64,000 bases of DNA, from the NCBI GenBank assembly GCA_024639185.1, contig JAHEIW010000002.1:2842-66841 (forward strand), given 5' to 3'. The DNA is from Deltaproteobacteria bacterium (GTDB taxonomy: Bacteria > Desulfobacterota > Desulfobacteria > Desulfobacterales > JAHEIW01). This document shows positions 1-64,000 of the stretch, piece after piece. The notes below the pieces were generated by a model. It was not told the origin of the DNA, did not search any database, and worked only from the letters and a program-made list of their open reading frames with translations. A program made the position numbers and the translations under genes. How positions within the stretch are numbered: the stretch's first letter is position 1; every line of letters starts with the position of its first letter.

Positions 1-631
1 TAGTATCTGTACCGTCCAAAGGTTTCAATTCTGAAACGAAGTAGGGGTTGATCAGAAAACGGACATCGATGATCAGATCGGCATCGTGGGGGATCCCATA
101 CTTAAAACCGAAAGAGACCACCTGAATCCGCATTGACACCTTGATCTTACTTTTGCGGGCAATCTCCAATATGCTGGCTTTGAGTTCATGGACCGTAAAA
201 TTGGATGTGTCAATGATTTTATCGGAAACGGCCCTCAAATCAGCCAATTGCTTTTTTTCGGCGCGGATGCCTTCCAGTAAACTTTTGGCCTGCTGAGAAA
301 GCGGATGTTGCCTGCGGGTGGCGCTATAGCGCTGTACCAGAATATCCTCTTCTGCCTCCAGAAAGAGAATTTCAAATGCGTAACCTTCTTTTTTTAGCGA
401 GTCAAAAACGGCGCTATATTCTGAAAGAAATCCCTTCTCCCGTAGGTCCATTGCCAGGGCTATACCGGCAATTCCGGTATCATTTTCAATGGGTAATTCC
501 AGAAATTTGGGTAGGAGGGCCACCGGCATGTTGTCCACACAGTAAAAGCCGGCATCCTCAAATGCTGCCATGGCCGTGCTTTTGCCGGAGCCGGATAGGC
601 CGGTTATAATGATGATAATTAGTTGTTTCAC
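1..631 (-). CDS. rapZ: RapZ (YhbJ-family RNase adapter / P-loop nucleotide-binding protein); 3' end runs off the window
   Basis: Not in the ORF track. It has a GTG start at 629-631 and stays open to position 1. Reverse-strand translation begins (V/M)[44 protein letters not shown]. This gives the P-loop GLSGSGKS and the FYCVDNxP motif. It lies next to ptsN-hpf-rpoN, the usual synteny. Confidence 0.85.
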
Positions 632-640
632 CTTATGGAT

Positions 641-892
641 TGCCTGAATTTTACATAAAAATTAATGAGACCTTAAGTTTAGAGGATTATATAGAGCTGT
701 GCAATTTATATATTTAATACATAAAATCGTTTAAGTAAAATGGATGATAATCAATTTATCTCATTAATTTTTACCCGGCGGGCGAGCCGGAGGTTTCCAT
801 CTGCTGTGTTATTAAAGGCGAAGCATAGTACACTATAGCTTCGCCCTTAAATGCCGTGCATATGAAATCCTCCGACTCGTGCAAAATTCAGG
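641..892. repeat. Nested inverted-repeat / multi-hairpin element in the rapZ-ptsN gap
   Basis: Outer inverted repeat: tgcctgaatttt (641-652) against aaaattcaggta (883-894), 11/12. Inner inverted repeat: aaaaattaatgaga (657-670) against tctcattaattttt (759-772), 14/14. Central hairpin ggcgaagcatag..ctatagcttcgcc at 817-846. Small hairpin ccggc-gggcga-gccgg at 775-790. No ORF is present. Confidence 0.4.
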
Positions 893-993
893 TAACACGC
901 CATTATCCATTAGCCGGAAAAATTGATGGCTATATCCCCTTTTTATACGAATAATGTTTTGGAATATGTAAGGCTGCCAATGATCGGTGTGGC

Positions 994-1452
994 TTAGAAC
1001 TCTTCATCATCCTGATTGATGATATCAAAGATTTCATCTTGATCAGCCGCATTCAGCAGTCGCTCTTTGAATTGATCATTTTTTAGGATTCTTGAGATGC
1101 GAGCCAGAAGCTTCAGGTGAAGTCCGGTGGAATCCTCGGGTGTGATCAGTACAAAGAAAATGTGAGTCGGTTCCCCGTCAATCGATTCAAAATCAATGCC
1201 TTTGCGGCTCAAACCAAATCCCAGCACCAGTGACTCGAGGTCTTTTATTTTACCATGCGGAATGCCGATGCCTCCGCCGATTCCAGTGCTGCCAAGCCGT
1301 TCTCTTTCCATGAGTACCCGTACCAGGTCCTCTGAATTCAGATCGGTACTTTCGGCCAATGGGGCTACCAGTTCCTCAAGCAGCCCCTTTTTATTTTGCG
1401 ATTTTAAATCATCCAAAATCGCTTCTTTCGGCATGACATCTAAGATTTTCAT
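994..1452 (-). CDS. ptsN: PTS IIA-Ntr nitrogen regulatory protein
   Basis: 152 aa with the PTS EIIA type-2 signature around the phospho-His (GIGGGIGIPHGK). Lies downstream of rpoN-hpf. Confidence 0.85.
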   Translation of the reverse strand: MKILDVMPKEAILDDLKSQNKKGLLEELVAPLAESTDLNSEDLVRVLMERERLGSTGIGGGIGIPHGKIKDLESLVLGFGLSRKGIDFESIDGEPTHIFFVLITPEDSTGLHLKLLARISRILKNDQFKERLLNAADQDEIFDIINQDDEEF

Positions 1453-1585
1453 GTACGTTTTACCTGTATGTTCTCAGGTGTTCCTGTGTTTGTAGATTAG
1501 GATTTTTAATAAAAAGAGAAGCGGGTAGGGCGTTATAGCACCTTTGATCAGTTGGGGCAATCAAAACCCGCAACCCGCGATGAGG

Positions 1586-2119
1586 TTAGCTGCTGGGTTG
1601 AATTAACCCGTAATGGCCGTCTTTACGTCGGTACAAAACGTTGACCTGATCTGAACGCGCATTGGTAAACACTAGAAAATTGTCATCGAGCAGGTCCAGC
1701 TGCAGGGCAGCTTCTTCGACATCCATGGGTTTATATTCGATGTGTTTGATGCGAATGTGACTTTCCGATTCATCATCGGTGCCACTGATATCTTGCTCCA
1801 GCATACTCTGGTTTAAGGGCCTGGCATTGCTGCGGCGTTCCCGGATTTTTTCCTTATTTTTCTTTATTTGTTTCTCCATTTTATCCAGGACCATATCAAT
1901 TGCCGAGTACATATCTACGGTTTCTTCTTTACCGTTTATCGTTAAACGGTCTCCGACGATGTTGATTTCAGCCATATGTCGAAATTTTTCAACGGATAAA
2001 ACCACGTTGGCTTCCGCTGGATTATCGAGTAAACGATCAAATCGATCTAACTTATCTTGAACGTATGATTTTAAGGTATCGGAAGAATTGAGGTTTTTAA
2101 ATGTTACCGATGTCTGCAT
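1586..2119 (-). CDS. hpf: Ribosome hibernation promoting factor, long form (sigma-54 modulation protein family)
   Basis: MQTSVTFKNL...LDRF N-terminus plus a C-terminal dimerisation extension. The track start at 2125 is a TTG. The ATG at 2119 follows an AGGGGGG Shine-Dalgarno sequence. Confidence 0.88.
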   Translation of the reverse strand: MQTSVTFKNLNSSDTLKSYVQDKLDRFDRLLDNPAEANVVLSVEKFRHMAEINIVGDRLTINGKEETVDMYSAIDMVLDKMEKQIKKNKEKIRERRSNARPLNQSMLEQDISGTDDESESHIRIKHIEYKPMDVEEAALQLDLLDDNFLVFTNARSDQVNVLYRRKDGHYGLIQPSS

Positions 2120-2130
2120 ACGCAACCCCC

Positions 2131-3567
2131 CTAAATTTGTTTACGTTTGTTGGATGGCAACACTTTGAGCATTTCACGATATTTCGCAACCGTGCGACGT
2201 GCGATGTGAATGTCATGGTCATGTTTTAAGAGTTGTGAAATTTTATCATCGCTGTATGGCTTTTTAGGATTTTCAGCCGCAATGATTTGACGTATTTTCT
2301 CCTGAACACTGGCAGAGGCGATATCACCACCATGCGACCGCCTGATAGAGCTGTTAAAAAAGTATTTTAATTCAAATATACCCTGCGGCGTGTAAGCGTA
2401 TTTATTGGTGGTGACGCGGCTAATCGTGGATTCGTGCATGCTGATATCCTGAGCCACATCCCTGAGCACCATCGGCTTCAAATAGGCAATGCCCTGTTCA
2501 AAGAAATCCCGTTGAAACTTCAAGATGCTCTCCATAACCTTATATATGGTTTTCTGACGCTGATGAATGCTTTTGATCAACCAGGCTGCCGACCTTATTT
2601 TGTCCTGAATGTAATCTTCGGCATCTCCGGGAATTTTTTTTCCGCGACTGATGGTTTTTTTATAGAATGAATTAACGCGCAGTTTGGGCATCCCGTCATC
2701 ATTGAGCATAATCACAAAATCGTCTTCCAATTTATAAACGTAGATGTCCGGGTTTATATATTGTGGCGTTTCTTCGCTAAATTGGCGGCCGGGTTTGGGC
2801 TCGAGTGCCTTGATGATGTTGACCGTCGAAACCACATCGTCCATGCTAATTTTTAGTGCTTTGCAGATACCTTTGTAATTTTTCTTTTCCAGATCATGAA
2901 GATGATTACTGATAATGTCGCAAACGATTGTATTTTCGAACCCGAAATGTTTGGCCTGAATCAGCAAACACTCCTTCAGATTTCGAGCACATACACCAAT
3001 TGGATCAAAAGACTGCATTTGCAGCAGCGTCTGTTCAACTGCCTCGACAGGTGTATTGGTTGCCGCGGCGATTTCTTCAACGGTGCTGTCCAAAAAGCCG
3101 TCTGCATTGAGGTTGCCCACGATTTGGCTGGCGACCACTTCTTCTTCGGCTTTGGGTTTGATCATCAGAAATTGCCATAACAGGTGATCGCGCAATGATT
3201 TTTTGGGTGCGATAAAAGCTTCAAAGCGCGGTGTGTCGCGATCTTCAGCCTCATAACTTACCCGTCCGGGGGTATTGTATTCCCCCAGATAGTTGCTCCA
3301 ATCGATATCGTCATGAATTTTTTCGTCAATCGTGACTTCTTCAGTCTTGGCGGTGTCTTCAGATGATTTTTCAGACTGTTCAGGCAGGTTGTCGTTGGAG
3401 GAGCTTTCCTGAATTTCTTCAAGGGCTGGATTTTCTTCGAGTTCCTGTCGGATGGTATCCAGCAGTTCCAAACGGGATAGCTGCAGTAATTTGATGGCCA
3501 TCTGCAGCTGTGGTGTCATGATAAGCTGCTGCGTCAGTTTGAGCTGTTGTCTTAATTCAAGTGCCAT
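2131..3567 (-). CDS. rpoN: RNA polymerase sigma-54 factor
   Basis: 478 aa. N-terminal Gln/Leu-rich region I (MALELRQQLKLTQQLIMTPQLQ) and C-terminal RpoN box ARRTVAKYRE. Confidence 0.96.
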   Translation of the reverse strand: MALELRQQLKLTQQLIMTPQLQMAIKLLQLSRLELLDTIRQELEENPALEEIQESSSNDNLPEQSEKSSEDTAKTEEVTIDEKIHDDIDWSNYLGEYNTPGRVSYEAEDRDTPRFEAFIAPKKSLRDHLLWQFLMIKPKAEEEVVASQIVGNLNADGFLDSTVEEIAAATNTPVEAVEQTLLQMQSFDPIGVCARNLKECLLIQAKHFGFENTIVCDIISNHLHDLEKKNYKGICKALKISMDDVVSTVNIIKALEPKPGRQFSEETPQYINPDIYVYKLEDDFVIMLNDDGMPKLRVNSFYKKTISRGKKIPGDAEDYIQDKIRSAAWLIKSIHQRQKTIYKVMESILKFQRDFFEQGIAYLKPMVLRDVAQDISMHESTISRVTTNKYAYTPQGIFELKYFFNSSIRRSHGGDIASASVQEKIRQIIAAENPKKPYSDDKISQLLKHDHDIHIARRTVAKYREMLKVLPSNKRKQI

Positions 3568-3568
3568 T

Positions 3569-4291
3569 TTATAATTTAAACTCGTCTCCTAGATATGCCC
3601 GGCATGCGGCTTCACTGTTGGCAATTTGTTGCGGACTTCCGGACTCGATCACCTGCCCGTCGCACAATATGTATGCTATATCACAGACACCCAGCGTATC
3701 TCTGACGTTGTGATCGGAAATTAAGATACCGATTCCGCGCATCTTCAAATGTTTAATTATACTCTTGATATCATTGACTGCCAGGGGGTCTACACCGGCA
3801 AATGGTTCGTCTAACAGAATGAATGAAGGATTTATGGCAAGTGATCTTGAAATTTCAAGCCGCCTTTTTTCGCCACCCGATAGCAGGCTGGCTTTTTGAT
3901 CGGCTAAATGCGTGATGCCCAGCTCTTCAAGCAGCAAATCAGCTCTTTCGGTCCGCTCAGAATTAGAAATCGGAAGAATTTCAAGAATTGCCATTACATT
4001 TTGTCTAACAGACAGCTTTCGGAAGATAGATGTTTCCTGGGGAAGATAGCCGACACCCTTGCGAGATCGGATGTGCATAGGGTAATCAGTTATGTCTTCA
4101 TCGTCAAGCAGCACATGTCCACCATTCGGCTTGACCAAACCCACCGTCATGTAAAATGTTGTGGTCTTGCCCGCTCCATTGGGGCCGAGCAAGCCGACCA
4201 CCCCGCCGCTTGCAATTTCTAAGCTGACCGAATCGACAACCTTGCGTCCGCCATATTTTTTTATCAGATTTTGAAGATACAGTGTTGTCAT
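3569..4291 (-). CDS. lptB: LPS export ABC transporter ATP-binding protein
   Basis: Walker A GPNGAGKTT, ABC signature LSGGEKRR and Walker B ILLDEP. Positioned between lptA and rpoN. Confidence 0.9.
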   Translation of the reverse strand: MTTLYLQNLIKKYGGRKVVDSVSLEIASGGVVGLLGPNGAGKTTTFYMTVGLVKPNGGHVLLDDEDITDYPMHIRSRKGVGYLPQETSIFRKLSVRQNVMAILEILPISNSERTERADLLLEELGITHLADQKASLLSGGEKRRLEISRSLAINPSFILLDEPFAGVDPLAVNDIKSIIKHLKMRGIGILISDHNVRDTLGVCDIAYILCDGQVIESGSPQQIANSEAACRAYLGDEFKL

Positions 4292-4468
4292 CTTATTCGA
4301 TTTAATGTAAGCGCCGCAAGCAGTCGCACCGCCACAAAACCGGTGTTGTAAACCGTTGCCTTTGGCGCTGGATCAATTCAACTATCTCATTTTAAATGAG
4401 TTGCACGAAAATTGCAAGCATTACAAAAAGCCGTATAATGGCGGTTGTCCAATCTATTTTGTTTACGA

Positions 4469-5038
4469 TTAATCAGGGCTGAGGATGGCCCTGACCCTAT
4501 CCCCCCCACCGCCTTCAACCGTTAAGGTCCCCTCGGAGCGCTGCAGGGTAAATTTTGATCCGGTAATCAAATCACCATCGCGCGTCACCCGGGACGGTTT
4601 TCCGGTAAGGATAAAAACATCAGATTTTATTGTATATTCGGCCAAATCCCCTTCGGCAACCATATCGTCAAATACGATTTTGACACGCCCGCTGGCAATG
4701 ATTTTGCGGATGGCATCTGCTTTGGGCGACTTGCCTTTATTCTCTACAGCAACCGCATCATAAACAATTTTTAAGCGGTTTGCGGTTATCACCGTTCCGG
4801 GTTGCTGCACTTTGACATTTCCGAAAAACGTTACTTCGGCAGCATCAATTTCAGCAATCAGCTTATCAGCCGTAATCCGAATGGTTTTGGTGTTAGAAAG
4901 GTTAACTCGATGTTCGGAGGGCTCGCTTGCTGCAGTATTTTGGACTGTCAAACCAACCGCGGCCACAATGATTATTGCCATCAGGCTGCTGATCGAGCGG
5001 CATCGATGGCCGAATTTAGAGCGCAAAATCTTCATCAA
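4469..5038 (-). CDS. lptA: LPS transport periplasmic protein LptA (OstA-like)
   Basis: 189 aa with an N-terminal signal-like hydrophobic segment and a beta-jellyroll-like repetitive sequence. Sits between lptC and lptB. Confidence 0.7.
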   Translation of the reverse strand: MMKILRSKFGHRCRSISSLMAIIIVAAVGLTVQNTAASEPSEHRVNLSNTKTIRITADKLIAEIDAAEVTFFGNVKVQQPGTVITANRLKIVYDAVAVENKGKSPKADAIRKIIASGRVKIVFDDMVAEGDLAEYTIKSDVFILTGKPSRVTRDGDLITGSKFTLQRSEGTLTVEGGGGDRVRAILSPD

Positions 5039-5597
5039 TAGTTGTTGCCACCCCGCCTTCCAGCGTCAGTCGTTTGGCATCCAGTTCAAAAGATAACGAC
5101 CTGGCCGCCAGCTCGGCCGATGCGCCCGAAATCCTTACCGGGGTTTTCGAATACAGTACGCGTTGATCGTGGACGTAGTTTAAATTTTCAGTCATTAGCT
5201 TGTATTCGTTGTTCTTGAGGACAACATTGCCGGAAACCTCAATGTTGCTCGTGTCGGTACTCAAAGTGCCCTGATCGGCTAACAGAGTGATCTCACTCTT
5301 ATCCTTAAGAAAAAAGGTAACTTTCACGTCTTTTAATAACATTTGCCGGGTCTTATCCAGATAATGGCCCGAACTGGCCTCGAGGCTCCATTCCTTTTTC
5401 CCATCTCGCGTGGCTGTTTGCTGTATTTTATTCACCGATAGTGTGGCATCCGGTTCATCCGATTCCACTTCCTGTTTCACAACGTTTGCGTCCGGTCGAA
5501 ATTGAATATAAATTGCAATAACGGCGCTCAGGGCGATCACGATGGTGGCCAGCAATATGAATTTAAGTTTTTTCGGTTTTTTGTAAACAGTTGTCAT
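5016..5597 (-). CDS. lptC: LPS export system protein LptC
   Basis: Single N-terminal TM (LKFILLATIVIALSAVIAIYI) followed by an OstA-like fold. Synteny is lptC-lptA-lptB. I prefer the ATG at 5597 (MTTVYKKPKK) over the track start at 5648. Confidence 0.62.
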   Translation of the reverse strand: MTTVYKKPKKLKFILLATIVIALSAVIAIYIQFRPDANVVKQEVESDEPDATLSVNKIQQTATRDGKKEWSLEASSGHYLDKTRQMLLKDVKVTFFLKDKSEITLLADQGTLSTDTSNIEVSGNVVLKNNEYKLMTENLNYVHDQRVLYSKTPVRISGASAELAARSLSFELDAKRLTLEGGVATTIDEDFAL

Positions 5598-5816
5598 AAT
5601 GAATTGATAGAACCATCGGGCGCCCTTGCAGCGCGATCCGTGCCGCAAATGGGCCCGGCACCTTAACGAATTGATAATACCCGTTTTTTAAATGATGGGA
5701 AAAAATTTAGCTCGTGCATTATCAAAAGTCAAGAAACGAAAAGAGGCCTTGATTCTACAACTTTGACCTGTTATTAATTCTAGTTCATTTATTGCACCTG
5801 ACTGGAGCGTAACCGA

Positions 5817-7205
5817 TTGAAAGAAAAAACGAAACGTAAGAAAAGCGGATTGTTGATAATTGCCGGCATCATCATATTGGTGCCCATTTTTTGGTTTCTG
5901 TTGATTCGCTTCGAGGGCCAGGACCCCGAAGTTGGTTTTGAGCTTGCATCGCCCTACCTGGGAAAAAAGGCACAGAAATTTTCGATCTCTTTAACAGATC
6001 CGCAAAGTGGCCTGAGAAAAGTATGGGTTGCCATGGTCAAAGACGGTAAAGAGGTGGTCCTGGTTGACACCGATTTTCCCTCAGCCGGGTTTTTCAGCGG
6101 TGGTAAGACCAAATCCCACACTATGGAAATCCCCTTTGAGCCGTCATCTTATCAATTATCGGATGGCGAAGCCATTCTGCGCCTGGCCGTCTGGGACTAC
6201 TCATGGCGGGACTGGTGGAAGGGAAATCGGGTCTATATCGAAAAGAATCTGATCATCGATACCCGGCCGCCGGAAATTGAAGTCATCAGCAGCGTACATA
6301 ACTTGACCCAGGGCGGTTCGGGGCTTGTGGTTTTCCGTACTTCGCAGGATGCCCACCAAAGCGGGGTTCAAGTGGGTGACAATTTCTTCCCTGCACATGC
6401 CGGGTATTTTCAAGATGCCGGCATTCAGATGGCTTACATTGGATTGGGTTATCTGCAGGGTCCCGAAACCCGGATTTATGTCAGGGCCGAAGATCAGGCC
6501 GGCAATAGCGCAGAGGCCGGGATCAACTATTACATCCGCAAAAAGGTTTTTAAAAAAGACAAAATCCGTATTTCGGACCGCTTTTTAAACCGCAAGATGC
6601 CCGAATTTAAGGCCCTGGCTTCCGTGCCGCCGACCGGTTCGTCGATTGAAAAATTCATTAAAATCAATCGTGATCTACGCCGGGCAAATTATCAGCAGCT
6701 CACGGAGTTGGTGCAAACCACAGCGGCGGTCAAATACTGGCAGGGGGCGTTTAAGCGGATGAGCGGAGCGGCGAATCAGGCCGGTTTTGCCGATCATCGT
6801 GTCTATGAATACAAGGGCGATCTTATTGACCGACAGGTACATCTGGGTATCGATCTGGCTTCAGTCCAACATGCACCTGTTCCAGCGGCCAATAGCGGCG
6901 TCATCATGTTTCGCGGAGACCTGGGTATTTATGGTAAAGCGGTGCTCATCGATCATGGTTTCGGGCTGTTTAGCATGTACGCCCACCTGAATGCCAGCGA
7001 CGTAACCAAAGGGCAACAGGTGCAAAGGGGCGATATCATTGGCCGCACGGGCAGTACCGGGCTTGCGGGCGGTGATCATTTACACTTCAGTATGCTGGTG
7101 CACAACACATTTGTTAATCCGATCGAATGGTGGGATGCATCCTGGATTAAAAACAATATAACCGCCAAGATTGAAGCGGTACCGTCTGCTCCGGCGTCCA
7201 AATAG
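5817..7205 (+). CDS. M23-family (LytM-type) peptidoglycan metalloendopeptidase, membrane anchored
   Basis: 462 aa with an N-terminal TM. C-terminal M23 motifs HLGIDL...GSTGLAGGDHLHFSM. TTG start with GGAG 9 nt upstream. Confidence 0.8.
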   Translation: MKEKTKRKKSGLLIIAGIIILVPIFWFLLIRFEGQDPEVGFELASPYLGKKAQKFSISLTDPQSGLRKVWVAMVKDGKEVVLVDTDFPSAGFFSGGKTKSHTMEIPFEPSSYQLSDGEAILRLAVWDYSWRDWWKGNRVYIEKNLIIDTRPPEIEVISSVHNLTQGGSGLVVFRTSQDAHQSGVQVGDNFFPAHAGYFQDAGIQMAYIGLGYLQGPETRIYVRAEDQAGNSAEAGINYYIRKKVFKKDKIRISDRFLNRKMPEFKALASVPPTGSSIEKFIKINRDLRRANYQQLTELVQTTAAVKYWQGAFKRMSGAANQAGFADHRVYEYKGDLIDRQVHLGIDLASVQHAPVPAANSGVIMFRGDLGIYGKAVLIDHGFGLFSMYAHLNASDVTKGQQVQRGDIIGRTGSTGLAGGDHLHFSMLVHNTFVNPIEWWDASWIKNNITAKIEAVPSAPASK

Positions 7206-7285
7206 TCAAATAGTTGACTGGTTCAATAGTAAAATGGGTTGAATCCTAAGACCAATTGACCATTCAACGAATTATCCGATTCGCT

Positions 7286-7855
7286 ATGACAGAAACATAT
7301 CGTGCCTTTGTCGCCATTGATCTGCCTGAAAGCGTTCGCTTTGCCCTTGGTGCGCTTCAGGAAGAGCTTAAATCATCTAAATTTCGCGTCGAATGGGTAC
7401 GGCCGGAAAGTATCCATTTAACATTAAAATTTCTAGGCGATATCGAGGTGGCCCGGACCGATGCCATCGTTGGCGCAATGACACTGGCCGCAAAAGGCAG
7501 CACCCAGCTGGCTTTGGTGCCCAGCGGTCTGGGTGTGTTTCCGAATGCCCGGCGGCCGCGTGTCATATGGGTCGGCCTGGGCGGACAATTGGACCACCTG
7601 AAAAGTTTGCAACAGACGCTTGACGCGCACCTGGCGGATTTGGGGTTTCCCTCCGAAACGCGCCCGTTTAAAGGCCATTTGACGCTGGGTCGTGTAAAAG
7701 GGAAAATTGCTGTCGATCGCATGCAGGCGGCGCTCGCTAAATTTAATGCATTTGAATTCGAAGGTTTTGAGGCCGACCGGATCATCCTGTTTAAAAGCGA
7801 GCTGCGCCCGAGCGGAGCCGTTTACACCAAGGTCGCTCAAGTCAATTTGGATTGA
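7286..7855 (+). CDS. thpR: RNA 2',3'-cyclic phosphodiesterase / 2'-5' RNA ligase family
   Basis: Two HxT/Sx motifs (HLTLKFLG and HLTLGRV) typical of the 2H phosphoesterase superfamily. The ATG at 7286 (MTETYRAF) is preferred over the TTG at 7256. Confidence 0.8.
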   Translation: MTETYRAFVAIDLPESVRFALGALQEELKSSKFRVEWVRPESIHLTLKFLGDIEVARTDAIVGAMTLAAKGSTQLALVPSGLGVFPNARRPRVIWVGLGGQLDHLKSLQQTLDAHLADLGFPSETRPFKGHLTLGRVKGKIAVDRMQAALAKFNAFEFEGFEADRIILFKSELRPSGAVYTKVAQVNLD

Positions 7856-8049
7856 ATAGCATTTTATGACAAAACAATCACGCCACCAAGCCCCAAAGGC
7901 ACAAAGATAAATATAAACCAGAGTTTTCACTTTGTGTCTTGGTGCCTTTGTGGCAATATATTCCGGGTTGACCCGGTATGGTATGTGGCGACATTATTTA
8001 GACAAAATGTTGTTGATAGAAATTTACATCAAGCCAGGAGGAGGGCTTT

Positions 8050-9105
8050 ATGACGATTTCACCGGATAAAGAAAAAGCATTGGAAACGGCGATGTCCCAG
8101 GTTGAACGCCAGTTCGGCAAGGGATCCATTATGAAACTGGGAAGCCGCCCGGTTGTTGAAGTGCCGGTTATCTCCACCAGTTCGCTGGCCCTGGACAAAG
8201 CGCTGGGAATTGGCGGCTTGCCCCGCGGCAGAGTGATTGAAATTTACGGTCCGGAAGCATCCGGCAAAACCACCCTGGCCCTGCATGCGGTAGCTGAAGC
8301 GCAGAAAAAAGATGGTATCGCGGCGTTTATCGACGCCGAGCATGCCCTTGACACGGTTTATGCCAAGCAACTCGGTGTTAATTGTGATGATCTGCTTGTC
8401 GCCCAGCCGGATACCGGCGAGCAGGCGCTTGAAATTGCGGATATGCTGGTCAGAAGCGGTGCCATTGATGTTGTTGTGATTGACTCGGTGGCCGCGCTGG
8501 TGCCACGCGCTGAAATTGAAGGTGAAATGGGAGACTCGCATATGGGGCTGCAAGCCCGTTTGATGTCCCAGGCGATGCGCAAGTTAACCGGCACGATCAG
8601 TAAAACCATGACATCCATAATTTTTATCAATCAGATTCGGATGAAAATTGGTGTGATGTTCGGCAACCCTGAGACCACCACCGGCGGCAATGCCCTTAAA
8701 TTTTATTCTTCTGTCCGACTGGACATCCGACGCATCGGCGCCATCAAGGACGGACAGGAGGTTATCGGAAACCGCACCCGGGTTCGAGTGGTTAAAAACA
8801 AAATGGCTCCGCCGTTTACCGACGCTGAATTTGACATTGTCTATGGAGAGGGCATTTCAAAATACGGCGATTTGATTGATGTGGGCGTTGCCGCCGGCAT
8901 TATCGAAAAAAGCGGTTCCTGGTATTCACACGCGGGTGAGCGCATCGGGCAGGGACGCGAAAACGTTAAACGGTTTTTAAAGGAAAATCCCGATCTTTTT
9001 GAATCCATGTATACCAATGTCAGAGATACGCTGGGGCTATCGGATGCAGAAGACACCGACGCTAAAGAAGACAAAAAAGAGCTAACCCAAAAAGCAAAAG
9101 CCTAA
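8050..9105 (+). CDS. recA: Recombinase A
   Basis: 351 aa. Walker [13 protein letters not shown] and canonical RecA core ([14 protein letters not shown]). Strong RBS GGAGGAGGG. Confidence 0.97.
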
Positions 9106-9118
9106 CTTGGAGATATGC

Positions 9119-11746
9119 ATGACAGGCAACGAAATCCGTGACCAATTTTTGCGATATTTTGAAAAGCACGATCATCGGATTGTTCGCAGCTCATCATTGG
9201 TTCCCCAGGATGACCCGACCTTGCTGTTTATCAATGCCGGCATGGTGCAGTTCAAACGTGTCTTTCTGGGCGAGGACAAAAGAGATTATGTCCGGGCAAC
9301 CACTTCTCAGAAATGCGTCCGCGCCGGGGGCAAACACAATGATCTGGAAAATGTCGGCTATACCGCCCGCCACCATACTTTCTTTGAGATGCTGGGCAAT
9401 TTTTCTTTTGGCGATTACTTTAAAGAAGGGGCAATTGAATTTGCCTGGGATTTGCTCACCAACGGTTATGGGCTGCCGGCAGACAAACTCTATGGCTCCA
9501 TTTACCTGGATGATGACGAAGCGTATGAATTATGGAGCAAAAACATCGGCCTGCCCGATGAGCGTATCGTCAGGTTCGGAGAAGAGGACAATTTTTGGTC
9601 CATGGGCGATACCGGCCCGTGTGGGCCCTGTTCTGAGATCTTGCTGGACCGCGGTGAGCAATACGGATGCGACCGACCGGATTGTGCGGTGGGTTGTGAG
9701 TGCGATCGCTATCTTGAAATCTGGAATCTGGTCTTCATGCAATTTAATCGGGATGCATCCGGTAAAATGACAGCGCTTCCCAAACCCAGTATTGATACCG
9801 GCTTGGGGCTCGAGCGTATTGTTTCGGTCATTCAGGATGTGCCCACCAATTTTGACACAGACCTCATCCGGCCTATTATTGCGGAGGCCGAACGCCTGGC
9901 AGAGAAGCGATTCGGTGAATCCCGCGAAACGGATGTGGCCATGAAGGTCATCGCTGACCACAGCCGGGCAGCGGCATTTCTGATCGGCGACGGTATTATG
10001 CCGGCCAATGAGGGGCGGGGATATGTGCTGCGCCGTATTTTACGCCGGGCCATTCGTTATGGTCGCAATATCGGCTTCAGGCGGCCGTTTCTGCATAAAA
10101 CCGCCGGTGTGGTGTTTGACATAATGAAACCGGCTTACCCGGAGCTGTCCGAAGCAGCAGCCTTTATCACCAATATTATTGAAAATGAAGAGGTTCGATT
10201 TCTGGAAACCCTGGACACCGGTCTGAGGCTATTAAATGACACGCTTTCTGAGATCAAGGCCGGCGGTGAGTCCCAGGTTCCCGGCGAGGTTATATTCAAG
10301 CTCTACGATACATATGGCTTCCCGGTCGATATCGTGCGCGATGTCGTGCGCGATGAAAATATGAGCCTCGATATGGAGGGATTTGACCGTTTTATGGACG
10401 AGCAGCGGGCCCGCTCCCGTTCGGTCGCAACCTTCACCACCCTGGGCGAAGCATACAAAAATCTGTCGGCCAAGGGGTTTAAGCCCAAATTTCATGGCTA
10501 CGATGCAATCACCAGCGAGTCAAAAGTCACGCTTTTGGTACATGACGGAACTGATGTTAATGAAGCCGCAGCCGGCCAGGAAATTGAACTGGTCAGCGAG
10601 GAAACACCGTTTTACGCAGAAGCCGGCGGCCAGGTGGGTGATAGTGGCAAAATTATCGCTAAAAATTTTGAAATGAGCGTGGTCGATACGATCAAGGATC
10701 CTGCCGGCATCGTGATCCACAGAGGCAAGGTCATATCCGGTAAAATAAAAAAAGGCCAGAAAATAAAGCTGCAGGTCGACAGGGCCAAACGCGCGGCCAC
10801 CGCCTTGAACCACACCGCGACGCACATTCTGCATGCCGTTTTGCGCGAGGTGCTCGGCGAGCATGTCAAACAGGCCGGTTCGCTGGTTGCACCGGACCGT
10901 TTGCGCTTTGATTTTACCCATTTTTCTCCTGTGGATCGTGATACGCTGACGGAAATCGAGACCCGGGTGAATCGCCGGATCCGGCAGAACGTTCCCACCC
11001 ATACCGAGGAAATGGAAGCTGAAACGGCTTTTAAATCCGGTGCCACCGCTCTTTTTGAAGAAAAATACGGCGACCGTGTGCGGGTGGTCTCGCTGTCCGA
11101 TTTCAGCAAAGAACTGTGCGGTGGAACGCATACCGGCAAGACCGGGGATATCGGTCTTTTTAAAATCACCGCTGAATCCAGTATCGCTTCCGGCGTGCGG
11201 CGCATTGAAGCGCTGACCGGAGACGGTGCGCTTCAATACGTTCAGAAGACAGCCAGCCTGCTTGAAGATGCCGCTCATCTGGTCAAAGAAAATCCGGAGG
11301 CTCTGCCGGCAAAGCTTAAAAGGATTCTCGGTGATCATAAGGCGCTTGAAAAAGAGATTGACCGGCTCAAAGCTCAAATCGCTTCAGAGTCGGCTGAAGC
11401 CGATGGTGAGGCAATTCAAACCATCAACGACACGAATGTCTTGATCCAGCAGGTGGCGGTGGACAATCCGGCTGCCCTCAGAGATCTGGCAGATCGGCTC
11501 AAAGACAAAATCAAATCCGGCATTATGGTAATGGGAAGCGTAAAAGGCCCAAAAGTATTTTTGATCGTCGGCGTGACCAAAGACCTTACAAATCGCTTTC
11601 ATGCCGGAAATATCATCAAGAAAATAGCACCGATTGTGGGGGGCGGTGGCGGCGGCCGTCCGGATCTGGCGCAGGCCGGCGGCACTCAGCCAGCCAAGTT
11701 GGATCAGGCGCTTGAAGAAGCTCGCAACATCATCGCTGGTTCCTAA
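9119..11746 (+). CDS. alaS: Alanine--tRNA ligase
   Basis: About 875 aa. Class II AlaRS N-terminus (RSSSLVPQDDPTLLFINAGM), editing-domain HxxxH motif (HTATHILH...CGGTH) and a C-terminal DHHA1-like region. ATG at 9119 with GGAG 6 nt upstream. Confidence 0.97.
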   Translation: MTGNEIRDQFLRYFEKHDHRIVRSSSLVPQDDPTLLFINAGMVQFKRVFLGEDKRDYVRATTSQKCVRAGGKHNDLENVGYTARHHTFFEMLGNFSFGDYFKEGAIEFAWDLLTNGYGLPADKLYGSIYLDDDEAYELWSKNIGLPDERIVRFGEEDNFWSMGDTGPCGPCSEILLDRGEQYGCDRPDCAVGCECDRYLEIWNLVFMQFNRDASGKMTALPKPSIDTGLGLERIVSVIQDVPTNFDTDLIRPIIAEAERLAEKRFGESRETDVAMKVIADHSRAAAFLIGDGIMPANEGRGYVLRRILRRAIRYGRNIGFRRPFLHKTAGVVFDIMKPAYPELSEAAAFITNIIENEEVRFLETLDTGLRLLNDTLSEIKAGGESQVPGEVIFKLYDTYGFPVDIVRDVVRDENMSLDMEGFDRFMDEQRARSRSVATFTTLGEAYKNLSAKGFKPKFHGYDAITSESKVTLLVHDGTDVNEAAAGQEIELVSEETPFYAEAGGQVGDSGKIIAKNFEMSVVDTIKDPAGIVIHRGKVISGKIKKGQKIKLQVDRAKRAATALNHTATHILHAVLREVLGEHVKQAGSLVAPDRLRFDFTHFSPVDRDTLTEIETRVNRRIRQNVPTHTEEMEAETAFKSGATALFEEKYGDRVRVVSLSDFSKELCGGTHTGKTGDIGLFKITAESSIASGVRRIEALTGDGALQYVQKTASLLEDAAHLVKENPEALPAKLKRILGDHKALEKEIDRLKAQIASESAEADGEAIQTINDTNVLIQQVAVDNPAALRDLADRLKDKIKSGIMVMGSVKGPKVFLIVGVTKDLTNRFHAGNIIKKIAPIVGGGGGGRPDLAQAGGTQPAKLDQALEEARNIIAGS

Positions 11747-11920
11747 AACGAGCTGCATCGAATAATTCCTCGATGCTCTTCAATCGGAATAATGGAACGC
11801 TGGAATATTGGAAAAATGGGTGATTAAGAATTTCTAGTGGCTCCATTCAGTACTTGCGTAGGAAAAATGTTACTATCCTAAACTAAAAAGCCCTTGGCAT
11901 CTTTGCGTGAGGAAATCCTT

Positions 11921-14182
11921 TTAAAATTTTAAACGCTCATCAATTAGGCGGAAGGTCTGGCGTACAAGGGCATGATAGCGCAGATCCTCGTGCAATGCCC
12001 TGAATTGAGCGTGTCGTAATTTTACCTCCGCCAACAAAGCAAGATCTGATTTTTGCGCATTACGCGCATAACTGCGAATGACAGCGCCCAGATGCAGCAA
12101 CAGGGGTTCTAAAAGATTTGAGCTTTCTGTCAGGTGATATATGTGTGCAGCCGGATTGCCGTAAACGTTAAGGGCACTGCGCAGCACCTCAAAGCCTGTC
12201 CGGCCGCCTACGAGCCCTAATAAAACATGAACCTCTCTTTCCAGCGCCAGTAAGAATCCAGCCGGTAAAAGCGGCTCGATGGCAGTCTCTGGTTCCATGG
12301 CCTCAATCAGTCTTTTGCGAATCGAAAGCATTTTTTCCAAAAACACAATCTGCGCAGCATTAATTTTCCAGATCACGTAATTGACTGCATTATTGTCCAG
12401 GCCGCCCCTGATCCGCAAAACTTCGTCAGGCGTCAATTCATTTTCCATATCGCTTTCTTTGATGTAGCTGCGCATGAATTGATTGACCAGCATGATGGCA
12501 TTTCGGTCCGCATAGGTGACTGTGCCGGGGTCCTGTAAAAAATGCGCCAGCAGTAACTTGATCGCCTGAATCGGCTGTTTGGTCTCTTTTACCAGCAGTT
12601 GAAGAGAATAGAGCAGGGGCAGGCGATTGCTGCGGCGCGACGTTTCCTTTAAAAATTCCCACAGAATTTCAAAAACCTTTTTTTTGTAGGTCGCAAACTC
12701 CGATACCTTTTTTTCGAAGGCCGATCTTAAAAAGTTACCCTGACTGTCGAAACACTTTTTAAATAATCGGATAATAGCAGCCATATCCGCAGGAGAGATG
12801 CCAAAATCTGAAGCGATGGCTTCAAAATTTGGAGCGGCGTAATCTTTATCCGGGGTAAGCGAAATTCTTCGTTGCCTGCGTGCAATGGACCGGCTTTTGG
12901 TGTGATCGATAATTTTTAAAAGATCTTTATCTACCTTGCTGACCGTCGTTTCGGCGCCTTCTGCCCAGAATTTCAGTTCATCTTCCGTGACGACAAAATC
13001 CCCTAAAATCTCGTCCGGGACCTGATCCATTCGGGCCTGAATTCTTCTTAATACTTCAGCGCTTATATCCCGGGCGGCCGGCGTTTTTTGCATACTGTCC
13101 AATAAATTGGTAACCAGTTTAAGCCTTTGGCCCAGGCCATCTGAATTGATGCGCCGGTAATCCGTCCCGTAAACGCTTTTCAATATACGGGAGGCTGTTT
13201 GGGGAGATTTGCCAAATTTTCCTTTTATAAAGCGGGCGACGCGATCTTTCAAAACAGATGGATCGGCCTTTAATTCAGGCGCTTTTTTTTGAAGGTCGCC
13301 ATCGGATGTGATTGCGCTTGAGGCGGGATGGAAACCAAATACCGGGTCGACGGTAACCTGTATCGGCGGCCGGATCAAACCCGGCCGCAGGCGCTTTATT
13401 TTAAAAATGGCATCAATAATGGGCAACTGCCCACTGTCTGCCATTTTTGGGTCAGCGACCTGATCCAGCAGTTTGGCAACGGTGCCTTGATCCATTTGAT
13501 TGACAGCTGCCAGCAGGGTCAGGTTGACATCCGGCTGGCGGCGCTCATTGTATATCGGAAACTGGGAATAGGACCTTTCGTTATTGATGAGGACAATGGC
13601 CGATTTATTCTCAACCGCCTGGTTGAAACCGGAAATCACCTGCAGCGATGTTCGTAGCGCAGCCATTGCTTTGAGAGATTCGCCCGGAAGCTTCACCCAA
13701 AACTGGTTGAAACCGTGATCCGCCAGAGTTTCAAAAGATTTGCCCAATCGACCTTCCAGATGCTTCAGGCGAATACCCATCCGGCCGATAAGGGAAACAA
13801 CGCCTGGCATATCGACCGTTATCGTCCCAAAGTGGATCACGTAGTCAGCCCTTGGGTCAATCTCGGGGTTGTGGCGGCCCCGGTAGTCGAACCGCACCCA
13901 TCCATCATGTACAGCCATCTGGTCGAGCTCATCCAGAATTCTGCTCAACTGGCGTAAGTTATCCTCTGCGGCTTTGGCATCTTCCCCAAAATGGTCGTCG
14001 CGCAATGCCACATTGAGAAGGTAAGCCAACTCCACCAGCAGAATCCCCCAGCGATCATGCTTGCCGTCTTCCCGCTTCGCTGCTGCAGTCCGGGTTGCCG
14101 ATTTCTGGCTCGATGGCGCATCCGGCATCTGGCTGCCGGTATCACTCAGGGCTCTTAGAAGTTTTTGAGTCGTTTCATCCAT
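11921..14182 (-). CDS. Large hypothetical protein (about 753 aa) with no motif I recognise
   Basis: Long uninterrupted ORF with composition like its neighbours. No P-loop, metal or TM motif seen. ATG at 14182 (the track start at 14188 is a TTG). Confidence 0.6.
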   Translation of the reverse strand: MDETTQKLLRALSDTGSQMPDAPSSQKSATRTAAAKREDGKHDRWGILLVELAYLLNVALRDDHFGEDAKAAEDNLRQLSRILDELDQMAVHDGWVRFDYRGRHNPEIDPRADYVIHFGTITVDMPGVVSLIGRMGIRLKHLEGRLGKSFETLADHGFNQFWVKLPGESLKAMAALRTSLQVISGFNQAVENKSAIVLINNERSYSQFPIYNERRQPDVNLTLLAAVNQMDQGTVAKLLDQVADPKMADSGQLPIIDAIFKIKRLRPGLIRPPIQVTVDPVFGFHPASSAITSDGDLQKKAPELKADPSVLKDRVARFIKGKFGKSPQTASRILKSVYGTDYRRINSDGLGQRLKLVTNLLDSMQKTPAARDISAEVLRRIQARMDQVPDEILGDFVVTEDELKFWAEGAETTVSKVDKDLLKIIDHTKSRSIARRQRRISLTPDKDYAAPNFEAIASDFGISPADMAAIIRLFKKCFDSQGNFLRSAFEKKVSEFATYKKKVFEILWEFLKETSRRSNRLPLLYSLQLLVKETKQPIQAIKLLLAHFLQDPGTVTYADRNAIMLVNQFMRSYIKESDMENELTPDEVLRIRGGLDNNAVNYVIWKINAAQIVFLEKMLSIRKRLIEAMEPETAIEPLLPAGFLLALEREVHVLLGLVGGRTGFEVLRSALNVYGNPAAHIYHLTESSNLLEPLLLHLGAVIRSYARNAQKSDLALLAEVKLRHAQFRALHEDLRYHALVRQTFRLIDERLKF

Positions 14183-14592
14183 CTGCAATTATAAGCGATT
14201 GAAATGCATATTCTGATGAATATTAGTCACTTATATAAGCATAGGGTAATATCGGCCGGGTGTCAATCAAGAAGAAGACTTAATTTTCAGCTAATTGAAG
14301 AGAAAGAAGCATTATTCGGAGGGTACTGTACAGGTATGTTCGCAATCTCACCAATTTTCAAAGGTAGCCCATTCGTGTGGGTTGTTGGAGAAACATGCAA
14401 ATTTGAGGCTTGAAAATATTTGGGATTACCTAGCGATATATGTAATAAATTGCGGTTATCTCTTCATAGCCGGAACCCATCACTCAACCATTTTGCACAT
14501 TTCATTACGCAGCCTAAAATTTCCAAACAATTTAATTCTTAAAGCAGATATAGTCCGTAGGATCTCATTTTGTAAGATCGTCAGATTAAAAA

Positions 14593-15465
14593 CTAAATTT
14601 TTTCTATTAAAATTATGGTCAGTATCTTTATTGGGGTGGAGTTATGCCTATCGGCAATTCCCTTGATTTTGTCGTCGTCCTTGACCTTAATTCCTTCCTC
14701 CTTTAGCCGTTGGTAAGCTGTTTTCCGGTCAATCCCATGATCCTCAATTATCTGAGCGATAGTCTTTCTGCCAACACCGGTACCAGCAAATGTTTCCTCG
14801 ATTTTCTCAGGCGTCCAGGTCGCTGTGGGTTCTATCGGTTCAGGTCTTGGCTCCAGTTTCCTGATCACCTCATAGACCGCCATGCCTGAGGCATCTTTAC
14901 TGTCGGCTATCTCGCTAAGGGTGTTGCCGGGATTGTTCAATTTAAAACCAGCCTTCCTGAGTTCTGCCATTGCCTGGTCCAGAGGAATGCTCTGTTTCTT
15001 GCAAAAAGTCTTGAGGCTAACCAGTTCAGCGTGGCCGAAAGGGGGTTCCAATCCGGGAGCAGTGATCCAAGAGTTTTTGATGGACTCGCCCAAGTTTGTC
15101 ACGTAGGCAAGAGGCGGCAGTGACCAAATGCCACTTACGACTAACCAAAAAAATATCAAGCTGCTAATCACCAATTCGCGTTTATAGCGCAGCGATGTTT
15201 CAATCTTGTCGCTCAGGTACTTAACCAAAGGTTTCCAGTTATAAAAAAGGTGGAAGCCACCCGCTACAAGGAATAAAATACCCGAGTAAATGTGTATGCT
15301 GCCCCACTGGTCCTTTTCTAGCCCAACAAAGCTCCACTTGGTCCAGTAAGCCACGCGACCGTGCGGTTCTATGTAAAGAATTACCCCAGTGACCAATAGC
15401 AAGGCAAAACTCACAAGTGAACATAATGAGGTAAAAGTCCGACCATTCCAGTTTCTATTGCTCAT
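14593..15465 (-). CDS. Membrane protein with DUF4405-like (cytochrome-b-like 4-TM) N-terminus and duplicated small helical C-terminal modules
   Basis: 290 aa. Four predicted TM helices with conserved His (EPHGR, HIYSG, FHLFYNW). RBS AAAGGTG. Confidence 0.6.
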   Translation of the reverse strand: MSNRNWNGRTFTSLCSLVSFALLLVTGVILYIEPHGRVAYWTKWSFVGLEKDQWGSIHIYSGILFLVAGGFHLFYNWKPLVKYLSDKIETSLRYKRELVISSLIFFWLVVSGIWSLPPLAYVTNLGESIKNSWITAPGLEPPFGHAELVSLKTFCKKQSIPLDQAMAELRKAGFKLNNPGNTLSEIADSKDASGMAVYEVIRKLEPRPEPIEPTATWTPEKIEETFAGTGVGRKTIAQIIEDHGIDRKTAYQRLKEEGIKVKDDDKIKGIADRHNSTPIKILTIILIEKI

Positions 15466-15504
15466 TCATAACACCTTTCTTTAATATCGACTCTTGTTTT
15501 CCAG

Positions 15505-16038
15505 CTACCGTACGATCCAAATTGTTCGATCGCGGGCCATATGAATGACCTTGTTCGTAACTCTGCCAATAAAAAAGTCCTGAACCCGGGAATGTCCTCT
15601 TCTTCCCATAATAATTGTCCCGTATCCTGCTTCTTTAGCTTCAGTGGCTATTGCCCTTGCCCGACTGTGAACACCCTTTTTTAGTTTAGTCGAAACTTTG
15701 CTAGGCTTAAAACCGGAATCAATCAGCTTTTGTTTGGCTTCATCCATCGAGGCGAGCATCATTTTCCGAGTATATTCTGTGTGTTTTTCAGGTGAAAAAA
15801 TATGCTGATATTCTTGATAGTCATGCCCGTTTCCTCTAACCACGTGCAACAGCCCGACTCTGTATACTTGCCCTCCCATGAATGATCCGACAAAATCAAC
15901 GGACCGCATAGCGCCCTCGGAATCATCATAAGCCAGCAGGATCTTATTGCCTGCTGGCGCACTGCCGACCAATACAAGCGGCAAAAAAGTGAGTTTTTCA
16001 ATCAACTTTGTAGCCACGCTGCATATAGACGTCAACAT
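15505..16038 (-). CDS. Universal stress protein (UspA family)
   Basis: KILLAYDDSEGAMRSV...GYGTIIMGRRGHSRVQDFFIGRVTNKVIHMARDRTIWIVR, the classic USP ATP-binding C-terminus. Confidence 0.8.
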   Translation of the reverse strand: MLTSICSVATKLIEKLTFLPLVLVGSAPAGNKILLAYDDSEGAMRSVDFVGSFMGGQVYRVGLLHVVRGNGHDYQEYQHIFSPEKHTEYTRKMMLASMDEAKQKLIDSGFKPSKVSTKLKKGVHSRARAIATEAKEAGYGTIIMGRRGHSRVQDFFIGRVTNKVIHMARDRTIWIVR

Positions 16039-16263
16039 TTTTTCTTTGAGTTATCTCCCATGCCTTGACCAACCTTACCGTTGAGGTACTGGCAGGATCC
16101 TTCTCAAGATCCCAGTAGGATTCTGGGACTGAATTGAATAGGTGAAATAAGACAATTTTTTTATCTAGAAATGAATCCGACCTGCCGATATATCGGACCG
16201 TATTTGCGCACGATCAGATCCGTCAACCGGTACTAAAATCTTCTTTTTTGTTGTCTCGTCCAT
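16039..16263 (-). pseudogene. Frameshifted remnant of an upstream USP domain (possible former tandem-USP N-terminal half)
   Basis: The ATG at 16263 gives MDETTKKKILVPVDGSDRA..., which stops after 32 aa. The +2 frame continues ANTVRYIGRSDSFLDKKIVLFHLFNSVPESYWDLEKDPAST...AWEITQRKNVDVYMQR and runs into the annotated USP ORF in a third frame. Confidence 0.5.
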
Positions 16264-16349
16264 TGCTGCTCCTCCAATTTAATGGCTCTTTATTATGTCA
16301 TTGTAGCAATTTTTACCCTTCTGTTGGAGCACTAAAAACAAGGAGGTCT

Positions 16350-17036
16350 TTAATTAATGACATGAATAATTCTGGTACTGAGGCGATGATCCACCATATA
16401 AAGAAGTGTGGCTTTTTCTGCCAGATCTTCTCTAAGCCTGTCCAATTTCTCTCGATTAACACGATAAGCCCTCATATATACATGACGGTAGCCCTCTGGG
16501 ACGCCTTCATAAGTTGAATATATGCTCACCACATGCCCTTCGTATTGGTGGATAATATCCGTTAACTCCATCATGGCCTTGGGTCTGTCTTCAACTCGAA
16601 ACGCAAACTGAATGCCCCTTTGGTCTACTCCGGTTACCGATGACAACACTTTGAATAGATCCTCTTTGGTGATAATTCCCACAAGTCTATTCTTATCATC
16701 TACGACGGGGGCGCCTGAAATCCTTTTATTACGCAAGAGATTGGCGGCTTCTTCTATTGTGAAATCCGGTTGGACCGTAACCGGATCGGGTGACATTATT
16801 TTTTTAATTTTAAATTGGGAAAGAAGCGTCAGAAGCTCATAAACCGCCAGTGTAGTTGCATCTGAAGCCGAGGCCCTTTTCAAATCTCGATCCGTAACGA
16901 TTCCAACTAACCTGTCATTTTGCATCACCGGCAAGGTTTTTATGCTATGTTGATTCATGAGTCGGATAGCTTTCTGCATGGAATCATCTGCTTCTATGAA
17001 GACAACCGGCGTGCTCATCCAGTTTTTGACCAACAT
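16350..17036 (-). CDS. CBS-pair domain protein with ACT-like C-terminal domain (AcuB-like)
   Basis: Two CBS repeats (LPVMQNDRLVGIVTDRDL and APVVDDKNRLVGIITKEDL). RBS AAGGAGGAG. Confidence 0.8.
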   Translation of the reverse strand: MLVKNWMSTPVVFIEADDSMQKAIRLMNQHSIKTLPVMQNDRLVGIVTDRDLKRASASDATTLAVYELLTLLSQFKIKKIMSPDPVTVQPDFTIEEAANLLRNKRISGAPVVDDKNRLVGIITKEDLFKVLSSVTGVDQRGIQFAFRVEDRPKAMMELTDIIHQYEGHVVSIYSTYEGVPEGYRHVYMRAYRVNREKLDRLREDLAEKATLLYMVDHRLSTRIIHVIN

Positions 17037-17186
17037 GGGCTCCTCCTTGTTTTAAAAATTTTAAAAGGCAAAGGTAAAGTCTTAAATAGAGAGCTACTGA
17101 GTGTTGCGCCGAACTTGTACAATTTATAATTTTAACAACACTCCTGAGAAGAATTTCGAAATCTTTGCCTTAGAAAACAAAAATTG

Positions 17187-17438
17187 TTAATCTTCCGGTT
17201 CCGCCAAAATGGCAACGACAACTTTCACAGGCACACTTATTCCGGCTGGGATAATAATTTGAGATAATTTACCTCTATCAGGGGATTGCACCTTTTTGGT
17301 AACCTTTTCCGTTTTTACTTCGAACAAATCTTCGCCTTTATCTATCCTATCTCCCTCCTTCTTGAACCATTGTGTGATTTTTCCCTCTTTCATTGCCAGG
17401 TCCCATTTGGGCATTTTAATATTGATTGACACATTCAT
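17187..17438 (-). CDS. Free-standing lipoyl/biotinyl-attachment-type domain protein (83 aa)
   Basis: MPKWDLAMKEGKITQWFKKEGDRIDKGEDLFEVKTEKVTKKVQSPDRGKLSQII matches the E2 lipoyl-domain pattern. The candidate modified Lys lies in TEK, where the canonical motif is TDK. Confidence 0.62.
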   Translation of the reverse strand: MNVSINIKMPKWDLAMKEGKITQWFKKEGDRIDKGEDLFEVKTEKVTKKVQSPDRGKLSQIIIPAGISVPVKVVVAILAEPED

Positions 17439-17477
17439 TTCTTCCCCCCCCCGATACAGACCAAATTGGTTTAAACC

Positions 17478-18371
17478 TTACCCTGCTAAGGCGCTTTTTT
17501 TATTCTGCGGGCTCTCAGGAGATATTTGCGTTAATTTCACAATCTCGTCCACCATCTTGTTGAATTCCCGGGTAATGGCAAGCTCATTGTTGGCCAGCAG
17601 GCTGATATCTCCGGCATCTCCTTTGGTTACAACCTCTAACTCTATGGGTAGCGTCGCCAAAAGCCTCAAATTCTCTTTTAATGCAGTTGTCTCGCCACCG
17701 CTTTTTTTAAATACATCTATTTTTTTTCCGCAGTAAGGACACTTTAAACCGCTCATATTTTCCACCAGGCCCAGAATCTCCATCTTGACCTGGCGGCAGA
17801 AGTTAATGGATTTCCTCACATCTGCCAGAGAAACCTCCTGCGGTGTCGTGACAATCAAAGCCTTGGCATCGGGGATGGTCTGGGCTACGGTCAGGGGTTC
17901 ATCGCCCGTCCCAGGCGGGGAGTCAATCAGCAGATAGTCCAAATCGGCCCACTCAATGTCAGATATAAATTGTTTGATCGCCCCGATCTTTAGCGGGCCT
18001 CTCCAGATCGTGGCTGCATCCTTATTTTCGCCCATGAGGGTTTCGATTGAAATCACTTCTAAATTTGGCATATAGTTGACTGGCAGCATCTTCCCTTCCT
18101 GGCTGCCAAATTCAAGGTTGCCCTCAAGGCCCAGAATGCGCGGAATGCTGGGACCGTGAAGATCCACATCCATCAGGCCAACCCGGAAACTCTTTTTTGC
18201 CAGAGCCACGGAAAGATAAGCAGCCACACTGCTTTTTCCGACCCCGCCTTTGCCGCTCATAACCAGGATTTTGTTCTTTATATGGCGCAAGGTCGCGGCA
18301 ATTTCTCGGTTTTGCTTTTCCATCTGCGCTTGGCGAGTTTCCGTGTCGATATTGCCACTTTTTTTTGTCAT
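17478..18371 (-). CDS. Mrp/NBP35 (ApbC) family Fe-S cluster carrier ATPase
   Basis: Deviant Walker A SGKGGVGKSS plus the CPYCG (CxxC) cluster-bridging motif. RBS AAGGAGATG. Confidence 0.9.
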   Translation of the reverse strand: MTKKSGNIDTETRQAQMEKQNREIAATLRHIKNKILVMSGKGGVGKSSVAAYLSVALAKKSFRVGLMDVDLHGPSIPRILGLEGNLEFGSQEGKMLPVNYMPNLEVISIETLMGENKDAATIWRGPLKIGAIKQFISDIEWADLDYLLIDSPPGTGDEPLTVAQTIPDAKALIVTTPQEVSLADVRKSINFCRQVKMEILGLVENMSGLKCPYCGKKIDVFKKSGGETTALKENLRLLATLPIELEVVTKGDAGDISLLANNELAITREFNKMVDEIVKLTQISPESPQNKKSALAG

Positions 18372-18581
18372 TGGAATTCATCTCCTTTTTTCCATGTTAA
18401 TACCAGGTCACCATGGCTGGCTTCCTGCAATTTTTGATCACCCGTCTAACCATCCTAAATACATCTGCTAATATAAAACAATTACGCTCCTATCTTCTTT
18501 GAAAATAGCCCGGCTCAATGAACGATAACGCTTCCATAACTGAAATCTATGATATAATCATTTTAATATGATTATCTTGAC

Positions 18582-18597
18582 AGCACAAGATATGCCA
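18582..18597 (-). promoter_or_regulatory. Sigma-54 (-24/-12) promoter upstream of the mrp / lipoyl-domain / CBS genes
   Basis: Minus-strand sequence TGGCATATCTTGTGCT. GG and GC are spaced as in the consensus TGGCAC-N5-TTGCW. Confidence 0.65.
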
Positions 18598-18613
18598 ACA
18601 GGCTTTTTTGTTG

Positions 18614-18639
18614 GTAAAACTAACTAATTCGATTAGTTA
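18614..18639 (-). terminator. Possible intrinsic terminator after the MFS gene
   Basis: Palindrome taactaat-tcg-attagtta (18621-18639) lies just after the stop at 18646-18648. On the minus strand it is followed by GTTTTAC. The stem is AT-rich, so the terminator would be weak. Confidence 0.3.
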
Positions 18640-18645
18640 TCAACA

Positions 18646-19992
18646 TCAGCATGTAAAAATCTTTTTTATTGAGCATTCAAGTTTAGAAAAATTACGAGAT
18701 GGAATTTCGTAAAAATTCGATATCGAGGACATCGATTGCAAGTACTTCATTTTGTGCATAAGAATTAGCCCTGTAACTTCAGTTAAAACTGCCATTGCTA
18801 TAGCAGCGTGGTATCCCCACTGTGTTGCTATTAAGCCGCCTAAAGCTGAACCCGCAACGCAAGCCGTTGCGAGAACCGCACAAAAAATGCCCATGCCTTC
18901 CCCTTCCCCAATAGGTGATAGTGATGCTGTTAAGGCAGTGGCGCTTACAATAAGAAAGGGCCAGCAAAGCACAACGACAGTAAAACTTAAAAATATCAAC
19001 TGAATCGAGCCGCCAAAATGGTGCACCTCCATAAGAAAAAAACCGATAAAAGCCACCAAACGCAATTTCATAAAACTCTTTAAAACGCGGGCCGGACCCA
19101 ATCGATGCGTCCAGTGGCCGGCTTGAGCGTATAAAAAAACAGAAATGCCCATTGCGACAGCAAAAGAGAGTGCGATAAGATTTTGCCCAATTCCATATGC
19201 TTCCTGCATCAAAACCGGATACAAAGTATAAATTGCAGATGAGCCAACAAGGCAGAGAAACCAGACCCCCATGAAATGTTCAAATGGGGTGTTGTGGATT
19301 GAATTAAAATGCCCTAAAGCTTTTAACCTCAAATGGTTAACCTGAAAGTGTGATGGCTCCTGGATCAAGTGACAGTGGCGATTATGACAAATGTTAACCG
19401 GTCGTCTCCCTATTGTCTCGTGCGCCACTTGGGGAGTCAGGCACCCTGGCAAGACCGCAGCAGTAATCAGGCCTGACGCAATAAGCAAACTGGTTCTCAA
19501 ATCAATTTGACTCAAAACGGCGGCAAGTAACATTCCGCTTACCTGACCGCCGCTGTTAAATGTCTGGAGCCAGCCAATTCGTTCGTCCCATTCTGCTTTA
19601 GGATGGACTTCCACGATGAAAAGGTTTCCTACAGTGGCAACCACGTATACGCCAATACCCTGTATCATAGCCAAACCCAGCCATACCGGGAAGGTACTGG
19701 CGAAAGATAAAACAGACAGTGCAATTGCAGTAATTATCAGACTGCTTACCAATAACTCCCGATGAATTCCATACCGATCAGCAACATTCCCAAAAACCGG
19801 CGCGATTAACCCTCCCAGGTTAAAGGCAGCCATTACGAGTCCCACGTGGCAGGCGCTGTTAAAGCGTTTTACCGCCAGAAGCGGTATCAAAATCGGAAAC
19901 ATACCGCCCATCGTACAACCCAATATAGCATAGCTAAGATACCATGGCTCCACCCACCGGTGTTTTGCCTGTCCTATTGCCGGTCGATCCAT
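18646..19992 (-). CDS. MFS transporter (12-TM type)
   Basis: Multiple TM helices and the MFS-type loop motif GNVADRYG. The track start at 20058 overlaps the sigma-54 promoter at 20052-20067. I therefore prefer the internal ATG at 19992 (MDRPAIGQ, AAGGA upstream), with 20040 as an alternative. Confidence 0.78.
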   Translation of the reverse strand: MDRPAIGQAKHRWVEPWYLSYAILGCTMGGMFPILIPLLAVKRFNSACHVGLVMAAFNLGGLIAPVFGNVADRYGIHRELLVSSLIITAIALSVLSFASTFPVWLGLAMIQGIGVYVVATVGNLFIVEVHPKAEWDERIGWLQTFNSGGQVSGMLLAAVLSQIDLRTSLLIASGLITAAVLPGCLTPQVAHETIGRRPVNICHNRHCHLIQEPSHFQVNHLRLKALGHFNSIHNTPFEHFMGVWFLCLVGSSAIYTLYPVLMQEAYGIGQNLIALSFAVAMGISVFLYAQAGHWTHRLGPARVLKSFMKLRLVAFIGFFLMEVHHFGGSIQLIFLSFTVVVLCWPFLIVSATALTASLSPIGEGEGMGIFCAVLATACVAGSALGGLIATQWGYHAAIAMAVLTEVTGLILMHKMKYLQSMSSISNFYEIPSRNFSKLECSIKKIFTC

Positions 19993-20051
19993 GGAAGCTG
20001 TTTTTCCTTTGATTGGAGATTGACCAGATGATGGACTCATACTTTTTATAA

Positions 20052-20067
20052 AGCACAAAATGTGCCA
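20052..20067 (-). promoter_or_regulatory. Sigma-54 promoter upstream of the MFS transporter
   Basis: Minus-strand sequence TGGCACATTTTGTGCT. Confidence 0.6.
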
Positions 20068-20343
20068 CTCATTTCACGCCACTTTGTAAAGCTTAAGCCT
20101 TTATATTTATATGGTTTTAAGGAGCAGCCAGCCATAACTTATTGGCGTATTTAGAATAATCTCAAACTAAAATTCTCAAATTTTCGAAATAAAAAGGGGG
20201 GGAGCAAAGTTGTGAAGGGCGTCTAATACAAATGGAGGCAAAAATTTTATTAGATTATGAGATGAGGAATTTTCCTTATAAAAATCGGCTGAGGTTACGC
20301 ACTCTATTAGAGCTAATATTATGATTTTGGAGTTTATTAAATT

Positions 20344-20709
20344 TTAATAGGGTTCGTAATATCTTACACCGATACCGTATTTATAGGATTCTGTGCTTAA
20401 TATTTCTTCGCACCGTTTGACTTCGCCAACGGTTACTGTACGACAACCACAGTGTAATTGCGAACCGGCGGTTCTTTTCGAAAGTTCTATAATTCTGATA
20501 TATATATTTGCCCCGGGTTTAAATCCAAACTCCGATTCAAGATAGAGACCACCTTCACAATAGTTTAACATTTTTGCGTGACAGTATTGATTGGTGTTAA
20601 AATAGCCACAGACAAGGCGAGCCTCCTGAAAATGGCGATCAAATTTCCTTTTTTCCATATTGGCCACGATATTGGTTTCACCTTTTAGCATCAAGTCAAA
20701 GAGTGGCAA
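20344..20709 (-). CDS. PilZ-domain protein (putative c-di-GMP binding)
   Basis: RKFDR (RxxxR) followed by NYCEGGL ((D/N)xSxxG-like). The TTG track start is uncertain. Confidence 0.5.
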   Translation of the reverse strand: MPLFDLMLKGETNIVANMEKRKFDRHFQEARLVCGYFNTNQYCHAKMLNYCEGGLYLESEFGFKPGANIYIRIIELSKRTAGSQLHCGCRTVTVGEVKRCEEILSTESYKYGIGVRYYEPY

Positions 20710-20717
20710 TTTGAAAT

Positions 20718-20909
20718 CTACCCCTTTTTGTTGTTAGGCGAATAACCGTCAGCGTACCACCCGCTGCCCTTGAGTTCGTAAGTACAGGGAGAAATAATCT
20801 TTTTGGGCCTTCCGATGACACAATGGACATTTAATTCCTCTGTGCCAACTTTAACTAGTTTTGCTGTAACCGTGCCGCCGGGACATTCGAATTCATAAAT
20901 CGGCATCAC
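20718..20909 (-). CDS. FmdB-family zinc-ribbon-like small protein with a degenerate Cys pattern
   Basis: MPIYEFEC... N-terminus and GSGWYADGY tail resemble the CxxC_CxxC_SSSS family. Both CxxC knuckles are reduced to single Cys residues. Confidence 0.45.
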   Translation of the reverse strand: MMPIYEFECPGGTVTAKLVKVGTEELNVHCVIGRPKKIISPCTYELKGSGWYADGYSPNNKKG

Positions 20910-21101
20910 GAAGTCCTCAATCTTGAAAGAAAGTTAGAGAAAATATCGGACAAAAATTCTTACACGATTTTATACAAAATGAGTGCCACCACAGACTCCC
21001 TTATTAAAGTATAACCGTTGGAGCCTATTAAGCATCCGTTGGTTCTTGTTGTGTGTGTTGAAGTTGGGTGGCACTTTAGTTATTTATAAGGCGACGCCAA
21101 A

Positions 21102-21497
21102 TCAATCTTGTTTGTATAATCCTCTTTCACGGTGGATATCCCGTATATTAATCAAATGGGTCAAAGATGCCATAAAGGTGTCCGATGTAAACGGCTTTTC
21201 GATGAATCCCTGAACCTTCAATTTCTTGGCCTCTGAAACGACATTTTCATTGCGGTAGGCAGTAATCAGTATTTTTAAGGCGTTTGGTTGGGTGTGGCCA
21301 ACTCGTTTCAGGAACTCGATACCATCCCTGCCCGGTAGTTTATAATCCACGATAATTAAATCAAAGTCTTGGTCCTTTATTGCTGATAGGCCCTCTTCGG
21401 CGGTCTCTAAGGTCAACACACAACAACCTTCAGCTTCAAAAAAAATGCTCAACGAATCACGGATCCACTCATCATCATCTATGAGTAAAATTTTCAT
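21102..21497 (-). CDS. Single-domain response regulator (CheY-like receiver)
   Basis: MKILLIDDDEW...DLIIVDYKLPGRDG...ILITAY...FIEKPF. I prefer the ATG at 21497 (AGGGA RBS). The track start at 21524 lies only 14 nt from the sigma-54 promoter. Confidence 0.85.
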   Translation of the reverse strand: MKILLIDDDEWIRDSLSIFFEAEGCCVLTLETAEEGLSAIKDQDFDLIIVDYKLPGRDGIEFLKRVGHTQPNALKILITAYRNENVVSEAKKLKVQGFIEKPFTSDTFMASLTHLINIRDIHRERGLYKQD

Positions 21498-21537
21498 TTC
21501 CCTGATTTTACTAAAGAGATCCATAACGCTTTACATA

Positions 21538-21553
21538 AGCATAAGATATGCCA
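21538..21553 (-). promoter_or_regulatory. Sigma-54 promoter upstream of the single-domain response regulator
   Basis: Minus-strand sequence TGGCATATCTTATGCT. It differs by 1 nt from the promoter at 18582-18597. Confidence 0.65.
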
Positions 21554-21679
21554 ATATGTGATACCAAATAAATTCTCTATTTATCAATAGGTTATCTAAA
21601 CACACCACGTTTGCTTTTAGTTTTATGGTTAAAATTTTGAAAATTTACAAAAATATATTTCGCAAAAATTCGAAATCTT

Positions 21680-21882
21680 CTAAAGAAATAAATGATCGTC
21701 ATGAGCAGTGAATTTGATAGGCAGTTTTTCGTTTTGTGTTGCGTATAAAATATCCTTTAGAAACATGTCGATAAAGGATTTCAACCCACTGCCTGCTGCT
21801 CTGAAAGCCAGACCCGATGCCGCTGTTGTCTTTCCTTTGCCGTTGCCTGTATAAATATGGACGTATCCTTTTTTAAATCCAT
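21680..21882 (-). pseudogene. Truncated and frameshifted remnant of ATP:corrinoid adenosyltransferase (CobO/BtuR type)
   Basis: The minus strand encodes ...GFKKGYVHIYTGNGKGKTTAASGLAFRAAGSGLKSFI..., the CobO P-loop region. This frame has no start codon. The only ATG (21880-21882) is out of frame across an A6 run. The ORF ends after about 67 codons, against roughly 175 aa for CobO. Confidence 0.5.
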
Positions 21883-22008
21883 TTATGGAATTTATTGTGA
21901 ATTTGGTGGATTAGCTTCTGCAGTCGGAAGAATATGCCTTTGTATGCATACCTTCATTTACAGTATCGTTTAACCGGCGTTTTCTGAAAATAGCACTTTC
22001 GGGCTTCT

Positions 22009-22650
22009 TTATGATCTAACCGCCTTTACCACGACGAAACCTCCATCACCATGCCCATCGCAGGGGGGTTCGATTTCTTGAATCTCATTTAATGGTTTTG
22101 TTAAAGTTTGCCTCCAGACGAGGTCGACAAATCCTGCATGTCCCATAAGCCTTTCTATTTCCAAAACCGAATAAAACCGTGCTTCACGATAAAAGACGCT
22201 TTCGGCCTGATGTGCCAGATAATGCTGTCCGAGCATGCTGGCCCGATCGACAAAACCAATGACAAGCGGTGCTCCTGATTTCAGTACCCGGTGGGCCTCA
22301 TTCAGCATTTTTTGGAGATCATTCACGAAGCAGATGGTGGTTACGACAATGGCATAGTCGAAGACTACATCCTTGAAGGGCAAAGTCTCGGCAATACCCT
22401 GAATGCCGAATATACCTCTTTCAATGGCGTAGGCCAACATTGCTCTGGAGGGATCGAGGCCGACTTCGATGCCGAGGGGAGCTGCAAAGCGGCCCGTTCC
22501 GACACCGATCTCAACCCCCAAGCCATGCCAGGGGAGCATGGCGCGGACAGCCAGCAACTCGGAATAATAAGCTGCGGCGTGGCTCTGAAACCATGCTTCA
22601 TAACGACCATGGTAGGCTTCAAAAGGATTACTCTTATATCCTGTCATCAT
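22009..22650 (-). CDS. Class I SAM-dependent methyltransferase
   Basis: 213 aa. Motif I VEIGVGTGRFAAPLG and post-I/II spacing typical of the Methyltransf_11 fold. Confidence 0.75.
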   Translation of the reverse strand: MMTGYKSNPFEAYHGRYEAWFQSHAAAYYSELLAVRAMLPWHGLGVEIGVGTGRFAAPLGIEVGLDPSRAMLAYAIERGIFGIQGIAETLPFKDVVFDYAIVVTTICFVNDLQKMLNEAHRVLKSGAPLVIGFVDRASMLGQHYLAHQAESVFYREARFYSVLEIERLMGHAGFVDLVWRQTLTKPLNEIQEIEPPCDGHGDGGFVVVKAVRS

Positions 22651-22789
22651 CGCCCTTATTTGCTTACCCCCTCAGACCGGAACCTATCCTTTGAAAAGGC
22701 CGTACCATTAGCGATGGCTCTTTCATTTCAGACGGAAAAAGAATCTTCTTTTCTTAACGCAAATTTTCATGCGAAAATCAATTGATAGC

Positions 22790-22819
22790 CTCAAAAAAAT
22801 TCAAGAGCATCCTGCTCTT
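22790..22819 (-). terminator. Possible intrinsic terminator
   Basis: Minus-strand sequence AAGAGCA-GGA-TGCTCTT followed by GAATTTTTTTGA. The stem is 7 bp with a tight 3-nt loop and a T7 run. Confidence 0.35.
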
Positions 22820-23003
22820 TATTGTTCATCTGTGCTTCCAAACAATCGCAGAAAGTATCGAATGTTAAATACATACATTTATCTGAATGAGATGATTTTT
22901 GATAGTATCGACATTTTTTTTGCTTATTCACGTTTTTTGCTGTGCAGACAGAAATAATATCTTTTTTACAAAAACAAACTTTGCTTGTGTTCTGCACTGC
23001 CAT
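22791..23003 (-). CDS. Candidate small Cys-rich protein (70 aa)
   Basis: MAVQNTSKVCFCKKDIISVCTAKNVNKQKKCRYYQKSSHSDKCMYLTFDTFCDCLEAQ... contains 8 Cys. RBS AAGGTGA lies 5 nt before the ATG. The 3' end overlaps a hairpin plus T-run. Composition is AT/Lys-rich, unlike the neighbours. Confidence 0.33.
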   Translation of the reverse strand: MAVQNTSKVCFCKKDIISVCTAKNVNKQKKCRYYQKSSHSDKCMYLTFDTFCDCLEAQMNNKEQDALEFF

Positions 23004-23235
23004 TTCTTCACCTTGTATTGTCCTGAAAAATTAAAAATAAAAGCCCCAGGGCATAAAAAGAATAGCCGGGCGATAAAAAATAATCTAAAAATCGAAAGGC
23101 CCGTTTGTTTATGTGAACCTTTAGCTTTGTGTGCTGTCGCACCATGAAAATTGTCTGTGCGATCGCCCATACAAAAGATGGGTACCTCATAGTACGAAAT
23201 TATCCGACGAATTGTTGCACTGAAGCTACCGGGTA

Positions 23236-23901
23236 TTATTGGTATTGGATGACCGCACCTAACAGTAAGGATTTGAACCGATCCAATGAAATCGTGTACG
23301 GCTGGATCGGAATTCCCATCCAATCTGAGTATTCCAAAAATTCTTCCGGTTTTTCAGCCATATAGTTTTCCACGAATCCAACACCATCTAAAACAACGGC
23401 TCCGCCTGAGTGCCTGGGAAAGTTTTCGTTGGCCAGTCCCTTGTCCCAATCTTTGAAAACATGATGGCGAAATTTGATCCAGCCCGGTGTCATCCACCAC
23501 ACTTTTTCGCCACCGGCAACTTCTCCAGCGATTTTTTCCCGCTCAGCCTCACCGGCCAGCGCGTCAATACAATGGGTCGCTTGAGCGCGCGTAACCGCCG
23601 AATCCTGTTCTGCTAAAATGGTTTGCATGGTGCGCGTGGGCTCATCGGCATTCACGTAGCAAAATTTTCCGCCGTACACCACAATGACCTTGTCGGCCTT
23701 TTCTTTAGCCTTAGCGATTCGCTGAATCAGTTGGCGTTCCAGTTCATGAATGTCTTCGTGGAGTCCCGGTGTCGTGTAGAATAAATGAACGGTGTCTAAA
23801 AAACCGTTCTTTTTTAAATAGTTGAGCTCAAGGCTCAGCGTGCCGCAGGACACAATTGCGATGCTCGAAAAAGACGAATTATTCATCATACTTTTCTCCA
23901 A
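23236..23901 (-). CDS. DUF1638-like protein (family usually next to corrinoid methyltransferase systems)
   Basis: 221 aa. IAIVSCGTLSLEL...VIVVYGGKFC pattern as I recall it for DUF1638. Family name is from memory. Confidence 0.6.
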   Translation of the reverse strand: MEKSMMNNSSFSSIAIVSCGTLSLELNYLKKNGFLDTVHLFYTTPGLHEDIHELERQLIQRIAKAKEKADKVIVVYGGKFCYVNADEPTRTMQTILAEQDSAVTRAQATHCIDALAGEAEREKIAGEVAGGEKVWWMTPGWIKFRHHVFKDWDKGLANENFPRHSGGAVVLDGVGFVENYMAEKPEEFLEYSDWMGIPIQPYTISLDRFKSLLLGAVIQYQ

Positions 23902-24193
23902 TTTTCAGATCCTGATCTTTTTCCGCCAACTGGCAGTTAGCCCTGGGCTTAATCTGTCAGGTCAAACAGGACCCGGTAACGTTGACTGATTTCACAGCTC
24001 CTTTAGATATATAATATAAAAGATTTTTCAACCATCCCCGATTTTTTGGATTCTGTCTTGCAATCATCCTGCCCCCATCAATATATTTAAATTAAACTGC
24101 AAGGGTTTACATCGGATCAAACAAATAAAGGTGCTTAACTTTTTTTATCCGATCAATGGCGCGGCCAGCCCGATTACGAAATCTTTCATCAAC

Positions 24194-25132
24194 CTATCTT
24201 CGCGCATGTTGGGCGCCGATTTGTTTCTCTGGTGATAAATTAGATACATCCAGATATGGGTGAAATTCATCGTGTAATCTAAATTTTCGCATACTTGTTC
24301 TAATAACGGGACGCTTGAGCAATCTTTCATACAGATCAATATATTGTATTTTGGCCGAATGATAATCTGTGAACGCACTGCATCCGACTGCCAATTTCTC
24401 AGCCAGTGCCTTTCCCAACGGCGCCTTGGGAAACCGGATGAGGCTTTCGCCGATTTTTACCAATGCGGCCGGGCTCGCAACACTGGCGTGGCGAGCGGCA
24501 AATATACCGCTTATAAGAAAATCAATAGCGTTGGTTTCCCGGGTTTCTTCATAATTCACCGGAAAGCGATCAAAAAATAAATGCTGCCAGAACATTGCAG
24601 CATCGATTCCGATATCTTCGACAGCGGATAGAGTGCACGTGGCGGTTTCGCAATTTTGCAGGGTAAAAATACAGGGAATCCCTAATACTGCGGCTATCGC
24701 TGGTATTAAACCGCTCATCCAATCATGACAGTGAATCAAGTCCGGCTGCAGCCGTGGTAGAATTTGATGGATGACTTCGCGCTGAAAGGTGAGAGATATT
24801 TTGATGTTTTCCCAAAGGTGATTTGTTTCAGGGCCCTTGGTGTAAAAAAACACCCTGTCCTCGGTCAAATGAACGCGGCTGTCTGGCAACCGGCGTGTCT
24901 TTGTATGGGGGCTGTTTTGTAAAATAACCGAAAAAACGCTGCGATAATCCGGTTGCGCAATATGAACATCAGCACCCTGTTCAAACAGATCGTCGAGCAA
25001 ATTGGATAAAAAGCCAGCAAATCCGCCTAATTTACAGTTTAGAAAATCAGGATTTTTCCCCGAGCAGGCAGGAACAAAGCTGACTTCCGGTGTTACAAAA
25101 AGAATTCGAGGTTGATTAGATGTAGTGGACAT
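24194..25132 (-). CDS. Glycogen/starch-synthase-like protein with the GT5 N-terminal domain only
   Basis: ILFVTPEVSFVP...KLGGFAGFLSNL...HCHDWMSGLIP resembles the GlgA N-terminal half (KTGGLADV region). At 312 aa it has no GT1 C-terminal nucleotide-sugar domain. Confidence 0.6.
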   Translation of the reverse strand: MSTTSNQPRILFVTPEVSFVPACSGKNPDFLNCKLGGFAGFLSNLLDDLFEQGADVHIAQPDYRSVFSVILQNSPHTKTRRLPDSRVHLTEDRVFFYTKGPETNHLWENIKISLTFQREVIHQILPRLQPDLIHCHDWMSGLIPAIAAVLGIPCIFTLQNCETATCTLSAVEDIGIDAAMFWQHLFFDRFPVNYEETRETNAIDFLISGIFAARHASVASPAALVKIGESLIRFPKAPLGKALAEKLAVGCSAFTDYHSAKIQYIDLYERLLKRPVIRTSMRKFRLHDEFHPYLDVSNLSPEKQIGAQHARR

Positions 25133-25229
25133 GACTTAACCCATCAAGGATAGCCAAATAATTAATTGCCCATTGTTTAGTTAGCAGCTCACCAGTATGT
25201 CCATGAATCATGGCCGCTATGTTTAAAAC

Positions 25230-25703
25230 TTAGGCATTTTTCAAATCCAGAGAATTTTTATTCTTTGAGAGCCGATCAGCGGCCGGGGGTACATCCTCAT
25301 CCAACCAACACCGATATTCATTAAGCAAATCATCGTCCATAACTTCATCTTTCGGGTGTTGCCGTATTTTTTGAACTTTCTCAAATTCCCGTGCACATGC
25401 ACGACACAGACGGGTAGCCGGCAGCGCTTTTAGGCGTTTTATTTGGATCCGGCCTGCGCAGATTTCACAGATCCCATATTTGCCCGTCGCCATTCTTTCC
25501 AGAGCCAGAATTATTTCTCCGAGCTCTTCGTTCTCGCGTTCGGCCAGATGGTCCAGCAGACGCATCAAGTCCTCCTTTTGGGCGGCATCTCCCGGCTCGA
25601 TCGCACGTTCTTGTTGAACCTTGCGTCCCATTTCCAGATGCGCGATCTGTTGAAATAATGCTCTTTTTTGTATCAGAAGCAATTCTTTTAATTTCGACAT
25701 CAT
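25230..25703 (-). CDS. DksA/TraR-family C4 zinc-finger protein
   Basis: CEICAGRIQIKRLKALPATRLCRAC (CxxC-N17-CxxC) preceded by a coiled-coil region. ATG at 25703 (the track start is a TTG). Confidence 0.78.
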   Translation of the reverse strand: MMSKLKELLLIQKRALFQQIAHLEMGRKVQQERAIEPGDAAQKEDLMRLLDHLAERENEELGEIILALERMATGKYGICEICAGRIQIKRLKALPATRLCRACAREFEKVQKIRQHPKDEVMDDDLLNEYRCWLDEDVPPAADRLSKNKNSLDLKNA

Positions 25704-25872
25704 TTTATTGACACTATAATTCAACCGAATCCGCAAAGAAGCGGGTATCGTCTATTAAGTATGGAACTTTTTCACTTCCCAGCTTAAGACAGGGGTAATT
25801 CCGGCTTTTTCGATCAGGCTGATGGCAGCCCGATCGTCAAAAGATTTGCTGCGCCGGTAATGCTGTATGACC

Positions 25873-26214
25873 TTATTCCTGCTCGCCCTTTAAATTCTTG
25901 ATCCGTTCCCGTATGGCATCCAGGTCCTGTTTCAGGGCATCGGCTTCGTCGTTGAGTGTTTCAATCTCACTTTTATAAGAAACCACAGGTCGTGAATAAG
26001 GATCCCATGCGCTCGGACCCCTTCTGGCCCAACGGGGCCGTCCAGTTTGCCAATACATATACTGAAAGCCTCTTCCACGACCATAAGCCGTTTCCGACCC
26101 AAAGCCCTGTTTGTTCCCGCGCAAAGCATTAGCACCGGAAGTGTTGCACTGCCCACGACCCCAGCCGCTCATGGAACCCCCTCCGGCTGGTCCGGTTCCA
26201 TCATATCCTGGCAT
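25873..26214 (-). CDS. DUF5320-like Gly/Arg-rich small protein with a C-terminal coiled coil
   Basis: MPGYDGTGPAGGGSMSGWGRGQC... N-terminus and LKQDLDAIRERIKNLK tail. The ATG at 26214 lies 6 nt after AAGGAGGTG. Confidence 0.65.
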   Translation of the reverse strand: MPGYDGTGPAGGGSMSGWGRGQCNTSGANALRGNKQGFGSETAYGRGRGFQYMYWQTGRPRWARRGPSAWDPYSRPVVSYKSEIETLNDEADALKQDLDAIRERIKNLKGEQE

Positions 26215-26395
26215 GGCATTCACCTCCTTTCTTTCGAAAAAAAATTAGGTTGGATAGATTTAAGCGCTTTCGCTATTGCGCCTGTATTAAAAATTAGGGA
26301 ATATATACATTACTTAAGCGTCTTTACATAAATGACTTCTCGAAATGGCACTATTTTTAACAGTGCAGTTTATTTATCTTTTAATTAGATAAGAG

Positions 26396-26411
26396 AGCAT
26401 AAAGCGTGCCA
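26396..26411 (-). promoter_or_regulatory. Sigma-54 promoter upstream of the DUF5320-like operon
   Basis: Minus-strand sequence TGGCACGCTTTATGCT. Confidence 0.7.
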
Positions 26412-26701
26412 GTATTGGCAAATCAGCCTATATGAAATTAAATCAAACTATTATCAACCAAGGGGTTCGAAAAGGATTCCTTATTCGTATTCCTTTGTTG
26501 AAAAAGTTCGATATTTTTATTTGAAGAACTTCGAAAGCATCAATCTAATACCCATTAAAAAAAGCTTCAAATTTTGCTTTTGCAAAAAAAAATAGGTCGG
26601 AATAAGGGGATACTGAAAGAATTTAGAAGGGAGATTAAAATGCGCCGGGTTTGCCAATCTTTCAAATTAACTTCTGAGAGAACGGATGGCTTTGGATGGT
26701 G

Positions 26702-28588
26702 CTATCGCCTTTGATGCCTTGCGTTGCATTCTTCAAAAATAGAATCGATCGAATCCTTTTCGATGTCCTGCCCAATTAGAGTCAGAAATCTGTCCGACAT
26801 ATTGGGATTATTAAATTCTGAAAACTCATAACGTCCCCCAACATACTGAAAGAGCATAGGTTTTTCGGTGCCCTTAAATTCTATTATACCTTTAATGCGG
26901 AAGATCAAGTGTGGAGTAGCCTCAATGGCGTTGATAAAGCGCTTCTTATTAATCGGTTCGGTAAACGAAATTTTATAACTTGAGAGTCCATCGTGTTCAT
27001 GCGACTGGCGGATTTGATGCGTTTCACCTTGATTTTTTTTCTGGTGGTTGATTATTGCTTCATCTTGCGGGTCAACCCCATAAATTAGGGTAGGATTGAT
27101 GTCGCCCTGTAAAGTCGCTATAATGGGGGCTGTCGGATTAATCTTTTTTAGTTTTTGCCTTATTTCCTGTAGTCGAAGGTCGGTTAAAAAATCTCTTTTA
27201 TTTAATAGCAAAATGTCAGCTGCTTTTATCTGATCCGCTACGACATCATAATCTTTCAGCGATTGTACCACATTCAGACCGTCAACCATTGTGGTGATGG
27301 AATCAAATCGGACCCATTCTTCTATTTCTGATATTTCATCCAGGAGATTGTAGGGATTGGCCACGCCGGTGGTCTCGCACACAATATAGTCAGGATGGAA
27401 GTTTGATAAAATTTGACGAATGGCGTTTTTTAAATTCCCCACCAGGGTGCAACATATACACCCCTCGTCGATTTCAGTGACGGCGTAATCATCATTCAAC
27501 AATTTTCCATCCAGACCGATTTCACCTATCTCATTTTGAATTACAGCCACAAACCGATTCAGTTGAACTTGATATTCAATAAAATGTTGTAAAAAACTGG
27601 TTTTGCCCGAGCCCAAAAAACCAGTCAGCACAAGCAATTGGGGCCGATCATCGACACCCAAAATTTTCTTATCAAGGGTTTTATAATCACTTAATTGATG
27701 CGCTTTCCACCATAGCGCATCTTTATATTTTGGTATGACCGCCTCTCCTATTTCCCAGTTAACCTCGTTGCTGGGGGGAACCGTTTTATCCGCCATAGTC
27801 TCGACAATGTTTCTATAACTTGCTTTCCCGTATCCTAAATATAGTGATTCTTCATTTGAATCGTCTAATGGAATTTGCCAGTGATGGCCGGTGGCATCGT
27901 AGACGACATCTTTTCCAGGTCGACGCAAATAGCTCATATAAACAGGGGGCACTTCGAGATTAAACGTAAAAGAAGCAGCCAAAACCTGATAAAAAGCCAA
28001 AGCAGTGCTGTAGGAAGGAAAATTTTGATCATAACCCCCTGGCTGGATCAGCTCAACCAAACGCCCCTCTCGGAGTAATGATACTCCGTCTATGGCAATG
28101 AGTCTCTGCCGAGAAACACTTTCAAGCCCCAGAATCAAGGCATCGCCTCCCTTGCTGATACCCAATTCGATGATCCCGATATTAAATAGCTCGCAAAGCT
28201 GCGGATAAAATAAAAACTCCCGGATATGAGGGAGATAGTCTTCCCTTTGGGTATAAGCACCAGCCTGCAAAGAAAAAAGCTCAACCAAATCTTCTTGCGG
28301 ATCCGGAAAATATAGTAAAACAAATTTGGCGATTAACCAATCTTGAACTGAGTCGAGGGCTTCAAAATACATTCCGAAAACACCTGACATATCTTTGATT
28401 TTAGCCGTCCAGCCCTCCACACTTGTAAAGGTTTCCTTCAGCCCCCGCCACCCAATGACATGCCGCACACCGGGGATAAAATTCGTCCTGACCAAAATCC
28501 CACGCATTAATTCCTGAATCCCCTGCTCAGGAGAAGATAGAATTTCATTTGGACCTAATTGTTTCAGTTTCGTTAAAGAATTGCTCAT
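26702..28588 (-). CDS. CobW/G3E-family metallochaperone GTPase with a roughly 310-aa N-terminal extension of unknown function
   Basis: P-loop GFLGSGKTS, metal motif EGCICCTL and NKRD (NKxD). A His-rich linker (THQIRQSHEHD) and a CobW_C-like tail follow. The first 310 aa or so have no motif I recognise. Confidence 0.8.
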   Translation of the reverse strand: MSNSLTKLKQLGPNEILSSPEQGIQELMRGILVRTNFIPGVRHVIGWRGLKETFTSVEGWTAKIKDMSGVFGMYFEALDSVQDWLIAKFVLLYFPDPQEDLVELFSLQAGAYTQREDYLPHIREFLFYPQLCELFNIGIIELGISKGGDALILGLESVSRQRLIAIDGVSLLREGRLVELIQPGGYDQNFPSYSTALAFYQVLAASFTFNLEVPPVYMSYLRRPGKDVVYDATGHHWQIPLDDSNEESLYLGYGKASYRNIVETMADKTVPPSNEVNWEIGEAVIPKYKDALWWKAHQLSDYKTLDKKILGVDDRPQLLVLTGFLGSGKTSFLQHFIEYQVQLNRFVAVIQNEIGEIGLDGKLLNDDYAVTEIDEGCICCTLVGNLKNAIRQILSNFHPDYIVCETTGVANPYNLLDEISEIEEWVRFDSITTMVDGLNVVQSLKDYDVVADQIKAADILLLNKRDFLTDLRLQEIRQKLKKINPTAPIIATLQGDINPTLIYGVDPQDEAIINHQKKNQGETHQIRQSHEHDGLSSYKISFTEPINKKRFINAIEATPHLIFRIKGIIEFKGTEKPMLFQYVGGRYEFSEFNNPNMSDRFLTLIGQDIEKDSIDSIFEECNARHQRR

Positions 28589-28820
28589 TTTTTTAGATTT
28601 TTGCTATGCCTGTTGATTCCGAATTTGGTCGTTTCAAATAGGAAGCTATTTAGGAATAACCTATCGTATTGACTTTTAATTATTTTTGGCTTCAACCAGG
28701 AGATGAGAACTGTTTCCTCATCCCCCGGTACCGCCTTTTAATAAAGCGTGAATTCTCGAAGCAGTTTTAGCTGAATTTGATACTTAACTCCTGATCGACC
28801 TGCAGATTCGGGACTCGAGA

Positions 28821-29996
28821 CTAAACTTCAATGCCGAATCCAATTTTATCGCCATTTCCCAGATAGGCCTTGTCTTTTGATCTGTTCTGAGCTGTGCCCT
28901 CAACCACTGGATACCCCGCCGAAATAAATTTTTTAGCGCACAGGATACCGGTACAATGATTGCAGCCGATCTTTTCGAATCCGTATTTTCCCAGCGATAT
29001 CACCAGATCGTCATATTTGGGGTCCCAATCCTCAAATGGTGAAATATGCAACCCCCCGTAGACGCCGTACAGGTTATCATTTTCATACTTGATCTCGCGA
29101 TAGGCGGTTTCAGCAAATTGAATAATACTTTGATGACAGCAGCCGGTGACGCTCACCAGACCTTTGTCTTTGATATTAAAGTACAGCGATTGTTCCCCAT
29201 AAACCCGGCAGATAATGGGTATTGCAAATACAAAAGAGGCCATACCAGGGATGACTGGGTTTAAACCGGCCTTAACCTTTATCACCTTGCCCTTATGACC
29301 TGCATCTTTGATGTACTGAAGCCCTTCAGGATAAAATCCTTCCGGTATATACATTGTGATCGTCGGGTCATATTTCATGGTGACCGGCAAACCCCAGAAG
29401 TGGTCAAAGTGTTCATGGGAAATAAAAAGGGCCTCAATCTCTCTATTTTCCAGCATCTTATCAATGCCTTCGCGTTTGAAACACTCATCGGTCCATTTAT
29501 ACGACCAGCCGGAATCGAGCAGATATTTATGTTTTTTACCATTGAGTTCTTCCAGTTCGATCAAACAGGCATAGCCGCCGGCATTTTCCGGATGCACGGA
29601 GAGTTTTTCGGTGACCGCCCAGGCTTCATCGAGCTTATCCGGCAGCAGATGTTTGATTTTAGCGATTCCCTTTTCATAGGAGCCTTTACCCAGACCGGAT
29701 CCGTCCCCGAAGGGCGGCCAGTTATAGTCATACTGGTTCACCAGCAGGCCGCCAGCGCCTTTAATATCCCCCATCAAGTGGGCATTTTCAAACCAGCTGG
29801 TTTCAGAGATATTGGTGACTTTGATATTTTTACAGGCCCCGATGTCTGCCAATTTTCTTTCAACTTTGGGAAAGTGGCCTTTGCGCCAGGGTGAGTACGA
29901 ATAAATACCCATCATGGCCAATGTTCCGCCCATCACTCCTATGGCTGTTCCTTTAAAAAAGTCGCGACGATTTATTTTACCTTTTTCGCCAGACAT
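28821..29996 (-). CDS. Tat-exported metallo-beta-lactamase-fold protein
   Basis: Twin-arginine signal NRRDFFKGTAIGVMGG and MBL motif FISHEHFDHFWG (HxHxDH). RBS AAGGAGGT. Confidence 0.8.
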   Translation of the reverse strand: MSGEKGKINRRDFFKGTAIGVMGGTLAMMGIYSYSPWRKGHFPKVERKLADIGACKNIKVTNISETSWFENAHLMGDIKGAGGLLVNQYDYNWPPFGDGSGLGKGSYEKGIAKIKHLLPDKLDEAWAVTEKLSVHPENAGGYACLIELEELNGKKHKYLLDSGWSYKWTDECFKREGIDKMLENREIEALFISHEHFDHFWGLPVTMKYDPTITMYIPEGFYPEGLQYIKDAGHKGKVIKVKAGLNPVIPGMASFVFAIPIICRVYGEQSLYFNIKDKGLVSVTGCCHQSIIQFAETAYREIKYENDNLYGVYGGLHISPFEDWDPKYDDLVISLGKYGFEKIGCNHCTGILCAKKFISAGYPVVEGTAQNRSKDKAYLGNGDKIGFGIEV

Positions 29997-30046
29997 ATTT
30001 CATACCTCCTTGTTTCAGGTTTAACCCCAAAAGGATGCAACGCCGA

Positions 30047-31459
30047 TTACTTAATGACATCGATTGCCGCATAAAATACCGGCAACAAAGCAATTGTTAT
30101 AAAGTAGGCTACTACTCCAACAACGGCCCCGACACCCATGCCCCAACCCAGGGCGGGATTCCACCTGACGTCTCTGACAAGAGCCTGCTCGGCTTCATGA
30201 TCGCGGGCAATTTCCTCGGCGGTTTTGGGAACCATCTTCCAACCGGGCCAGTTGTCCATAAACCAGTGGTGTACCAGCCAGATGTTAATCAACCAGATAG
30301 TCGGAATCATTGGAAACTGCTGCGGATGCGAAAACCCTTTTTGAGTGCCCAGAAAGTTATGAGATGTCTTGTAGTATAAAATATACAGCAGGATGGCGGC
30401 AACGATCGTAATCACCGTCCGGATAAGTACGTTGACCGGCATGCTGAATTTTTTGGGCCAGTTGTTGCAGTAAAAGGTAATAAACAGGGCCGGTACCAAA
30501 AAGAACACTGCCATTTCACCAACATGCAGCCAGCGCCAATCCGGTGCAAAAGCTCTACGGGTACCCCGAATGGCCGGTCCCCAGGTCATTTCCTGTAGAA
30601 AATAGAGAAAGAAATGCATGGCAAAGGCAATGGCGATGATTCCAAAAAACGCCACCAGGCGCCGCAACCAGTTCCGCTTGATCAGATTAAACGGATAGCG
30701 ACCCCAGATGGTTTCAACAATCCAGACCGTGACCGTACAACACATGATCCAGGAAACGTGAAAGTTGCCGGAAACGGTGTTGGCGAATTTTTCCCAATAG
30801 GGCGGTGCAATTGAAGTAAAATACTGCCAGGGATAATATAAAATGCCCATGTGCGAATGCATGGTCATAAAATAGACCAAGGTGCTCAGGAAAAAAGTCA
30901 TAATCAGAATACTGACGCCCTTTCCCGGTTGTTTTAAATCCTGCCAGGGGGCCTCCTCGCAGGCAACCACCCAGGCCGGACTCAACCAGGAAGCAATGGC
31001 AGCAAACATCAGGCAGGCCAGAGCCGCGTATTCGATCGCAAAAAATTCGGTAACCCCCGGCAGTTTAGTCAGTTGTCCGGGGTTAAAATAGGCCAAACCA
31101 AAATTTCCCAGCAGCCCTTCAAAGAAACCTTTGATCAAAATGTACAGGACGCCAAACGAGACGGCTGTGAGGACCCCCCCTTTTATCAGTGGATGGGTTT
31201 TTTCCAGCCAGGATCGTTTAAAAGGCCAGTAATTAAAAATGTAAACCATCCAGATGAGTACGATCAACCACCACCGTGTATACATATAGCCCACATAGGG
31301 TGTATACATTCGCATCCATCCGCGCGGATCCTGGAAAATCCACCAGGTGGCATAAAACAAAATCAGCGTAAAGACCAAGCTGACAATGGCCGGAATCGGC
31401 TGCGGCCATCGTTGCGTAAGGCTACGCTCCTCCAGATAGTCTATACCAAATTTTTCCAT
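30047..31459 (-). CDS. Polytopic Trp/Tyr-rich integral membrane protein of unknown family (470 aa)
   Basis: At least 10 hydrophobic segments. Very high aromatic content, with about 35 Trp. RBS GGAAGGAGG. Confidence 0.7.
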   Translation of the reverse strand: MEKFGIDYLEERSLTQRWPQPIPAIVSLVFTLILFYATWWIFQDPRGWMRMYTPYVGYMYTRWWLIVLIWMVYIFNYWPFKRSWLEKTHPLIKGGVLTAVSFGVLYILIKGFFEGLLGNFGLAYFNPGQLTKLPGVTEFFAIEYAALACLMFAAIASWLSPAWVVACEEAPWQDLKQPGKGVSILIMTFFLSTLVYFMTMHSHMGILYYPWQYFTSIAPPYWEKFANTVSGNFHVSWIMCCTVTVWIVETIWGRYPFNLIKRNWLRRLVAFFGIIAIAFAMHFFLYFLQEMTWGPAIRGTRRAFAPDWRWLHVGEMAVFFLVPALFITFYCNNWPKKFSMPVNVLIRTVITIVAAILLYILYYKTSHNFLGTQKGFSHPQQFPMIPTIWLINIWLVHHWFMDNWPGWKMVPKTAEEIARDHEAEQALVRDVRWNPALGWGMGVGAVVGVVAYFITIALLPVFYAAIDVIK

Positions 31460-31556
31460 TGCAGCCTCCTTCCTATCCTATAAAGTTTTCGTTTTTATTA
31501 CGCCTATTAGTTATGTCCAAGCCTCAGCTTTCTGATGGATATAATTTTATAGTTGC

Positions 31557-31793
31557 TTAGTTGTTATTCGTGTCATCCCTTAAACGATTGACCGCCACAC
31601 TTAATTGCTCCGGATCCATTGTTGCGGGATCAATTCCAAGACATATCGCCTCCAGAAACAGTGATTCGGGGATCAACTCAGCGAGTTCGGAAGAAGACTC
31701 TTTTTTTTGAAATGAAAAAATTGAGTTGAAGTCTTTGATCAAGTCAAAACACTTTACGGCCGTAACATGGAAAAATTGTTTTCTGGAATACAT
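31557..31793 (-). CDS. Small hypothetical protein (78 aa), first gene after a sigma-54 promoter
   Basis: ORF only, with a weak RBS. Its position between the promoter at 31902-31917 and the membrane-protein gene supports expression. Confidence 0.4.
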   Translation of the reverse strand: MYSRKQFFHVTAVKCFDLIKDFNSIFSFQKKESSSELAELIPESLFLEAICLGIDPATMDPEQLSVAVNRLRDDTNNN

Positions 31794-31901
31794 ATCTAGT
31801 TGACCCTAAATTTGTTTGAAAATCTACCATTTGAAGGTATTCGTTTGTGCTTACATATAATGCCTATTGCTGAATTGTAGCCTAATCAATTTTGTTACGA
31901 A

Positions 31902-31917
31902 TGCACGCAGCATGCCA
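31902..31917 (-). promoter_or_regulatory. Sigma-54 promoter upstream of the small protein / membrane protein / Tat-MBL operon
   Basis: Minus-strand sequence TGGCATGCTGCGTGCA. Confidence 0.65.
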
Positions 31918-32184
31918 CAGCCAGCAATTTTTTTATACTAATGTTATCAATTTGTTATCGGCATTATGATTAAAAATTTTTCCGAGATAGAGTGGAATTT
32001 AGAAAAATTGCGAAGGCTGAATTAGAAAAATTTCAAGATTAAACTCGCGGTTTATGAATTGGAGAGTAGCTGGAAGTTGCACAAAAATGGCTGATCATTC
32101 TCCTCTTTTGTAAATCGGCAAACAAAGTAATTATGGTTTTATTGGCTTGATTTGCCCCAACGGCCAATTGTAGATAAAAGACAT

Positions 32185-32442
32185 TTATGGCTGGATATCT
32201 GGGATTTCCACATCTCCCCAATCTGGGATGTAACAAGTGATATTTTTAAACTCAACTTTTGCGCCACATTCAGGACACGTTTCAGGGGCACTCGCAGAAA
32301 TTAGAGTGTAGGCACAGTGATCGCATTTCCAGAAGGTGAGATGACATTTAGGGCAGATATCTCCATCAAAACGTTTTGATGAGGAATATCCGCAATTTGT
32401 GCATATCCATACAGATTGACTATCTTCGCATTTTTCTATCAT
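32185..32442 (-). CDS. Rubredoxin-like double zinc-ribbon protein (85 aa)
   Basis: Four CxxC pairs: CTNC, CPKC, CDHC and CPEC. Confidence 0.6.
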   Translation of the reverse strand: MIEKCEDSQSVWICTNCGYSSSKRFDGDICPKCHLTFWKCDHCAYTLISASAPETCPECGAKVEFKNITCYIPDWGDVEIPDIQP

Positions 32443-32519
32443 TTTTCACATAGTGCTGATTTCTACCTGTATCCAATCAAGATATGGTTGGCTGTTGGGT
32501 AATAAGTATTTTAGAAGCA

Positions 32520-33506
32520 TCAAATATGAATGGATAGATCAGCCTCCATTGGCTGATCTTCGCTTAAGTTAACGTTCGACTTCCGCATGATAAACATCTT
32601 ACCCCGGTATTTTGCTTCAACAAGCAGATCTTGAGCCATTAATTTTCGAACAATTTGCCAATCCGCGCCGGCTCGCATCAAAAATTCATTGACCGCATCC
32701 TGGCGCATGGGATGCACGGCGGTGATACTCAGCAGGTCCTGTTCGACATCACCGGTAAAAGCGAAGGCATTGCCTTCGTAGCCAATCAAATACTCCACCT
32801 GAAATGGCCGTTGACTGAAAATTTGGAAAGCTTCGTTTAAGACATTCTCAGATGGAGGTCTCACCCATTTTGTGGCGGGGGGTCTTGTTGGAACGGCTAA
32901 ATAAGCCTTATGCGGTTGAAGGTGGTTCAAAAAGACGGCAATTTTTCGAAGGCTTTTAGCGCTGTCATTGAGGCCTCTAACCAGCATGGTCTCCGTTACC
33001 AGGGTTCCTGAATAATCATTAGCAAATTCAACCATGCCTCTCAAAATAGTCTTCTGTTTCAGCGTCCGCTGGGGGCAATTCATTCGGCGCCAGGTATTTC
33101 CATGGGTGGAATCAATTTTAAAAGAGACCCAATCCGCTTTTGCCAGGTCTGCTCTGACATCCTTGCGCCAGATGAGAGCGCCGTTTGTAATGACGGCAAT
33201 TTTGAACCCCAGCGATTTTAGAAGCTCGATTTCCCGTCCAAGATTGGCATCCAGGGTAGCTTCGCCATCGGGCACGAAAGTCAAATAATCAACTGATTCG
33301 CTTTTCTTCTGTGCTTCTTGGACTTTCTGGCCAACATCCCTATAAATTTCTTCTGGATCATAGAACCGGGCTCGATGGACTTCCATCCGGGTTGTTTTTC
33401 CGACCTGGCAGTACACACAGGCGTAAGTACACACCTTGGGTGGTATATTGTTAATTCCCAGGCTTCGGCCTAAGCGTCTGGAAGGAACCGGCCCAAAGGC
33501 AATCAT
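32520..33506 (-). CDS. Radical SAM protein (COG0731-like, function unknown)
   Basis: N-terminus FGPVPSRRLGRSLGINNIPPKVCTYACVYCQVG carries the CxxxCxxC radical-SAM triad. Confidence 0.85.
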   Translation of the reverse strand: MIAFGPVPSRRLGRSLGINNIPPKVCTYACVYCQVGKTTRMEVHRARFYDPEEIYRDVGQKVQEAQKKSESVDYLTFVPDGEATLDANLGREIELLKSLGFKIAVITNGALIWRKDVRADLAKADWVSFKIDSTHGNTWRRMNCPQRTLKQKTILRGMVEFANDYSGTLVTETMLVRGLNDSAKSLRKIAVFLNHLQPHKAYLAVPTRPPATKWVRPPSENVLNEAFQIFSQRPFQVEYLIGYEGNAFAFTGDVEQDLLSITAVHPMRQDAVNEFLMRAGADWQIVRKLMAQDLLVEAKYRGKMFIMRKSNVNLSEDQPMEADLSIHI

Positions 33507-33601
33507 GATATCTTATATCCTTCAGTAAGACATGCGATCCCAAATAGTCGACATCAAGTGTACACCTACTTATATGATCGTTGGCGAGTGGTATAACTTT
33601 A

Positions 33602-34297
33602 TCAGATAGTTGTATACTTCAATTCAAATTCCTTTATAGCCACCATAATTCCTGCGAGCATCGCTTTTCTTAGTGAGGGGGTTTGCAAAGTTCTATCCTT
33701 GCTATGTTCAAGCTCTTTTTCCTTTTTTAATTGGATAATAGTATCAAGCATCAGATCTGTTTCAGCGTGCTGGTTTAACTCTTTTAATACCTTGCATCCT
33801 AAGCCGCTTCCGTTCCACTTGTCAAAATATAGGCCAAAATGCTGCATCAAATAATCGTGGCTCTGTTTTCGCGCCCATTCATTTCCAATCTTATAAGCCT
33901 CAGATTCAGTTATAGCCTTGTCATTTCGAACAGCCTCTGCCTCTTTTTCAAATCCCCAATCCATCAATAAATCTTCTATGTCTTTCTCACAGAATCCGGC
34001 TTCTGCTTCGGTCACACTGAGAACATATTTTGCAACCTCATGTGCGATTATATAAATTATTTGGTGTCCGGACTTTGTGAGGATTTTCGAATTTAAATAA
34101 ACCAGCGCTTTGACAGGACTAGCAAAGTCATACCGCAGCAGGTATGCATTAAAAATATCCTCATCAGTGAGTATTTGAAAACTCTCATCGCTTAAAATCT
34201 TATCACGCGCCGCTTCCGGGAGGCGTTCAAAGACGGCTGCCAAATAGGGATAAAACCGGAAATCACAAACCTTGAATCTATTTATCCTTTTATCCAT
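33602..34297 (-). CDS. Hypothetical protein (231 aa)
   Basis: ORF with an AAGGA RBS. It lies between cooS and the radical SAM gene on the same strand. It contains IAHEVAKYV, which is HExxK and not a true HExxH. Confidence 0.5.
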   Translation of the reverse strand: MDKRINRFKVCDFRFYPYLAAVFERLPEAARDKILSDESFQILTDEDIFNAYLLRYDFASPVKALVYLNSKILTKSGHQIIYIIAHEVAKYVLSVTEAEAGFCEKDIEDLLMDWGFEKEAEAVRNDKAITESEAYKIGNEWARKQSHDYLMQHFGLYFDKWNGSGLGCKVLKELNQHAETDLMLDTIIQLKKEKELEHSKDRTLQTPSLRKAMLAGIMVAIKEFELKYTTI

Positions 34298-34409
34298 GAT
34301 GAAGTCCTTACAAAGTGGGATTACAGAAAATTTTTTAAACTCACATAAAAATTTTTCATGGAATCGGCAAAATATTTATCCATCTAACCCCGATTTTGTG
34401 AAATTTATA

Positions 34410-36440
34410 TTACGCCGATTCGAGTTCCCGGCGCGCGGCCATATCCACCAGTATTCGTTCTCTGGCCTTGTCGATGCCGAGATCGCTGCGCTTCTTGTCG
34501 ATGTGGGCAATCATCTTGTGGGCGTGCTTAATCGGATCGACTTCCAGGTCCCACATACCGCCGTACATTTTTTCAAATTCCTTGAACAGGTAGTCTTTAA
34601 ACACCGGTGCACCGGATACCGGAAGGGTGACACCAAAAACCGTGTAGACACCGGAGGCCACAAAATAATGGCCGATACTGATGGCTTTTTCACTCATCCA
34701 TTCCGGCGCGCTGCCGGCCGCAGGCAGATCACTGATGTCGTTGCCCAGGCCACCGGCCTTGACCACCTCTGTGGCCGCCAGCAGGATACGGCTGTTGTCC
34801 ACACAGGATCCCAAATGCAGCACGGGCGGAATACCGACGGTTTCACACACCTCGGCCAGACCCGGCCCACAGAACACACGGGCGGATTCCGGCGTCAGCA
34901 AACCCTCCATGGCGCAGGCAATTGCATTGCAACCGGTCGTCAGCACAATCACGTCATTTTTGATGAGCTCCTTTACGATCTGGATATGACTCTCATTATG
35001 CCGGGTCCTCACATTGTTGCACCCCACTACACCGCCAATTCCGCGGATGCGACCGTTAATAATGTTGTCGTTCAACGTGTAGTAAGACCCGCGAAACATG
35101 CCGCCCAGATGGTATTCGATGGATTCCACACCGAAACCCGCTACGATCGGAGATTTCTGCCTGGGGATCATCACCTCGGATTTTCGGGTTTCAAAATTGT
35201 CAATGGCCAGCTTGACGATCCTCTCGGCATCTTCGATGGCATGATGCTCATCAAACTCAATGTGAATGACGTTGTCCTGTTCCATACGGGCAATGGGGTG
35301 GGTGGTAATCAGTTTAGTGTGAAAGCATTTGGCCACGTTGGCTAAATTTTGAAAGATACATTGAATATCGACGACCATGGCATCACAGGCACCTGTGATG
35401 ATAGCCAGTTCCTGCTGCAGAAAGGTCCCGCACAGGGGCACCCCGTGGCGCTGTAAAATCTCATTGGCCGTACAGCAGATGCCGGAAAGCTGGATGCCTT
35501 TGGCGCCCCTGGATTTGGCATATTCATGCATCTCTTTTTTCTGGGAGACCGCAACGATCATCTCGGAGAGCACCGGTTCGTGGCCGTGAATGACGATATT
35601 GACCATGTCTTCTTTCATAACTCCGAGATTGGCTTCGGATGCCAGCGGATAAGGCGTTCCAAAGAGGATGTCCTGCAGCTCGGTGGCCAGCATCGAACCG
35701 CCCCAGCCGTCGGCGATGGCCGCGCGGGTGCCCTGCTTCATCAGGTTTTTGTAATCCTGATCCACACCGATGTGGGTGCGGTGCATGATTTCAACAATTT
35801 CGCGGTCGATGTTGCGCGGCAAAACGCCCTGCTTTTGCCAGAGCTCGTAACGCGGCTCAGGCGCGCGCCTGGCAAAAAGAAGTTCGCCTTCAGCCTTGCC
35901 CCATTCATTGAGCGCTTTTTCACCGACTTCCACGGCGATTTCATCCATATCCCGATCAAGCTGCTCACCGTCAACCTCCACCGTTGTGTCGACGCCCAAA
36001 ACCCCGGCCACTTCGATAAGCTTTTTCTTATCCTTGATCTTATAAGCATCGGTTTCTTTTCGCGCAGCGGCCATAAAGATTTCTGCCACTGAACGGCCAT
36101 GGTCCGAATGGGCGGCTGCACCGCCGGCAATCATGCGGATAAAATTGCGGGCCGCAATAGTGTTGGGAGTAGCCCCGCAAATTCCCTTGCGGGTGTCTTC
36201 GCCCTCAATCCCGCCTTTGGGAAGCGGCAGGCGACAGGGCCCCATGCCGCAGTTTTTACAGCAGATACCCTGGGTTCCGATATTACACGGTTTCATTGTC
36301 ACAGCCCGGTCAAAGGCTGTCTCCACCCCCAGGTCATGGGCCCGTTGAATCATCTGCTGACTGGCCGGATCAATGGTTGCCGCTGCAGGATCAGCCAATT
36401 TCTTTGCCTTGGGCGCTTCTTTTTCGTTTTTTTCTGCCAT
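34410..36440 (-). CDS. cooS: Anaerobic Ni,Fe carbon-monoxide dehydrogenase catalytic subunit
   Basis: 676 aa. N-terminal D/B-cluster Cys motif CNIGTQGICCKNCGMGPCRL and C-cluster region ...HGHEPVL...GICCTANE...GCNNV.... RBS AAGGAGGA. Confidence 0.95.
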   Translation of the reverse strand: MAEKNEKEAPKAKKLADPAAATIDPASQQMIQRAHDLGVETAFDRAVTMKPCNIGTQGICCKNCGMGPCRLPLPKGGIEGEDTRKGICGATPNTIAARNFIRMIAGGAAAHSDHGRSVAEIFMAAARKETDAYKIKDKKKLIEVAGVLGVDTTVEVDGEQLDRDMDEIAVEVGEKALNEWGKAEGELLFARRAPEPRYELWQKQGVLPRNIDREIVEIMHRTHIGVDQDYKNLMKQGTRAAIADGWGGSMLATELQDILFGTPYPLASEANLGVMKEDMVNIVIHGHEPVLSEMIVAVSQKKEMHEYAKSRGAKGIQLSGICCTANEILQRHGVPLCGTFLQQELAIITGACDAMVVDIQCIFQNLANVAKCFHTKLITTHPIARMEQDNVIHIEFDEHHAIEDAERIVKLAIDNFETRKSEVMIPRQKSPIVAGFGVESIEYHLGGMFRGSYYTLNDNIINGRIRGIGGVVGCNNVRTRHNESHIQIVKELIKNDVIVLTTGCNAIACAMEGLLTPESARVFCGPGLAEVCETVGIPPVLHLGSCVDNSRILLAATEVVKAGGLGNDISDLPAAGSAPEWMSEKAISIGHYFVASGVYTVFGVTLPVSGAPVFKDYLFKEFEKMYGGMWDLEVDPIKHAHKMIAHIDKKRSDLGIDKARERILVDMAARRELESA

Positions 36441-36601
36441 TGGATTCCTCCTTAGAGCGTATGTGTTTTTCTAATGATTGAGATGCCGAAATTCTGGAAG
36501 CTGCATTGGGTTCGAGCAGCGAAAAGAAAAATTTTAACCGCATGGCAGTTAAATCATTTCAATGAATTTCGAAATGACTCACTGATTTACGAAGGAAATT
36601 T

Positions 36602-36617
36602 TGCATGATGTATGCCA
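36602..36617 (-). promoter_or_regulatory. Sigma-54 promoter upstream of cooS
   Basis: Minus-strand sequence TGGCATACATCATGCA, about 160 nt upstream of the cooS ATG. Confidence 0.7.
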
Positions 36618-36893
36618 TTAATCAAAGATGACAGCATATTATAAATATTCAGTAACTTAGAATATTATCTGATATAGAAAGAGAGGGTTGAGAATCTCAG
36701 ATTCGAAAAACTTCAAATTATTTTTCGCATAATTTCTAAGTTGATTTATCGAAGATTATAAAGGTTTGGTAAAAAGGTAAGATTTTCTTTGGATTTCCAC
36801 TGCGAAAAACAATCAATCATTTAGTGATGATATGTAACTACGTAAATTTTCATTCCTAAGGCTTTCCGATTTTCTATTGGCTTCGTCCAGAAA

Positions 36894-37394
36894 TCATGTC
36901 TTTTCTTTTCTCGACAATGAAATAATGTGAACAGGGGTATCGGTTCTACGAATTACTTTTCGGGCTAAACTTGGACAAAGGATTCGGCCCAAAAACTTTC
37001 TTCTGCGAGGCCCAAAAATAATCATTTCACATCCCCACTGATTGGCCTTGTTAACAATTTCCTCTGCTATCTTCCCGTAGTGAACAACAAGGTATGCGAT
37101 TGTATCGAGGTGTTCGGGATGATCATTTGGTTTCGTTTTACTGGTCATCTTAAATTGCCCTTGCATCCGCTGTAATGCGGCCTTCGATTTTTCTTGGAGG
37201 GTTTTGGATCCATGGGTGCTATCAAAAGACATAGGAAAAAAATTAGAAAAGGTAATCGATCCTTGATCGATGATGTGGAAAATAATCAGTTTGGCTTTGT
37301 GATGGTATGCAAGTTTTATGGCGTAAGGGATTGCCGCAATGGAATCCGCTGAAAGATCTGTTGCATAAAGCATTCTATGAAGTTCACTGGCCAT
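36894..37394 (-). CDS. Universal stress protein family
   Basis: 166 aa. MLYATDLSADS...KLIIFHI...CEMIIFGPRRR...VIRRTDTPVHII. Confidence 0.72.
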   Translation of the reverse strand: MASELHRMLYATDLSADSIAAIPYAIKLAYHHKAKLIIFHIIDQGSITFSNFFPMSFDSTHGSKTLQEKSKAALQRMQGQFKMTSKTKPNDHPEHLDTIAYLVVHYGKIAEEIVNKANQWGCEMIIFGPRRRKFLGRILCPSLARKVIRRTDTPVHIISLSRKEKT

Positions 37395-37574
37395 ATAGAA
37401 TATTAATTTTTATCTTTCTGGCTAATTTGATCTGTGAAGTTAATTTAGAGTAATTTCGAAGATTGCCTTTAAAAATGACAAATACAGGCGAGATATCTCA
37501 GGAATGAATTAGATCTATAGATTTTTATTGAAATAAAAAAGAATATAGAAGCGCAGTAATAAGAAGACTGCAAG

Positions 37575-38963
37575 TTAATCACCCAGCAATTTTTTTCTGC
37601 GGTAACGGAAGGTGTGATGATTCATTTTCAGTAACCTTGCGGCTTGGCTTTCATTTCCTTTAGCGATTTTAAGGGCCTGTTCAATATAGTCCCTTTCAAA
37701 TGATTGAAGCTGCTCGGACAAATCAATCCCTTCGGGAGGCAAAAGGGCAAGCTCGGCCTCATTTTTGGCTACGGTAAATTGTTGATGCTGATTTTTAAAT
37801 TCAATGCCCAGGTCCTTCAGTTTGAGCTGAGGTCCAGTGCCGATTAGCACTGCTCCTTCCATGAGATTTTTTAACTCCCGAACATTGCCGGTCCAGTTAT
37901 GCGCCAATAACGCATGCTTGGTATCAGGCGATATGTCGCTAAATTCCTTATTAAACTTAGAGCTGAACTCTTGAAGAAAATATTTCGCCAGGGGCACAAT
38001 ATCGTCTGGCCGCTCGTTTAATGAGGGTACCTGGACTTTGACTACCCCCAGTCGGAAATAAAGATCCTTTCGAAATAAACCGTCGTCGATCATCTTATTA
38101 AGGTCTTTGTTGGTGGCGGAAATTAAGCGGGTTTTGATATGTAATTTTTTGGTCCCCCCGACTCTATAAAATTCGCCGAGCTCAAGAAACCTGAGCAGCT
38201 TGGCCTGGGCTTCAAGACTAAGATCGCCAACTTCATCTAAAAATAAAGTACCATTTGCCGACTCCTCGATTAGCCCTTTCTTACCGGATGCTCCGGCACC
38301 GCTGAAGGCTCCTTTTTCATATCCGAAAAGCTCACTTTCGATCAGATCTTTTGGGATAGCCGCACAGTTTACGGTTGCGAAAGGCGCTTGGAAGTTCGGG
38401 CTGTTATAGTGAATAGCGCTGGCAATTAATTCTTTCCCGGTTCCAGTTTCGCCCATGATGAGCACCGGTGTGTCAGGGCTTTTCGCCACCATTTGGACAA
38501 AGTCCATCACATCCTGAATGGCATTACTCTCCCTGATAAAGCATGGGATATTTTCTTTTAGGTGCTTTTCCTGTAAATGTTGAATTTCCTTTTTTAGCCG
38601 GATTGAATCCAGGGCATTGCGAATCGTGACCTCCAATCCGTCCATGTGGAGCGGCTTGATGACATAGTCATAGGCCCCCAGTTTCATGGCCGATATCACG
38701 GTATCGACATCTTCATAAGCCGTTATCATGATGACCAGTATTTCAGGATTTGAGGATTTGATTTGGCGAAGCGCTTCAATCCCATTCATCCCAGGTAAGC
38801 CAACATCAAGCAATACCAAATCGGGGGGATCCTCTTCCAAGGCATTGATGGCAGGTTCCGCCTGTGGAAAAGACCGAATACGATAATCGGCTTCAAGGGT
38901 CAATGTGATGCCGTCACGTATGGTCTGTTCATCGTCTATAACGAATATGGAAAAGGTAATCAT
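37575..38963 (-). CDS. NtrC-family sigma-54-dependent response regulator (REC-AAA+-HTH)
   Basis: REC (VIDDEQT...LVLLDVGLPGMNG...KP), Walker A GETGTGKE, GAFSGA loop (GAFTGA variant), and a C-terminal Fis-type HTH (GNESQAARLLKMNHHTFRYRRKK). Confidence 0.93.
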   Translation of the reverse strand: MITFSIFVIDDEQTIRDGITLTLEADYRIRSFPQAEPAINALEEDPPDLVLLDVGLPGMNGIEALRQIKSSNPEILVIMITAYEDVDTVISAMKLGAYDYVIKPLHMDGLEVTIRNALDSIRLKKEIQHLQEKHLKENIPCFIRESNAIQDVMDFVQMVAKSPDTPVLIMGETGTGKELIASAIHYNSPNFQAPFATVNCAAIPKDLIESELFGYEKGAFSGAGASGKKGLIEESANGTLFLDEVGDLSLEAQAKLLRFLELGEFYRVGGTKKLHIKTRLISATNKDLNKMIDDGLFRKDLYFRLGVVKVQVPSLNERPDDIVPLAKYFLQEFSSKFNKEFSDISPDTKHALLAHNWTGNVRELKNLMEGAVLIGTGPQLKLKDLGIEFKNQHQQFTVAKNEAELALLPPEGIDLSEQLQSFERDYIEQALKIAKGNESQAARLLKMNHHTFRYRRKKLLGD

Positions 38964-38969
38964 AATTCG

Positions 38970-41648
38970 CTAAGCTCCTTTGCGTTTTTTTAATGGAATT
39001 TCGATCCGAAATTCCGCACCCCCTAATTCACTGGCCGACACGGTCATTGATCCACCGTGATCGCTGATAATTCGGTGACACAAACTCAAACCGATACCGG
39101 TTCCCTCGTGTTTGGTAGTAAAGTACGGATCCAGTATTTTATCTCTCATTTCAAGGGGAACACCCGGTCCTGAATCAGAAACTTGAATAATAATTCGGTC
39201 GGCTTCAACGAAAGACGCAACGACAATATTTTTGCCGGTTTCCATAGTTTTCATAGCTTCGGCAGCATTATTTAAAAGGTTTAATACCATCTCTTCAATT
39301 AAGTTTTTATCTGCATATGATTGCGGCAAATTATTTGACAATAATTTATCGATTTTTATGCCGCTTTTGCCCATCGTCACGGCAGTAAGGTTGATCGCAT
39401 CTGTGATGGGTTCATTGATATCGATTAAGGTTATCTTCGGTTCACTGGGTTTGGCGAAATCCATGACTCTTCGAATAACGGATTCAATTTTAATAGATGC
39501 TGATTGAAGTTGTTTCAATATTTGCTCAACTTTTGCTTCAGTTCCATCCCGGTGATGGAGTTTTTTGAGCGTGTTTAGATAGATATTGATTCCCGAAAGA
39601 GGATTTCGGATTTCATGTGCAATACCGGCTGCCACCCGACCCAGAGATGCCATCTTATCCTGGATGGTTAAGAGATGTTCAAGTTCTTTGGCTTTGGTCA
39701 TGTCCATTATATTGACCAGTATCGCATCTTTCCCCTGAAATTCTATCCGGCTGGCCTGGCAATGGACCCATTTCATTTGGCTCCGATTGGCTCTTCCATC
39801 CTGTGGATAAAATCTGAAATCCATAGATTCAATCGGCAGATTCCCCGACCTGATACTTTTATAAAATGCATCTACCTTTGCGATATCGTCCGGGTGGATA
39901 GAGTCCTTGTCTTTAAATTTAATCGGACGCGGTAATGGACCCAGCAGTCTTTCTTGTTCCGGATTCTGGTAGACGATTTGGTCATTTTGAATGATCGATA
40001 TACCCGTTAAGGAATGTTCTACTAATTCTCGAAAGCGTTTTTCGCTTTCAACTATGGCCGTTTGCGCTCGATCGCGTTCTATGATTCGTCCAATTCGTTC
40101 AGCAATCGTATTTATCAAAGCTCTTTCTTCTATTAAAAACGGTCCCTCATCGCTTTCCGGTCGCTCTTCAAGATAATGAGCAGATAGAACACCAACCGTC
40201 TTATCATTGACAATAATGTTTTGTGCAAGCATCCTTTGTGTTTCTTCAAAGTTTTCTGTGCTGAATTCTTGACTGTCTATGATGATTCTACCACATGTGA
40301 TTTCTGGATACTGATAAGCCGGTGGAATGAGCTCAACGATTCCCTGGAGGATCTCCTCTAGTGTAAGTCTGCGTCTTTCAACCAAACGTGAAATCTCAAA
40401 AAGGCAATTTAACTCTTTAATCCGCTCTTCCACCTCATTCATACTTTTCTGTAAATCTTTCTCTACTGATCTGCGTTTCTTTATCTCTTTATCCAATTCA
40501 TCCCTTGAAGCTGTAACAGCCTTTAACCGGTCAGTCATTTGATCGAATGCCCGTCCCAGCTGTCCGATCTCATTCCGTGCATCGGTAGCAATTTTATGGT
40601 CTAAATTGCCTTTACCGATTTCTTCCGCACCAGCTTGTAAAAGTTGAATCGGATCGGATATGGATTTTCCAACGATAAATGCAGCAAACATACTGATTAC
40701 AATAAGAGCAAGGACGAGCACGAGGACAAAATTTCTTAACGTCGTTATGGGTTCAAAAGCTTCAGCGACGTCTATTTTGGCCACCATCCCCCAGTCCAGC
40801 GAAGGAATGTATCGCCAGGCTGCGATGACTTTTTGCCCGCGGTAGTCCACAGATATTCCACTTCCGTTGTTGCCGTTGAGCGCTTTTTGAACAGGTATGG
40901 CTTGCTTTTCACCAAAATCAACCTTTCTCTTTAGAACTGCACTTGGATCATGACGAAGTGGATTTAGAAACAGAGCTTGATTCCCGGCTTTTTTGGCGAT
41001 CAACGTCTCACCGGTTGTTCCCAAACCGGTCGTATTTTGAATGAGTTCGTAAATGGGTGCCATGTCGCTCTCAAAAGCGGCTACGCCAATGAGCTGGCCC
41101 ATATCAGAACGAATCGGAGCTGAGATGATCATGGAGAATTGGCCGGTTTCGATTTTACTGGCAACAATATCTGAAAGTTGGATTCCGGTTTTGCCATCAT
41201 CAAATGATGTCCCCAACAGGTCCGGTTTGATCGTGCCAAGTATGCCCGAAGCTAAAGAGCGATCCAAAACGTAGACGATCCTTCCCGTCGAATTTATCAG
41301 GATAACGTTTCTGAAATCATAAACCGGCTTATATATTCGAATGGCCTGGTCAAGTTCGTCTCTGATGGCTTCATAAACCGGAGTGGAAAAGTCGCCCGAA
41401 AAGTCTGCAAGCATGGCAGCCAATTTTTTTAGTGTTGGGCGCTCTTGTGCAATCTGGATGTGTTTTTTCTGATCGACGAAAAAGTCTTCTATTCTTTTGA
41501 CCTTGAGATCGGCAATGCTTTGCAATTCTTCCATTCGCAGGGATGTCAGAGCTTTCATGGCGTGATAATATCCAAGCAGACCGACAAAACACATTGGTAT
41601 GATCGTGCACGCCAGAAGAATCATGATCATTTTTTTTCGGACGGTCAT
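38970..41648 (-). CDS. Sensor histidine kinase with periplasmic Cache-like domain, HAMP, GAF/PAS, HisKA and HATPase
   Basis: Two TM helices flank a periplasmic domain of about 270 aa. HAMP, H-box AAGIAHEIRNPLSGI and G-boxes DSGPGV / GTGIGLS are present. Confidence 0.9.
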   Translation of the reverse strand: MTVRKKMIMILLACTIIPMCFVGLLGYYHAMKALTSLRMEELQSIADLKVKRIEDFFVDQKKHIQIAQERPTLKKLAAMLADFSGDFSTPVYEAIRDELDQAIRIYKPVYDFRNVILINSTGRIVYVLDRSLASGILGTIKPDLLGTSFDDGKTGIQLSDIVASKIETGQFSMIISAPIRSDMGQLIGVAAFESDMAPIYELIQNTTGLGTTGETLIAKKAGNQALFLNPLRHDPSAVLKRKVDFGEKQAIPVQKALNGNNGSGISVDYRGQKVIAAWRYIPSLDWGMVAKIDVAEAFEPITTLRNFVLVLVLALIVISMFAAFIVGKSISDPIQLLQAGAEEIGKGNLDHKIATDARNEIGQLGRAFDQMTDRLKAVTASRDELDKEIKKRRSVEKDLQKSMNEVEERIKELNCLFEISRLVERRRLTLEEILQGIVELIPPAYQYPEITCGRIIIDSQEFSTENFEETQRMLAQNIIVNDKTVGVLSAHYLEERPESDEGPFLIEERALINTIAERIGRIIERDRAQTAIVESEKRFRELVEHSLTGISIIQNDQIVYQNPEQERLLGPLPRPIKFKDKDSIHPDDIAKVDAFYKSIRSGNLPIESMDFRFYPQDGRANRSQMKWVHCQASRIEFQGKDAILVNIMDMTKAKELEHLLTIQDKMASLGRVAAGIAHEIRNPLSGINIYLNTLKKLHHRDGTEAKVEQILKQLQSASIKIESVIRRVMDFAKPSEPKITLIDINEPITDAINLTAVTMGKSGIKIDKLLSNNLPQSYADKNLIEEMVLNLLNNAAEAMKTMETGKNIVVASFVEADRIIIQVSDSGPGVPLEMRDKILDPYFTTKHEGTGIGLSLCHRIISDHGGSMTVSASELGGAEFRIEIPLKKRKGA

Positions 41649-41742
41649 GTTAACGACTCTTGTATTTTTAAACGCAGATAAAGTTGGGCGATGCCGATTA
41701 AGTTAGCTTTTAAGCTGGAATTGCAGTCTACTATAACAAATA

Positions 41743-41779
41743 ATTTCGAAATTTTGCGAAAAAAATTTCGAAATTTTTC
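41743..41779. promoter_or_regulatory. Tandem palindromic candidate enhancer (UAS) sites AAATTTCGAAATTT x2
   Basis: aatttcgaaatttt (41743-41756) and aaatttcgaaattttt (41764-41779). The CG centres are 22 bp apart and lie 120 and 98 bp upstream of the GG of the sigma-54 promoter at 41867. Confidence 0.5.
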
Positions 41780-41866
41780 TAAATTTAAAATCCCATTAAT
41801 TTAAATTAAAGGCAAAAATTTAAATAACCCTTTAATTTTAAATAACTTTTCATTAGAACTCCGCAC

Positions 41867-41882
41867 TGGCATACTCCATGCT
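41867..41882 (+). promoter_or_regulatory. Sigma-54 promoter upstream of the hdrD-like / hybrid HK / EBP operon
   Basis: Plus-strand sequence TGGCATACTCCATGCT, about 165 nt upstream of the ATG at 42047. Confidence 0.7.
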
Positions 41883-42046
41883 TTGAAATAATCAATGAAA
41901 AATCCGTACCACCTTCACCTCCAAAGCAGCAATTTGTAAGACACAAATAAATTTTTGAAAGGGGTTCTGTACCGCTGTATTTTCAATAATGTGAGCCTGC
42001 CGTACAGTTTCGTTTAACCGATAAAAAACAAACCAAGGAGGCCCAA

Positions 42047-43354
42047 ATGTCTGATAAGGTCGTCAAACTGGGTGGCAAAAAGAAAAGCCGGTTTATGGAC
42101 AAGGTCATGCAGCTTCTGCCGGAAGGCGGCAATCTGAATCTTTGCCTGACCTGCGGGGCCTGTTCGTCCGGATGCCCGGCCACGGGTCTGGATGGTATGG
42201 ATCCGCGTAAATTTTTACGCATGGCCGCTCTGGGAATGGATGCTGAAATTCTCAAATCGGACTGGCCCTGGATGTGCACCCAGTGCCAGCGCTGCATTTA
42301 TGTCTGTCCAATGAAAATCGACATTCCCCAGCTGGTGTACAATGTGCGCGGAACCCGGCCGCGAGAAGAACGGCCAAAGGGGATCTTGGGTTCCTGTGAT
42401 ATGGCCCTGAAAAATGACAGCTGCAGTGCCATGGGCGCATCGCCGGAGGATTTCACCTTCGTGGTCGAAGACGTTCTGGAAGAGTACCAGGAGGCCCAGC
42501 CCGAATTTAAAGACATGCAGGCACCCATTGACAAACAGGGCGCCACCTTCTTTTTAAATCAAAATTCCAGGGAGCCGGTAACCGAACCCGATGAAATGGT
42601 TCCCCTCTGGAAAATTCTGCACCTGGTGAGCGCGGACTGGACCTATGGGAGTAAGGGCTGGGGCGGGGAAAACTACTGCATGTTTCTGGCCGACAATGAC
42701 TCCTGGGAACACATTGTGCGAACCACCGCCAAACAGGCTGACGATCTGGGCTGCAAGATATATCTGAATACCGAGTGAGGGCATGTCACTTTCTCAGTCC
42801 TGGCAGGACTGAAAAAATTCAACATTGACCACAAATTTGAGGTTAAAAATATCTATGAGTACTATGCGCAATGGATCCGCGAAGGCAAACTTCAGGTCAA
42901 TTCCGATTGGAACAAAGATCTAAAAATCAAGTTTACGGTTCAGGATCCCTGCCAGATCGTGCGCAAAAGCTACGGCGATCCCATCGCCGAAGATCTGCGC
43001 TTTGTGGTCAAAACCCTGGTGGGGGAGGAAAACTTCATTGATATGACCCCCAACCGCTCCAACAATTACTGCTGCGGCGGAGGGGGTGGTTTTCTGCAGT
43101 CCGGCTATAAACAACAGCGGTTGGAATTCGGCCGCTTGAAAGACAATCAAATTCAAGCCACCAAAGCCGACTATTGCATCGCGGGTTGCCACAATTGCCA
43201 CGCCCAGATTCACGAGCTCAGCGACCACTATGGTGGGGGCTACGGTGTCATCCATCTGTGGACCCTGATCTGTTTTGCCCTGGGTATCCTCGGTGAAAAT
43301 GAACGAGAATATCTGAACGATGATCTCAAAGAGGTGGCCGTTTATGGCGCTTAG
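42047..43354 (+). CDS. HdrD/GlpC-like Fe-S oxidoreductase (2x[4Fe-4S] ferredoxin plus CCG domains) with an in-frame UGA at 42776-42778; candidate selenoprotein
   Basis: Track ORFs 42047..42778 and 42959..43354 are in the same frame. No stop occurs between them other than this TGA. There is no ATG and no RBS downstream until far inside the second part. N-terminal motifs CLTCGACSSGCP and CTQCQRCIYVCP. C-terminal CCG motif DPC-x39-CCGGGGG...CHNC. Context is ..KIYLNTE-U-GHVTF... Confidence 0.78.
42789..42814 (+). other. Candidate bacterial SECIS hairpin
   Basis: Stem tcagtcct / aggactga (42793-42800 and 42804-42811) with G-rich apical loop GGC (42801-42803). The stem extends by ttt/aaa with a bulged C. 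The loop lies 25 nt after the UGA. Confidence 0.5.
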
Positions 43355-43368
43355 TACAAGAGAAACCC

Positions 43369-44916
43369 ATGAACACACCCACTAAATGGAAAGTCGTCTT
43401 AATCGATGACGAAGAAGACATTCGAGATGTCCTGGCCGTTGCGCTTCGGGATAGCGGGTATGATGTCATTGCGGCAGAAGATGGCGAAACCGGCTTACGG
43501 TTGTGTGAAGAGACATCCCCCCAAATTGTCGTTACCGATATCCGCATGCCGGGGATGGACGGTCTCCAAGTATTAGAGGTTTTGAAAAACAAGACCCCCG
43601 ATATAGAGGTCATTGTGGCCACTGCATTCGGGGAGATGGACGTGGCTATTCAGGCGCTGCAGCTCGATGCTTCGGATTTTATCACCAAGCCCATCAGCGA
43701 CGAAGCTTTGCATCTGGCACTGAAACGCGCCAAAGCCCGCTTTAGCTCGAAAAAGCAGCTTAGAGACTACACCGCTCTTTTGGAGCGCGAGAAGGCGGAG
43801 ACAAGTCAAGAACTTTTTAAAACCCTATCTTTCCAGAAAAATTTAATTGCGCACTCCATCGACGGCATCCTGGGATGTGACGAAAACAAGCGGGTCATCA
43901 TCTATAATAAAAGCATGGAAAAGATGCTGGGTTACGAGAGCAACGAAGTGTTGCACAAAATGACATTTAGCCATTTTTTATCGCCCGGCGAGGAGCTGAA
44001 CTTTATTGCCGAACTGGAAGATGAGCGTTACGGTGGCAAACACAAGCTACAACTTTATGAAACCACCCTGAAGGCAAAATCCGGCCGCAGGATTCCTGTA
44101 CAAGTATCGGCGACCCCCTTATTTGACCATGAAAACGTCAATGGTCTAGTTTGTTTTTTCAGAGATCTGCAGGAAACCCGAAAGCTAGAAAGAGAAATGG
44201 AGGATCAGGCGCGCATCCTGCATCAGGACAAAATGATGTCTTTAGGACGACTGGCTGCCAGTGTGGTTCACGAGATCAACAACCCGTTAGCGGGAATTTT
44301 AAATTATCTGCGGCTGATGCTCCGGATCCTGGATGAGGAGCAGCTGACAGAAGAGCGGGTGGAAAAATTTAAGCATTATTTAAAGCTGGTCGAAAATGAA
44401 ATCAATCGATGCGCACAGATTGTATCCAGCTTGCTCAATTTCTCGCGCGTATCTCCGCCGGCCTTTGGCGAAGTCCGGATTAAAGAGCTCGTCGAACGCT
44501 GTATCATTTTGAGCCAGCACAAGCTGGAACTGAGCAACATCCAGCTGAAATATAGCATCCAAAATGGCATCCCTGCTGTCCGGGGCGACTTCAACCAACT
44601 GCAGCAATGTATCATCAATCTCATATTCAATGCAATCGATGCCATGTCGGAGGGAGGAACGTTGACCCTGCAAGGACACCATGAATCTGCGACAGGAAAA
44701 GTGGTAATAGCCATAAAAGACACCGGTCAGGGTATTGCCCCTGATGCTCTTCCGTATATTTTTGAACCTTTTTTTACGACGAAAAGTCAAGCTTTTGGCG
44801 TAGGACTCGGCTTGTCGACGGTTTACGGCATTATCGAACGACACAACGGCAGTGTTGATGTCGACAGTCAACCTGGGAAAGGTGCCGTGTTTACGCTAAA
44901 AATACCGGTTCTTTGA
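43369..44916 (+). CDS. Hybrid response regulator / histidine kinase (REC-PAS-HisKA-HATPase)
   Basis: REC (VVLIDDEED...VVTDIRMPGMDG...ITKP), a PAS domain, H-box VVHEINNPLAGI, and G-boxes DTGQGI / GVGLGLS. Confidence 0.9.
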   Translation: MNTPTKWKVVLIDDEEDIRDVLAVALRDSGYDVIAAEDGETGLRLCEETSPQIVVTDIRMPGMDGLQVLEVLKNKTPDIEVIVATAFGEMDVAIQALQLDASDFITKPISDEALHLALKRAKARFSSKKQLRDYTALLEREKAETSQELFKTLSFQKNLIAHSIDGILGCDENKRVIIYNKSMEKMLGYESNEVLHKMTFSHFLSPGEELNFIAELEDERYGGKHKLQLYETTLKAKSGRRIPVQVSATPLFDHENVNGLVCFFRDLQETRKLEREMEDQARILHQDKMMSLGRLAASVVHEINNPLAGILNYLRLMLRILDEEQLTEERVEKFKHYLKLVENEINRCAQIVSSLLNFSRVSPPAFGEVRIKELVERCIILSQHKLELSNIQLKYSIQNGIPAVRGDFNQLQQCIINLIFNAIDAMSEGGTLTLQGHHESATGKVVIAIKDTGQGIAPDALPYIFEPFFTTKSQAFGVGLGLSTVYGIIERHNGSVDVDSQPGKGAVFTLKIPVL

Positions 44917-44937
44917 TCCGACCCGCGAGGATCTGAC

Positions 44938-46677
44938 ATGAATCATGCCACAAATCCAAAGAAAACCAGTGTCCGGTCTGATGAATGGCTTGAGATTCTG
45001 GATGAAATAAATGTCGGCGCTTTTACGGTCGACAACAACCGGCGGGTTGCGTCGATGAACCTGAATGCCCAGGCTTTAATCGGAATGAAAGAAAGTGAGG
45101 CCATCGGAAAAGACTGCCGCGAGGTGTTTGTCGGGGTCCCCTGTCTGGCAAGGTGTCCGTTTAGCGGTTCATCAGATTCGGATACCGAAGAGCCGGTTAT
45201 TCAAATCGAGGACGAAAATCAACAACCCCATTTCGTCACCCGCATGGCAACGCCGGTTTATGGACGGAACCAATCGGCGGCCGGTTGTCTGACGATATTG
45301 CAGGACCATTCACCGATTGCCGATCTGATAGACCGCATTCATTATGAGGAGCGCAGTCTGAAAATAATTCTGGACAACCTTGATGTCGGAATTTTCACCG
45401 TCGACCGCAGTGGTCATATCACTTTTTTTAATACCGAGGCAGAAAAGATTTCAGGCTACAATCGTCGCGACGTTTTGGGTCAATCGTGTACGACGCTGTT
45501 TGAAGGCAAGGGCGTCCGGGATTTGTGTTTATTAAAAGAGTCCATCATTGATGGCGAATCACGCAGCAGCCAGCAGGGTAAAATGATGACACGAGACGGC
45601 GTGACCATCCCCATCCGGGCCAACTACATGGCGCTTCGCAACGAGAAAGGCACGATTGTGGGCGGGTTGGCGACGTTTCATGACCTGACCCTGATACGAC
45701 AGTTTAAGCAGGCGATGCGCAATCGCTATACCTTCCATGATATGGTTGGCAAAAGCCCACTGATGCAAAAAATTTTCGGGATGGTCAATATTGTCGCCTC
45801 CACAGATGCCACCATTCTGATCGAAGGCACAACGGGAACCGGCAAAGACCTGCTGGCCAAGGTCATCCATTCAGCCAGTCACAGGGCGAATAAACCATTT
45901 GTCAAAGTGAATTGCGCCGCCATACCCGATAACCTGATCGAATCGGAGATGTTCGGTTATGTCAAAGGCGCGTTTACCGGGGCCGAAAGAGATAAGATCG
46001 GGCGGTTCCAGGAGGCTGAGGGCGGCACCATTCTTTTAGATGAGATTGGTGATCTACCGCTCCCCTTGCAAGCTAAGCTGCTGCGCGTTATCGAAGATAA
46101 GGAATTTTATCGTTTGGGCAGCCGGCATACGATTAAAGTCAATACCCGCATAATTTCGGCCACAAACCGCAATCTCGAAAAGCTGGTAAAAAACCGGCTT
46201 TTCAGAGAAGATCTTTATTACCGGCTGAACGTGTTCCGTATCGAAATACCTACTCTAAGAGAGCGGCAAGACGATCTACCCCTCTTGATCGGTCACATTT
46301 TAAGACGCCTGGTTGCCGCAGCGGGGCAGCGGCCACCGGAAGTATCTGAAACGGTAATGAAAATTCTGCTGAACTACACCTATCCCGGAAACGTCAGAGA
46401 ACTGGAAAATATTTTAGAGCACGCCCTGATCACCTGCCAGCACGATACCCTCGAAGAGCGACATCTTCCCGAATATCTCATAAGCCCCCAAACCGCACGC
46501 CGACCCGGGCTGCGCGAGAAACAACAGCGCCTTCCGATCCCAGACAATCTGGAGTGTGATGATATTCTGGCCGCCCTCAACCAACACAACTGGCACCGCA
46601 TCCGGACCGCCAGGGCTTTGGGAATGGACCGCACCACGCTCTGGCGTAAGATGAAGAAATTCGGCCTCAGTGATTGA
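44938..46677 (+). CDS. Sigma-54-dependent transcriptional activator with two PAS sensor domains and no receiver
   Basis: Walker A GTTGTGKD, exact GAFTGA loop, ESEMFGY, and a C-terminal HTH ([21 protein letters not shown]). The first PAS carries C60/C69/C73 ([16 protein letters not shown]). Confidence 0.92.
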
Positions 46678-46686
46678 GCTTTTTTT
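46665..46686 (+). terminator. Weak terminator-like hairpin plus T7 run at the end of the EBP gene
   Basis: cctca-gtgat-tgagc followed by ttttttt. The stem is only 4-5 bp. Confidence 0.25.
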
Positions 46687-46742
46687 ATATTCTGACATAA
46701 AGCACCGCTGAACCCAGTTAGTGCAGCATATGTTGCAGATTC

Positions 46743-46754
46743 TGTTGTACAACA
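46743..46754. promoter_or_regulatory. Perfect palindrome TGTTGTACAACA, a candidate UAS for the hdr operon promoter
   Basis: 12-bp perfect palindrome. Related sites are TGCAGCATATGTTGCA (46722-46737) and TGTTGTAAATAGTGCAACA (46817-46835). All lie 85-200 bp upstream of the promoter at 46921. Confidence 0.4.
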
Positions 46755-46920
46755 CCGCGTCTTTAACCAAATTCATTATATTTTATATACTTACAGAGAT
46801 TACGGCCCACGCATCGTGTTGTAAATAGTGCAACATCATTGCGAGCCCCCGTCCTCAAATCATGATCACCACTCCGCTAACCCTCTGTAATTAATATCAT
46901 AGCTTTTTATTCCGCTCACC

Positions 46921-46936
46921 TGGCATAGTCTATGCT
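46921..46936 (+). promoter_or_regulatory. Sigma-54 promoter upstream of the REC-hdr operon
   Basis: Plus-strand sequence TGGCATAGTCTATGCT, about 75 nt upstream of the ATG at 47012. Confidence 0.7.
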
Positions 46937-47011
46937 CTTACAGGGGCCAAGACCCTTTACCAGGCGTGCTGAGCTTACCCATCATAGCGTCAGCGTTTCA
47001 GAGGATTTTAA

Positions 47012-47455
47012 ATGTCAAATCCCGTTGAAAGAAAGAAAATTCTTGTCGTTGATGACGAGGCGGATATGCGGATCTTTCTGTGTAATCTGTTGGGTAATTG
47101 CGGATTCCAGCCCATCGGCGCCGCTGATCGCATCGAAGGGATCCAAAAAGCAAAAGAACAAAAGCCGGCCTTGATTATCCTGGATGTAATGATGCCGAAG
47201 GAAAGCGGGATTCTGATGTATCGCCAACTCCGAGAAGACAAGAACCTCAGGAAAGTGCCGGTCATCATGGTATCGACCATCGATAAAAAGATGTTTTCAC
47301 GATACCAGAAATTGCAAAGCAGACCTCAAAAAACGGCCGCCGCCGAACCGGGCGCCTACCTGGAAATGCCCCTGGAAACCGAAGAACTGGTTCGGCTGGT
47401 GCGCAAGATGACGTCAACCACAGCATATGATGCTGCAAGGAAACTTGACAAATAA
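47012..47455 (+). CDS. Single-domain response regulator (atypical: the conserved Lys is replaced)
   Basis: KILVVDDEADMR...ALIILDVMMPKESG...VIMVST, but YLEMPL where receivers have xxKP. Confidence 0.8.
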   Translation: MSNPVERKKILVVDDEADMRIFLCNLLGNCGFQPIGAADRIEGIQKAKEQKPALIILDVMMPKESGILMYRQLREDKNLRKVPVIMVSTIDKKMFSRYQKLQSRPQKTAAAEPGAYLEMPLETEELVRLVRKMTSTTAYDAARKLDK

Positions 47456-47479
47456 CAGGACGCAAGAGGCACAGCCATT

Positions 47480-50400
47480 ATGTCTGTCAGAATAGGATTT
47501 TATATCTGCCACTGTGGAATCAACATCGCTTATAAAGTGCGCGTGGAAGAGGTCGCAGCCTTTGCCCTTAAATTGAAAAACGTGATCGTCGCCCGGGATT
47601 ATAAATTTATGTGCTCGGACCCGGGTCAGGTGATGATTGAAAAAGATATAAAGGAATTGGATTTGAATCGGGTCGTAGTGGCCTCATGTTCGCCGCGCTT
47701 GCACGGGAAAACGTTCATGGGGGTCTGCGAGCGCGCCGGGATTAATCCGTATTTTTTTCAAATGGCCTCGGTACGCGAACAGGTCTCCTGGGTAACGACC
47801 GATGAAAACGAAGCCACCGACAAAGCCAAAAGTCTGGCAGCGGCGGCCATTTATCGCGTCAACTACCATGAAAGCCTCGAAGCCCGTCAAGCCCCTGTAA
47901 ATCCTGATATGCTGGTGATTGGTGGCGGTATCGCCGGAATGCAGGCCGCCCTGGACATCGCCGACTCGGGCCATCAGGTCTATCTGGTGGAAAAGGATAC
48001 CACCATCGGCGGTCACATGCTGCAGTTTGATAAAACCTTCCCCACTCTGGATTGCGCCGCCTGCATTGGAACACCCAAAATGGTCGAGGTAGCGCAAAAT
48101 TCGAATATCAAACTGCTTTCATACAGTGAAGTGACGGATGTTTCCGGATTCATCGGAAATTATACGGTTAGCGTCCGACGCAAGCCCCGCTACGTAAAAG
48201 AGGACCTCTGCACCGGGTGCGGCGAATGTGAAAAGGTCTGTCCGGTGAGCATATCGAGCTCGTGGGATGCCGGGATAGGCACTCGCAAAGCCATTGGCCG
48301 CACGTTTCCGCAAGCCATTCCGATTACCTTTAACATCGAAAAAAAGGACCGGGCACCCTGTGTGGCGGCCTGCCCTGCGGGCACGAACGTGCAGGGGTAC
48401 ATCCAATTAATCGGCCAGGGCAAGTATGCGCAGGCGATCCAACTGATCATGGAGCGCATTCCGTTACCGGGGGTGCTGGGCCGGGTGTGCCCGCATTTCT
48501 GCGAGGCACAATGCCGCCGTGTTGAAATTGATGAGCCGGTAGCCATCCGGGAATTAAAGCGCTTTGTGGCCGATCAGGTGAACCTGGAAATGCTACCACC
48601 GCCGGAAATAAATGAACGTCCGGAAAAAGTGGCCATTGTGGGATCGGGCCCGGCCGGATTGACGGCGGCTTATTACTTGCGCTTGAAAGGATATCAGATA
48701 ACTCTCTTTGAAGCGCTAAAAGAATTGGGCGGCATGCTGCGTGTCGGTATCCCCGATTATCGCTTGCCGCCAGAAATTCTGGCAAAAGAAATCGATCACA
48801 TTCTGCGACTGGGTGTCGAAACCCGCACCGGCGTCCGATTCGGCGACGATTTCAGTATGAAGGATCTTGAACAGGAAGGTTTTTCAGCTGTTTTTCTCGC
48901 AGTGGGTGCCCATCGGTCGACCAAACTCGGCATCAACGCTGAAATGGACGCTGATGGAATTATCGATGCCCTGCAATTTTTAAGAAATATTAATCTTGGC
49001 TCTCGGACATCCCCTGGAAATGATGTGGTGGTTATCGGCGGCGGCAATGTGGCCATCGATGCGGCGCGGTCGGGCAAACGGTCAGGCACACACAAAATGA
49101 CGGTGGTATACCGCCGTTCAAAAGATGAGATGCCGGCCTATGCTGAAGACCTACAGGGCGCCATCGAAGAAGGAATTGACTTTTCATATCTAACGGCGCC
49201 GGTCCGCGTCCGGGTGAATAACGGCAAGGTTGTCGGGTTGGAATGTTTGCGCACCGAACTGGGCGCACCGGATGAAAGCGGCCGGCGCCGACCGGTTCCG
49301 CTGGAAGGATCCGAATTTCTGATCTCATGTGATGCCATCATTTCGGCGATCGGCCAGCGCGTCGATACCTCATGGGCCGATCAGATACCGGTTCTGAAAT
49401 GGTCGCAACGGGGAACGCTCGAAGTGGATCCTGACACCATGCAGACATCTGTGCCCCATGTATTTGCCGCCGGGGACGCCGTCAGCGGCCCGGCCACCGT
49501 CATTGAGGCCGTTGCTGCGGGACATCGGGCGGTCAAGGCCATAGAGCATTACCTGGCCGGCGAGGAAATGGAGGAAGCCCATGTACAAAAGGCCACCGCG
49601 AATCCCGGCACTCAAAATTGGCAGGCAATCCCCGAAAATGTTTCGAAGGCAGATCGCGCTGTGTCACGCCAAATCGTGGCTGCAAAGCGGATAACTTCTT
49701 TTGAAGAAATCGAACAGGGATTCTTAAAGGCTGAAGCCAGACAAGAAGCCCAGCGCTGTCTGAACTGCGGCATCTGTAGCGAATGCATGGAATGCGTCCA
49801 GGTCTGCGAGCCGCAGGCCATTGACCATTCCATGAAAGAAGAAGAAATAACCCTGGAGGTCGGCAGCATCATTATGGCCACCGGATACGACACCATGGAT
49901 CCCACACCTTTAAAACCCTATGGCTACGGTGTATATCCGAATGTTTTCACGGCGCTTGAATTCGAACGCCTGAGCAATGCAACCGGTCCCACCGGTGGAA
50001 AAATTCTGATTCGTGACGAAAACGGCGAATTCACGCGAACCCCGCAAAGTGTCGCTATCCTTCACTGTATCGGCAGCCGCGATGTGAATTACCACGAATA
50101 CTGCTCACGGGTGTGCTGTATGTATGCACTTAAATATACCCATCTTATCAAAGAAAAAGTGGGACATGATACCCAAGTGTATGATTTTTACATTGACATG
50201 CGCTGTTTTGGTGAGGGCTATGAGGAATTTTTCCGCCGCTGCCAGGAAGAAGGAACCATTTTCATACGCGGTAAGGTTGCCGAGATCACAGATAATGCCA
50301 TCCATCCCGGCGAAACGGGAAAACTCATTGCGCTGGGTGAAGACACGTTGCTTGCAAAGAAATTGCGGGTTCCGGTCGATATGGTGATTCTATGCACGGC

Positions 50401-50890
50401 TATGGAGGCCCGCGAGGATGCCGCCGATATGGGCCGCATTTTGGGTGTCAATTTAGGAGCCGATGGATTCTTTCTTGAAGAGCATCCGAAGCTGGGGCCG
50501 CTAAATACCGCAACCGACGGCGTATACCTTTGCGGGTGCTGTCAGAAACCATTGGATATCCCGGATACGGTTTCGCAGGCAAGCGGTGCAGCTGCGAAGG
50601 CCCTCTCGCTAGCTACCCGCGGAACGGTAGATATTTCACCGACAATATCCTGGATCGACCCGGACATTTGCATTGGATGCCAGACCTGCATTGAACTGTG
50701 TCCATACTCGGCGATTGAATTTGACAAGCGACGTGGTGTCTCGGTCGTCAATGAGGCGGTTTGCAAGGGATGCGGTAGCTGTTCGGCACATTGCCCCAGC
50801 GGAGCAGCTCGCAGCCGCCATTTTCAAAGCAGACAGATTTTTGCCGAAATTGATGGAATTTTAGAAACCGTCTCCCGGCTGGGACGGTAA
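47480..50890 (+). CDS. hdrL: HdrL-type large HdrA homologue: HdrA flavoprotein with an inserted GltD/NfnB-like NAD(P)H-binding module
   Basis: HdrA N-terminal domain (FYICHCGINIA...VVASCSPRLH). FAD fold MLVIGGGIAGMQAALDIA. HdrA signature HCIGSRD...YCSRVCCMY. Several CxxCxxCxxxCP ferredoxin motifs. Residues of about 290-700 look like the glutamate-synthase small subunit (GRVCPHFCEAQC; VAIVGSGPAGLTAAYYL; GGMLRVGIPDYRLP). Confidence 0.9.
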   Translation: MSVRIGFYICHCGINIAYKVRVEEVAAFALKLKNVIVARDYKFMCSDPGQVMIEKDIKELDLNRVVVASCSPRLHGKTFMGVCERAGINPYFFQMASVREQVSWVTTDENEATDKAKSLAAAAIYRVNYHESLEARQAPVNPDMLVIGGGIAGMQAALDIADSGHQVYLVEKDTTIGGHMLQFDKTFPTLDCAACIGTPKMVEVAQNSNIKLLSYSEVTDVSGFIGNYTVSVRRKPRYVKEDLCTGCGECEKVCPVSISSSWDAGIGTRKAIGRTFPQAIPITFNIEKKDRAPCVAACPAGTNVQGYIQLIGQGKYAQAIQLIMERIPLPGVLGRVCPHFCEAQCRRVEIDEPVAIRELKRFVADQVNLEMLPPPEINERPEKVAIVGSGPAGLTAAYYLRLKGYQITLFEALKELGGMLRVGIPDYRLPPEILAKEIDHILRLGVETRTGVRFGDDFSMKDLEQEGFSAVFLAVGAHRSTKLGINAEMDADGIIDALQFLRNINLGSRTSPGNDVVVIGGGNVAIDAARSGKRSGTHKMTVVYRRSKDEMPAYAEDLQGAIEEGIDFSYLTAPVRVRVNNGKVVGLECLRTELGAPDESGRRRPVPLEGSEFLISCDAIISAIGQRVDTSWADQIPVLKWSQRGTLEVDPDTMQTSVPHVFAAGDAVSGPATVIEAVAAGHRAVKAIEHYLAGEEMEEAHVQKATANPGTQNWQAIPENVSKADRAVSRQIVAAKRITSFEEIEQGFLKAEARQEAQRCLNCGICSECMECVQVCEPQAIDHSMKEEEITLEVGSIIMATGYDTMDPTPLKPYGYGVYPNVFTALEFERLSNATGPTGGKILIRDENGEFTRTPQSVAILHCIGSRDVNYHEYCSRVCCMYALKYTHLIKEKVGHDTQVYDFYIDMRCFGEGYEEFFRRCQEEGTIFIRGKVAEITDNAIHPGETGKLIALGEDTLLAKKLRVPVDMVILCTAMEAREDAADMGRILGVNLGADGFFLEEHPKLGPLNTATDGVYLCGCCQKPLDIPDTVSQASGAAAKALSLATRGTVDISPTISWIDPDICIGCQTCIELCPYSAIEFDKRRGVSVVNEAVCKGCGSCSAHCPSGAARSRHFQSRQIFAEIDGILETVSRLGR

Positions 50891-50908
50891 AAAAACAAGG
50901 AGCGCCTT

Positions 50909-51331
50909 ATGCAAGATTTTGAACCGACGATTATTGCCTTTGTCTGTAACTGGTGCACATACACGGCAGCAGATCTGGCCGGCACCTCCAGGCTGACCTA
51001 TCCTAAAAATGTGCGTTTGATTCGGGTGATGTGCACCGGCATGGTGGATCCTCAGTACGTCATCAAAGCTTTTTTGGAGGGGGCCGACGGCGTGCTGATC
51101 AGTGGCTGTCATCCGGGTGACTGTCATTACATCAATGGCAATTATAAAGCCCGCCGGCGCATTAAGCTTTTAAAGGAAATTCTGCCCCAATTCGGTTTTG
51201 AGCCCGAGCGGCTTCGATTAACCTGGATCGGCGCCAGCGACGGGATTCAATTTGCCGAAATTATGGATGAACTTGTCGACCAGGTCAAGGCTTTGGGACC
51301 CAATCAGGCAAAGCTCAAAATGGTCATTTAA
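50909..51331 (+). CDS. mvhD: Methyl-viologen-reducing hydrogenase delta subunit homologue
   Basis: 140 aa. IIAFVCNWCTYTAADLAG...VMCTG...ISGCHPGDCHY, the MvhD [2Fe-2S] Cys pattern. Confidence 0.9.
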   Translation: MQDFEPTIIAFVCNWCTYTAADLAGTSRLTYPKNVRLIRVMCTGMVDPQYVIKAFLEGADGVLISGCHPGDCHYINGNYKARRRIKLLKEILPQFGFEPERLRLTWIGASDGIQFAEIMDELVDQVKALGPNQAKLKMVI

Positions 51332-51444
51332 CTTTGGGTAATGGATATTGGGTATTCGGTATTGGTGGCCTAACACAAAAAGATGCAAACAGCAAACAAC
51401 TCGTACCAAATACCCAGTACCGAAAATCAAAATTGGAGATACCG

Positions 51445-52590
51445 ATGTCGATTACGGGAAAAATCGAGGTGCAAGACAAAGATATTTTAGGAGCTTTGGG
51501 AGCGTTTTTTAAGCGCGTTTTGGAAACAGATGACATCAACGCCATTTTGGTGCCGCAGCATCTTTCAATGAAAAATATGGTTATGCCGACGCTGGTAACA
51601 GATCCCGAACAGCTCAATGGTGTAGATCCCCTAGCACCGGCATTTCCCATGAATGCCGCTAAAATTGTTTCGCGTCTGACCCGTAAACAGATGGGATCTA
51701 AAATTGCGGTGGTGTTGCGCCCCTGCGAAATCCGAGCCTTTGTTGAACTGGTCAAACTCAAGCAAGGTCAAATGGACGAAGTGATGCTCATCGGCATGGA
51801 TTGCCTGGGCGCATTTCAAAACAAAGATTACCTGCAATATGTTGACAGGCACGGGGACAAATCCACCGAGCGCTTCTATCAAGACGTTTTGGATGGGAAG
51901 CAGGCAGACATAGAAGGTGCTACTTTGGCTTCAGCGTGTATGTCTTGCGAAAATCCGGTGCCCACAAATGCAGACATCCTGATCGGTCTATTTGGCGTTG
52001 AGATCGCGGATTATCTGTTGGTACAATCGCAAAGCAAACGCGGAACAAATCTTTTAAATCAGATGCACATGACCGAAATCCCAGAACCAGCCTCACGCCA
52101 GGATGCCATCACCGCCATCGTTGCGCAGCGCATTGCCTGCCGAGATGAAATGTTTGTCAGAACACGCGCAGCTACCGATAGCCTGGAAAAAATGACGGCC
52201 TATCTGGCCAATTGCGTCAATTGTTATAACTGCCGGGTGGCATGCCCGGTGTGTTACTGCAAGGAATGTGTTTTTGTAACCGATGTGTTTAACCATGATC
52301 CGTCTCAATACTTGCGATGGGCCAATCGGAAAGGCGTCATTAAAATGCCAACCGATACGCTCTTTTTCCATCTGACCCGCTTGGCCCATATGAGCACGGC
52401 CTGTGTGGGGTGCGGCCAATGTTCAAATGCCTGTCCAAATGGTATTCCGGTGATGGAGCTCTTTCGCACCATATCACAAAGCACCCAGCGCGCATTTGAA
52501 TATGAGGCCGGAAAAAGCATCCAGCAGGAACCGCCCCTTTCGGTATTTTATGAGGATGAATTTCCAGAGGTGGTTGGCATCAACAGTTAG
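51445..52590 (+). CDS. FrhB/FdhB-like Fe-S flavoprotein (F420-hydrogenase beta-subunit-like N-domain plus 2x[4Fe-4S])
   Basis: IAVVLRPCEIRAFVEL resembles the FrhB_FdhB N-domain. Ferredoxin motifs CVNCYNCRVACP and CVGCGQCSNACP. ATG at 51445 with GGAGA 6 nt upstream. The track start at 51334 lies in a structured spacer. Confidence 0.72.
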   Translation: MSITGKIEVQDKDILGALGAFFKRVLETDDINAILVPQHLSMKNMVMPTLVTDPEQLNGVDPLAPAFPMNAAKIVSRLTRKQMGSKIAVVLRPCEIRAFVELVKLKQGQMDEVMLIGMDCLGAFQNKDYLQYVDRHGDKSTERFYQDVLDGKQADIEGATLASACMSCENPVPTNADILIGLFGVEIADYLLVQSQSKRGTNLLNQMHMTEIPEPASRQDAITAIVAQRIACRDEMFVRTRAATDSLEKMTAYLANCVNCYNCRVACPVCYCKECVFVTDVFNHDPSQYLRWANRKGVIKMPTDTLFFHLTRLAHMSTACVGCGQCSNACPNGIPVMELFRTISQSTQRAFEYEAGKSIQQEPPLSVFYEDEFPEVVGINS

Positions 52591-52628
52591 CAAATTATTT
52601 AATAAACCTATGAAAGCGGGTGTTGCAT

Positions 52629-55600
52629 ATGGCTAGAAAAATCGGCAAAGCGCTGGTCGTCGGTGCTGGTATCGCCGGTATAAGAGCTGCTTTGGATTTA
52701 GCAGAGTCCGGTTATGGCGTCATTCTGATTGATAAGTCCCCGCATATAGGCGGGATCTTAAGCCAGCTCGATTACCAGTTCCCCACCGACCATTGCGGGA
52801 TGTGCAAAATGCTTCCGCTGGTGGACCGGGATGCCAGTTCGCAGTATTGTCTGCGCAAGGGTCTGTTTCATGAAAACATCGACATTACGTTATCCACAGA
52901 GCTTGTTTCCATCAAAGGAGAACCCGGCCAATTTCAGGTGATGCTGAAAGAACATCCGAACTGGGTGACCTCAGATCTTTGCACAGGCTGTGGCGAATGC
53001 GTTGACGCTTGTCCGATTGAGGTTCCGGATGAATTCAATTCCGGCCTGGGAACCCGTAAAGCAATTTATCTGCCGATACCCCATGCCATTCCAAATCCCT
53101 ATGTCATTGATTACACTGTGTGCACCCGCTGCGGTGCATGCGAAGAGATGTGCCCGACAGGCGCCATTAAAATTCCCGAAAAGGCCCGCGGGGACTTCCG
53201 CATTTTAGTTGTGGATGATGAACTGATCGTACGCGATTCATTAAAAGAATGGCTTGCGGAAGAGGGTTTTGCAGTCGATATGGCTGCATCCGGTCAGGAA
53301 GCGATAGAACAATTGTCTCAACAGACCTACCAGCTGATGCTTTTAGACTTAAAAATGCCCGAAATGGATGGTGTTGAGGTCTTGCAAAAAACCATTGATG
53401 AATTTCCCGATCTGGATGTCGTCATGATGACCGCCTACGCAACCGTGGAAACCGCTGTCGAAGCCATGAAAATCGGGGCCCTGGATTATCTGGTAAAGCC
53501 TTTTGATCCGGAAACCCTGATCCCCATGGTCAAACGCTTATATCAAGAGCGGGCTGCCTCTGAAGGTCGCCAGATTGAAGTTGGCGCAGTCGTGTTGTGC
53601 GGGGGCACCGCTTTTTTTGATCCGGCCAGCGGCAAAAATACGTTTGGTTATGGAATATTTCCCAACGTCGTCACCCACCTGGAATTCGAGCGGCTTTTAA
53701 GCGGTACCGGTCCTTATCACGGACAGCTTGTCAGACTGGGCGACGGCCAAGCGCTCCAAAAAATTGCCTGGATCCAATGTGTCGGTTCCAGAGACCTGCA
53801 GCTGGAAGCCGATTACTGTTCCAACATCTGCTGCATGGCAGCGATCAAGCAAGCACTGGTGGCCAAACAAAAGGCCCGCGGAAATTTAGATACAACCATT
53901 TTTTACATGGACATGCGCACCTTTGGAAAATCCTTCGAACGCTACCGGCAGCAGGCCGAGGCAAAACATGGCGTTCGGCTCAAAAGGGCGCGGATTCATA
54001 CGGTGGACCGGCATGCCGCTTGCGGCGATTTGATTCTGCGCGGCGTGGATCTGGCAGGACAATCCAGCGAAGAACGTTTCGACATGGTGGTTCTGACTGT
54101 CGGTCAACGGCCGATCGGTGGCGCAAATGACCTATCCGAATTGGCAGGAATAGAGCTAAATTCACTTGGTTTCGCGCAAACCGAAGCTTTTTCGTTAACG
54201 CGGTCCTCACGAAGCGGAATTGAACTGGGGGGATCATTTACGGGTCTAAAGGATATCAGTGATTCTGTTGTACAAGCGTCTGCCGCCGCTTTAAATGCCT
54301 CACGAATTCTGCATGCCGCCGGCGGCAGTCTGGCCCTAAAGTCCTCGTCATTCATACCATCGACCGATGTGCTGCGAGAAGTCCCCCGGATCCTGGTGAT
54401 CGTTTGTACCTGCGGTGTTCGGCTCCCGGCAGCCGTCGACACCCAAAAAGTCATCGAACAGCTCACGGCTGATCCGCTGGTTGATGGCGTCGATTTTGTC
54501 GAGCAAACCTGTACGGCCGCTGGATGGGAACATCTTGAAAAACGGGTCGCTGAAAGCAAACCAAATCGGATCCTGATCGGATCCTGCCTGCCATATGTCT
54601 ATAAGCGCAAGATTAAAGATCTCGGCCAGCGAATCGGTCTGAATCCGAGCCTCATCGACGTGGTCGATCTTGCATCTGAGTACCAGAAACACGTTTTAGA
54701 AAAAGAGCCCAAGGAGTTTATTACCCAAAATGTAACTTCCAAACTGGAGATGGGCATCGCCAGGCTAAAATGGATTGAACCGTCAGCACCCCCGGACATT
54801 CCGGTCATCCAGCGGGCACTGGTGATCGGTGGCGGCGTTGCCGGTATGACGGCCGCTTTGGCAATCGCCGATCATGGTTTTCAGGTGGATCTGGTGGAAC
54901 AAAATGATCGATTGGGTGGCAACCTCAACTGGTTGGAGCGAACGCTGGATGGGCACCAGCCCACAGAGTTGCTGCAACAAACGCGTACATCCGTAGAAAA
55001 ACATCCTCAAATACAGGTGCATACCCAAACGCGTGTGGTGCGCTCAACAGGCGAAGTAGGCCACTTTCAGACCACCATAACCGATGCGCAAAACACTGAG
55101 CAAACCCTGGATCATGCGGTCACCATATTGGCGACCGGTGGCAGGGAGGCCGCGACCTCCGCTTATGGGTACGGGACAAGCCCGGTCATTGTCACACAGA
55201 AGGAACTGGAAGAAAAACTGTCAAACCAACCATTGGATGCCACCCAATTACATTCAATCGCCATGATCCAGTGTGTGGATTCGCGCGAGGAGCCCCGAAA
55301 TTATTGCAGCCGCGTATGTTGCGCGAATGCTTTAAAGCACGCCCTGCACCTGAAAGAAATAAATCCTGACATTCAAATTTATATTCTCTATCGGGATATG
55401 ATGACCTACGGCTTTGACGAATCCTATTATACCCGGGCCCGCAAGGCCAACGTGATCTTCATCCAATATCAATTCACTGAAAAACCGCAGGTCATGGCTA
55501 ATCAAGAAAGTGTGCGCGTAACCGTCATTGATTCCATTATAAATAGGCCCATACAAATCGAGGCGGATCTTCTGGTGCTGGCCACCGGCATCATTCCCAA

Positions 55601-56054
55601 TCTGCCGACCCAGCTGGCTGAAACCTTCGGCGCCTCTGTGGATGAGGACGGCTTTTTTCAGGAGGCCGACAGCAAGTGGCGGCCGGTGGATTCACTCAAA
55701 GAAGGCGTTTTTGCCTGTGGCTTGGCCCACTCGCCGCGCAACATTGCCGAATCGATTACGACTGCCGAGGCAGCCGCCCAGCGTACGCTTAGAATATTAG
55801 GGCATGAGCGTCTGTCGGCGGGAAAGGTGGTCGCCAATGTTCATCATAGCCTTTGCAGTTTATGTGAACGCTGTATTGATGCCTGTCCTTATCGGGCCCG
55901 CAGCATTGATATGGATCAAGACAGAGTGCTGGTGAATCCGGCCATGTGCCAGGGATGCGGCTCCTGTGCCGCCATTTGCCCCAATGGGGCTTCGGTCCTG
56001 GAAGGATTTTTGGAACAACAAATGCTGGAAATGATCGACGCGGCCATCGGTTAG
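52629..56054 (+). CDS. hdrA: Tandem HdrA-like flavoprotein with an embedded CheY-like receiver domain (REC at about 53200-53575)
   Basis: Module 1: ALVVGAGIAGIRAALDLA, ferredoxin insert CTGCGECVDACP/CTRCGACEEMCP, then RILVVDDELIVRD...LMLLDLKMPEMDG...VVMMTAYA...YLVKPF, then IQCVGSRD...YCSNICCMA. Module 2: HdrA N-domain (ILVIVCTCGVRL...LIGSCLPY), ALVIGGGVAGMTAALAIA, IQCVDSRE...YCSRVCCAN, and a C-terminal 2x[4Fe-4S]. Confidence 0.9.
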   Translation: MARKIGKALVVGAGIAGIRAALDLAESGYGVILIDKSPHIGGILSQLDYQFPTDHCGMCKMLPLVDRDASSQYCLRKGLFHENIDITLSTELVSIKGEPGQFQVMLKEHPNWVTSDLCTGCGECVDACPIEVPDEFNSGLGTRKAIYLPIPHAIPNPYVIDYTVCTRCGACEEMCPTGAIKIPEKARGDFRILVVDDELIVRDSLKEWLAEEGFAVDMAASGQEAIEQLSQQTYQLMLLDLKMPEMDGVEVLQKTIDEFPDLDVVMMTAYATVETAVEAMKIGALDYLVKPFDPETLIPMVKRLYQERAASEGRQIEVGAVVLCGGTAFFDPASGKNTFGYGIFPNVVTHLEFERLLSGTGPYHGQLVRLGDGQALQKIAWIQCVGSRDLQLEADYCSNICCMAAIKQALVAKQKARGNLDTTIFYMDMRTFGKSFERYRQQAEAKHGVRLKRARIHTVDRHAACGDLILRGVDLAGQSSEERFDMVVLTVGQRPIGGANDLSELAGIELNSLGFAQTEAFSLTRSSRSGIELGGSFTGLKDISDSVVQASAAALNASRILHAAGGSLALKSSSFIPSTDVLREVPRILVIVCTCGVRLPAAVDTQKVIEQLTADPLVDGVDFVEQTCTAAGWEHLEKRVAESKPNRILIGSCLPYVYKRKIKDLGQRIGLNPSLIDVVDLASEYQKHVLEKEPKEFITQNVTSKLEMGIARLKWIEPSAPPDIPVIQRALVIGGGVAGMTAALAIADHGFQVDLVEQNDRLGGNLNWLERTLDGHQPTELLQQTRTSVEKHPQIQVHTQTRVVRSTGEVGHFQTTITDAQNTEQTLDHAVTILATGGREAATSAYGYGTSPVIVTQKELEEKLSNQPLDATQLHSIAMIQCVDSREEPRNYCSRVCCANALKHALHLKEINPDIQIYILYRDMMTYGFDESYYTRARKANVIFIQYQFTEKPQVMANQESVRVTVIDSIINRPIQIEADLLVLATGIIPNLPTQLAETFGASVDEDGFFQEADSKWRPVDSLKEGVFACGLAHSPRNIAESITTAEAAAQRTLRILGHERLSAGKVVANVHHSLCSLCERCIDACPYRARSIDMDQDRVLVNPAMCQGCGSCAAICPNGASVLEGFLEQQMLEMIDAAIG

Positions 56055-56118
56055 CTAATTCGTTATTGGTTATTTGTTATTCGTCGCAACGGCATCCCGC
56101 TGCAAAAAGGATGTTTTC

Positions 56119-56691
56119 ATGAAAACAGCAACAAATTTAGATGTATATTACGAAGCCGTTTCAGCTTCTGATAAGCTGGCACCCATTCAGGAAATGATAC
56201 GCGCCTGCATGCAATGCGGCACGTGCACCGGCAGCTGCCCCAATGCGTTTGCCATGGATTACACGCCCCGTCAACTCTGGCGTCTGGTATTGCTCGGACA
56301 AAAGGACGAAATTTTCCGGAGCAAAACATTTTCCTTATGCTCAGACTGTTACCTCTGCACGCTTCGCTGCCCGCGCGGTCTTCATCTGACGGAAGCCATG
56401 GATGCACTGAAACAGATAGCCGCCGGCGAAAATAGGGCTGAGTACAAATACAGTATCTTATTTAACAAAAATTTCATGCAAAGTGTTCGGCGGCACGGCC
56501 GCGTCAAGGAAATGGAATTTATGACGAATTATTTTACAGCCGTGAAAAATCCTCTGGTACCCTTCCGATTTGCTTCCTTGGGGATCAAGCTGATTGCGAA
56601 AGGAAAAGTTTCTGTCAGCTGGCTTCCCAAAGCACGGTTTCCTTTAGAGAAGATTTTTCAAAAAGTAAACGAGTTGGAGACACCCCCATGA
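56119..56691 (+). CDS. hdrC: Heterodisulfide reductase subunit C-like protein
   Basis: CMQCGTCTGSCP and CSDCYLCTLRCP, the two [4Fe-4S] motifs. The ATG at 56119 is preferred over the TTG at 56074. Confidence 0.85.
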   Translation: MKTATNLDVYYEAVSASDKLAPIQEMIRACMQCGTCTGSCPNAFAMDYTPRQLWRLVLLGQKDEIFRSKTFSLCSDCYLCTLRCPRGLHLTEAMDALKQIAAGENRAEYKYSILFNKNFMQSVRRHGRVKEMEFMTNYFTAVKNPLVPFRFASLGIKLIAKGKVSVSWLPKARFPLEKIFQKVNELETPP

Positions 56692-57563
56692 GATATCTAT
56701 ATTATCCCGGATGTTCCCTTGAGGGCACCGCTATTGAATACAACCTTTCCACCCGCTGCATCATGCACATGGCGGGGGTCGAACTGGTTGAAATAGATGA
56801 CTGGACCTGCTGCGGTGCCAGCGCTGCTGAGGCCACAAGCGATTTGCTTTCGCTGGCCCTGCCGGCGAGAAATCTCGCCATTGCCGAAAAAATGGAAGAT
56901 GTCGACGAAATTCTGGTCCCCTGCAGCGCCTGTTATCTGAATCTAAAAAAAGTAGAAGAAAAGACCCGTGGAGACCAGCGGATGATGAATACCTTAAACA
57001 CAATTTTAGCCGAAGAAAATCTTCGCCTACAGGGTCGGGCTGTTGTCCGGCATCTGCTGGATGTCATCGCCAATGATTTAGGTGCGCAAAAGATTCTGTC
57101 ATTGGTGAAGCATTCCCTCAGAGGCCTCATCATTGCCCCTTATTATGGCTGTCAATGTTTGCGGCCTTATACCGTATTTGATGACCCGGAGGTGCCGCAA
57201 TCCATGGAGCCGATTATTGAGGCCACCGGCGCAAAGGCCCACCATTGGGACATGGGGGCAACCTGCTGCGGCGCTTCTCATATGAATACCCGCATGGATG
57301 TGGGCATCGAGCTCGTCGCCCATATTTTGGAGGGGGCCAAAGGAGCCGATGCCATTGTTACCGTATGCCCGATGTGTCAGATGAATCTTGAGGCCCATCA
57401 GCGCAAAATTTCCCATTGGCGCCATGCAGAATTGGACATAACCATACTTTATCTGCCGCAGCTATTGGGACTGGCATTCGGTATTTCTGAAGAAGAGCTG
57501 GGGCTAAATTTGAATCTGTCCGCCAGTGACGCTTTTTTGGAGAAAATACAAAAGGCAGCCTAG
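56688..57563 (+). CDS. hdrB: Heterodisulfide reductase subunit B-like protein (two CCG domains)
   Basis: YYPGCSL...WTCCGAS...PCSACYLNL and YYGCQC...ATCCGAS...VCPMCQMNL. The ATGA overlap with the hdrC stop suggests translational coupling. Confidence 0.9.
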   Translation: MRYLYYPGCSLEGTAIEYNLSTRCIMHMAGVELVEIDDWTCCGASAAEATSDLLSLALPARNLAIAEKMEDVDEILVPCSACYLNLKKVEEKTRGDQRMMNTLNTILAEENLRLQGRAVVRHLLDVIANDLGAQKILSLVKHSLRGLIIAPYYGCQCLRPYTVFDDPEVPQSMEPIIEATGAKAHHWDMGATCCGASHMNTRMDVGIELVAHILEGAKGADAIVTVCPMCQMNLEAHQRKISHWRHAELDITILYLPQLLGLAFGISEEELGLNLNLSASDAFLEKIQKAA

Positions 57564-57649
57564 CAAACAATTTTTGAGTATGTTGACAAAAAAAGTAAAG
57601 AACAATTCAGATGATTTAAAGCTTAATCACAATTAGCAGTAACTTCGAA

Positions 57650-59956
57650 ATGCTCAACTATATATCCAAAATACGACACAGTTTAATTTCGAAACTAATT
57701 GTTTCCGTAGGCCTGGTGCTGTTGCTGTCTTTGGCAGTCTGGGCTTACTTCAACACCAATTATCAGAAAAACAAGTTTATGGCAGACATTATCTGCAGTA
57801 CGGACAGATTGACGAATACCATCCGGTTGGGTGCGCACTATGCCATGATGCTGAATTCACGCGATGACATCAATCAAATTATTCAAAATATCAGCAAGCA
57901 AAGGGAAATCGAAAATATTCGGATTTATAACAAGGAAGGAAAGATAAAATTTTCAAATGAATTAGCGGAAGTCGACAATACCACCAATATCGAAGCCGAA
58001 GCCTGTTATATCTGTCACCGTTCAGAACCACCTCTGTCAGAAGTGAGTCTGAATCAACGGACACGGATATTTAATTCTCCGAAGGGGTATCGGCTGCTGG
58101 GCATCATCAGCCCGATCCGCAACGAGCCAGGGTGTTCCACCGATGCCTGTCACGTGCACCCCAGGGGCAAACAAATTTTGGGTGCGCTGGATCTGGTGGT
58201 TTCGCTGAAGGATACCGATAAGGAAATCTTAAAAGCACAAAAAGGCATGATGGGACTGAGCGCATTTTTGTTTTTGCTGACTTCTGCCATCATCTTCATA
58301 TGTGTTTTGCGATTCGTCAACCGGCCAATCAAGAAATTAATCAATGGCACCCAAGAAATCGCAATCGGTAACTATCTGGACAAGGTGGCTGTCGATCAGG
58401 ATGATGAAATGAGTCAGCTGGCTGGGGCCATCAATCAAATGAGTGATGAAATTGCTAAAAAGCAGCTGGAACTGAACAAACAAAGAGACGAATATCAAAC
58501 ATTGTTTGAACGCGTGCCGTGCTTGATTACGGTTCAAGATAAAAATTTCAAGTTGTTAAGATATAATCGCGAATTTTTTGAACGCTTTGCCCCGCAGTCT
58601 GAGGATTTCTGCTTTCATGCTTACAAAGGCCGAGACGAAAAATGTGTCAATTGCCCGGTTGAAAAAACCTTTGAAGATGGTTTGCCCCACTATGGCGAAG
58701 AGACAGGGGTGTGCAAGGATGGCAGTATGACCTACTGGATCGTCAGAACGTCTCCGATTCTAAATGCCAGCGGTGAAATTGTGGCGGCAATGGAGATGAG
58801 CCTGGACATTACCGAAAGAAAACAACTTGAAGAAAAATTAAAGGCATCTGAGAAAAAATATCATGACATTTTCAACAATATGCCAAACCCGGTTTTCGTT
58901 TTGGATATGGATTCACTTGTAATTCTTGATTGCAATGCGAGTGTTAAGACCGTCTATGGTCATGACAAAGCGGAAACGCTTAATCGCTCCTTTTTAGAAC
59001 TATTTTATGAAGCTGATCGAAACAAATATGCATCTGAAATAAAGCAATCTGAAGTGATCAACCAAGTCAAACAGCGAACTCGGACAGGCAAAACAGTTTT
59101 TGTCAACATTCGGGTGTCACCGTGGAGCTATCAGGGCAAAGACGTATTGCTGGTCACTACCAGCGACATCACCAAGCGGCTTGAAACCGAGCAACAGCTC
59201 ATTCAGGCCAGCAAAATGGCAACTTTGGGAGAAATGGCAACCGGCGTTGCCCACGAACTCAACCAGCCGCTTTCGGTGATCAAAACCGCCAGCAGTTTTT
59301 CCATTAAGAAACTTGAGAAAAATGAGCCGATCGAATTCGAAATTCTGTCTAAGATCTTATTAAAAATAGATAGCAATGTTGATCGTGCTACACGTATCAT
59401 TAACCATATGCGACAGTTCGCCCGTAAATCAGATATGGACCTGGAAAGGGTATACGTCAACGATGTATTGAAAAATGCCTTTGAAATTTTCAGCCAGCAG
59501 TTGAAGTTACGCGGAATTGAAGTGCAGTGGCAGCTTGAGACAAACCTCCCACAAATTTATGCCGACCCCGGCCGTTTGGAACAGGTATTCATAAATCTTT
59601 TGCTAAATGCCAGAGACGCCATTGAAGCAAAATGGAATTACGCGGATGCCAAGCAGGAAAACAAAAAGATTACGCTGAAAACGATGCGTAACAGCCAAAC
59701 CGTTATCTGCGAGGTTTGTGACACGGGAATAGGCGTTCCGGAAGCCATCACCGATAAAATTTTTGAACCCTTTTTTACCACCAAGGAGGTCGGTAACGGC
59801 ACCGGGTTGGGATTAGCCATCAGTTACGGGATCATCAAAGACTGCGGCGGCAGTATACAGGTTGGGTCAAACAAACCAAACGGGGCGTGCTTTATCCTAA
59901 AATTTCCGATTCCGGAAACAACAGATGAAAATGAAAAAGAAAATATTACTCGTTGA
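57650..59956 (+). CDS. Sensor histidine kinase with a periplasmic domain carrying c-type haem-binding motifs, HAMP, 2 PAS, HisKA and HATPase
   Basis: TM1 at about aa 15-34 and TM2 at about aa 203-220. The periplasmic domain has CYICH (CxxCH, nt 58004-58018) and CSTDACH (Cx4CH, nt 58133-58153). H-box [12 protein letters not shown]-boxes DTGIGV / GTGLGLA. Confidence 0.9.
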
Positions 59957-61091
59957 TGACGAGAAAGATATCCGCGACGTTCTGTATTTACCCCTGACGG
60001 ATATGGGATATGAGGTCTTTATGGCCGAAGATGGCAACGAGGCACTACGCGTATTTGAAGAAGCGCAACCGTCGATTGTACTGACCGATATAAAAATGCC
60101 CGGAATGGATGGCATTGAATTGTTACAGCAAATCAAACGTGAAAACCCTGAGACCGAAGTGGTTATGATAACCGGCCATGGCGATATGGATCTGGCCATC
60201 AAAAGTTTGAAATATGAAGCCACCGATTTTATCACCAAGCCGATTAATGTGAATGCCCTGGAAATAGCGCTACAGCGAGTTCGCGAACGCATCCTGACCC
60301 GACAACAATTAAGAGAATATACCGAAAACCTGGAAAGACTGATTCGCAAAAAAACAGAATTGCAAGATCATCTCTCATCATTGGGGCTGATGATCAGTTC
60401 AATATCTCACGGAATAAAAGGGTTACTAACCGGCTTGGACGGCGGAATGTATATCCTTGAGAGGGGATTTACACAAAAAAACCAAGATCAGATCACAGAG
60501 GGATGGGAGGTTGTCAAACAAATGGTTGAACGCGTCCGTAAGATGGTTCTGGATATTCTTTATTACGCTAAAGAACGGGATCTGAAATGGGAGCGAATCG
60601 ATGCTTTGAGCTTTGCAGAAGAAGTCGCCAGGGTCGTTGAACCGAAAATACAGTCTCAATCGATCGCGTTTGAAACTAGTTTTGATTCAGCAACCGGAGA
60701 ATTTGAAATTAATGCAGGTTATGTTCATTCAGCAATCCTGAATATTCTGGAAAATGCAGTGGATGCGTGCTGTAGAGACAAGTCAAAACAGAAGCATAAA
60801 ATTACCTTAAAGGTAAGCCAGGATAAAGGTCACATCATATTTGATATTGCTGACAATGGAATTGGAATGGATAGTGAAACCAGCGAAAAAATATTTACGC
60901 CTTTTTTCTCTTTAAAAGGAGAGGAGGGAACCGGTTTAGGCCTTTTTATTTCAAACAAAATCGTCGAGCAACACGGCGGTGAAATAATTGTAAAATCAAA
61001 ATTACGGCAAGGGACCGCGTTTAGAATTAAATTACCCAAAATGCAGTCCCAATCCGCCCCGGCGCCCGAAGCTTCCGCCCTGGCTGGATAA
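59925..61091 (+). CDS. Hybrid response regulator / histidine kinase (REC plus HK core)
   Basis: [13 protein letters not shown]...IVLTDIKMPGMDG...FITKP. H-box-like ISSISHGIKGLLTG. G-boxes DNGIGM / GTGLGLF. Overlaps the preceding gene by 32 nt. Confidence 0.85.
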   Translation: MKMKKKILLVDDEKDIRDVLYLPLTDMGYEVFMAEDGNEALRVFEEAQPSIVLTDIKMPGMDGIELLQQIKRENPETEVVMITGHGDMDLAIKSLKYEATDFITKPINVNALEIALQRVRERILTRQQLREYTENLERLIRKKTELQDHLSSLGLMISSISHGIKGLLTGLDGGMYILERGFTQKNQDQITEGWEVVKQMVERVRKMVLDILYYAKERDLKWERIDALSFAEEVARVVEPKIQSQSIAFETSFDSATGEFEINAGYVHSAILNILENAVDACCRDKSKQKHKITLKVSQDKGHIIFDIADNGIGMDSETSEKIFTPFFSLKGEEGTGLGLFISNKIVEQHGGEIIVKSKLRQGTAFRIKLPKMQSQSAPAPEASALAG

Positions 61092-61294
61092 ACATCACCC
61101 TGGTTCTATATGGATCAGCCGTAAAATAATATCATGAACAGGCCACTCAAATTATGCACATTTTGCTCCCATCATGCCTAAACGGCTGTCTTGGGAGCAC
61201 CCAGTCGCCTTTTGAACCTAAAAAGGCGTATACGATATCGTGAATTTTTTCTTTGAGAAAAATTGACTAAATGACCGGCGAAGGAGGAATAAAA

Positions 61295-61609
61295 ATGAAT
61301 AAGCCGCTTAAATATATGGTGGTCCATGATGACCCGCACATTCCATGGGAGAAGGTTGAAGAGAACTGGGCCAAACTGGCCAATGTCGAACACGCCACCT
61401 GGGTCCGAACCTGTTACAACAAGGAAAAAGGTGTTCGCTATTGTGTTTGGTTGGCACCGAATGAAAAGGTGTTGGCTACGATATTTGATGAGCTTCATAT
61501 CTCATACGAGTCTATCATTGAAGTCGAAGAAACTGTTCCCGATCTGTGGGGTAAGAAATGGCAGGAACATCTGAAGGCTGAAGCAACAGCGGACACACTT
61601 GGTTTCTAA
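61295..61609 (+). CDS. DUF4242-like small protein
   Basis: MNKPLKYMVVHDDP...VRYCVWLAPNEKVLATIFDE resembles the SCO4226/DUF4242 pattern (from memory). Strong RBS GAAGGAGGA lies before the ATG at 61295. Confidence 0.55.
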   Translation: MNKPLKYMVVHDDPHIPWEKVEENWAKLANVEHATWVRTCYNKEKGVRYCVWLAPNEKVLATIFDELHISYESIIEVEETVPDLWGKKWQEHLKAEATADTLGF

Positions 61610-61669
61610 TGGCACTACCCAGTAACTTGCTCAACACTAAACCCATGGGTGTTGTCAAATGGTGATTCT

Positions 61670-61690
61670 GCCCGGCATGAATTGCCGGGC
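61670..61690 (+). terminator. GC-rich hairpin downstream of the DUF4242-like gene (non-canonical terminator candidate)
   Basis: gcccggca-tgaat-tgccgggc, an 8-bp perfect stem. There is no adjacent T-run. Confidence 0.3.
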
Positions 61691-61845
61691 GGGTCACGAC
61701 TTTAAAAAAATATGAAGCGCCTGAGATGTATTGATCGAAGGCATTAGTCTTTCTACAGCATTTTATCAATCGAATTCGAACCCTTAACAAACGATGGTCT
61801 CATAACAATCCTCAACGCTTCATCGCAAAACATGTCAGAGGAGGA

Positions 61846-62163
61846 ATGATGAACATCGATCATTTGATATCAAGTTTCGAGTTTGACAAATCCAGAAGCG
61901 ATTGTCTGATACATGATTTTTTGAAGACATATATTAAAATGAAATCGCATCTATCCATTTGTGAAAATAATGAAGCTGACAGGTTTAAAAAGCAATTAAA
62001 TAATTATTCAGATAATCTAGAGCAATTACTAGAATGCGCTATGTGTTTTCCTTCAGGCTGTAAAAACTGTGTTGGTATGCAAAAATGCATCGATTGTATC
62101 AATCAGGATAATTTGGCATCCTCATTTGTTAAACTAAAGCGCTATATGGAAAACCAAACGTGA
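61846..62163 (+). CDS. Small Cys-rich hypothetical protein (105 aa)
   Basis: RBS GAGGAGGA. C-terminal cluster CAMCFPSGCKNCVGMQKCIDC. Confidence 0.5.
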   Translation: MMNIDHLISSFEFDKSRSDCLIHDFLKTYIKMKSHLSICENNEADRFKKQLNNYSDNLEQLLECAMCFPSGCKNCVGMQKCIDCINQDNLASSFVKLKRYMENQT

Positions 62164-62216
62164 GGCTGCCTTTGACTTTTGAGAAAATTGGCAAACGATA
62201 GTCAATAATTGATGTC

Positions 62217-63302
62217 ATGTCTAACAACAAACAATTGTCGTATGGTACGTTGGCGACGACTCGCAAAATTTGGGGGCGAGATTCAAATCAGATCCTCGAC
62301 CTTCTACCCAGTTCCTTATCCATTCAGGATTCCGAATTTCGTATCGTATTTTATAACCAAAATTTTAAAAAAAACTTTGGTGATGCGCTCGGCCGGCGAT
62401 GCTACTCGGTTTATAAGGGCTCAGATAATATCTGTCCCTTCTGTCCTGTCAAAGAAAGCTTTGGCGATAAACGCATTCACATTCGAGAAGAAACCGTTAA
62501 ACTCCTCAATGGAAAGTGTTGCCAGATGCTCATACAAACGTCCCCCATTGTGAATGCGTATGGTGAGGTAACGGCCGTCATCGACATGGCCACCAACATC
62601 ACGCAGGTCAAAACAGATCGCAAAGAACTGGCCACCCTGGGTCAATCGATTGCGCAGTTATCTCACGGTATTAAAAACATACTGGAAGGATTGCAAGGCG
62701 GCGCCTATGTTGTTGATGAAGGCTTAAAGGATGCGGATTTGAATCTCATCGAGAAAGGGTGGAATATTGTCAACAAAAATATTTTTGAGGTAACCGATTT
62801 TGTAAAAAATATACTGCATTCATCCAAAAGACCCCGCCTTAGATTTGAAATGGCATCACCCGGCCAACTGGTGAAAGACTCAGTCGCATTATTTAAAGAA
62901 AAAGGCAGCGGCTTGCAAATTCGCCTCAGAGAACAGGTCAATCCATATCTGCCCGAAGTTTCGGTTGATACTGCCGGGCTTCGCAGAGTGTTAAACAATC
63001 TGATCTGGAATGCTATGGAAGCCTGCATGAACGATAAACTTAAAAAGAACCATTTTGTCAGTGTAAAAACAGATTTCTATGATGATGATCATTTTATGTT
63101 CGAAATAACGGATAACGGCATCGGAATGGATCAAGCCACCCAGCAAAAAATTTTTGATGATTTTTTTTCAACCAAAGGAAGCAGCGGTACCGGGCTCGGT
63201 CTGGCGGTGGTGGATAAGATCATCAACATGCACGGCGGTAAAATTGAAGTGACTTCAAAGCAGGGAAAGGGCACTAAATTCACAGTTATCCTGAAAATAT
63301 AG
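62217..63302 (+). CDS. Cytoplasmic PAS histidine kinase
   Basis: PAS with CYSVYKGSDNICPFCP. H-box-like IAQLSHGIKNILEG. G-boxes DNGIGM / GTGLGLA. Confidence 0.85.
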   Translation: MSNNKQLSYGTLATTRKIWGRDSNQILDLLPSSLSIQDSEFRIVFYNQNFKKNFGDALGRRCYSVYKGSDNICPFCPVKESFGDKRIHIREETVKLLNGKCCQMLIQTSPIVNAYGEVTAVIDMATNITQVKTDRKELATLGQSIAQLSHGIKNILEGLQGGAYVVDEGLKDADLNLIEKGWNIVNKNIFEVTDFVKNILHSSKRPRLRFEMASPGQLVKDSVALFKEKGSGLQIRLREQVNPYLPEVSVDTAGLRRVLNNLIWNAMEACMNDKLKKNHFVSVKTDFYDDDHFMFEITDNGIGMDQATQQKIFDDFFSTKGSSGTGLGLAVVDKIINMHGGKIEVTSKQGKGTKFTVILKI

Positions 63303-63358
63303 TAACCGCATCCGAATGAGATGAGTCCAGTTCTGAAATGACCAAAAAGGAGATAAAC

Positions 63359-63829
63359 ATGGCAAAAAGTCATAAAATCGTCATTGTCGATGATAATACC
63401 GACTTCCTTTTTACCATGCATACCTTTCTAAGAAGAAATGGCTTCGTAGTATTCACTGCCGATGATGGTCAAAAAGGAATAAAATTAATCCGTAAAGAAC
63501 GGCCCGACGTGATCCTGTTGGATATCATGATGGAAACCTTGTTTTCTGGATTTGAGGTTTTTATGCAGATACGGTCCGATAATGCGCTGAAGAATATTCC
63601 GATTATTGGTATTTCCGCCATGAGAGATGCATTGGACATCGACTACAGCCAATGGCCGGATTATGAGTATTTCAGTCCGGACACATTTTTAGATAAACCC
63701 GTTGACAGACAACGATTGCTGCGGATGATTCCGGAAGTGATCCGAAAAGCCAAAAAGCGTAAACGCCGGCCAAAATGGCAAAAGAAAATGGAACAGGATT
63801 GGGCGAACAAGGCTTCCCAATCGCAGTGA
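63359..63829 (+). CDS. Single-domain response regulator with a basic C-terminal tail
   Basis: KIVIVDDNTDF...VILLDIMME...IIGISA...FLDKP. RBS GGAGA lies before the ATG at 63359. The tail is KAKKRKRRPKWQKK. Confidence 0.85.
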   Translation: MAKSHKIVIVDDNTDFLFTMHTFLRRNGFVVFTADDGQKGIKLIRKERPDVILLDIMMETLFSGFEVFMQIRSDNALKNIPIIGISAMRDALDIDYSQWPDYEYFSPDTFLDKPVDRQRLLRMIPEVIRKAKKRKRRPKWQKKMEQDWANKASQSQ

Positions 63830-63956
63830 TGCGCATCGCATGCCCCGCCAGCATTCCTATCGCTATGCCCTCCTGAAATAAGCAGAATTCCCTTTTCCTT
63901 CTTTATTCATTCCGTCGTAAAACAATCTAAGCTGAAGCCATAAGAGGATTTTGAGA

Positions 63957-64000
63957 TGCATCCAATTTATCTGTTGGCTGCTGGTTTTCGAAAATCTTCA
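63957..64000 (+). CDS. Start of an unidentified ORF running off the window
   Basis: ATG at 63957 is preceded by AAGAGGA. Only 14 codons are visible (MHPIYLLAAGFRKS). Confidence 0.2.

Follow-up and report, generated by a model that had tools for sequence, protein, structure and literature searches.

The window analysed here, a 64,000-nt stretch of a contig from an uncultured Desulfobacterales lineage, encodes rpoN, recognised by its RpoN box, and two sigma-54 activators, EBP1 and EBP2, carrying the GAFSGA and GAFTGA motifs, respectively (Table 1), as had been stated in the original prediction. The gene identities proposed downstream of eight putative promoters, P1-P8, were likewise borne out. 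The cooS product scores above the TIGR01702 cut-off, and the hdrD-like gene, for which selenocysteine had been claimed, contains an in-frame TGA (42776-42778) conserved in two relatives, followed by an open frame and a hairpin 18 nt downstream, which bears that claim out. Operon extents were deduced from gene spacing alone, and scans for terminators and sigma-70 promoters gave matches at chance level.

Table 1 Predicted sigma-54 promoters, upstream elements and regulatory genes of the window. Promoters come from the pattern and matrix scans; each enhancer consists of two 18-bp TTCGAA-type units, with their start-to-start spacing and the distance of the proximal end from TGGCA.
Feature	Position	Strand	Description
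rpoN (sigma-54)	2134..3567	-	RpoN box ARRTVAKYR; lptB-rpoN-hpf-ptsN context
P1 promoter	18582..18597	-	TGGCATATCTTGTGCT; downstream Mrp/NUBPL (18371-17481), lipoyl-domain and CBS proteins, possibly Usp and DUF4405
P1 IHF-like site	18627..18639	-	TAACTAATCGAAT; 2 mismatches to YAANNNNTTGATW, 42 bp upstream of TGGCA
P1 enhancer	18681..18721	-	23 bp; 83 bp
P2 promoter	20052..20067	-	TGGCACATTTTGTGCT; downstream MFS transporter, start ATG 19992 or possibly 20040
P2 enhancer	20149..20188	-	22 bp; 81 bp
Possible further P3 operon member	20709-20347	-	121-aa ORF
P3 promoter	21538..21553	-	TGGCATATCTTATGCT; downstream single-domain REC protein (ATG 21497)
P3 IHF-like site	21582..21594	-	TAACCTATTGATA; perfect
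P3 enhancer	21634..21674	-	23 bp; 80 bp
P4 promoter	26396..26411	-	TGGCACGCTTTATGCT; downstream DUF5320, DksA-type zinc finger and GT5-like genes, possibly extending to DUF1638 and methyltransferase genes
P4 IHF-like site	26441..26453	-	TAATAGTTTGATT; perfect
P4 enhancer	26495..26535	-	23 bp; 83 bp; weakest units
P5 promoter	31902..31917	-	TGGCATGCTGCGTGCA; downstream conserved 78-aa ORF (31793-31557), 470-aa membrane protein, metallo-beta-lactamase-fold (MBL) protein, CobW-type GTPase
P5 IHF-like site	31945..31957	-	TAACAAATTGATA; perfect
P5 enhancer	31997..32037	-	23 bp; 79 bp
P6 promoter	36602..36617	-	TGGCATACATCATGCA; downstream cooS (36440-34413), 231-aa ORF, radical SAM protein, rubredoxin-like protein
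P6 IHF-like site	36647..36659	-	TAAGTTACTGAAT; 2 mismatches
P6 enhancer	36700..36739	-	22 bp; 82 bp
EBP1	37578..38963	-	NtrC1-type activator, REC-AAA+(GAFSGA)-HTH_8; proposed binder of the TTCGAA enhancer
HK1	38973..41648	-	dCache_1-HAMP-(PAS)-HisKA-HATPase sensor kinase; paired with EBP1
P7 enhancer	41745..41784	+	22 bp; 82 bp; two best units, TTCGAAATTTTGCGAAAA and TTCGAAATTTTTCTAAAT
P7 IHF-like site	41825..41837	+	TAACCCTTTAATT; 1 mismatch
P7 promoter	41867..41882	+	TGGCATACTCCATGCT; divergent from HK1; downstream HdrD-like selenoprotein (42047-43354), REC-PAS kinase, PAS activator
HK2	43369..44916	+	REC-PAS-HisKA-HATPase kinase; in P7 operon
EBP2	44938..46674	+	PAS-AAA+(GAFTGA)-HTH_8 activator; in P7 operon; proposed P8 activator
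P8 candidate enhancer, other type	46722..46835	+	three elements, half-sites partly conserved in a relative (L019)
P8 element 1	46722-46737		TGCAGCAT/ATGTTGCA palindrome
P8 element 2	46743-46754		TGTTGTACAACA
P8 element 3	46817-46835		TGTTGTA-N5-TGCAACA
P8 promoter	46921..46936	+	TGGCATAGTCTATGCT; without TTCGAA enhancer; downstream REC protein and HdrA/MvhD/FrhB-like/HdrA-REC/HdrC/HdrB operon (47012-57563)

Scanning of the window with the pattern TGGCAYNNNNNNTGCW (TGGCAY-N6-TGCW) recovered just the eight predicted sites, at exactly the coordinates and on the strands first listed, compared with 0.85 matches expected from 100 shuffles of the whole window (maximum of four in any); the looser TGGC-N8-TGC gave 28 matches versus 11 expected. 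P1-P8 also take the top eight scores (13.6-16.2 bits) in a scan with a sigma-54 matrix, our own generic approximation of the published consensus, and the best-scoring other position (12.6 bits) is intragenic. As had been claimed, all eight lie in non-coding DNA, which makes up 16% of the window, and are co-oriented with the downstream gene; the gaps to the start codon (210, 59, 40, 172, 108, 161, 164 and 75 nt for P1-P8 in order) fall within the predicted leader range of 30-210 nt. The description of the sites as near-consensus does not strictly hold at -15, because a purine replaces the canonical T there in all eight. Re-annotation of two start codons turned out to be plausible rather than forced. 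The longest-ORF starts lie inside the promoter (MFS, TTG 20058) or 3 nt past the predicted transcription start (REC, ATG 21524), making ATG 19992 and ATG 21497 reasonable choices, of which the latter gives the typical REC start MKILLIDDD; however, the MFS gene has another in-frame ATG at 20040 (approximately +2), which could serve a leaderless mRNA.

Beyond the core elements, an upstream architecture common to P1-P7 and absent at P8 is newly recognised here. It comprises two 18-bp units (approximately TTCGAA-ATTT-TTCGAA), each made up of a pair of TTCGAA hexamers with a 10-bp spacing. The centre of the unit pair falls about 90-115 bp before TGGCA; the units are spaced by 22-23 bp, and the proximal one ends 79-83 bp from TGGCA. 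These 10-bp and 22-23-bp spacings would place the four hexamers on about one helix face. The enhancer was first spotted by eye and quantified afterwards: exactly seven paired units occur in the window, one at each of P1-P7, and when the units of each promoter were scored with a matrix derived from the remaining six promoters, they ranked 1-32 among 127,966 positions. The P7 enhancer is at the same time about 100 bp from the divergent HK1 kinase gene, on its upstream side. An IHF-type bend site sits between enhancer and promoter, at -40 to -42 from TGGCA, in six of the seven (P1 and P3-P7), perfect in three and with one or two mismatches in the others; no convincing IHF-like match was found in the P2 region. 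As judged from these motifs, the arrangement matches the textbook enhancer/bend/-24/-12 layout. The sharing of one putative activator-binding motif at a fixed distance argues for a multi-operon regulon, and it is highly likely that P1-P7 belong to a single one.

Motifs, geometry, conservation and linkage to EBP1 orthologues were computed directly. A search with EBP1, which matches the NtrC1 structures 1NY5 and 4L4U (E 1e-100), fetched 63 metagenomic loci, about 25 of which hold orthologues (62-95% identity), with HK1 directly upstream wherever the contig reaches that far. Around the orthologues of the HK1-EBP1 pair, which share 62-87% identity with those of the window, 33 modules were counted in 237 kb, compared with none in 400 kb of control loci, drawn mostly from other taxa, with only distant EBP1 homologues, and one in 148 kb of loci from the same family retrieved with CobW; since the loci were fetched through EBP1, the linkage is partly built in. 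In the window and relatives together, 38 distinct modules have a TGGCA distance of 78-84 bp (mode 82), although they do not represent 38 independent events because the relatives share phylogeny. Positional counterparts of P5, P6, P7 and P8 precede orthologous genes in relatives, and the families found behind modules, in varied order, are cooS, hdrD-like, REC-PAS kinase, the 231-aa ORF, the 78-aa ORF with the 470-aa protein, and many Usp and CBS proteins. The 470-aa/MBL/CobW operon adjoins HK1-EBP1 and carries a module in L031; in L001 and L004 it adjoins a different activator (36-42% identity), with a sigma-54 site present and the TTCGAA enhancer absent. In L005, enhancer pairs lie about 117 bp from candidate promoters, versus the usual 82 bp, and one of these promoters has GA in place of GC at -12.

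These data bear on whether the matches could be due to chance or to repeats without promoter function, for example a dispersed intergenic element or the operator of a palindrome-binding repressor. The inverted repeat GCAY-N5-RTGC in five of the eight promoter cores would fit such an origin, and the intergenic DNA is A+T-rich, a bias that simple whole-window shuffles miss. However, the excess of matches (eight versus 0.85 expected) comes with every site facing a gene, the inter-motif sequences are dissimilar among the seven modules, unlike those of a copied repeat element, and the asymmetric TGG...GCW ends are conserved. A search for the upstream motif paired with nothing more than NGG-N10-GCN gave 38 distinct hits, every one of which reads TGGCA...TGC, and a fixed enhancer/IHF/promoter geometry of this kind is what marks activator-dependent promoters. 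Chance or repeats are therefore extremely improbable as an explanation, and P1-P8 are very probably genuine sigma-54 (RpoN) promoters.

Regarding the protein that binds the enhancer, the predicted recognition helix of EBP1 (...MNHHTFRYRRKKL) is near-invariant in orthologues accompanied by the TTCGAA enhancer, while the helix NRHTFRY in L027 occurs with a pair of the TTGCGCAA type, likewise 84 bp away, and NYYTFRH in L030 with TGTGCA-N4-TGCACA. It might be argued that the promoters are real but bound by EBP2 or an out-of-window activator, leaving EBP1 to control, for example, P8: EBP2 would be transcribed from the enhancer-bearing P7, making positive autoregulation conceivable, linkage extends to its orthologues in L015, L016 and L019, and dozens of activators are probably present in the source genome. 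Yet the 21-kb loci L017 and L025 have modules beside HK1-EBP1 with the EBP2 orthologue not in range, P8 follows EBP2 with its own conserved repeats in place of the TTCGAA motif, and the EBP1 helix co-varies with enhancer type in L027 and L030. This alternative is thus unlikely, and EBP1 is the probable activator of P1-P7. P8 itself lies directly downstream of the EBP2 gene behind TGTTGCA/TGCAACA repeats, and L019 retains both the promoter and the TGCAACAT half-sites behind its EBP2 orthologue. Its position just behind P7-driven EBP2, with other upstream repeats, suggests a two-step cascade, for and against which we consider the case about evenly balanced.

The promoter density in the interval 18582-46936 is about ten times the published averages for Desulfovibrio vulgaris and Geobacter, which have 87 and 108 sigma-54 promoters, respectively, or about one per 35-42 kb at genome sizes of about 3.7-3.8 Mb. 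A lineage-wide background of such promoters would agree with the activator counts of Desulfobacteria (52-69 per genome, the highest known) and with the strong non-module sites of relatives, which number roughly one per 15-20 kb. It is nevertheless very unlikely to explain the interval, given the much lower published averages, the other 35.6 kb of the window with no site scoring at least 13 in the matrix scan, and the membership of seven of the eight sites in one enhancer class, which gives the density a specific cause. The high density is better attributed to the clustering of one regulon in a class known for the most activators per genome; the host sulfate-reducer lineage is already known for heavy sigma-54 use. 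The reading of the interval as an RpoN-dependent island is thus supported, with the refinement that P1-P7 make up most of it as a single regulon and P8 stands behind another kind of enhancer. rpoN, in its customary lptB-rpoN-hpf-ptsN neighbourhood, supplies the sigma factor, and its presence 15 kb from the regulon is incidental; rpoN was not found near the regulon in any relative examined.

Combined, these results make it likely that the sigma-54 promoters form a P1-P7 regulon under HK1-EBP1 with EBP2-P8 as a second tier, for which we infer RpoN dependence, the activator-enhancer assignment, the part played by IHF, the signal and the cascade from sequence. The Cache-domain kinase HK1 would sense a ligand, probably extracytoplasmic, and phosphorylate EBP1, which would assemble on the TTCGAA enhancer, be brought by the bend to the closed RpoN-polymerase complex and open it by ATP hydrolysis. 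The targets would be cooS and accessory genes, the HdrD-like selenoprotein, Fe-S and metal chaperone genes (Mrp, CobW), and a transporter, signalling and stress proteins. P7 would also transcribe the second kinase/activator pair, HK2 and EBP2, and EBP2 would most likely drive P8 and the large hdr-like operon via the TGTTGCA/TGCAACA enhancer.

Among known systems, the sigma-54 regulome of Desulfovibrio vulgaris Hildenborough, with upstream sites reconstructed by comparative genomics (Kazakov et al. 2015, PMC4641369), is that of a sulfate reducer with many activators whose genes co-localise with sigma-54 target operons, as here. It differs in order (Desulfovibrionales versus Desulfobacterales) and in consensus (tGGcacg / tTGCt versus the RTGC -12 box here), and neither carbon monoxide nor heterodisulfide nor universal stress comes up in the searched passages of that paper. 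In the orp system (PMC8359166), sigma-54 polymerase and IHF act together with a cognate activator to control the orp operons; OrpR senses redox state as a PAS-type protein and has a small regulon, whereas EBP1 is a response regulator with seven proposed promoters. EBP1 resembles NtrC1 (Aquifex aeolicus), NtrC and ZraR in its REC-AAA+-HTH_8 architecture, adjacent histidine kinase partner and proposed paired, dyad-like sites upstream of the promoter, but has GAFSGA in place of GAFTGA in the sigma-54 contact loop, and the content of its putative regulon is unrelated to nitrogen or zinc. The closest layout appears to be the Klebsiella nif cluster, in which several sigma-54 promoters within about 24 kb, served by NifA/NtrC and IHF, have a common upstream activator sequence about 80-150 bp away with an IHF bend site between, NtrC turns on the operon encoding NifA in a two-tier cascade, and a consensus deviation beside the -12 element confers dependence on the cognate DNA-bound activator. 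Clustered promoters, a shared upstream site, an IHF-like bend, a proposed two-tier cascade and departure from consensus next to the -12 element are all found here as well. Unlike nif, the enhancer consists of TTCGAA-N4-TTCGAA pairs instead of TGT-N10-ACA, the top-tier sensor would be a Cache-domain kinase in an uncultured Desulfobacterales lineage, the putative targets are cooS, Hdr-like, metal and Fe-S chaperone, Usp and CBS genes instead of nitrogenase, and most promoters would be under the first-tier activator and one under the second.

A search of both strands of the window with the pattern TGGCAYNNNNNNTGCW (TGGCAY-N6-TGCW) returned exactly eight matches, which have the same coordinates and strands as the sigma-54 promoters P1–P8 of the original prediction, and nothing else. 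Dinucleotide-preserving shuffles gave a mean of 0.85 and a maximum of 4 matches to this strict pattern, and a looser one, TGGC-N8-TGC, occurred 28 times in the window against 11 expected. When every position on both strands was scored with a 12-column sigma-54 matrix, our own approximation of the published consensus, P1–P8 took the top eight scores (13.6-16.2 bits) and the ninth-best, 12.6, was intragenic. All of them lie within the non-coding 16% of the window with a start codon 40-210 nt away on the same strand, in line with the predicted intergenic, co-oriented sites and leaders of 30-210 nt. The eight-site observation is confirmed, far beyond chance. GG and GC are exactly 10 bp apart in 8/8 sites, as in TGGCAC-N5-TTGCW, but the description as near-consensus fails at -15, where all eight carry a purine, A or G, instead of the canonical T. 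Three further, weaker minus-strand sigma-54-like matches were not counted, being without an enhancer and in imperfect GG/GC contexts. The claimed presence of rpoN and two activators was also borne out: the rpoN product has its full set of three Pfam domains as well as the RpoN box, and the sigma-54 contact loops read GAFSGA in EBP1, an NtrC1-type activator, and GAFTGA in EBP2, a PAS-AAA+-HTH activator. No relative's locus was found to have rpoN near EBP1 and its adjacent dCache kinase, HK1, and we regard its presence in the window as coincidental. The sigma-54 interpretation is supported and sharpened, the functional statements made here being predictions.

Taking the C of the GC element as -12, transcription was predicted to start at ~18571 (P1), ~20041 (P2), ~21527 (P3), ~26385 (P4), ~31891 (P5) and ~36591 (P6) on the minus strand, and at ~41893 (P7) and ~46947 (P8) on the plus strand. 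For P2 and P3 the longest-ORF starts, TTG 20058 and ATG 21524, respectively, fall upstream of +1 or at +4. Re-annotation to ATG 19992, which gives a normal MFS N-terminus, and to ATG 21497, which gives MKILLIDDD, a typical receiver start, is reasonable, although not forced as had been proposed, given an alternative in-frame ATG at 20040 (predicted +2) in the P2 gene. Leaderless translation at P2 and P3, with in-frame ATGs at ~+2 to +4, was set aside, as the open frames are too short for significance.

Alignment of the upstream regions on TGGCA, the start of the -24 element, revealed a common motif in P1–P7 that is missing from P8. The enhancer unit is 18 bp long (consensus TTCGAAATTTTTCGAAAT), consisting of two TTCGAA hexamers 10 bp apart, and the units are paired with a start-to-start spacing of 22 or 23 bp, with 79-83 bp from the end of the proximal one to the T of TGGCA in 7/7 promoters. 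When the 64-kb window was scanned with a matrix from the 14 units, exactly seven pairs came out, one for each of P1–P7, plus a lone unit. To guard against circularity the matrix was rebuilt seven times, each time without one promoter, and the held-out units ranked 1st-32nd among 127,966 positions. In an A+T-rich region, YAANNNNTTGATW, the complement of the IHF consensus WATCAANNNNTTR, has its start 40-42 bp ahead of TGGCA; this candidate IHF site is a perfect match at P3, P4 and P5, has one or two mismatches at P1, P6 and P7, is absent from P2, and recurs at this position in many relatives. The DNA between the elements is dissimilar among the seven promoters, and the modules, each a pair of enhancer units and a sigma-54 site at a fixed distance, are therefore independently maintained architectures and not repeat copies. 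The lone unit was considered as a relic of a Usp promoter; it is probably fortuitous, because it falls within the 5' leader region when aligned with relatives. A literature search for the TTCGAAA motif returned irrelevant eukaryotic papers only.

A CobW search of the genome collection led to Desulfosarcina and Desulfobacteraceae MAGs, and so assigned the window to this group. Only seven useful loci were obtained, in which the 470-aa/MBL/CobW operon is conserved; as synteny is poor beyond this operon, only P5 was directly testable there. The small ORF is preceded by a sigma-54 site in L004 (TGGCATATCTTTTGCA) and by a weaker one in L001, and the TTCGAA enhancer was not found at these loci, which adjoin a different activator. 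Searching the metagenome collection with EBP1 yielded ~25 loci with orthologues of 62-95% identity, HK1 lying immediately upstream wherever the contig reaches that far, and most strong sigma-54 sites in these loci have two enhancer units, 103-107 and 80-85 bp upstream. A module search requiring the proximal unit and then a bare NGG-N10-GCN 78-87 bp on, the promoter letters being otherwise free, picked out 38 distinct modules, 31 of them from relatives and 7 from the window, and all 38 read TGGCA...TGC at an enhancer-to-TGGCA distance of 78-84 bp (mode 82). The motif co-occurs with EBP1 orthologues, in loci chosen through EBP1, with 33 modules in 237 kb versus none in 400 kb of control loci containing distant homologues only; CobW-fetched loci of the same family contributed one module in 148 kb.

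At -15, 36 of the 38 modules carry a purine (A or G) and none carries T. The canonical sigma-54 -12 box is TTGC. A -12 consensus of tTGCt is given for Desulfovibrio in PMC4641369. Among sites of these relatives that fit the strict pattern but lack the enhancer, -15 is A in 7 and T in 6 (Fisher p = 0.002), and several of those with A probably belong to the regulon, their enhancers having diverged. At Klebsiella nifH, changing a pyrimidine to T immediately before the -12 GC strengthens closed-complex formation and makes the promoter less dependent on its cognate bound activator, and by analogy the regulon-wide non-T at -15 could serve insulation. The purine would act as an intrinsic weakness of the -12 box that makes transcription strictly dependent on IHF and the cognate DNA-bound activator, thereby insulating the promoters from at least 50 other activators in the cell.

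Equivalents of P7 were found in at least ten loci, those of P6 upstream of cooS in L015 and L016, of P5 in L004, L001 (weaker) and L031, of P8 in L019, and of P1 before Mrp in L005; no orthologous loci for P2 and P3 were found among the recovered relatives. For P4, DUF5320 orthologues lie within the cooS operon of L015 and L016, after cooS-rSAM and without a promoter of their own; operon boundaries shift among relatives. The gene families that follow modules in the window also follow them in relatives (cooS, HdrD-like, REC-PAS kinases, the 231-aa ORF and CBS proteins), with the 78-aa/470-aa pair behind a module in L031, adjoining HK1-EBP1; many Usp proteins, as well as NifU-like and CooC-like ones, occur there too. 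In relatives the stretch that separates EBP1 from the following gene (Usp or NifU-like) contains a sigma-54 site, frequently accompanied by the enhancer. At the aligned position in the window the site is missing (TAGATCTAATTCATTCCT versus TGGCACGTTATATGCT) and only the lone unit is present, so that the promoter before the Usp gene looks, from the alignment, to have been lost in this lineage. In L005, from a same-family MAG, the spacing between two enhancer pairs and the candidate promoters preceding Mrp and DUF1638 orthologues is ~117 bp instead of 82 bp, and one of these promoters has GA for GC at -12.

EBP1 is a REC-AAA+-HTH response regulator with HK1 as adjacent sensor kinase (Pfam), a pair kept in relatives, and it matches Aquifex NtrC1 structures with E 1e-100. 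In the 21-kb loci L017 and L025, HK1-EBP1 is flanked on both sides by modules, with no EBP2 orthologue within. The predicted recognition helix of EBP1 (…MNHHTFRYRRKKL) is nearly invariant among orthologues that have the TTCGAA enhancer, and helix and motif co-vary in two cases, both in loci picked through EBP1: the L027 protein (68% identical, NRHTFRY) goes with a TTGCGCAA-type pair, likewise 84 bp from a TGGCA site, and the L030 protein (62% identical, NYYTFRH) accompanies TGTGCA-N4-TGCACA. These sequence relationships, few in number and drawn from loci retrieved with EBP1, point to EBP1 as the rather likely activator of the TTCGAA-enhancer promoters. P8 lies 247 bp beyond the EBP2 stop codon, is without TTCGAA units and has candidate half-sites TGTTGCA/TGCAACA at about -90 to -200. 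After the EBP2 orthologue of L019, the promoter TGGCACATTCTATGCT, its adjoining bases and the TGCAACAT half-sites are kept and followed by a REC orthologue. The simplest reading of P8 is a predicted cascade in which EBP1 would activate P7, transcription from P7 would yield EBP2, and EBP2 would activate P8.

Features of the region, with gene content from Pfam and NCBIfam; coordinates are those of the window unless a relative's locus (L number) is named
Feature	Coordinates	Strand	Content or remark
P1–P8, predicted sigma-54 promoters	18582-46936		
P1		-	Mrp/NUBPL, lipoyl-domain protein, CBS protein, then Usp, DUF4405
P2		-	MFS transporter
P3		-	single REC domain
P4		-	DUF5320, DksA-type zinc finger, GT5-like, then DUF1638, methyltransferase
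P5		-	conserved 78-aa ORF, 470-aa membrane protein, metallo-beta-lactamase-fold protein (MBL), 628-aa CobW-type GTPase
P6		-	cooS (exceeds TIGR01702 cut-off), 231-aa ORF, radical SAM, rubredoxin-like
P7		+	HdrD-like protein, HK2, EBP2
P8		+	REC, HdrA-like, MvhD, FrhB-like, HdrA with embedded REC domain, HdrC, HdrB
rpoN	2134-3567		standard lptB-rpoN-hpf-ptsN arrangement
755-aa ORF	11924-14188	-	
Uncounted sigma-54-like matches	20862, 20973, 24059	-	
MBL	28824-29996	-	
470-aa protein	30050-31459	-	Trp-rich membrane protein
78-aa ORF	31557-31793		precedes 470-aa/MBL pair
Terminator-like hairpin and T-run	36533-36553	-	in cooS leader
Usp gene		-	P6-P7 interval
Region lacking the relatives' sigma-54 site	37395-37577	-	
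Lone enhancer unit	37443-37460		
EBP1	37578-38963	-	REC-AAA+-HTH, P6-P7 interval
HK1	38973-41648	-	dCache-HAMP kinase (Cache domain at residues ~40-290), P6-P7 interval
Conserved start of P7 transcript	41893-41915	+	
HdrD-like gene	42047-43354	+	
In-frame TGA	42776-42778	+	
HK2	43369-44916	+	REC-PAS kinase
EBP2	44938-46674	+	PAS-AAA+-HTH
P8 candidate half-sites	46722-46737, 46743-46754, 46817-46835		
Stand-alone REC	47012-47455		first gene of P8 operon
HdrA-like flavoprotein	52620-56054	+	1144 aa
EBP1-downstream sigma-54 sites	L011 3607, L013 ~4690, L015 11499, L016 7530, L017 12180		
L005 enhancer pairs	2253-2430, 5713-5890		regions with candidate promoters
L005 pair	5713-5755		78 bp from good opposite-strand site preceding Usp gene

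Sigma-70 promoter and terminator scans of the window were at chance level, so operon ends are not set by them, and an Rfam search returned zero known RNAs, the long leaders therefore being without a known riboswitch. The selenocysteine reading of the HdrD-like gene is supported, since its in-frame TGA (…LNTE-U-GHVTF…) is kept in L019 and L023 and is followed 18 nt later by a hairpin (CAGUCCUGGCAGGACUG), and the frame stays open for ~190 more codons. NCBIfam and PDB searches gave no function for the 470-aa, 231-aa, 121-aa and 755-aa proteins, and matched the beta-lactamase-fold protein to uncharacterised family members only.

Several observations concern individual genes and leaders. The 470-aa protein, without a match in Pfam, NCBIfam or PDB, and the adjacent MBL share 84-94% identity across species (L001-L006, L031), compared with only 58-69% for the neighbouring CobW, which is unusually strong conservation for proteins without known function. 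The 755-aa ORF, also lacking a Pfam or NCBIfam match, is at the distal end of a possible P1 unit, beyond a 404-nt gap. The HdrA-like flavoprotein contains a complete receiver domain (residues 195-304) between its N-terminal ferredoxin domains and the FAD domain, suggesting that an electron-transfer enzyme is controlled by phosphorylation here. The predicted P7 transcript is conserved over its first ~20 bases (AATGAAAAAWCCGTACCA) in L013, L015, L016, L019, L020, L023 and L025, the remainder of the leader not being conserved across them; an ATG at ~+3 is in frame with the hdrD-like gene in L019 and L023, and this stretch could encode a leader peptide, provide a leaderless start or act as an RNA element. 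The 161-nt cooS leader, from P6 to the start codon, contains a terminator-like hairpin and T-run (TTTAACTGCCATGCGGTTAAA ATTTTTCTTT), which had no Rfam match and may be an attenuator.

The eight strong sites fall within 28.4 kb, with none in the remaining 35.6 kb of the window. The genomes of D. vulgaris and Geobacter sulfurreducens are ~3.7-3.8 Mb in size. The sigma-54 promoter totals for these two species, 87 and 108, respectively, in PMC4641369, imply about one promoter per 35-42 kb when published totals are divided by these generally known genome sizes. By that published-average figure the density of the proposed island is real and ~tenfold higher, because one multi-operon regulon clusters here. 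Desulfobacteria have the largest activator repertoires known (52-69 per genome), and activators are usually encoded beside their targets (PMC4641369).

Taken jointly, these results lead us to a tentative reading, which we hold to be possible but somewhat short of probable, of an undescribed two-tier sigma-54 regulon conserved in uncultured marine Desulfosarcina-like sulfate reducers, built on a Cache kinase, an NtrC1-type activator, the TTCGAA enhancer and insulation at -15. The kinase and activator would co-induce CO dehydrogenase, Hdr-like electron-transfer complexes, Ni/Fe-S maturation factors and a Usp and CBS battery through the rigid TTCGAA-hexamer enhancer. Such a regulon would provide a concrete, testable regulatory unit for bacteria seen only in metagenomes, in which one sensor kinase appears to co-switch CO dehydrogenase, heterodisulfide-reductase-like complexes, metal-cofactor chaperones and stress proteins. 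Several genes without an assigned function, among them those for the 470-aa membrane protein and the adjacent beta-lactamase-fold protein, would thereby be joined in one physiological response, and the enhancer and promoter signature offers a search key for the rest of the regulon in related genomes.

The established view of the sigma-54 promoter mechanism is unchanged by this regulon, and the layout is the classical architecture of enhancer, IHF bend (here a candidate site) and -24/-12 promoter. The literature searched appears to contain no description of this enhancer sequence, Cache-sensor input or target set. The closest layout is that of the Klebsiella nif cluster, as generally known, with several promoters in ~25 kb served by one activator and a second-tier activator. 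The reconstructed regulons of D. vulgaris, including OrpR with IHF, are also close in layout (PMC4641369, PMC8359166). The region is a novel instance within this well-known class of sigma-54 regulons.

Follow-up and report, generated by a model that had tools for sequence, protein, structure and literature searches.

Sigma-54 promoters and tandem dyads

The 64-kb stretch of DNA that was analysed (the window) contains eight sigma-54 -24/-12 elements of the form TGGCAY-N6-TGCW, seven of which are accompanied by enhancer dyads, together with the genes of a sensor kinase and an activator (Table 1). Downstream of P41867 are a Fer4/CCG HdrD-like gene and the genes for a REC-PAS kinase and a PAS-type activator (44938-46677). 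P36602 is followed by cooS (34410-36440; TIGR01702 match above cutoff), a 231-aa ORF, a radical SAM gene, and a rubredoxin-like gene, and P31902 by genes for a 470-aa protein of unknown family, a metallo-beta-lactamase-fold protein, and a 628-aa CobW-like GTPase. Genes that may belong to the transcription unit of P26396 follow it on its strand and code for DUF5320, DksA-type zinc-finger, glycosyltransferase-like, DUF1638, and methyltransferase proteins. The remaining dyad-bearing promoters precede genes for a single-domain receiver protein (140 aa) and a 121-aa ORF (P21538), an MFS transporter with a likely ATG start at 19991 (P20052), and a MrpORP-like P-loop NTPase and a lipoyl-domain protein (P18582); P18582 probably also drives the gene for a CBS protein.

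Table 1. Sigma-54 promoters, upstream (UAS) dyads, IHF-like sites, and regulator genes of the window; dyads with an empty last column were assigned by matrix and leave-one-out scoring
Feature	Coordinates	Strand	Sequence	Remark
P18582 promoter	18582..18597	-		
P18582 distal dyad	18705..18722	-	TATCGAATTTTTACGAAA	within 3' end of MFS ORF
P18582 proximal dyad	18682..18699	-	TCTCGTAATTTTTCTAAA	
P20052 promoter	20052..20067	-		
P20052 distal dyad	20172..20189	-	TTTCGAAAATTTGAGAAT	
P20052 proximal dyad	20150..20167	-	GTTTGAGATTATTCTAAA	weakest dyad; leave-one-out rank 9
P21538 promoter	21538..21553	-		
P21538 distal dyad	21658..21675	-	TTTCGAATTTTTGCGAAA	
P21538 proximal dyad	21635..21652	-	TTTTGTAAATTTTCAAAA	
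P21538 IHF-like site	21582..21594	-	TAACCTATTGATA	perfect consensus
P26396 promoter	26396..26411	-		
P26396 distal dyad	26519..26536	-	TTTCGAAGTTCTTCAAAT	
P26396 proximal dyad	26496..26513	-	TATCGAACTTTTTCAACA	
P26396 IHF-like site	26441..26453	-	TAATAGTTTGATT	perfect consensus
P31902 promoter	31902..31917	-		
P31902 distal dyad	32021..32038	-	TCTTGAAATTTTTCTAAT	
P31902 proximal dyad	31998..32015	-	CTTCGCAATTTTTCTAAA	
P31902 IHF-like site	31945..31957	-	TAACAAATTGATA	perfect YAANNNNTTGATW
P36602 promoter	36602..36617	-		
P36602 distal dyad	36723..36740	-	CTTAGAAATTATGCGAAA	
P36602 proximal dyad	36701..36718	-	ATTTGAAGTTTTTCGAAT	
Lone dyad remnant	37444..37461	-	CTTCGAAATTACTCTAAA	downstream of activator gene
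Candidate activator	37575..38963	-	helix MNHHTFRYRRKK	REC, Sigma54_activat (AAA+), HTH_8
Cognate sensor kinase	38970..41648	-		dCache_1, HAMP, HisKA, HATPase
P41867 promoter	41867..41882	+	TGGCATACTCCATGCT	27.2 bits
P41867 distal dyad	41744..41761	+	TTTCGAAATTTTGCGAAA	26.0 bits; leave-one-out rank 2
P41867 proximal dyad	41766..41783	+	TTTCGAAATTTTTCTAAA	26.5 bits; leave-one-out rank 1
P41867 IHF-like site	41825..41837	+	TAACCCTTTAATT	1 mismatch to YAANNNNTTGATW
P46921 promoter	46921..46936	+		without dyads; internal negative control

All eight promoters were found where an earlier note on this DNA had placed them. They scored 18-27 bits with the promoter matrix, and the next best position in the 64 kb, at 10.8 bits, lies beneath all of them. 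The unit repeated upstream is an 18-bp dyad with the consensus TTTCGAAATTTTTCGAAA, which occurs twice per promoter. Measured from the T of TGGCA, the distal dyad starts at -121 to -125 and the proximal dyad at -98 to -102, 22-23 bp apart, with centers ~114 and 92 bp upstream of that T, corresponding to about -140 and -117 relative to the presumed start of transcription. The whole enhancer is 40-41 bp long and is made up, in its best-scoring form, of TTTCGAAATTTTGCGAAA, a 4-5 bp spacer, and TTTCGAAATTTTTCTAAA. When each promoter in turn was left out of the scoring, the held-out dyads ranked 1-9 among the ~64,000 positions of the window. Dyad scoring of the window found none upstream of P46921.

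The earlier note had described a CG-centered 10-bp palindrome about 120 bp from seven of the eight promoters. The common motif is confirmed and is stronger than described, and the CG coordinates and distances agree with those recomputed from the dyad coordinates. The position-conserved signal stands, but its unit is two 18-bp dyads, the 10-mer being one half of the dyad unit and not specific alone: two of the four perfect copies of the core ATTTCGAAAT in the window (17153 and 36566) and seven of the ten copies of TTTCGAAA lie outside the enhancers. The two-dyad layout explains why the distances had appeared scattered over 89-123 bp and why a second site had been noted 10-22 bp away. The "two perfect AAATTTCGAAATTT copies" reported at P41867 need correction, as the first is TAATTTCGAAATTT, a 13/14 match.

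Conservation of the dyad pairs

Related loci, amounting to 221 kb, were found via the activator protein in genomes with 60-89% identical copies of the 37575 regulator, and were left out of motif training. Dyads stand at the canonical offsets in 16 of 22 sigma-54 promoters of these relatives, and 32/32 promoter-upstream dyad matches are 91-127 bp away, mostly 100-105 and 122-127. At the place matching the lone dyad of the window, which no sigma-54 promoter follows, a complete enhancer with its promoter is present in the relatives. A scan of an unbiased sample of metagenomes, for which one dyad only was used as the query, revealed a sigma-54 promoter at every paired-dyad locus (14/14) and at none of the 62 single-dyad loci. 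The promoter lies at +101/102 or +123-125 in 13 of the 14 paired loci; at L114 a distance of 105 bp separates the matched dyad from the promoter, which is on the other strand. Among the observations that the earlier note had named as counting against it are loss of the positional conservation in relatives and a motif just as frequent in AT-rich intergenic DNA without promoter association; instead, the offsets persist in related genomes, and the promoter association follows the pairing of the dyads.

Across 31 non-redundant promoters, the modal dyad offsets are -123 and -101, and the 22-23 bp spacing is kept in 30. The most conserved dyad positions (T3, G5, A7, T12, C14, and A16) are mirror-symmetric, with G5 and C14 each retained in 59 of 62 dyads amid an A/T context. 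As the frequency profiles favor mirror over direct-repeat symmetry by a small margin (0.197 vs 0.218), binding of one activator dimer per dyad is likely, not proven. In 12 of the 31 promoters an IHF-like site starts at -40 to -42 from the TGGCA T, and no other 10-bp bin has more than two such starts. In the proposed promoter cassette this bend site begins at about -42, between the enhancer and the -24/-12 element, and IHF may play a role there.

Candidate regulator and competing explanations

The activator 37575-38963 contains Walker A and B motifs and a GAFSGA loop. Its gene adjoins the kinase gene in relatives too, and L180 has the activator without an adjacent kinase. Enhancer-promoter units are located less than ~3 kb from the activator gene or the kinase-activator pair in the window and in L002-L006, L008, L014, L090, L180, and L181, and in loci retrieved via the activator protein the enhancer is often 50-130 bp from the end of the activator gene. 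The activator gene is present as well in L090, a locus retrieved with the motif and nothing else. The recognition helix NHHTFRYRR(K/R), cited in the form NHHTFRYRRKK, is invariant in activator orthologues with a nearby enhancer. In L013, where a 60%-identical homologue has the altered helix YYSYRYRRKK, a search of 21 kb revealed neither dyad nor sigma-54 promoter. No other activator gene recurs across the enhancer loci of the relatives. Two features of the window speak against the assignment: the kinase-activator operon lacks its own sigma-54 promoter, and just past the end of the activator gene there is only the dyad remnant. Based on the co-location in ~11 genomes and the invariant recognition helix, we infer that this activator and the dCache kinase are the enhancer's most likely regulator. 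Overall, the proposal that six or seven operons are co-regulated through a common UAS for an enhancer-binding protein is supported, as is the 37575 regulator as its candidate binder, assigned from sequence.

We consider it probable that the dyad-pair cassettes are controlled by this one two-component system. The dCache-HAMP histidine kinase would sense a signal outside the cytoplasm and phosphorylate the REC-AAA+-HTH activator, dimers of which would fill both dyads and then build an active ring. DNA bending would allow the ring to reach the sigma-54 holoenzyme, and ATP hydrolysis by the ring would open the promoter. Because a single kinase/activator pair would act at all seven promoters, the dispersed regulon would be co-induced. 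Through P41867, the PAS-type activator 44938-46677 would come under the same system, and it probably serves P46921.

It is unlikely, but conceivable, that the dyads are a true sigma-54 enhancer bound by a different enhancer-binding protein encoded outside the window, with the proximity to 37575 reflecting clustering of sigma-54 genes. The genome was viewed through 64 kb, so an activator of the same specificity could be encoded elsewhere, and sulfate reducers encode many sigma-54 activators (PMC4641369). In L002 a distance of 2.5 kb separates the regulator gene from the closest enhancer, L007 and L009-L011, which are GC-rich, have as their only enhancer a weak match 7-8 kb away, and the solitary activator of L180 also fits this explanation. 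Against it, 11 loci retrieved via the activator protein alone hold an enhancer within ~3 kb, the motif led back to the activator gene in L090, the helix is invariant with the motif while the altered-helix locus is motif-free, and no different activator gene recurs. We give little credence to the PAS-type activator 44938-46677 as the binder, acting as an OrpR-like one-component redox sensor of orp-like genes. Its gene is part of the P41867 operon, beside the best dyads, and the MrpORP-like and DUF5320 targets, with Nitro_FeMo-Co in relatives, resemble Desulfovibrio orp operons, which depend on sigma-54, IHF, and the PAS activator OrpR (PMC8359166, PMC3897727). Yet its HTH helix differs from that of the 37575 activator, its gene is not conserved beside the motif, an orthologue being absent from all related enhancer-bearing loci, P46921 directly downstream has other palindromes in place of dyads, and GGGCGYRTTTTGCGCCC, the site of OrpR, bears no relation to the dyad.

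It is improbable that the dyads instead bind a nucleoid-associated or repressor protein, or are intrinsically bent A/T tracts that simply go along with these promoters. The high A/T content, in which A and T tracts are phased, the fixed orientation of the central AAATTTTT relative to the promoter, and the widespread single copies without promoters would suit such an origin. The near-invariant G5 and C14 speak against it, as does the metagenome scan, in which dyad pairs never occurred without a sigma-54 promoter; moreover, sigma-54 promoters require an activator (PMC4641369), and no other common candidate site is seen upstream of those studied here. Chance resemblance among AT-rich intergenic regions might be suspected given that short cores like TTCGAA occur 36 times in the window and the single 18-mer is found in unrelated metagenomes, but it is refuted by the leave-one-out ranks, the offsets fixed across 31 promoters from many genomes, the conservation in relatives, and the 14/14 vs 0/62 contingency.

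Known systems and the predicted regulon

The predicted regulon of the dyad-pair enhancer is well-formed but conventional. Among named NCBIfam models, AtoC scores best with the activator and AtoS with the kinase. Like AtoC of the Escherichia coli AtoS/AtoC system (atoDAEB), the activator is a response regulator with REC, AAA+, and HTH domains, and AtoC has a 40-bp cis-element that comprises two 20-bp sites and precedes a sigma-54 promoter (PMC3118216); the corresponding unit here measures 18 + 4-5 + 18 = 40-41 bp. The activator is nevertheless not an AtoC orthologue, since it scores 394 bits against an equivalog cutoff of 714; the site sequence and the dCache sensor domain also differ, and many dispersed stress/redox operons are predicted here rather than one catabolic operon. 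At glnAp2 of enteric bacteria, NtrC dimers on two strong same-face dyads ~100-140 bp upstream of the sigma-54 promoter nucleate the active oligomer, an arrangement that the present dyads resemble. They are distinguished from it by the site (TGCACCA-N3-TGGTGCA for NtrC vs TTTCGAAA-N2-TTTCGAAA) and the center-to-center spacing (~32 bp vs 22-23 bp), and the activator's 383 bits are below the NtrC equivalog cutoff of 559.

Two systems of Desulfovibrio vulgaris are also similar. The orp operons likewise belong to a sulfate reducer, combine a sigma-54 promoter with IHF and a palindromic UAS, and share MrpORP-like ATPases and, in the relatives studied here, Nitro_FeMo-Co and DUF5320 genes. OrpR, however, is a PAS/[4Fe-4S] one-component activator whose regulon is two adjacent operons only (PMC8359166), in contrast to the candidate here, which as a phosphorylated response regulator would recognize a different site and control a large, dispersed regulon. 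DVU0539 and DVU0946 are NtrC-family response regulators encoded, like the present activator, beside a kinase; their target is a divergent operon whose first gene codes for a universal stress protein (PMC3333781), and their site, TGCAAA-N5-GTTTGCA, is unrelated to the dyad.

Judging from the genes downstream, the regulon in the window would include those for CooS and the HdrD-like, MrpORP-like, CBS, rubredoxin-like, DUF5320, MFS, and CobW proteins, which suggests a stress, redox, and metal-cofactor flavor. Relatives add Usp, desulfoferrodoxin, Hsp20, NifU, and Nitro_FeMo-Co genes to the predicted regulon.

Paired dyads upstream of sigma-54 promoters

The window was searched for sigma-54 promoters with a pattern scan and a promoter matrix. 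This search resulted in exactly eight elements, all of the form TGGCAY-N6-TGCW, in which the GG and GC elements lie 10 bp apart within TGGCAC-N5-TTGCW, the criterion used for a sigma-54 promoter. With the matrix these elements score 18-27 bits, versus 10.8 bits for the next best position in the 64-kb window, and each is followed 30-180 bp downstream by a co-oriented ORF. All eight lie in the 28 kb between positions 18500 and 47000, and the remaining 36 kb contains none. Seven of the promoters are preceded by two copies each of an 18-bp unit, hereafter the dyad, with the consensus TTTCGAAATTTTTCGAAA. Counted from the T of TGGCA, the distal copy starts at -121 to -125 and the proximal copy at -98 to -102, the two being 22-23 bp apart; no such unit was found upstream of the eighth promoter, P46921.

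The earlier note had described a CG-centred palindrome about 120 bp upstream of these promoters, usually with a second site 10-22 bp away. When recomputed from the dyad coordinates, all of its CG positions and distances agree, and the underlying layout of two 18-bp copies is more regular than the description it gave. A CG can occur at positions 4-5 and 14-15 of each unit, which accounts both for the reported distances (123/113, 120/110, 100, 98, 96, and 89 bp) and for the variable second site. The 10-mer core is not specific by itself, as two of the four perfect copies of ATTTCGAAAT and seven of the ten copies of TTTCGAAA lie outside the enhancers. One of these two ATTTCGAAAT copies falls within the cooS leader, near +43 of P36602, and the other lies between the lipoyl and CBS genes; in relatives, the CBS genes have a cassette (enhancer plus promoter) of their own. 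A lone dyad, CTTCGAAATTACTCTAAA, is present between the activator gene and a universal stress protein (Usp) gene without a sigma-54 promoter. Five relatives (L004, L005, L014, L181, and L090) carry a complete enhancer with its promoter at the matching place, which the genome in the window seems to have lost.

Positions of promoters, sites, and genes in the window and in related loci (L-numbers), with predicted targets
Feature	Position	Strand	Predicted targets or description
P18582, T of TGG	18597	-	MrpORP-like NTPase, lipoyl-domain protein, probably CBS protein
P20052, T of TGG	20067	-	MFS transporter
P21538, T of TGG	21553	-	Single-domain receiver protein, 121-aa ORF
P26396, T of TGG	26411	-	DUF5320, DksA-type zinc-finger, glycosyltransferase-like, DUF1638, and methyltransferase genes downstream (putative operon)
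P31902, T of TGG	31917	-	470-aa protein of unknown family, metallo-beta-lactamase-fold protein, CobW-like GTPase
P36602, T of TGG	36617	-	cooS (above TIGR01702 cutoff), 231-aa ORF, radical SAM gene, rubredoxin-like gene
P41867, T of TGG	41867	+	HdrD-like Fer4/CCG gene, REC-PAS kinase, PAS-type activator
P46921, T of TGG	46921	+	
Perfect ATTTCGAAAT copy	17144-17162		Outside enhancers
Perfect ATTTCGAAAT copy	36566-36575		Outside enhancers
Lone dyad	37444-37461		
Candidate activator gene	37575-38963	-	
dCache kinase gene	38970-41648	-	
PAS-type activator gene	44938-46677		
Palindrome TGCAGCATATGTTGCA	46722-46737		Upstream of P46921
470-aa first gene of P31902 operon	30047-31459		
CobW-like GTPase	26702-28588		
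Fer4 and CCG-domain ORFs	42047-43354		
In-frame TGA	42776-42778		
Divergent-promoter pair	L130:2100-2317		Both promoters ~100-120 bp away
Divergent-promoter pair	L108:805-1070		Second promoter ~140-170 bp from nearest dyad
Divergent-promoter pair	L067:2615-2881		Second promoter ~140-170 bp from nearest dyad
Divergent-promoter pair	L105:343-634		Second promoter ~140-170 bp from nearest dyad
Displaced pair	L180:7359-7473		Offsets -114/-91
Displaced pair	L008:5683-5819		Offsets -136/-114

Recurrence and anatomy of the cassette

The association between dyads and promoters was evaluated in three ways. A matrix was built from six promoters and used to score the whole window, with each of the seven held out in turn; in every case both left-out sites came out at ranks between 1 and 9 among ~64,000 positions. 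The dyad was then sought in DNA that had no part in matrix training, namely loci with relatives of the candidate activator (the 37575 protein), one genome per species, plus two long contigs, amounting to 221 kb. Dyads are present at the canonical offsets in 16 of the 22 sigma-54 promoters of this sample, and all 32 dyad matches in the 400 bp preceding a promoter sit 91-127 bp from it, in clusters at 100-105 and 122-127 bp. Lastly, metagenome contigs were scanned with a single dyad as the query and no promoter information, resulting in 80 readable loci. A locus was counted as paired when it had a partner dyad at a distance of 21-25 bp and sufficient flanking sequence. A sigma-54 promoter was found at all 14 paired loci, with 13 at +101/102 or +123-125, versus none of the 62 loci with an isolated dyad. 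At L114 the promoter lies on the other strand at a distance of 105 bp from the matched dyad, and the pair is at -122/-99 when scored in the orientation of that promoter. In several metagenome loci there are additional promoters, each with a separate dyad pair at matching offsets.

Combining the window with these loci and taking out near-duplicates left 31 non-redundant promoters with this layout, with modal offsets of -123 and -101 and a spacing of 22-23 bp in 30 of them. The 18-bp dyad is within the size range of a dyad-symmetric UAS site (~15-20 bp), and the pairs provide at least two sites in the range of ~80-150 bp upstream. Across the relatives and the metagenome scan, the dyad pair is conserved between genomes and specific to sigma-54 promoters. 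The positional conservation noted earlier therefore persists in related genomes, and the proposed link between motif and promoter holds for the dyad pair, not for the single palindrome. The observation is confirmed in a sharper form, and the comparative evidence supports the interpretation of the pair as a common UAS, a predicted enhancer defining a predicted regulon.

Over 62 sites, the most conserved positions of the dyad are T3, G5, A7, T10, T12, C14, A16, and A17, among which 3/16, 5/14, and 7/12 are mirror pairs (T3/A16, G5/C14, and A7/T12), consistent with a dimer bound on a dyad. The unit can be read almost as well as a direct repeat of two CG-centred units 10 bp apart, because TTTCGAAA is self-complementary; frequency profiles give 0.218 for the direct repeat and 0.197 for the mirror arrangement, which is no clean separation. 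The dyad reading is preferred because the invariant positions pair as mirror images. Among the 31 promoters, the right halves differ consistently between the distal copy (TTGCGAAA) and the proximal copy (TTTCTAAA followed by T's, TTTCTAAAtt), and the central AAATTTTT has a fixed orientation towards the promoter. The region between UAS and promoter was also searched for an IHF-like element (WATCAANNNNTTR / YAANNNNTTGATW, at most one mismatch). Such an element starts at -40 to -42 in 12 of the 31 promoters, versus at most two in any other 10-bp bin, a clear but not universal peak, and is perfect at P21538, P26396, and P31902. The enhancer-to-promoter sequences are otherwise unrelated among cassettes, which are therefore not recent duplications. 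In L130, L067, L105, and L108, one dyad pair is common to two divergent sigma-54 promoters. Two displaced pairs, in L180 and L008, are shifted by 10-13 bp, about one helical turn; a claim of strict helical phasing would need more than two cases.

The cassette resembles classical NtrC-family enhancers in its architecture, and the closest counterpart of the dyad pair is the element bound by AtoC, in which two 20-bp sites make up a 40-bp unit (PMC3118216). The fixed enhancer-promoter geometry of the cassette is unusually clean and could be used to study looping constraints at sigma-54 promoters. The cassette leaves the understanding of sigma-54 activation unchanged and, though a solid annotation and a useful starting point for experiments, would not surprise a specialist.

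Candidate activator

The protein encoded at 37575 matched the Pfam models Response_reg, Sigma54_activat, AAA_lid_14, and HTH_8. It contains the contact loop GAFSGA (a GAFTGA variant), the Walker A motif GETGTGKE, and receiver aspartates in LLDVGLPG, and thus has the receiver, sigma-54 AAA+ domain, Fis-type HTH, and sigma-54 contact loop of an NtrC-family response regulator. The gene upstream of it codes for a dCache-HAMP-HisKA-HATPase kinase, and the best-scoring dyads in the window are 96-135 bp upstream of this kinase gene. Enhancer-promoter units are located within ~3 kb of the activator gene or the kinase-activator pair in the activator-retrieved loci L002-L006, L008, L014, L180, and L181, and the activator gene is also present on L090, a contig retrieved by motif. 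Dyads and activator gene are thus co-located in all of these loci as in the window, and their activators all share one recognition helix, MNHHTFRYRR(K/R). Conversely, L013 encodes a 60% identical homologue with the helix MNYYSYRYRRKK, and neither a dyad nor a sigma-54 promoter was found in its 21 kb. Many close homologues of the activator (73-92% identity) are present in metagenome-derived protein collections. The genes for kinase and activator in L014 (CAVPNL010000005.1) are split into several ORFs, probably by indel errors of a long-read assembly rather than as real pseudogenes.

An alternative but unlikely binder would be the PAS-type activator 44938, which is encoded in the P41867 operon. 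Its recognition helix is different, it is not conserved in enhancer-bearing loci, and the promoter adjacent to it, P46921, has other palindromes in place of the dyads. Based on the co-location and the invariant helix, together with the different helix of 44938 and its lack of conservation in these loci, the 37575 protein is favoured and is probably the protein that binds the dyads, as the earlier note had suggested; an activator encoded elsewhere in the genome and unseen here is an improbable candidate. The region upstream of P46921 (46720-46840) lacks TTTCGAAA dyads and contains the palindromes TGCAGCATATGTTGCA, TGTTGTACAACA, and TGTTGTAAATAGTGCAACA, to which the PAS-type activator may bind. 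If so, the position of its gene in the P41867 operon would create a two-tier sigma-54 cascade. An ad hoc pattern for these palindromes gave zero matches.

The 37575 protein scored below the cutoff of every named NCBIfam activator equivalog, including AtoC (394/714, score/cutoff), NtrC (383/559), and ZraR (297/760). Among sulfate reducers, the closest system is the control of the orp operons by OrpR, sigma-54, and IHF. The OrpR site is GGGCGYRTTTTGCGCCC (PMC8359166). Membership of the OrpR regulon was rejected, as the dyad motif is unrelated to that site and the candidate is of the REC type, not a PAS/[4Fe-4S] activator. A further site, TGCAAA-N5-GTTTGCA, is that of DVU0539/0946 (PMC3333781 supplement). 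No site similar to the dyad was found in the D. vulgaris regulome and DAP-chip papers, and the literature searched contains no paper joining TTTCGAAA with sigma-54 and no description of the dyad motif.

Predicted regulon

Targets in the window were annotated by Pfam and NCBIfam searches. In relatives, the cassette stands before a universal stress protein gene in at least eight cases, and it also precedes genes for CBS proteins, single receivers, rubredoxin-like proteins, desulfoferrodoxin, Hsp20, NifU, TusA-DsrE, flavodoxin, an Na+/H+ exchanger, and cooS, as well as Nitro_FeMo-Co, DUF134, and DUF5320 clusters. Taken together, these predicted targets have a flavour of stress, redox, and metal-cofactor handling. 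For a two-component activator of the NtrC family that was uncharacterised, the analysis provides a predicted regulon and a predicted binding site, both precise and testable, and one predicted circuit would tie cooS, the HdrD-like and MrpORP-like genes, and the stress genes together. More tentatively, a single dCache two-component system could, with sigma-54, govern a stress and redox response throughout the lineage of these uncultured Desulfobacterales, covering Usp, desulfoferrodoxin, Hsp20, rubredoxin-like proteins, Fe-S and metal-cofactor carriers, cooS, and HdrD-like proteins. The system would work by way of a rigid copy-and-paste cassette (40-bp enhancer, IHF site, and -24/-12 elements at fixed spacing, the enhancer sometimes common to divergent promoters) and would stand atop a two-tier activator cascade, in effect taking a general-stress role.

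Among the individual targets, the 470-aa protein encoded first in the P31902 operon has no match among Pfam and NCBIfam families, and the CobW-like GTPase has an N-terminal extension of ~300 residues outside its assigned domains. The Fer4 and CCG-domain ORFs behind P41867 are in frame across a single TGA (...YLNTE*GHVTFS...), which suggests a selenocysteine-containing HdrD-like protein, as the earlier note had assumed.

Follow-up and report, generated by a model that had tools for sequence, protein, structure and literature searches.

A probable two-tier sigma-54 circuit controlling hdr genes in a relative of sediment sulfate reducers

The hdr genes of this sediment sulfate-reducer relative are probably controlled by a serial two-tier sigma-54 circuit, as judged from the DNA of the window (the whole analysed stretch of 64,000 nucleotides) and its comparison with orthologous loci. 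In the proposed circuit the dCache kinase (38970-41648) would sense an external ligand and phosphorylate the NtrC-type regulator (37575-38963), which in turn would bind paired 18-bp dyads TTTCGAAATTTTKCKAAA near -114/-92 at no fewer than seven sigma-54 promoters of the island. From one of them, at 41867, a single transcript would cover hdrD(Sec) and the genes for a REC-PAS kinase and a PAS-PAS activator. The PAS-PAS activator is predicted to bind TGTTGCA-N5-TGCAACA at -95 and distal half-sites at promoter 46921, and would turn on REC-hdrL-mvhD-frhB-like-(Fer4-REC-hdrA)-hdrC-hdrB only if its own sensor allows it. The net logic would be that of an AND gate, which combines an external cue with the cytoplasmic redox state. 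The features of the window are as follows.

2131-3567, minus strand: rpoN, with the domains Sigma54_AID, CBD and DBD
37575-38963, minus strand: NtrC-type response regulator, putative tier-1 activator (Pfam: REC, sigma-54 AAA+, HTH_8)
38970-41648, minus strand: dCache-HAMP-HisKA-HATPase sensor kinase (Pfam), putative cognate of the regulator, divergent from promoter 41867
41744-41783, plus strand: two 18-bp dyads, TTTCGAAATTTTGCGAAA (41744-61) and TTTCGAAATTTTTCTAAA (41766-83), centres 22 bp apart at -114 and -92, predicted upstream activator site
41867-41882, plus strand: sigma-54 promoter core TGGCATACTCCATGCT, predicted tier-1 target
42047-43354, plus strand: hdrD-like gene for an Fe-S/CCG protein (Fer4 and CCG) with an in-frame TGA (42776-42778) presumably read as selenocysteine and a SECIS-like hairpin (42794-42812)
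43369-44916, plus strand: REC-PAS-HisKA-HATPase kinase (Pfam), H-box His present (SVVHEINNP)
44938-46677, plus strand: PAS(4-Cys)-PAS-AAA+(GAFTGA)-HTH_8 protein without REC domain, putative tier-2 activator (Pfam: PAS-PAS-Sigma54_activat-HTH_8)
46722-46754, plus strand: distal site cluster TGCAGCA-TA-TGTTGCA-N5-TGTTGTACAACA, -199 to -167, putative tier-2 sites
46817-46835, plus strand: proximal dyad TGTTGTA-AATAG-TGCAACA (TGTTGTAAATAGTGCAACA), centred at -95, putative tier-2 site
46921-46936, plus strand: sigma-54 promoter core TGGCATAGTCTATGCT, predicted tier-2 target
47012-47455, plus strand: stand-alone atypical REC protein, first gene of the target operon (the Pfam match covers only positions 1-81 of 111)
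47480-50890, plus strand: HdrL-type fusion of a GltD/NfnB-like NAD(P)H module with HdrA (domain matches; HdrL as defined in PMC2702500)
50909-51331, plus strand: MvhD (FlpD; domain match)
51334-52590, plus strand: FrhB/FdhB-like Fe-S protein (domain match)
52620-56054, plus strand: Fer4-REC-HdrA fusion (domain matches)
56074-57563, plus strand: HdrC-like (Fer4) and HdrB-like (CCG) genes, overlapping by 4 bp

Sigma-54 promoters were defined by GG and GC elements 10 bp apart in a TGGCAC-N5-TTGCW-like core. The pattern TGGCAY-N6-TGCW, which both cores given above fit, matches the window eight times against 0.85 matches expected by chance, and none of 100 shuffles reached eight. The only two activator genes of the window encode the 37575 protein, which matches Sigma54_activat at 2e-63 and also contains REC and HTH_8, and the 44938 protein, for which Pfam gives 1e-70 for Sigma54_activat and 9e-13 for HTH_8 and in which GAFTGA is visible.

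Seven of the eight promoters, 41867 included, carry the paired 18-bp dyads at fixed positions, namely -112 to -116 and -89 to -93. The TTCGAA 18-mer was found 15 times in the window scan (0.97 expected). The initial annotation had assigned TTCGAA-type sites to 41867 and had named 46921 as an eighth promoter lacking them. Both statements hold, as no TTCGAA-type 18-mer lies within 220 bp of 46921 even if five mismatches are permitted. A UAS-like site at 37444-61 was discarded as a promoter element, being without a neighbouring sigma-54 core. Pairs like that at 41744-83 occur at the six other window promoters and also in the related loci L005, L024, L086, L087, L090 and L094.

The TTCGAA dyads appear to be a regulon signature which tracks orthologues of the dCache-HK/NtrC-RR pair (37575-41648) and not the PAS activator. 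In metagenome contigs the TTTCGAAA dyad co-occurs with orthologues of this pair, in which the dCache kinase gene lies immediately upstream of the regulator gene (L081-L092, L094, L096). In 259 kb of loci with a regulator orthologue 15 of 51 promoters bear TTCGAA dyads, compared with none of 11 in 400 kb of loci without one. Among 80 loci of the PAS activator they are found only where the dCache kinase adjoins, and the TTTCGAAA dyad is present in regulator loci that have no PAS activator (e.g. L081, L082, L084, L085, L088, L089, L096).

A sigma-54 promoter with tier-1 dyads upstream of the operon of the second activator is kept in four relatives. In L086 and L087 it directly precedes the genes for the REC-PAS kinase and the PAS activator, in L090 it precedes hdrD(Sec)-kinase-activator, and in L005 a dyad-bearing promoter is separated from the kinase-activator genes by one extra gene. 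These loci speak for the earlier proposal that the PAS activator is made under control of the first system. A second TTCGAA cluster near and upstream of the kinase gene of L024 serves a divergent minus-strand promoter and was not counted for the kinase gene.

Downstream of 41867 the genes for hdrD(Sec), the REC-PAS kinase and the PAS-PAS activator follow with gaps of 14 and 21 bp, as first annotated, and in about 60 of the 80 orthologous loci the kinase gene is directly upstream of the activator gene. Within this row neither terminator-like nor sigma-70-like sites are in excess, and we infer cotranscription of the three genes. No Rfam family matched anywhere in the window at the gathering threshold, so the 154-nt hdrD leader holds no known riboswitch. 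The HdrD-like reading frame has all the marks expected of a selenoprotein by sequence. Pfam finds Fer4 upstream and CCG downstream of the TGA, the frame continues past the TGA, and both the TGA and the SECIS-like hairpin CAGUCCUGGCAGGACUG are kept in L005, L090, L094, L002 and L022, thus in six genomes together with the window. That the PAS activator acts on its own promoter at 41867 was considered and rejected, since no TGTTGCA dyad lies nearby; the nearest half-site (43949) is inside the kinase gene.

Promoter 46921 carries a different site. The elements TGCAGCATATGTTGCA (46722-37), TGTTGTACAACA (46743-54) and TGTTGTAAATAGTGCAACA (46817-35) noticed initially were all found again. Five of the 21 TGTTGYA half-sites of the window lie within a 105-bp stretch upstream of this promoter. 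The reality of the site is settled by its conservation in other genomes and not by window statistics. Allowing N5 or N6 between the half-sites, TGTTGCA-N5/6-TGCAACA is present in the same spacer at 34 of 42 orthologous loci, while a fixed N5 retains only 14. The spacer has 2.68 such sites per kb, compared with 0.006 per kb elsewhere, an enrichment of about 450-fold. The promoter itself is found in that spacer at 30 of 42 loci with the strict pattern and at 41 with the relaxed one, and the centres of 26 orthologous dyads fall between -94.5 and -99. Where 5-6 kb have been inserted after the activator gene, the dyad has remained at the REC-hdr promoter, and it never lies farther than about 6 kb from the gene for the PAS activator. 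This conserved co-localisation supports TGTTGCA-N5/6-TGCAACA as a conserved upstream activator site, distinct from that of tier 1 and assigned to the PAS activator. The earlier suggestion that another palindrome serves the hdr promoter is thereby strengthened.

That the palindromes behind the activator gene form a terminator, or arose by chance, and are not activator sites is very improbable. A terminator scan indeed flags 46722-46737, where a 6-bp stem is followed by GATTCTGTTG, and the lone dyad is not significant in the window alone (one match, 0.32 expected). However, the distal elements of the orthologues are two to three direct TGTTGCA repeats or TGTTGCGCAACA and not hairpins, and the proximal dyad keeps its distance to the promoter but not to the stop codon in spacers of 246 to 765 bp; on these grounds the terminator was dismissed, and the enrichment in the orthologous spacers contradicts chance. 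It is also quite improbable that the sites are wrongly assigned, the TGTTGCA dyad being bound by a regulator whose gene lies elsewhere, or each of the two activators binding the site of the other. The present pairing of proteins and sites is read from sequence, and relatives often have a third activator gene of 38-44% identity nearby (L002, L004, L008, L017, L030 and others). Yet the window has no such third gene, nearly all of the 34 loci combining the TGTTGCA dyad with the PAS activator are without the dCache-HK/RR pair, and the reverse holds for the TTTCGAAA dyad in the regulator loci devoid of PAS activator. That activator genes usually adjoin their target promoters, as PMC4641369 is quoted in PMC8359166, fits the assignment preferred here.

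Possible, if on the unlikely side, is a parallel control in which an unrecognised internal promoter supplies kinase and activator constitutively, 41867 effectively controls hdrD(Sec) only, and the hdr operon follows the PAS signal alone. In most of the 80 orthologous loci the kinase-activator pair is preceded by a sigma-70-like element (TTGACA-N17-TATATA or TTGC-N17-TATAAATAA) instead of a sigma-54 promoter, L086 has both in tandem with the sigma-70-like element downstream, and in L090 hdrD and the kinase gene are 170 bp apart. In the window, however, the corresponding gap is just 14 bp, the TATAAAT box conserved in relatives was not found around the hdrD 3' end (42000-43400), only a single weak sigma-70-like match (42837) falls within 42700-43369, and such matches are at chance level across the region (8 against 7.9). 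L087 moreover has a sigma-54 promoter alone in the 190 nt before the kinase start.

For the serial circuit these relatives suggest a refinement. Because most of the distant ones use a sigma-70-like promoter and L086 has both types in tandem, tier 1 appears to be a lineage-specific overlay. The tandem arrangement of L086 implies that basal, tier-1-independent synthesis of the activator would be the ancestral state, and that a weak internal promoter may exist in the window as well. Tier 1 may raise the level of the activator without being indispensable for its synthesis, and a strict dependence of the second tier on the first is an inference. Since no strong terminator was found after the activator gene, transcription from 41867 may run on into the hdr operon.

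The second signal is most likely sensed by a redox-sensitive Fe-S cluster, held by four invariant cysteines of the first PAS domain in analogy to OrpR. C60, C69, C73 and C117 are present in 74 of 74 orthologues, the first three with the spacing C-X8-C-X3-C, and the window protein has E62 at +2. OrpR (DVU2106) of Desulfovibrio vulgaris binds a redox-sensitive [4Fe-4S] cluster through the PAS residues C52, C61 and C65 (C-X8-C-X3-C) and has D/E at +2 (PMC8359166); the likeness is one of motif spacing only, with the OrpR motif taken from its description. A redox- or metal-related signal, as proposed at the outset for the Cys-containing PAS domain, thus gains support. A search of 5.8 billion proteins with a profile of this PAS domain yielded nothing beyond 46 short pieces of orthologous proteins and reached no OrpR-like protein. 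The activator protein itself also occurs on one 5-kb Logan contig from SRR12825423. The best relatives in GTDB representative genomes are Desulfobacterales MAGs, with at most 74% identity. None of ten proteins tested reached an NCBIfam equivalog cut-off; the 44938 protein scores 335 bits with the nifA model (cut-off 528.85), and the 37575 protein 383 with ntrC (558.6) and 394 with AtoC (714).

The REC-PAS kinase, the putative Fe-S-PAS activator, the stand-alone REC, HdrL, MvhD, the FrhB-like protein and Fer4-REC-HdrA-HdrCB form a conserved module. The likely partners of the co-encoded kinase are the REC proteins of the target operon. A further idea, which we consider unlikely, is that an electron-bifurcating Hdr complex is controlled at two levels, in transcription by the cascade and in activity by phosphorylation, the kinase acting on the canonical receiver domain embedded in the HdrA-like flavoprotein and on the orphan REC protein. 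In that case phosphorylation would gate a flavin-based electron-bifurcation enzyme. Nothing relevant was found in the literature on receiver-domain fusions of HdrA or on sigma-54 control of hdr genes.

Marine Desulfobacterales are rich in Hdr-like flavoprotein complexes (HdrL, HdrA, MvhD), which have a central part in their energy metabolism; in the literature searched no description of the regulation of these complexes was found. The locus offers a testable model in which an external cue and the cytoplasmic redox state are both needed, and two defined DNA motifs usable for regulon mapping in MAGs. The 44938 activator is a candidate for a second family of Fe-S PAS sigma-54 activators beyond OrpR.

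For Desulfobacterium autotrophicum HRM2 an HdrL fusion followed by mvhD and an FdhB/FrhB-like gene, as well as a selenocysteine-containing HdrD, were reported in a paper (PMC2702500) which describes no sigma-54 control, activator sites or REC-HdrA fusion for these loci. The target gene set found here matches these HdrL/HdrA-MvhD and Sec-HdrD loci.

In the flagellar hierarchy FleQ or FlrA drives a sigma-54 operon of a kinase and a second activator, FleSR or FlrBC, and the predicted arrangement is similar. In FleSR/FlrBC, however, the co-encoded kinase has the second activator as its response regulator, whereas the second activator here has no REC domain. PMC4641369 mentions the FlrA site that lies upstream of flrBC. 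Like OrpR, the 44938 protein would be a one-component PAS-AAA+-HTH activator beside its target sigma-54 promoter, with the C-X8-C-X3-C spacing and the acidic residue at +2. It differs from OrpR by a second PAS domain and the fourth invariant cysteine (C117), by GAFTGA in place of GAFTDA (PMC4641369), by the predicted site TGTTGCA-N5/6-TGCAACA in place of GGGCGYRTTTTGCGCCC, and by hdr in place of orp genes as targets. In addition its gene lies behind another sigma-54 promoter, unlike that of OrpR.

The closest design is the two-tier sigma-54 cascade of nitrogen fixation in Klebsiella (NtrBC, nifLA, NifA, nif operons), where the response regulator-type activator NtrC drives the nifLA operon of a sensor and a REC-less second activator. 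The latter acts on the structural operons through a site of its own and under a redox signal (PMC8381380). The circuit predicted here shares with it a promoter of a response regulator-type activator in front of a PAS/kinase-like sensor and a REC-less activator, with a different site and a second, redox signal. In contrast to Klebsiella, the proteins are not NifA or NtrC orthologues (335 vs 529 and 383 vs 559 bits), the sensor would be PAS(4-Cys)-PAS instead of the GAF of NifA, the co-encoded kinase is a canonical REC-PAS-HisKA protein instead of the anti-activator NifL, the predicted site is TGT-N13-ACA (TGTTGCA-N5-TGCAACA) instead of the TGT-N10-ACA of NifA, and the targets are Hdr-like redox enzymes instead of nif operons. 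The setting is new; because the circuit design is already textbook, the value of the locus lies in its annotation and the link to Hdr physiology, and not in a new principle.

The gene map of the window was drawn from the ORF listing together with Pfam scans. It comprises the following features:

2131-3567, minus strand: rpoN
37575-38963, minus strand: NtrC-type response regulator (RR; REC, sigma-54 AAA+, HTH_8)
38970-41648, minus strand: dCache-HAMP-HisKA-HATPase kinase
41649-42046: intergenic region, 398 bp
42047-43354, plus strand: HdrD-like Fer4+CCG protein, in-frame TGA at 42776
43369-44916, plus strand: REC-PAS-HisKA-HATPase kinase
44938-46677, plus strand: PAS-PAS-AAA+-HTH_8 activator without REC
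46678-47011: spacer, 334 bp
47012-47455, plus strand: stand-alone REC protein
47480-50890, plus strand: HdrL-type GltD/HdrA fusion
50909-51331, plus strand: MvhD
51334-52590, plus strand: FrhB-like protein
52620-56054, plus strand: Fer4-REC-HdrA fusion
56074-56691, plus strand: HdrC-like protein
56688-57563, plus strand: HdrB-like protein

The 37575 regulator and the 44938 PAS activator are the products of the only two sigma-54 activator genes in the window. The gaps of 14 bp behind hdrD and 21 bp behind the kinase gene, given in the initial annotation, are exact.

The sigma-54 core pattern TGGCAY-N6-TGCW is matched eight times in the window, where 0.85 matches are expected, and none of 100 shuffles reaches eight. 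The cores at 41867-41882 (+) and 46921-46936 (+) are among these matches, and the genes behind both have good ribosome-binding sites (GGAGG before 42047, GAGGA before 47012). When the upstream sequences of all eight promoters were aligned by their cores, an 18-bp dyad (TTTCGAAATTTTKCKAAA) emerged, which is present in two copies each at seven of them (18582-, 20052-, 21538-, 26396-, 31902-, 36602- and 41867+). One copy has its centre between -112 and -116, the other between -89 and -93; the distance from centre to centre is 22-23 bp, i.e. two helical turns. At up to three mismatches the 18-mer is found 15 times in the window versus 0.97 times expected; the consensus was taken from the 41867 copies, so that the zero mismatches at this promoter are circular.

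The seven dyad-bearing promoters form a 25-kb regulon island. The putative regulon of this first tier includes a Mrp/NUBPL ATPase, an MFS transporter, a REC protein, a prismane/CODH-family protein and a radical-SAM protein; a DksA-type zinc finger, a glycosyltransferase and a 470-aa protein without Pfam match are also encoded in the island. Parts of it are conserved next to RR orthologues (loci L086, L087 and L088 from other genomes). Three sizeable ORFs on the minus strand have no Pfam match (11921-14188, 30047-31459 and 33602-34297; 755, 470 and 231 aa). The two smaller ones belong to the island, and their orthologues are encoded next to those of the RR, with 85% identity in L102 for the 470-aa protein and 48-70% in L086-L088 for the 231-aa protein.

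When metagenomes were scanned with the 37575 regulator, 26 orthologous loci (62-95% identity) and 37 non-orthologous loci were obtained. The dyad pair is located at -140 to -80 in 15 of the 51 sigma-54 promoters of the RR-orthologous loci (259 kb), in comparison to none of the 11 in the non-orthologous control loci (400 kb). Among 80 loci encoding the PAS activator, the paired dyad occurs only in L005 and L024, and in L005, apparently also in L024, an orthologue of the dCache kinase is the divergent neighbour, which is the arrangement of the window. The distribution of the dyad therefore parallels that of the dCache kinase/RR pair and not that of the PAS activator, which makes it quite likely that the dyad is the binding site of the 37575 regulator.

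Whether the first tier also drives the kinase and activator genes can be judged from gene order in the relatives. L086 and L087 have a divergent dyad-bearing promoter followed directly by the genes for the REC-PAS kinase and the PAS activator, with no intervening hdrD. L090 shares the order hdrD(Sec)-kinase-activator-REC with the window, L094 has at least hdrD(Sec), and in L005 hdrD(Sec) and one additional co-directional ORF precede the kinase and activator genes. Over 41600-47500, terminator-like matches (8 versus 8.1) and sigma-70-like matches (8 versus 7.9) are at shuffle level, and the TATAAAT box of the relatives was not found at 42000-43400. Co-transcription from 41867 is thus the simplest reading, and hdrD, kinase and activator genes are probably expressed in this way. 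A leader motif, AATGAAAAA(A/T)CCGTACCA, is located about 15 nt 3' of the tier-1 promoter core in the window (within 41883-42046), L005, L086, L087 and L090. It is kept even in the hdrD-less L086 and L087, and has no match in Rfam.

The relatives also provide an important counterargument to first-tier control of these genes. Most of the 80 orthologous loci lack a sigma-54 promoter in front of the kinase-activator pair and have a sigma-70-like element there instead, TTGACA-N17-TATATA or (T)GTTGC-N17-TATAAATAA. In L086 such an element has been retained 3' of the sigma-54 promoter, ahead of the kinase gene. The first-tier link is therefore lineage-specific and was added to an older module that stands by itself. 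In some genomes its effect is probably no more than a boost in expression. For the circuit as a whole, we lean towards a functional dependence of the second tier on the first. In L002, L007, L017, L021 and L086 the -35 element of the sigma-70-like promoter reads (G)TGTTGC, a half-site of the activator dyad described below. Upstream of the kinase gene this could permit autoregulation in the relatives; the window lacks the element.

Full-length orthologues of the PAS activator (56-74% identity) are encoded in 80 Desulfobacterales MAG loci, and the order kinase, activator, spacer, REC, HdrL, MvhD is widely conserved. The spacer analysis was limited to the 42 loci in which REC directly follows the activator gene. 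The strict promoter pattern identified a sigma-54 core in 30 of these spacers and the relaxed pattern in 41; TGTTGCA-N4-7-TGCAACA with at most two mismatches is present in 34, almost always with N5 or N6. The spacers contain 2.68 such dyads per kb, the other 511 kb only 0.006 per kb. With the first core base as reference, the centres of 26 orthologous dyads lie at -94.5 to -99, and that of the proximal dyad of the window (TGTTGTA-AATAG-TGCAACA) at -95. This bears out the initial annotation, according to which promoter 46921 lacks TTCGAA sites and uses a different palindrome: the 18-mer has no match there even at five mismatches, and the elements noted at 46722-37 and 46743-54 have counterparts in the relatives, where two or three TGTTGCA repeats or TGTTGCGCAACA are found at -165 to -200.

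In L030, L033, L036, L044 and L064, an insertion of 5-6 kb, in many cases with a further activator gene, separates REC from the activator gene, and a perfect dyad is located about 190 bp 5' of the REC gene in its new position. As the dyad stays with this gene, it belongs to the REC-hdr promoter. It is always found within about 6 kb of the PAS activator gene. The single dyad is by itself not significant within the window; on the basis of the cross-genome pattern, the TGTTGCA dyad is very probably the site of the PAS activator.

A conserved box, CTGTAATCAATAT (CTGTAATTAATAT in the window, 46870-46900), lies between proximal dyad and sigma-54 core at about -50 to -35, and L002-L027 share it at this position. 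It could be a DNA-bending (IHF-type) site. Promoters of OrpR (DVU2106 of Desulfovibrio vulgaris) use a site of that type.

The cysteines C60, C69, C73 and C117 of PAS1 are invariant in all 74 aligned orthologues of the activator. [quoted passage not shown] At the level of motifs, the window activator has the same C-X8-C-X3-C spacing and an acidic residue at +2 (E62). The earlier suggestion of a redox or metal related signal can thus be narrowed to a specific Fe-S hypothesis, for which a PAS1 profile search for OrpR-like proteins added gene fragments only.

The hdrD gene has its TGA at 42776, followed by the hairpin CAGUCCUGGCAGGACUG. L005, L090, L094, L002 and L022 have conserved the TGA codon, the hairpin and the frame behind them (…NTE-U-GHVTFSVLAGLKKF…), and a selenocysteine-containing HdrD is also known from Desulfobacterium autotrophicum (PMC2702500). 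In L002 (14936-15664) and L022 (7731-8459) the orthologue, with 82-89% identity and the same TGA and hairpin, is part of the hdr operon, 3' of the FrhB-like gene. In the window this position is filled by Fer4-REC-hdrA-hdrCB, and hdrD(Sec) stands behind the tier-1 promoter instead, which therefore represents a rearrangement of the same functional module.

The product of 52620-56054 (+) is a HdrA-like flavoprotein of 1144 aa with a receiver domain (residues 195-304) behind an N-terminal Fer4 pair. The receiver is canonical, with DD pair, phospho-acceptor Asp in LLDLKMP and conserved T and K. This Fer4-REC N-terminus follows the FrhB-like gene in at least 12 orthologous loci (55-76% identity); no literature on REC-HdrA fusions was found. 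The stand-alone REC protein, encoded by the first gene of the hdr operon (47012-47455, +), is kept at that position in about 45 loci. Its DD pair and Asp (LIILDVMMP) are intact, the Pfam model matches positions 1-81 of 111 only, and another residue apparently stands in place of the conserved Lys (YLEMPL).

In the proposed mechanism, an external ligand would act through the dCache kinase to give the phosphorylated 37575 regulator, which would bind at least seven promoters through the dyad pair. One of these, 41867, would direct the production of HdrD(Sec), REC-PAS kinase and Fe-S-PAS activator. Provided that the PAS1 cluster signals a permissive redox state, the activator would be released and fire promoter 46921, with expression of REC-HdrL-MvhD-FrhB-like-(Fer4-REC-HdrA)-HdrCB. 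Because the activator lacks a REC domain, phosphotransfer to it from the co-encoded kinase probably does not occur; the REC proteins of the target operon are the likely partners of this kinase.

No description of the regulation of Hdr-type complexes was found in the literature searched; the two motifs are new here, and so are the regulon assignment and the connection to these complexes. The activators of the window are not orthologues of NifA, NtrC or AtoC. The tier-2 sensor resembles OrpR, the circuit resembles FleQ→FleSR, and the design of the cascade matches NtrBC→nifLA→NifA→nif (PMC8381380). A real two-tier circuit, of a known circuit type, is well supported.
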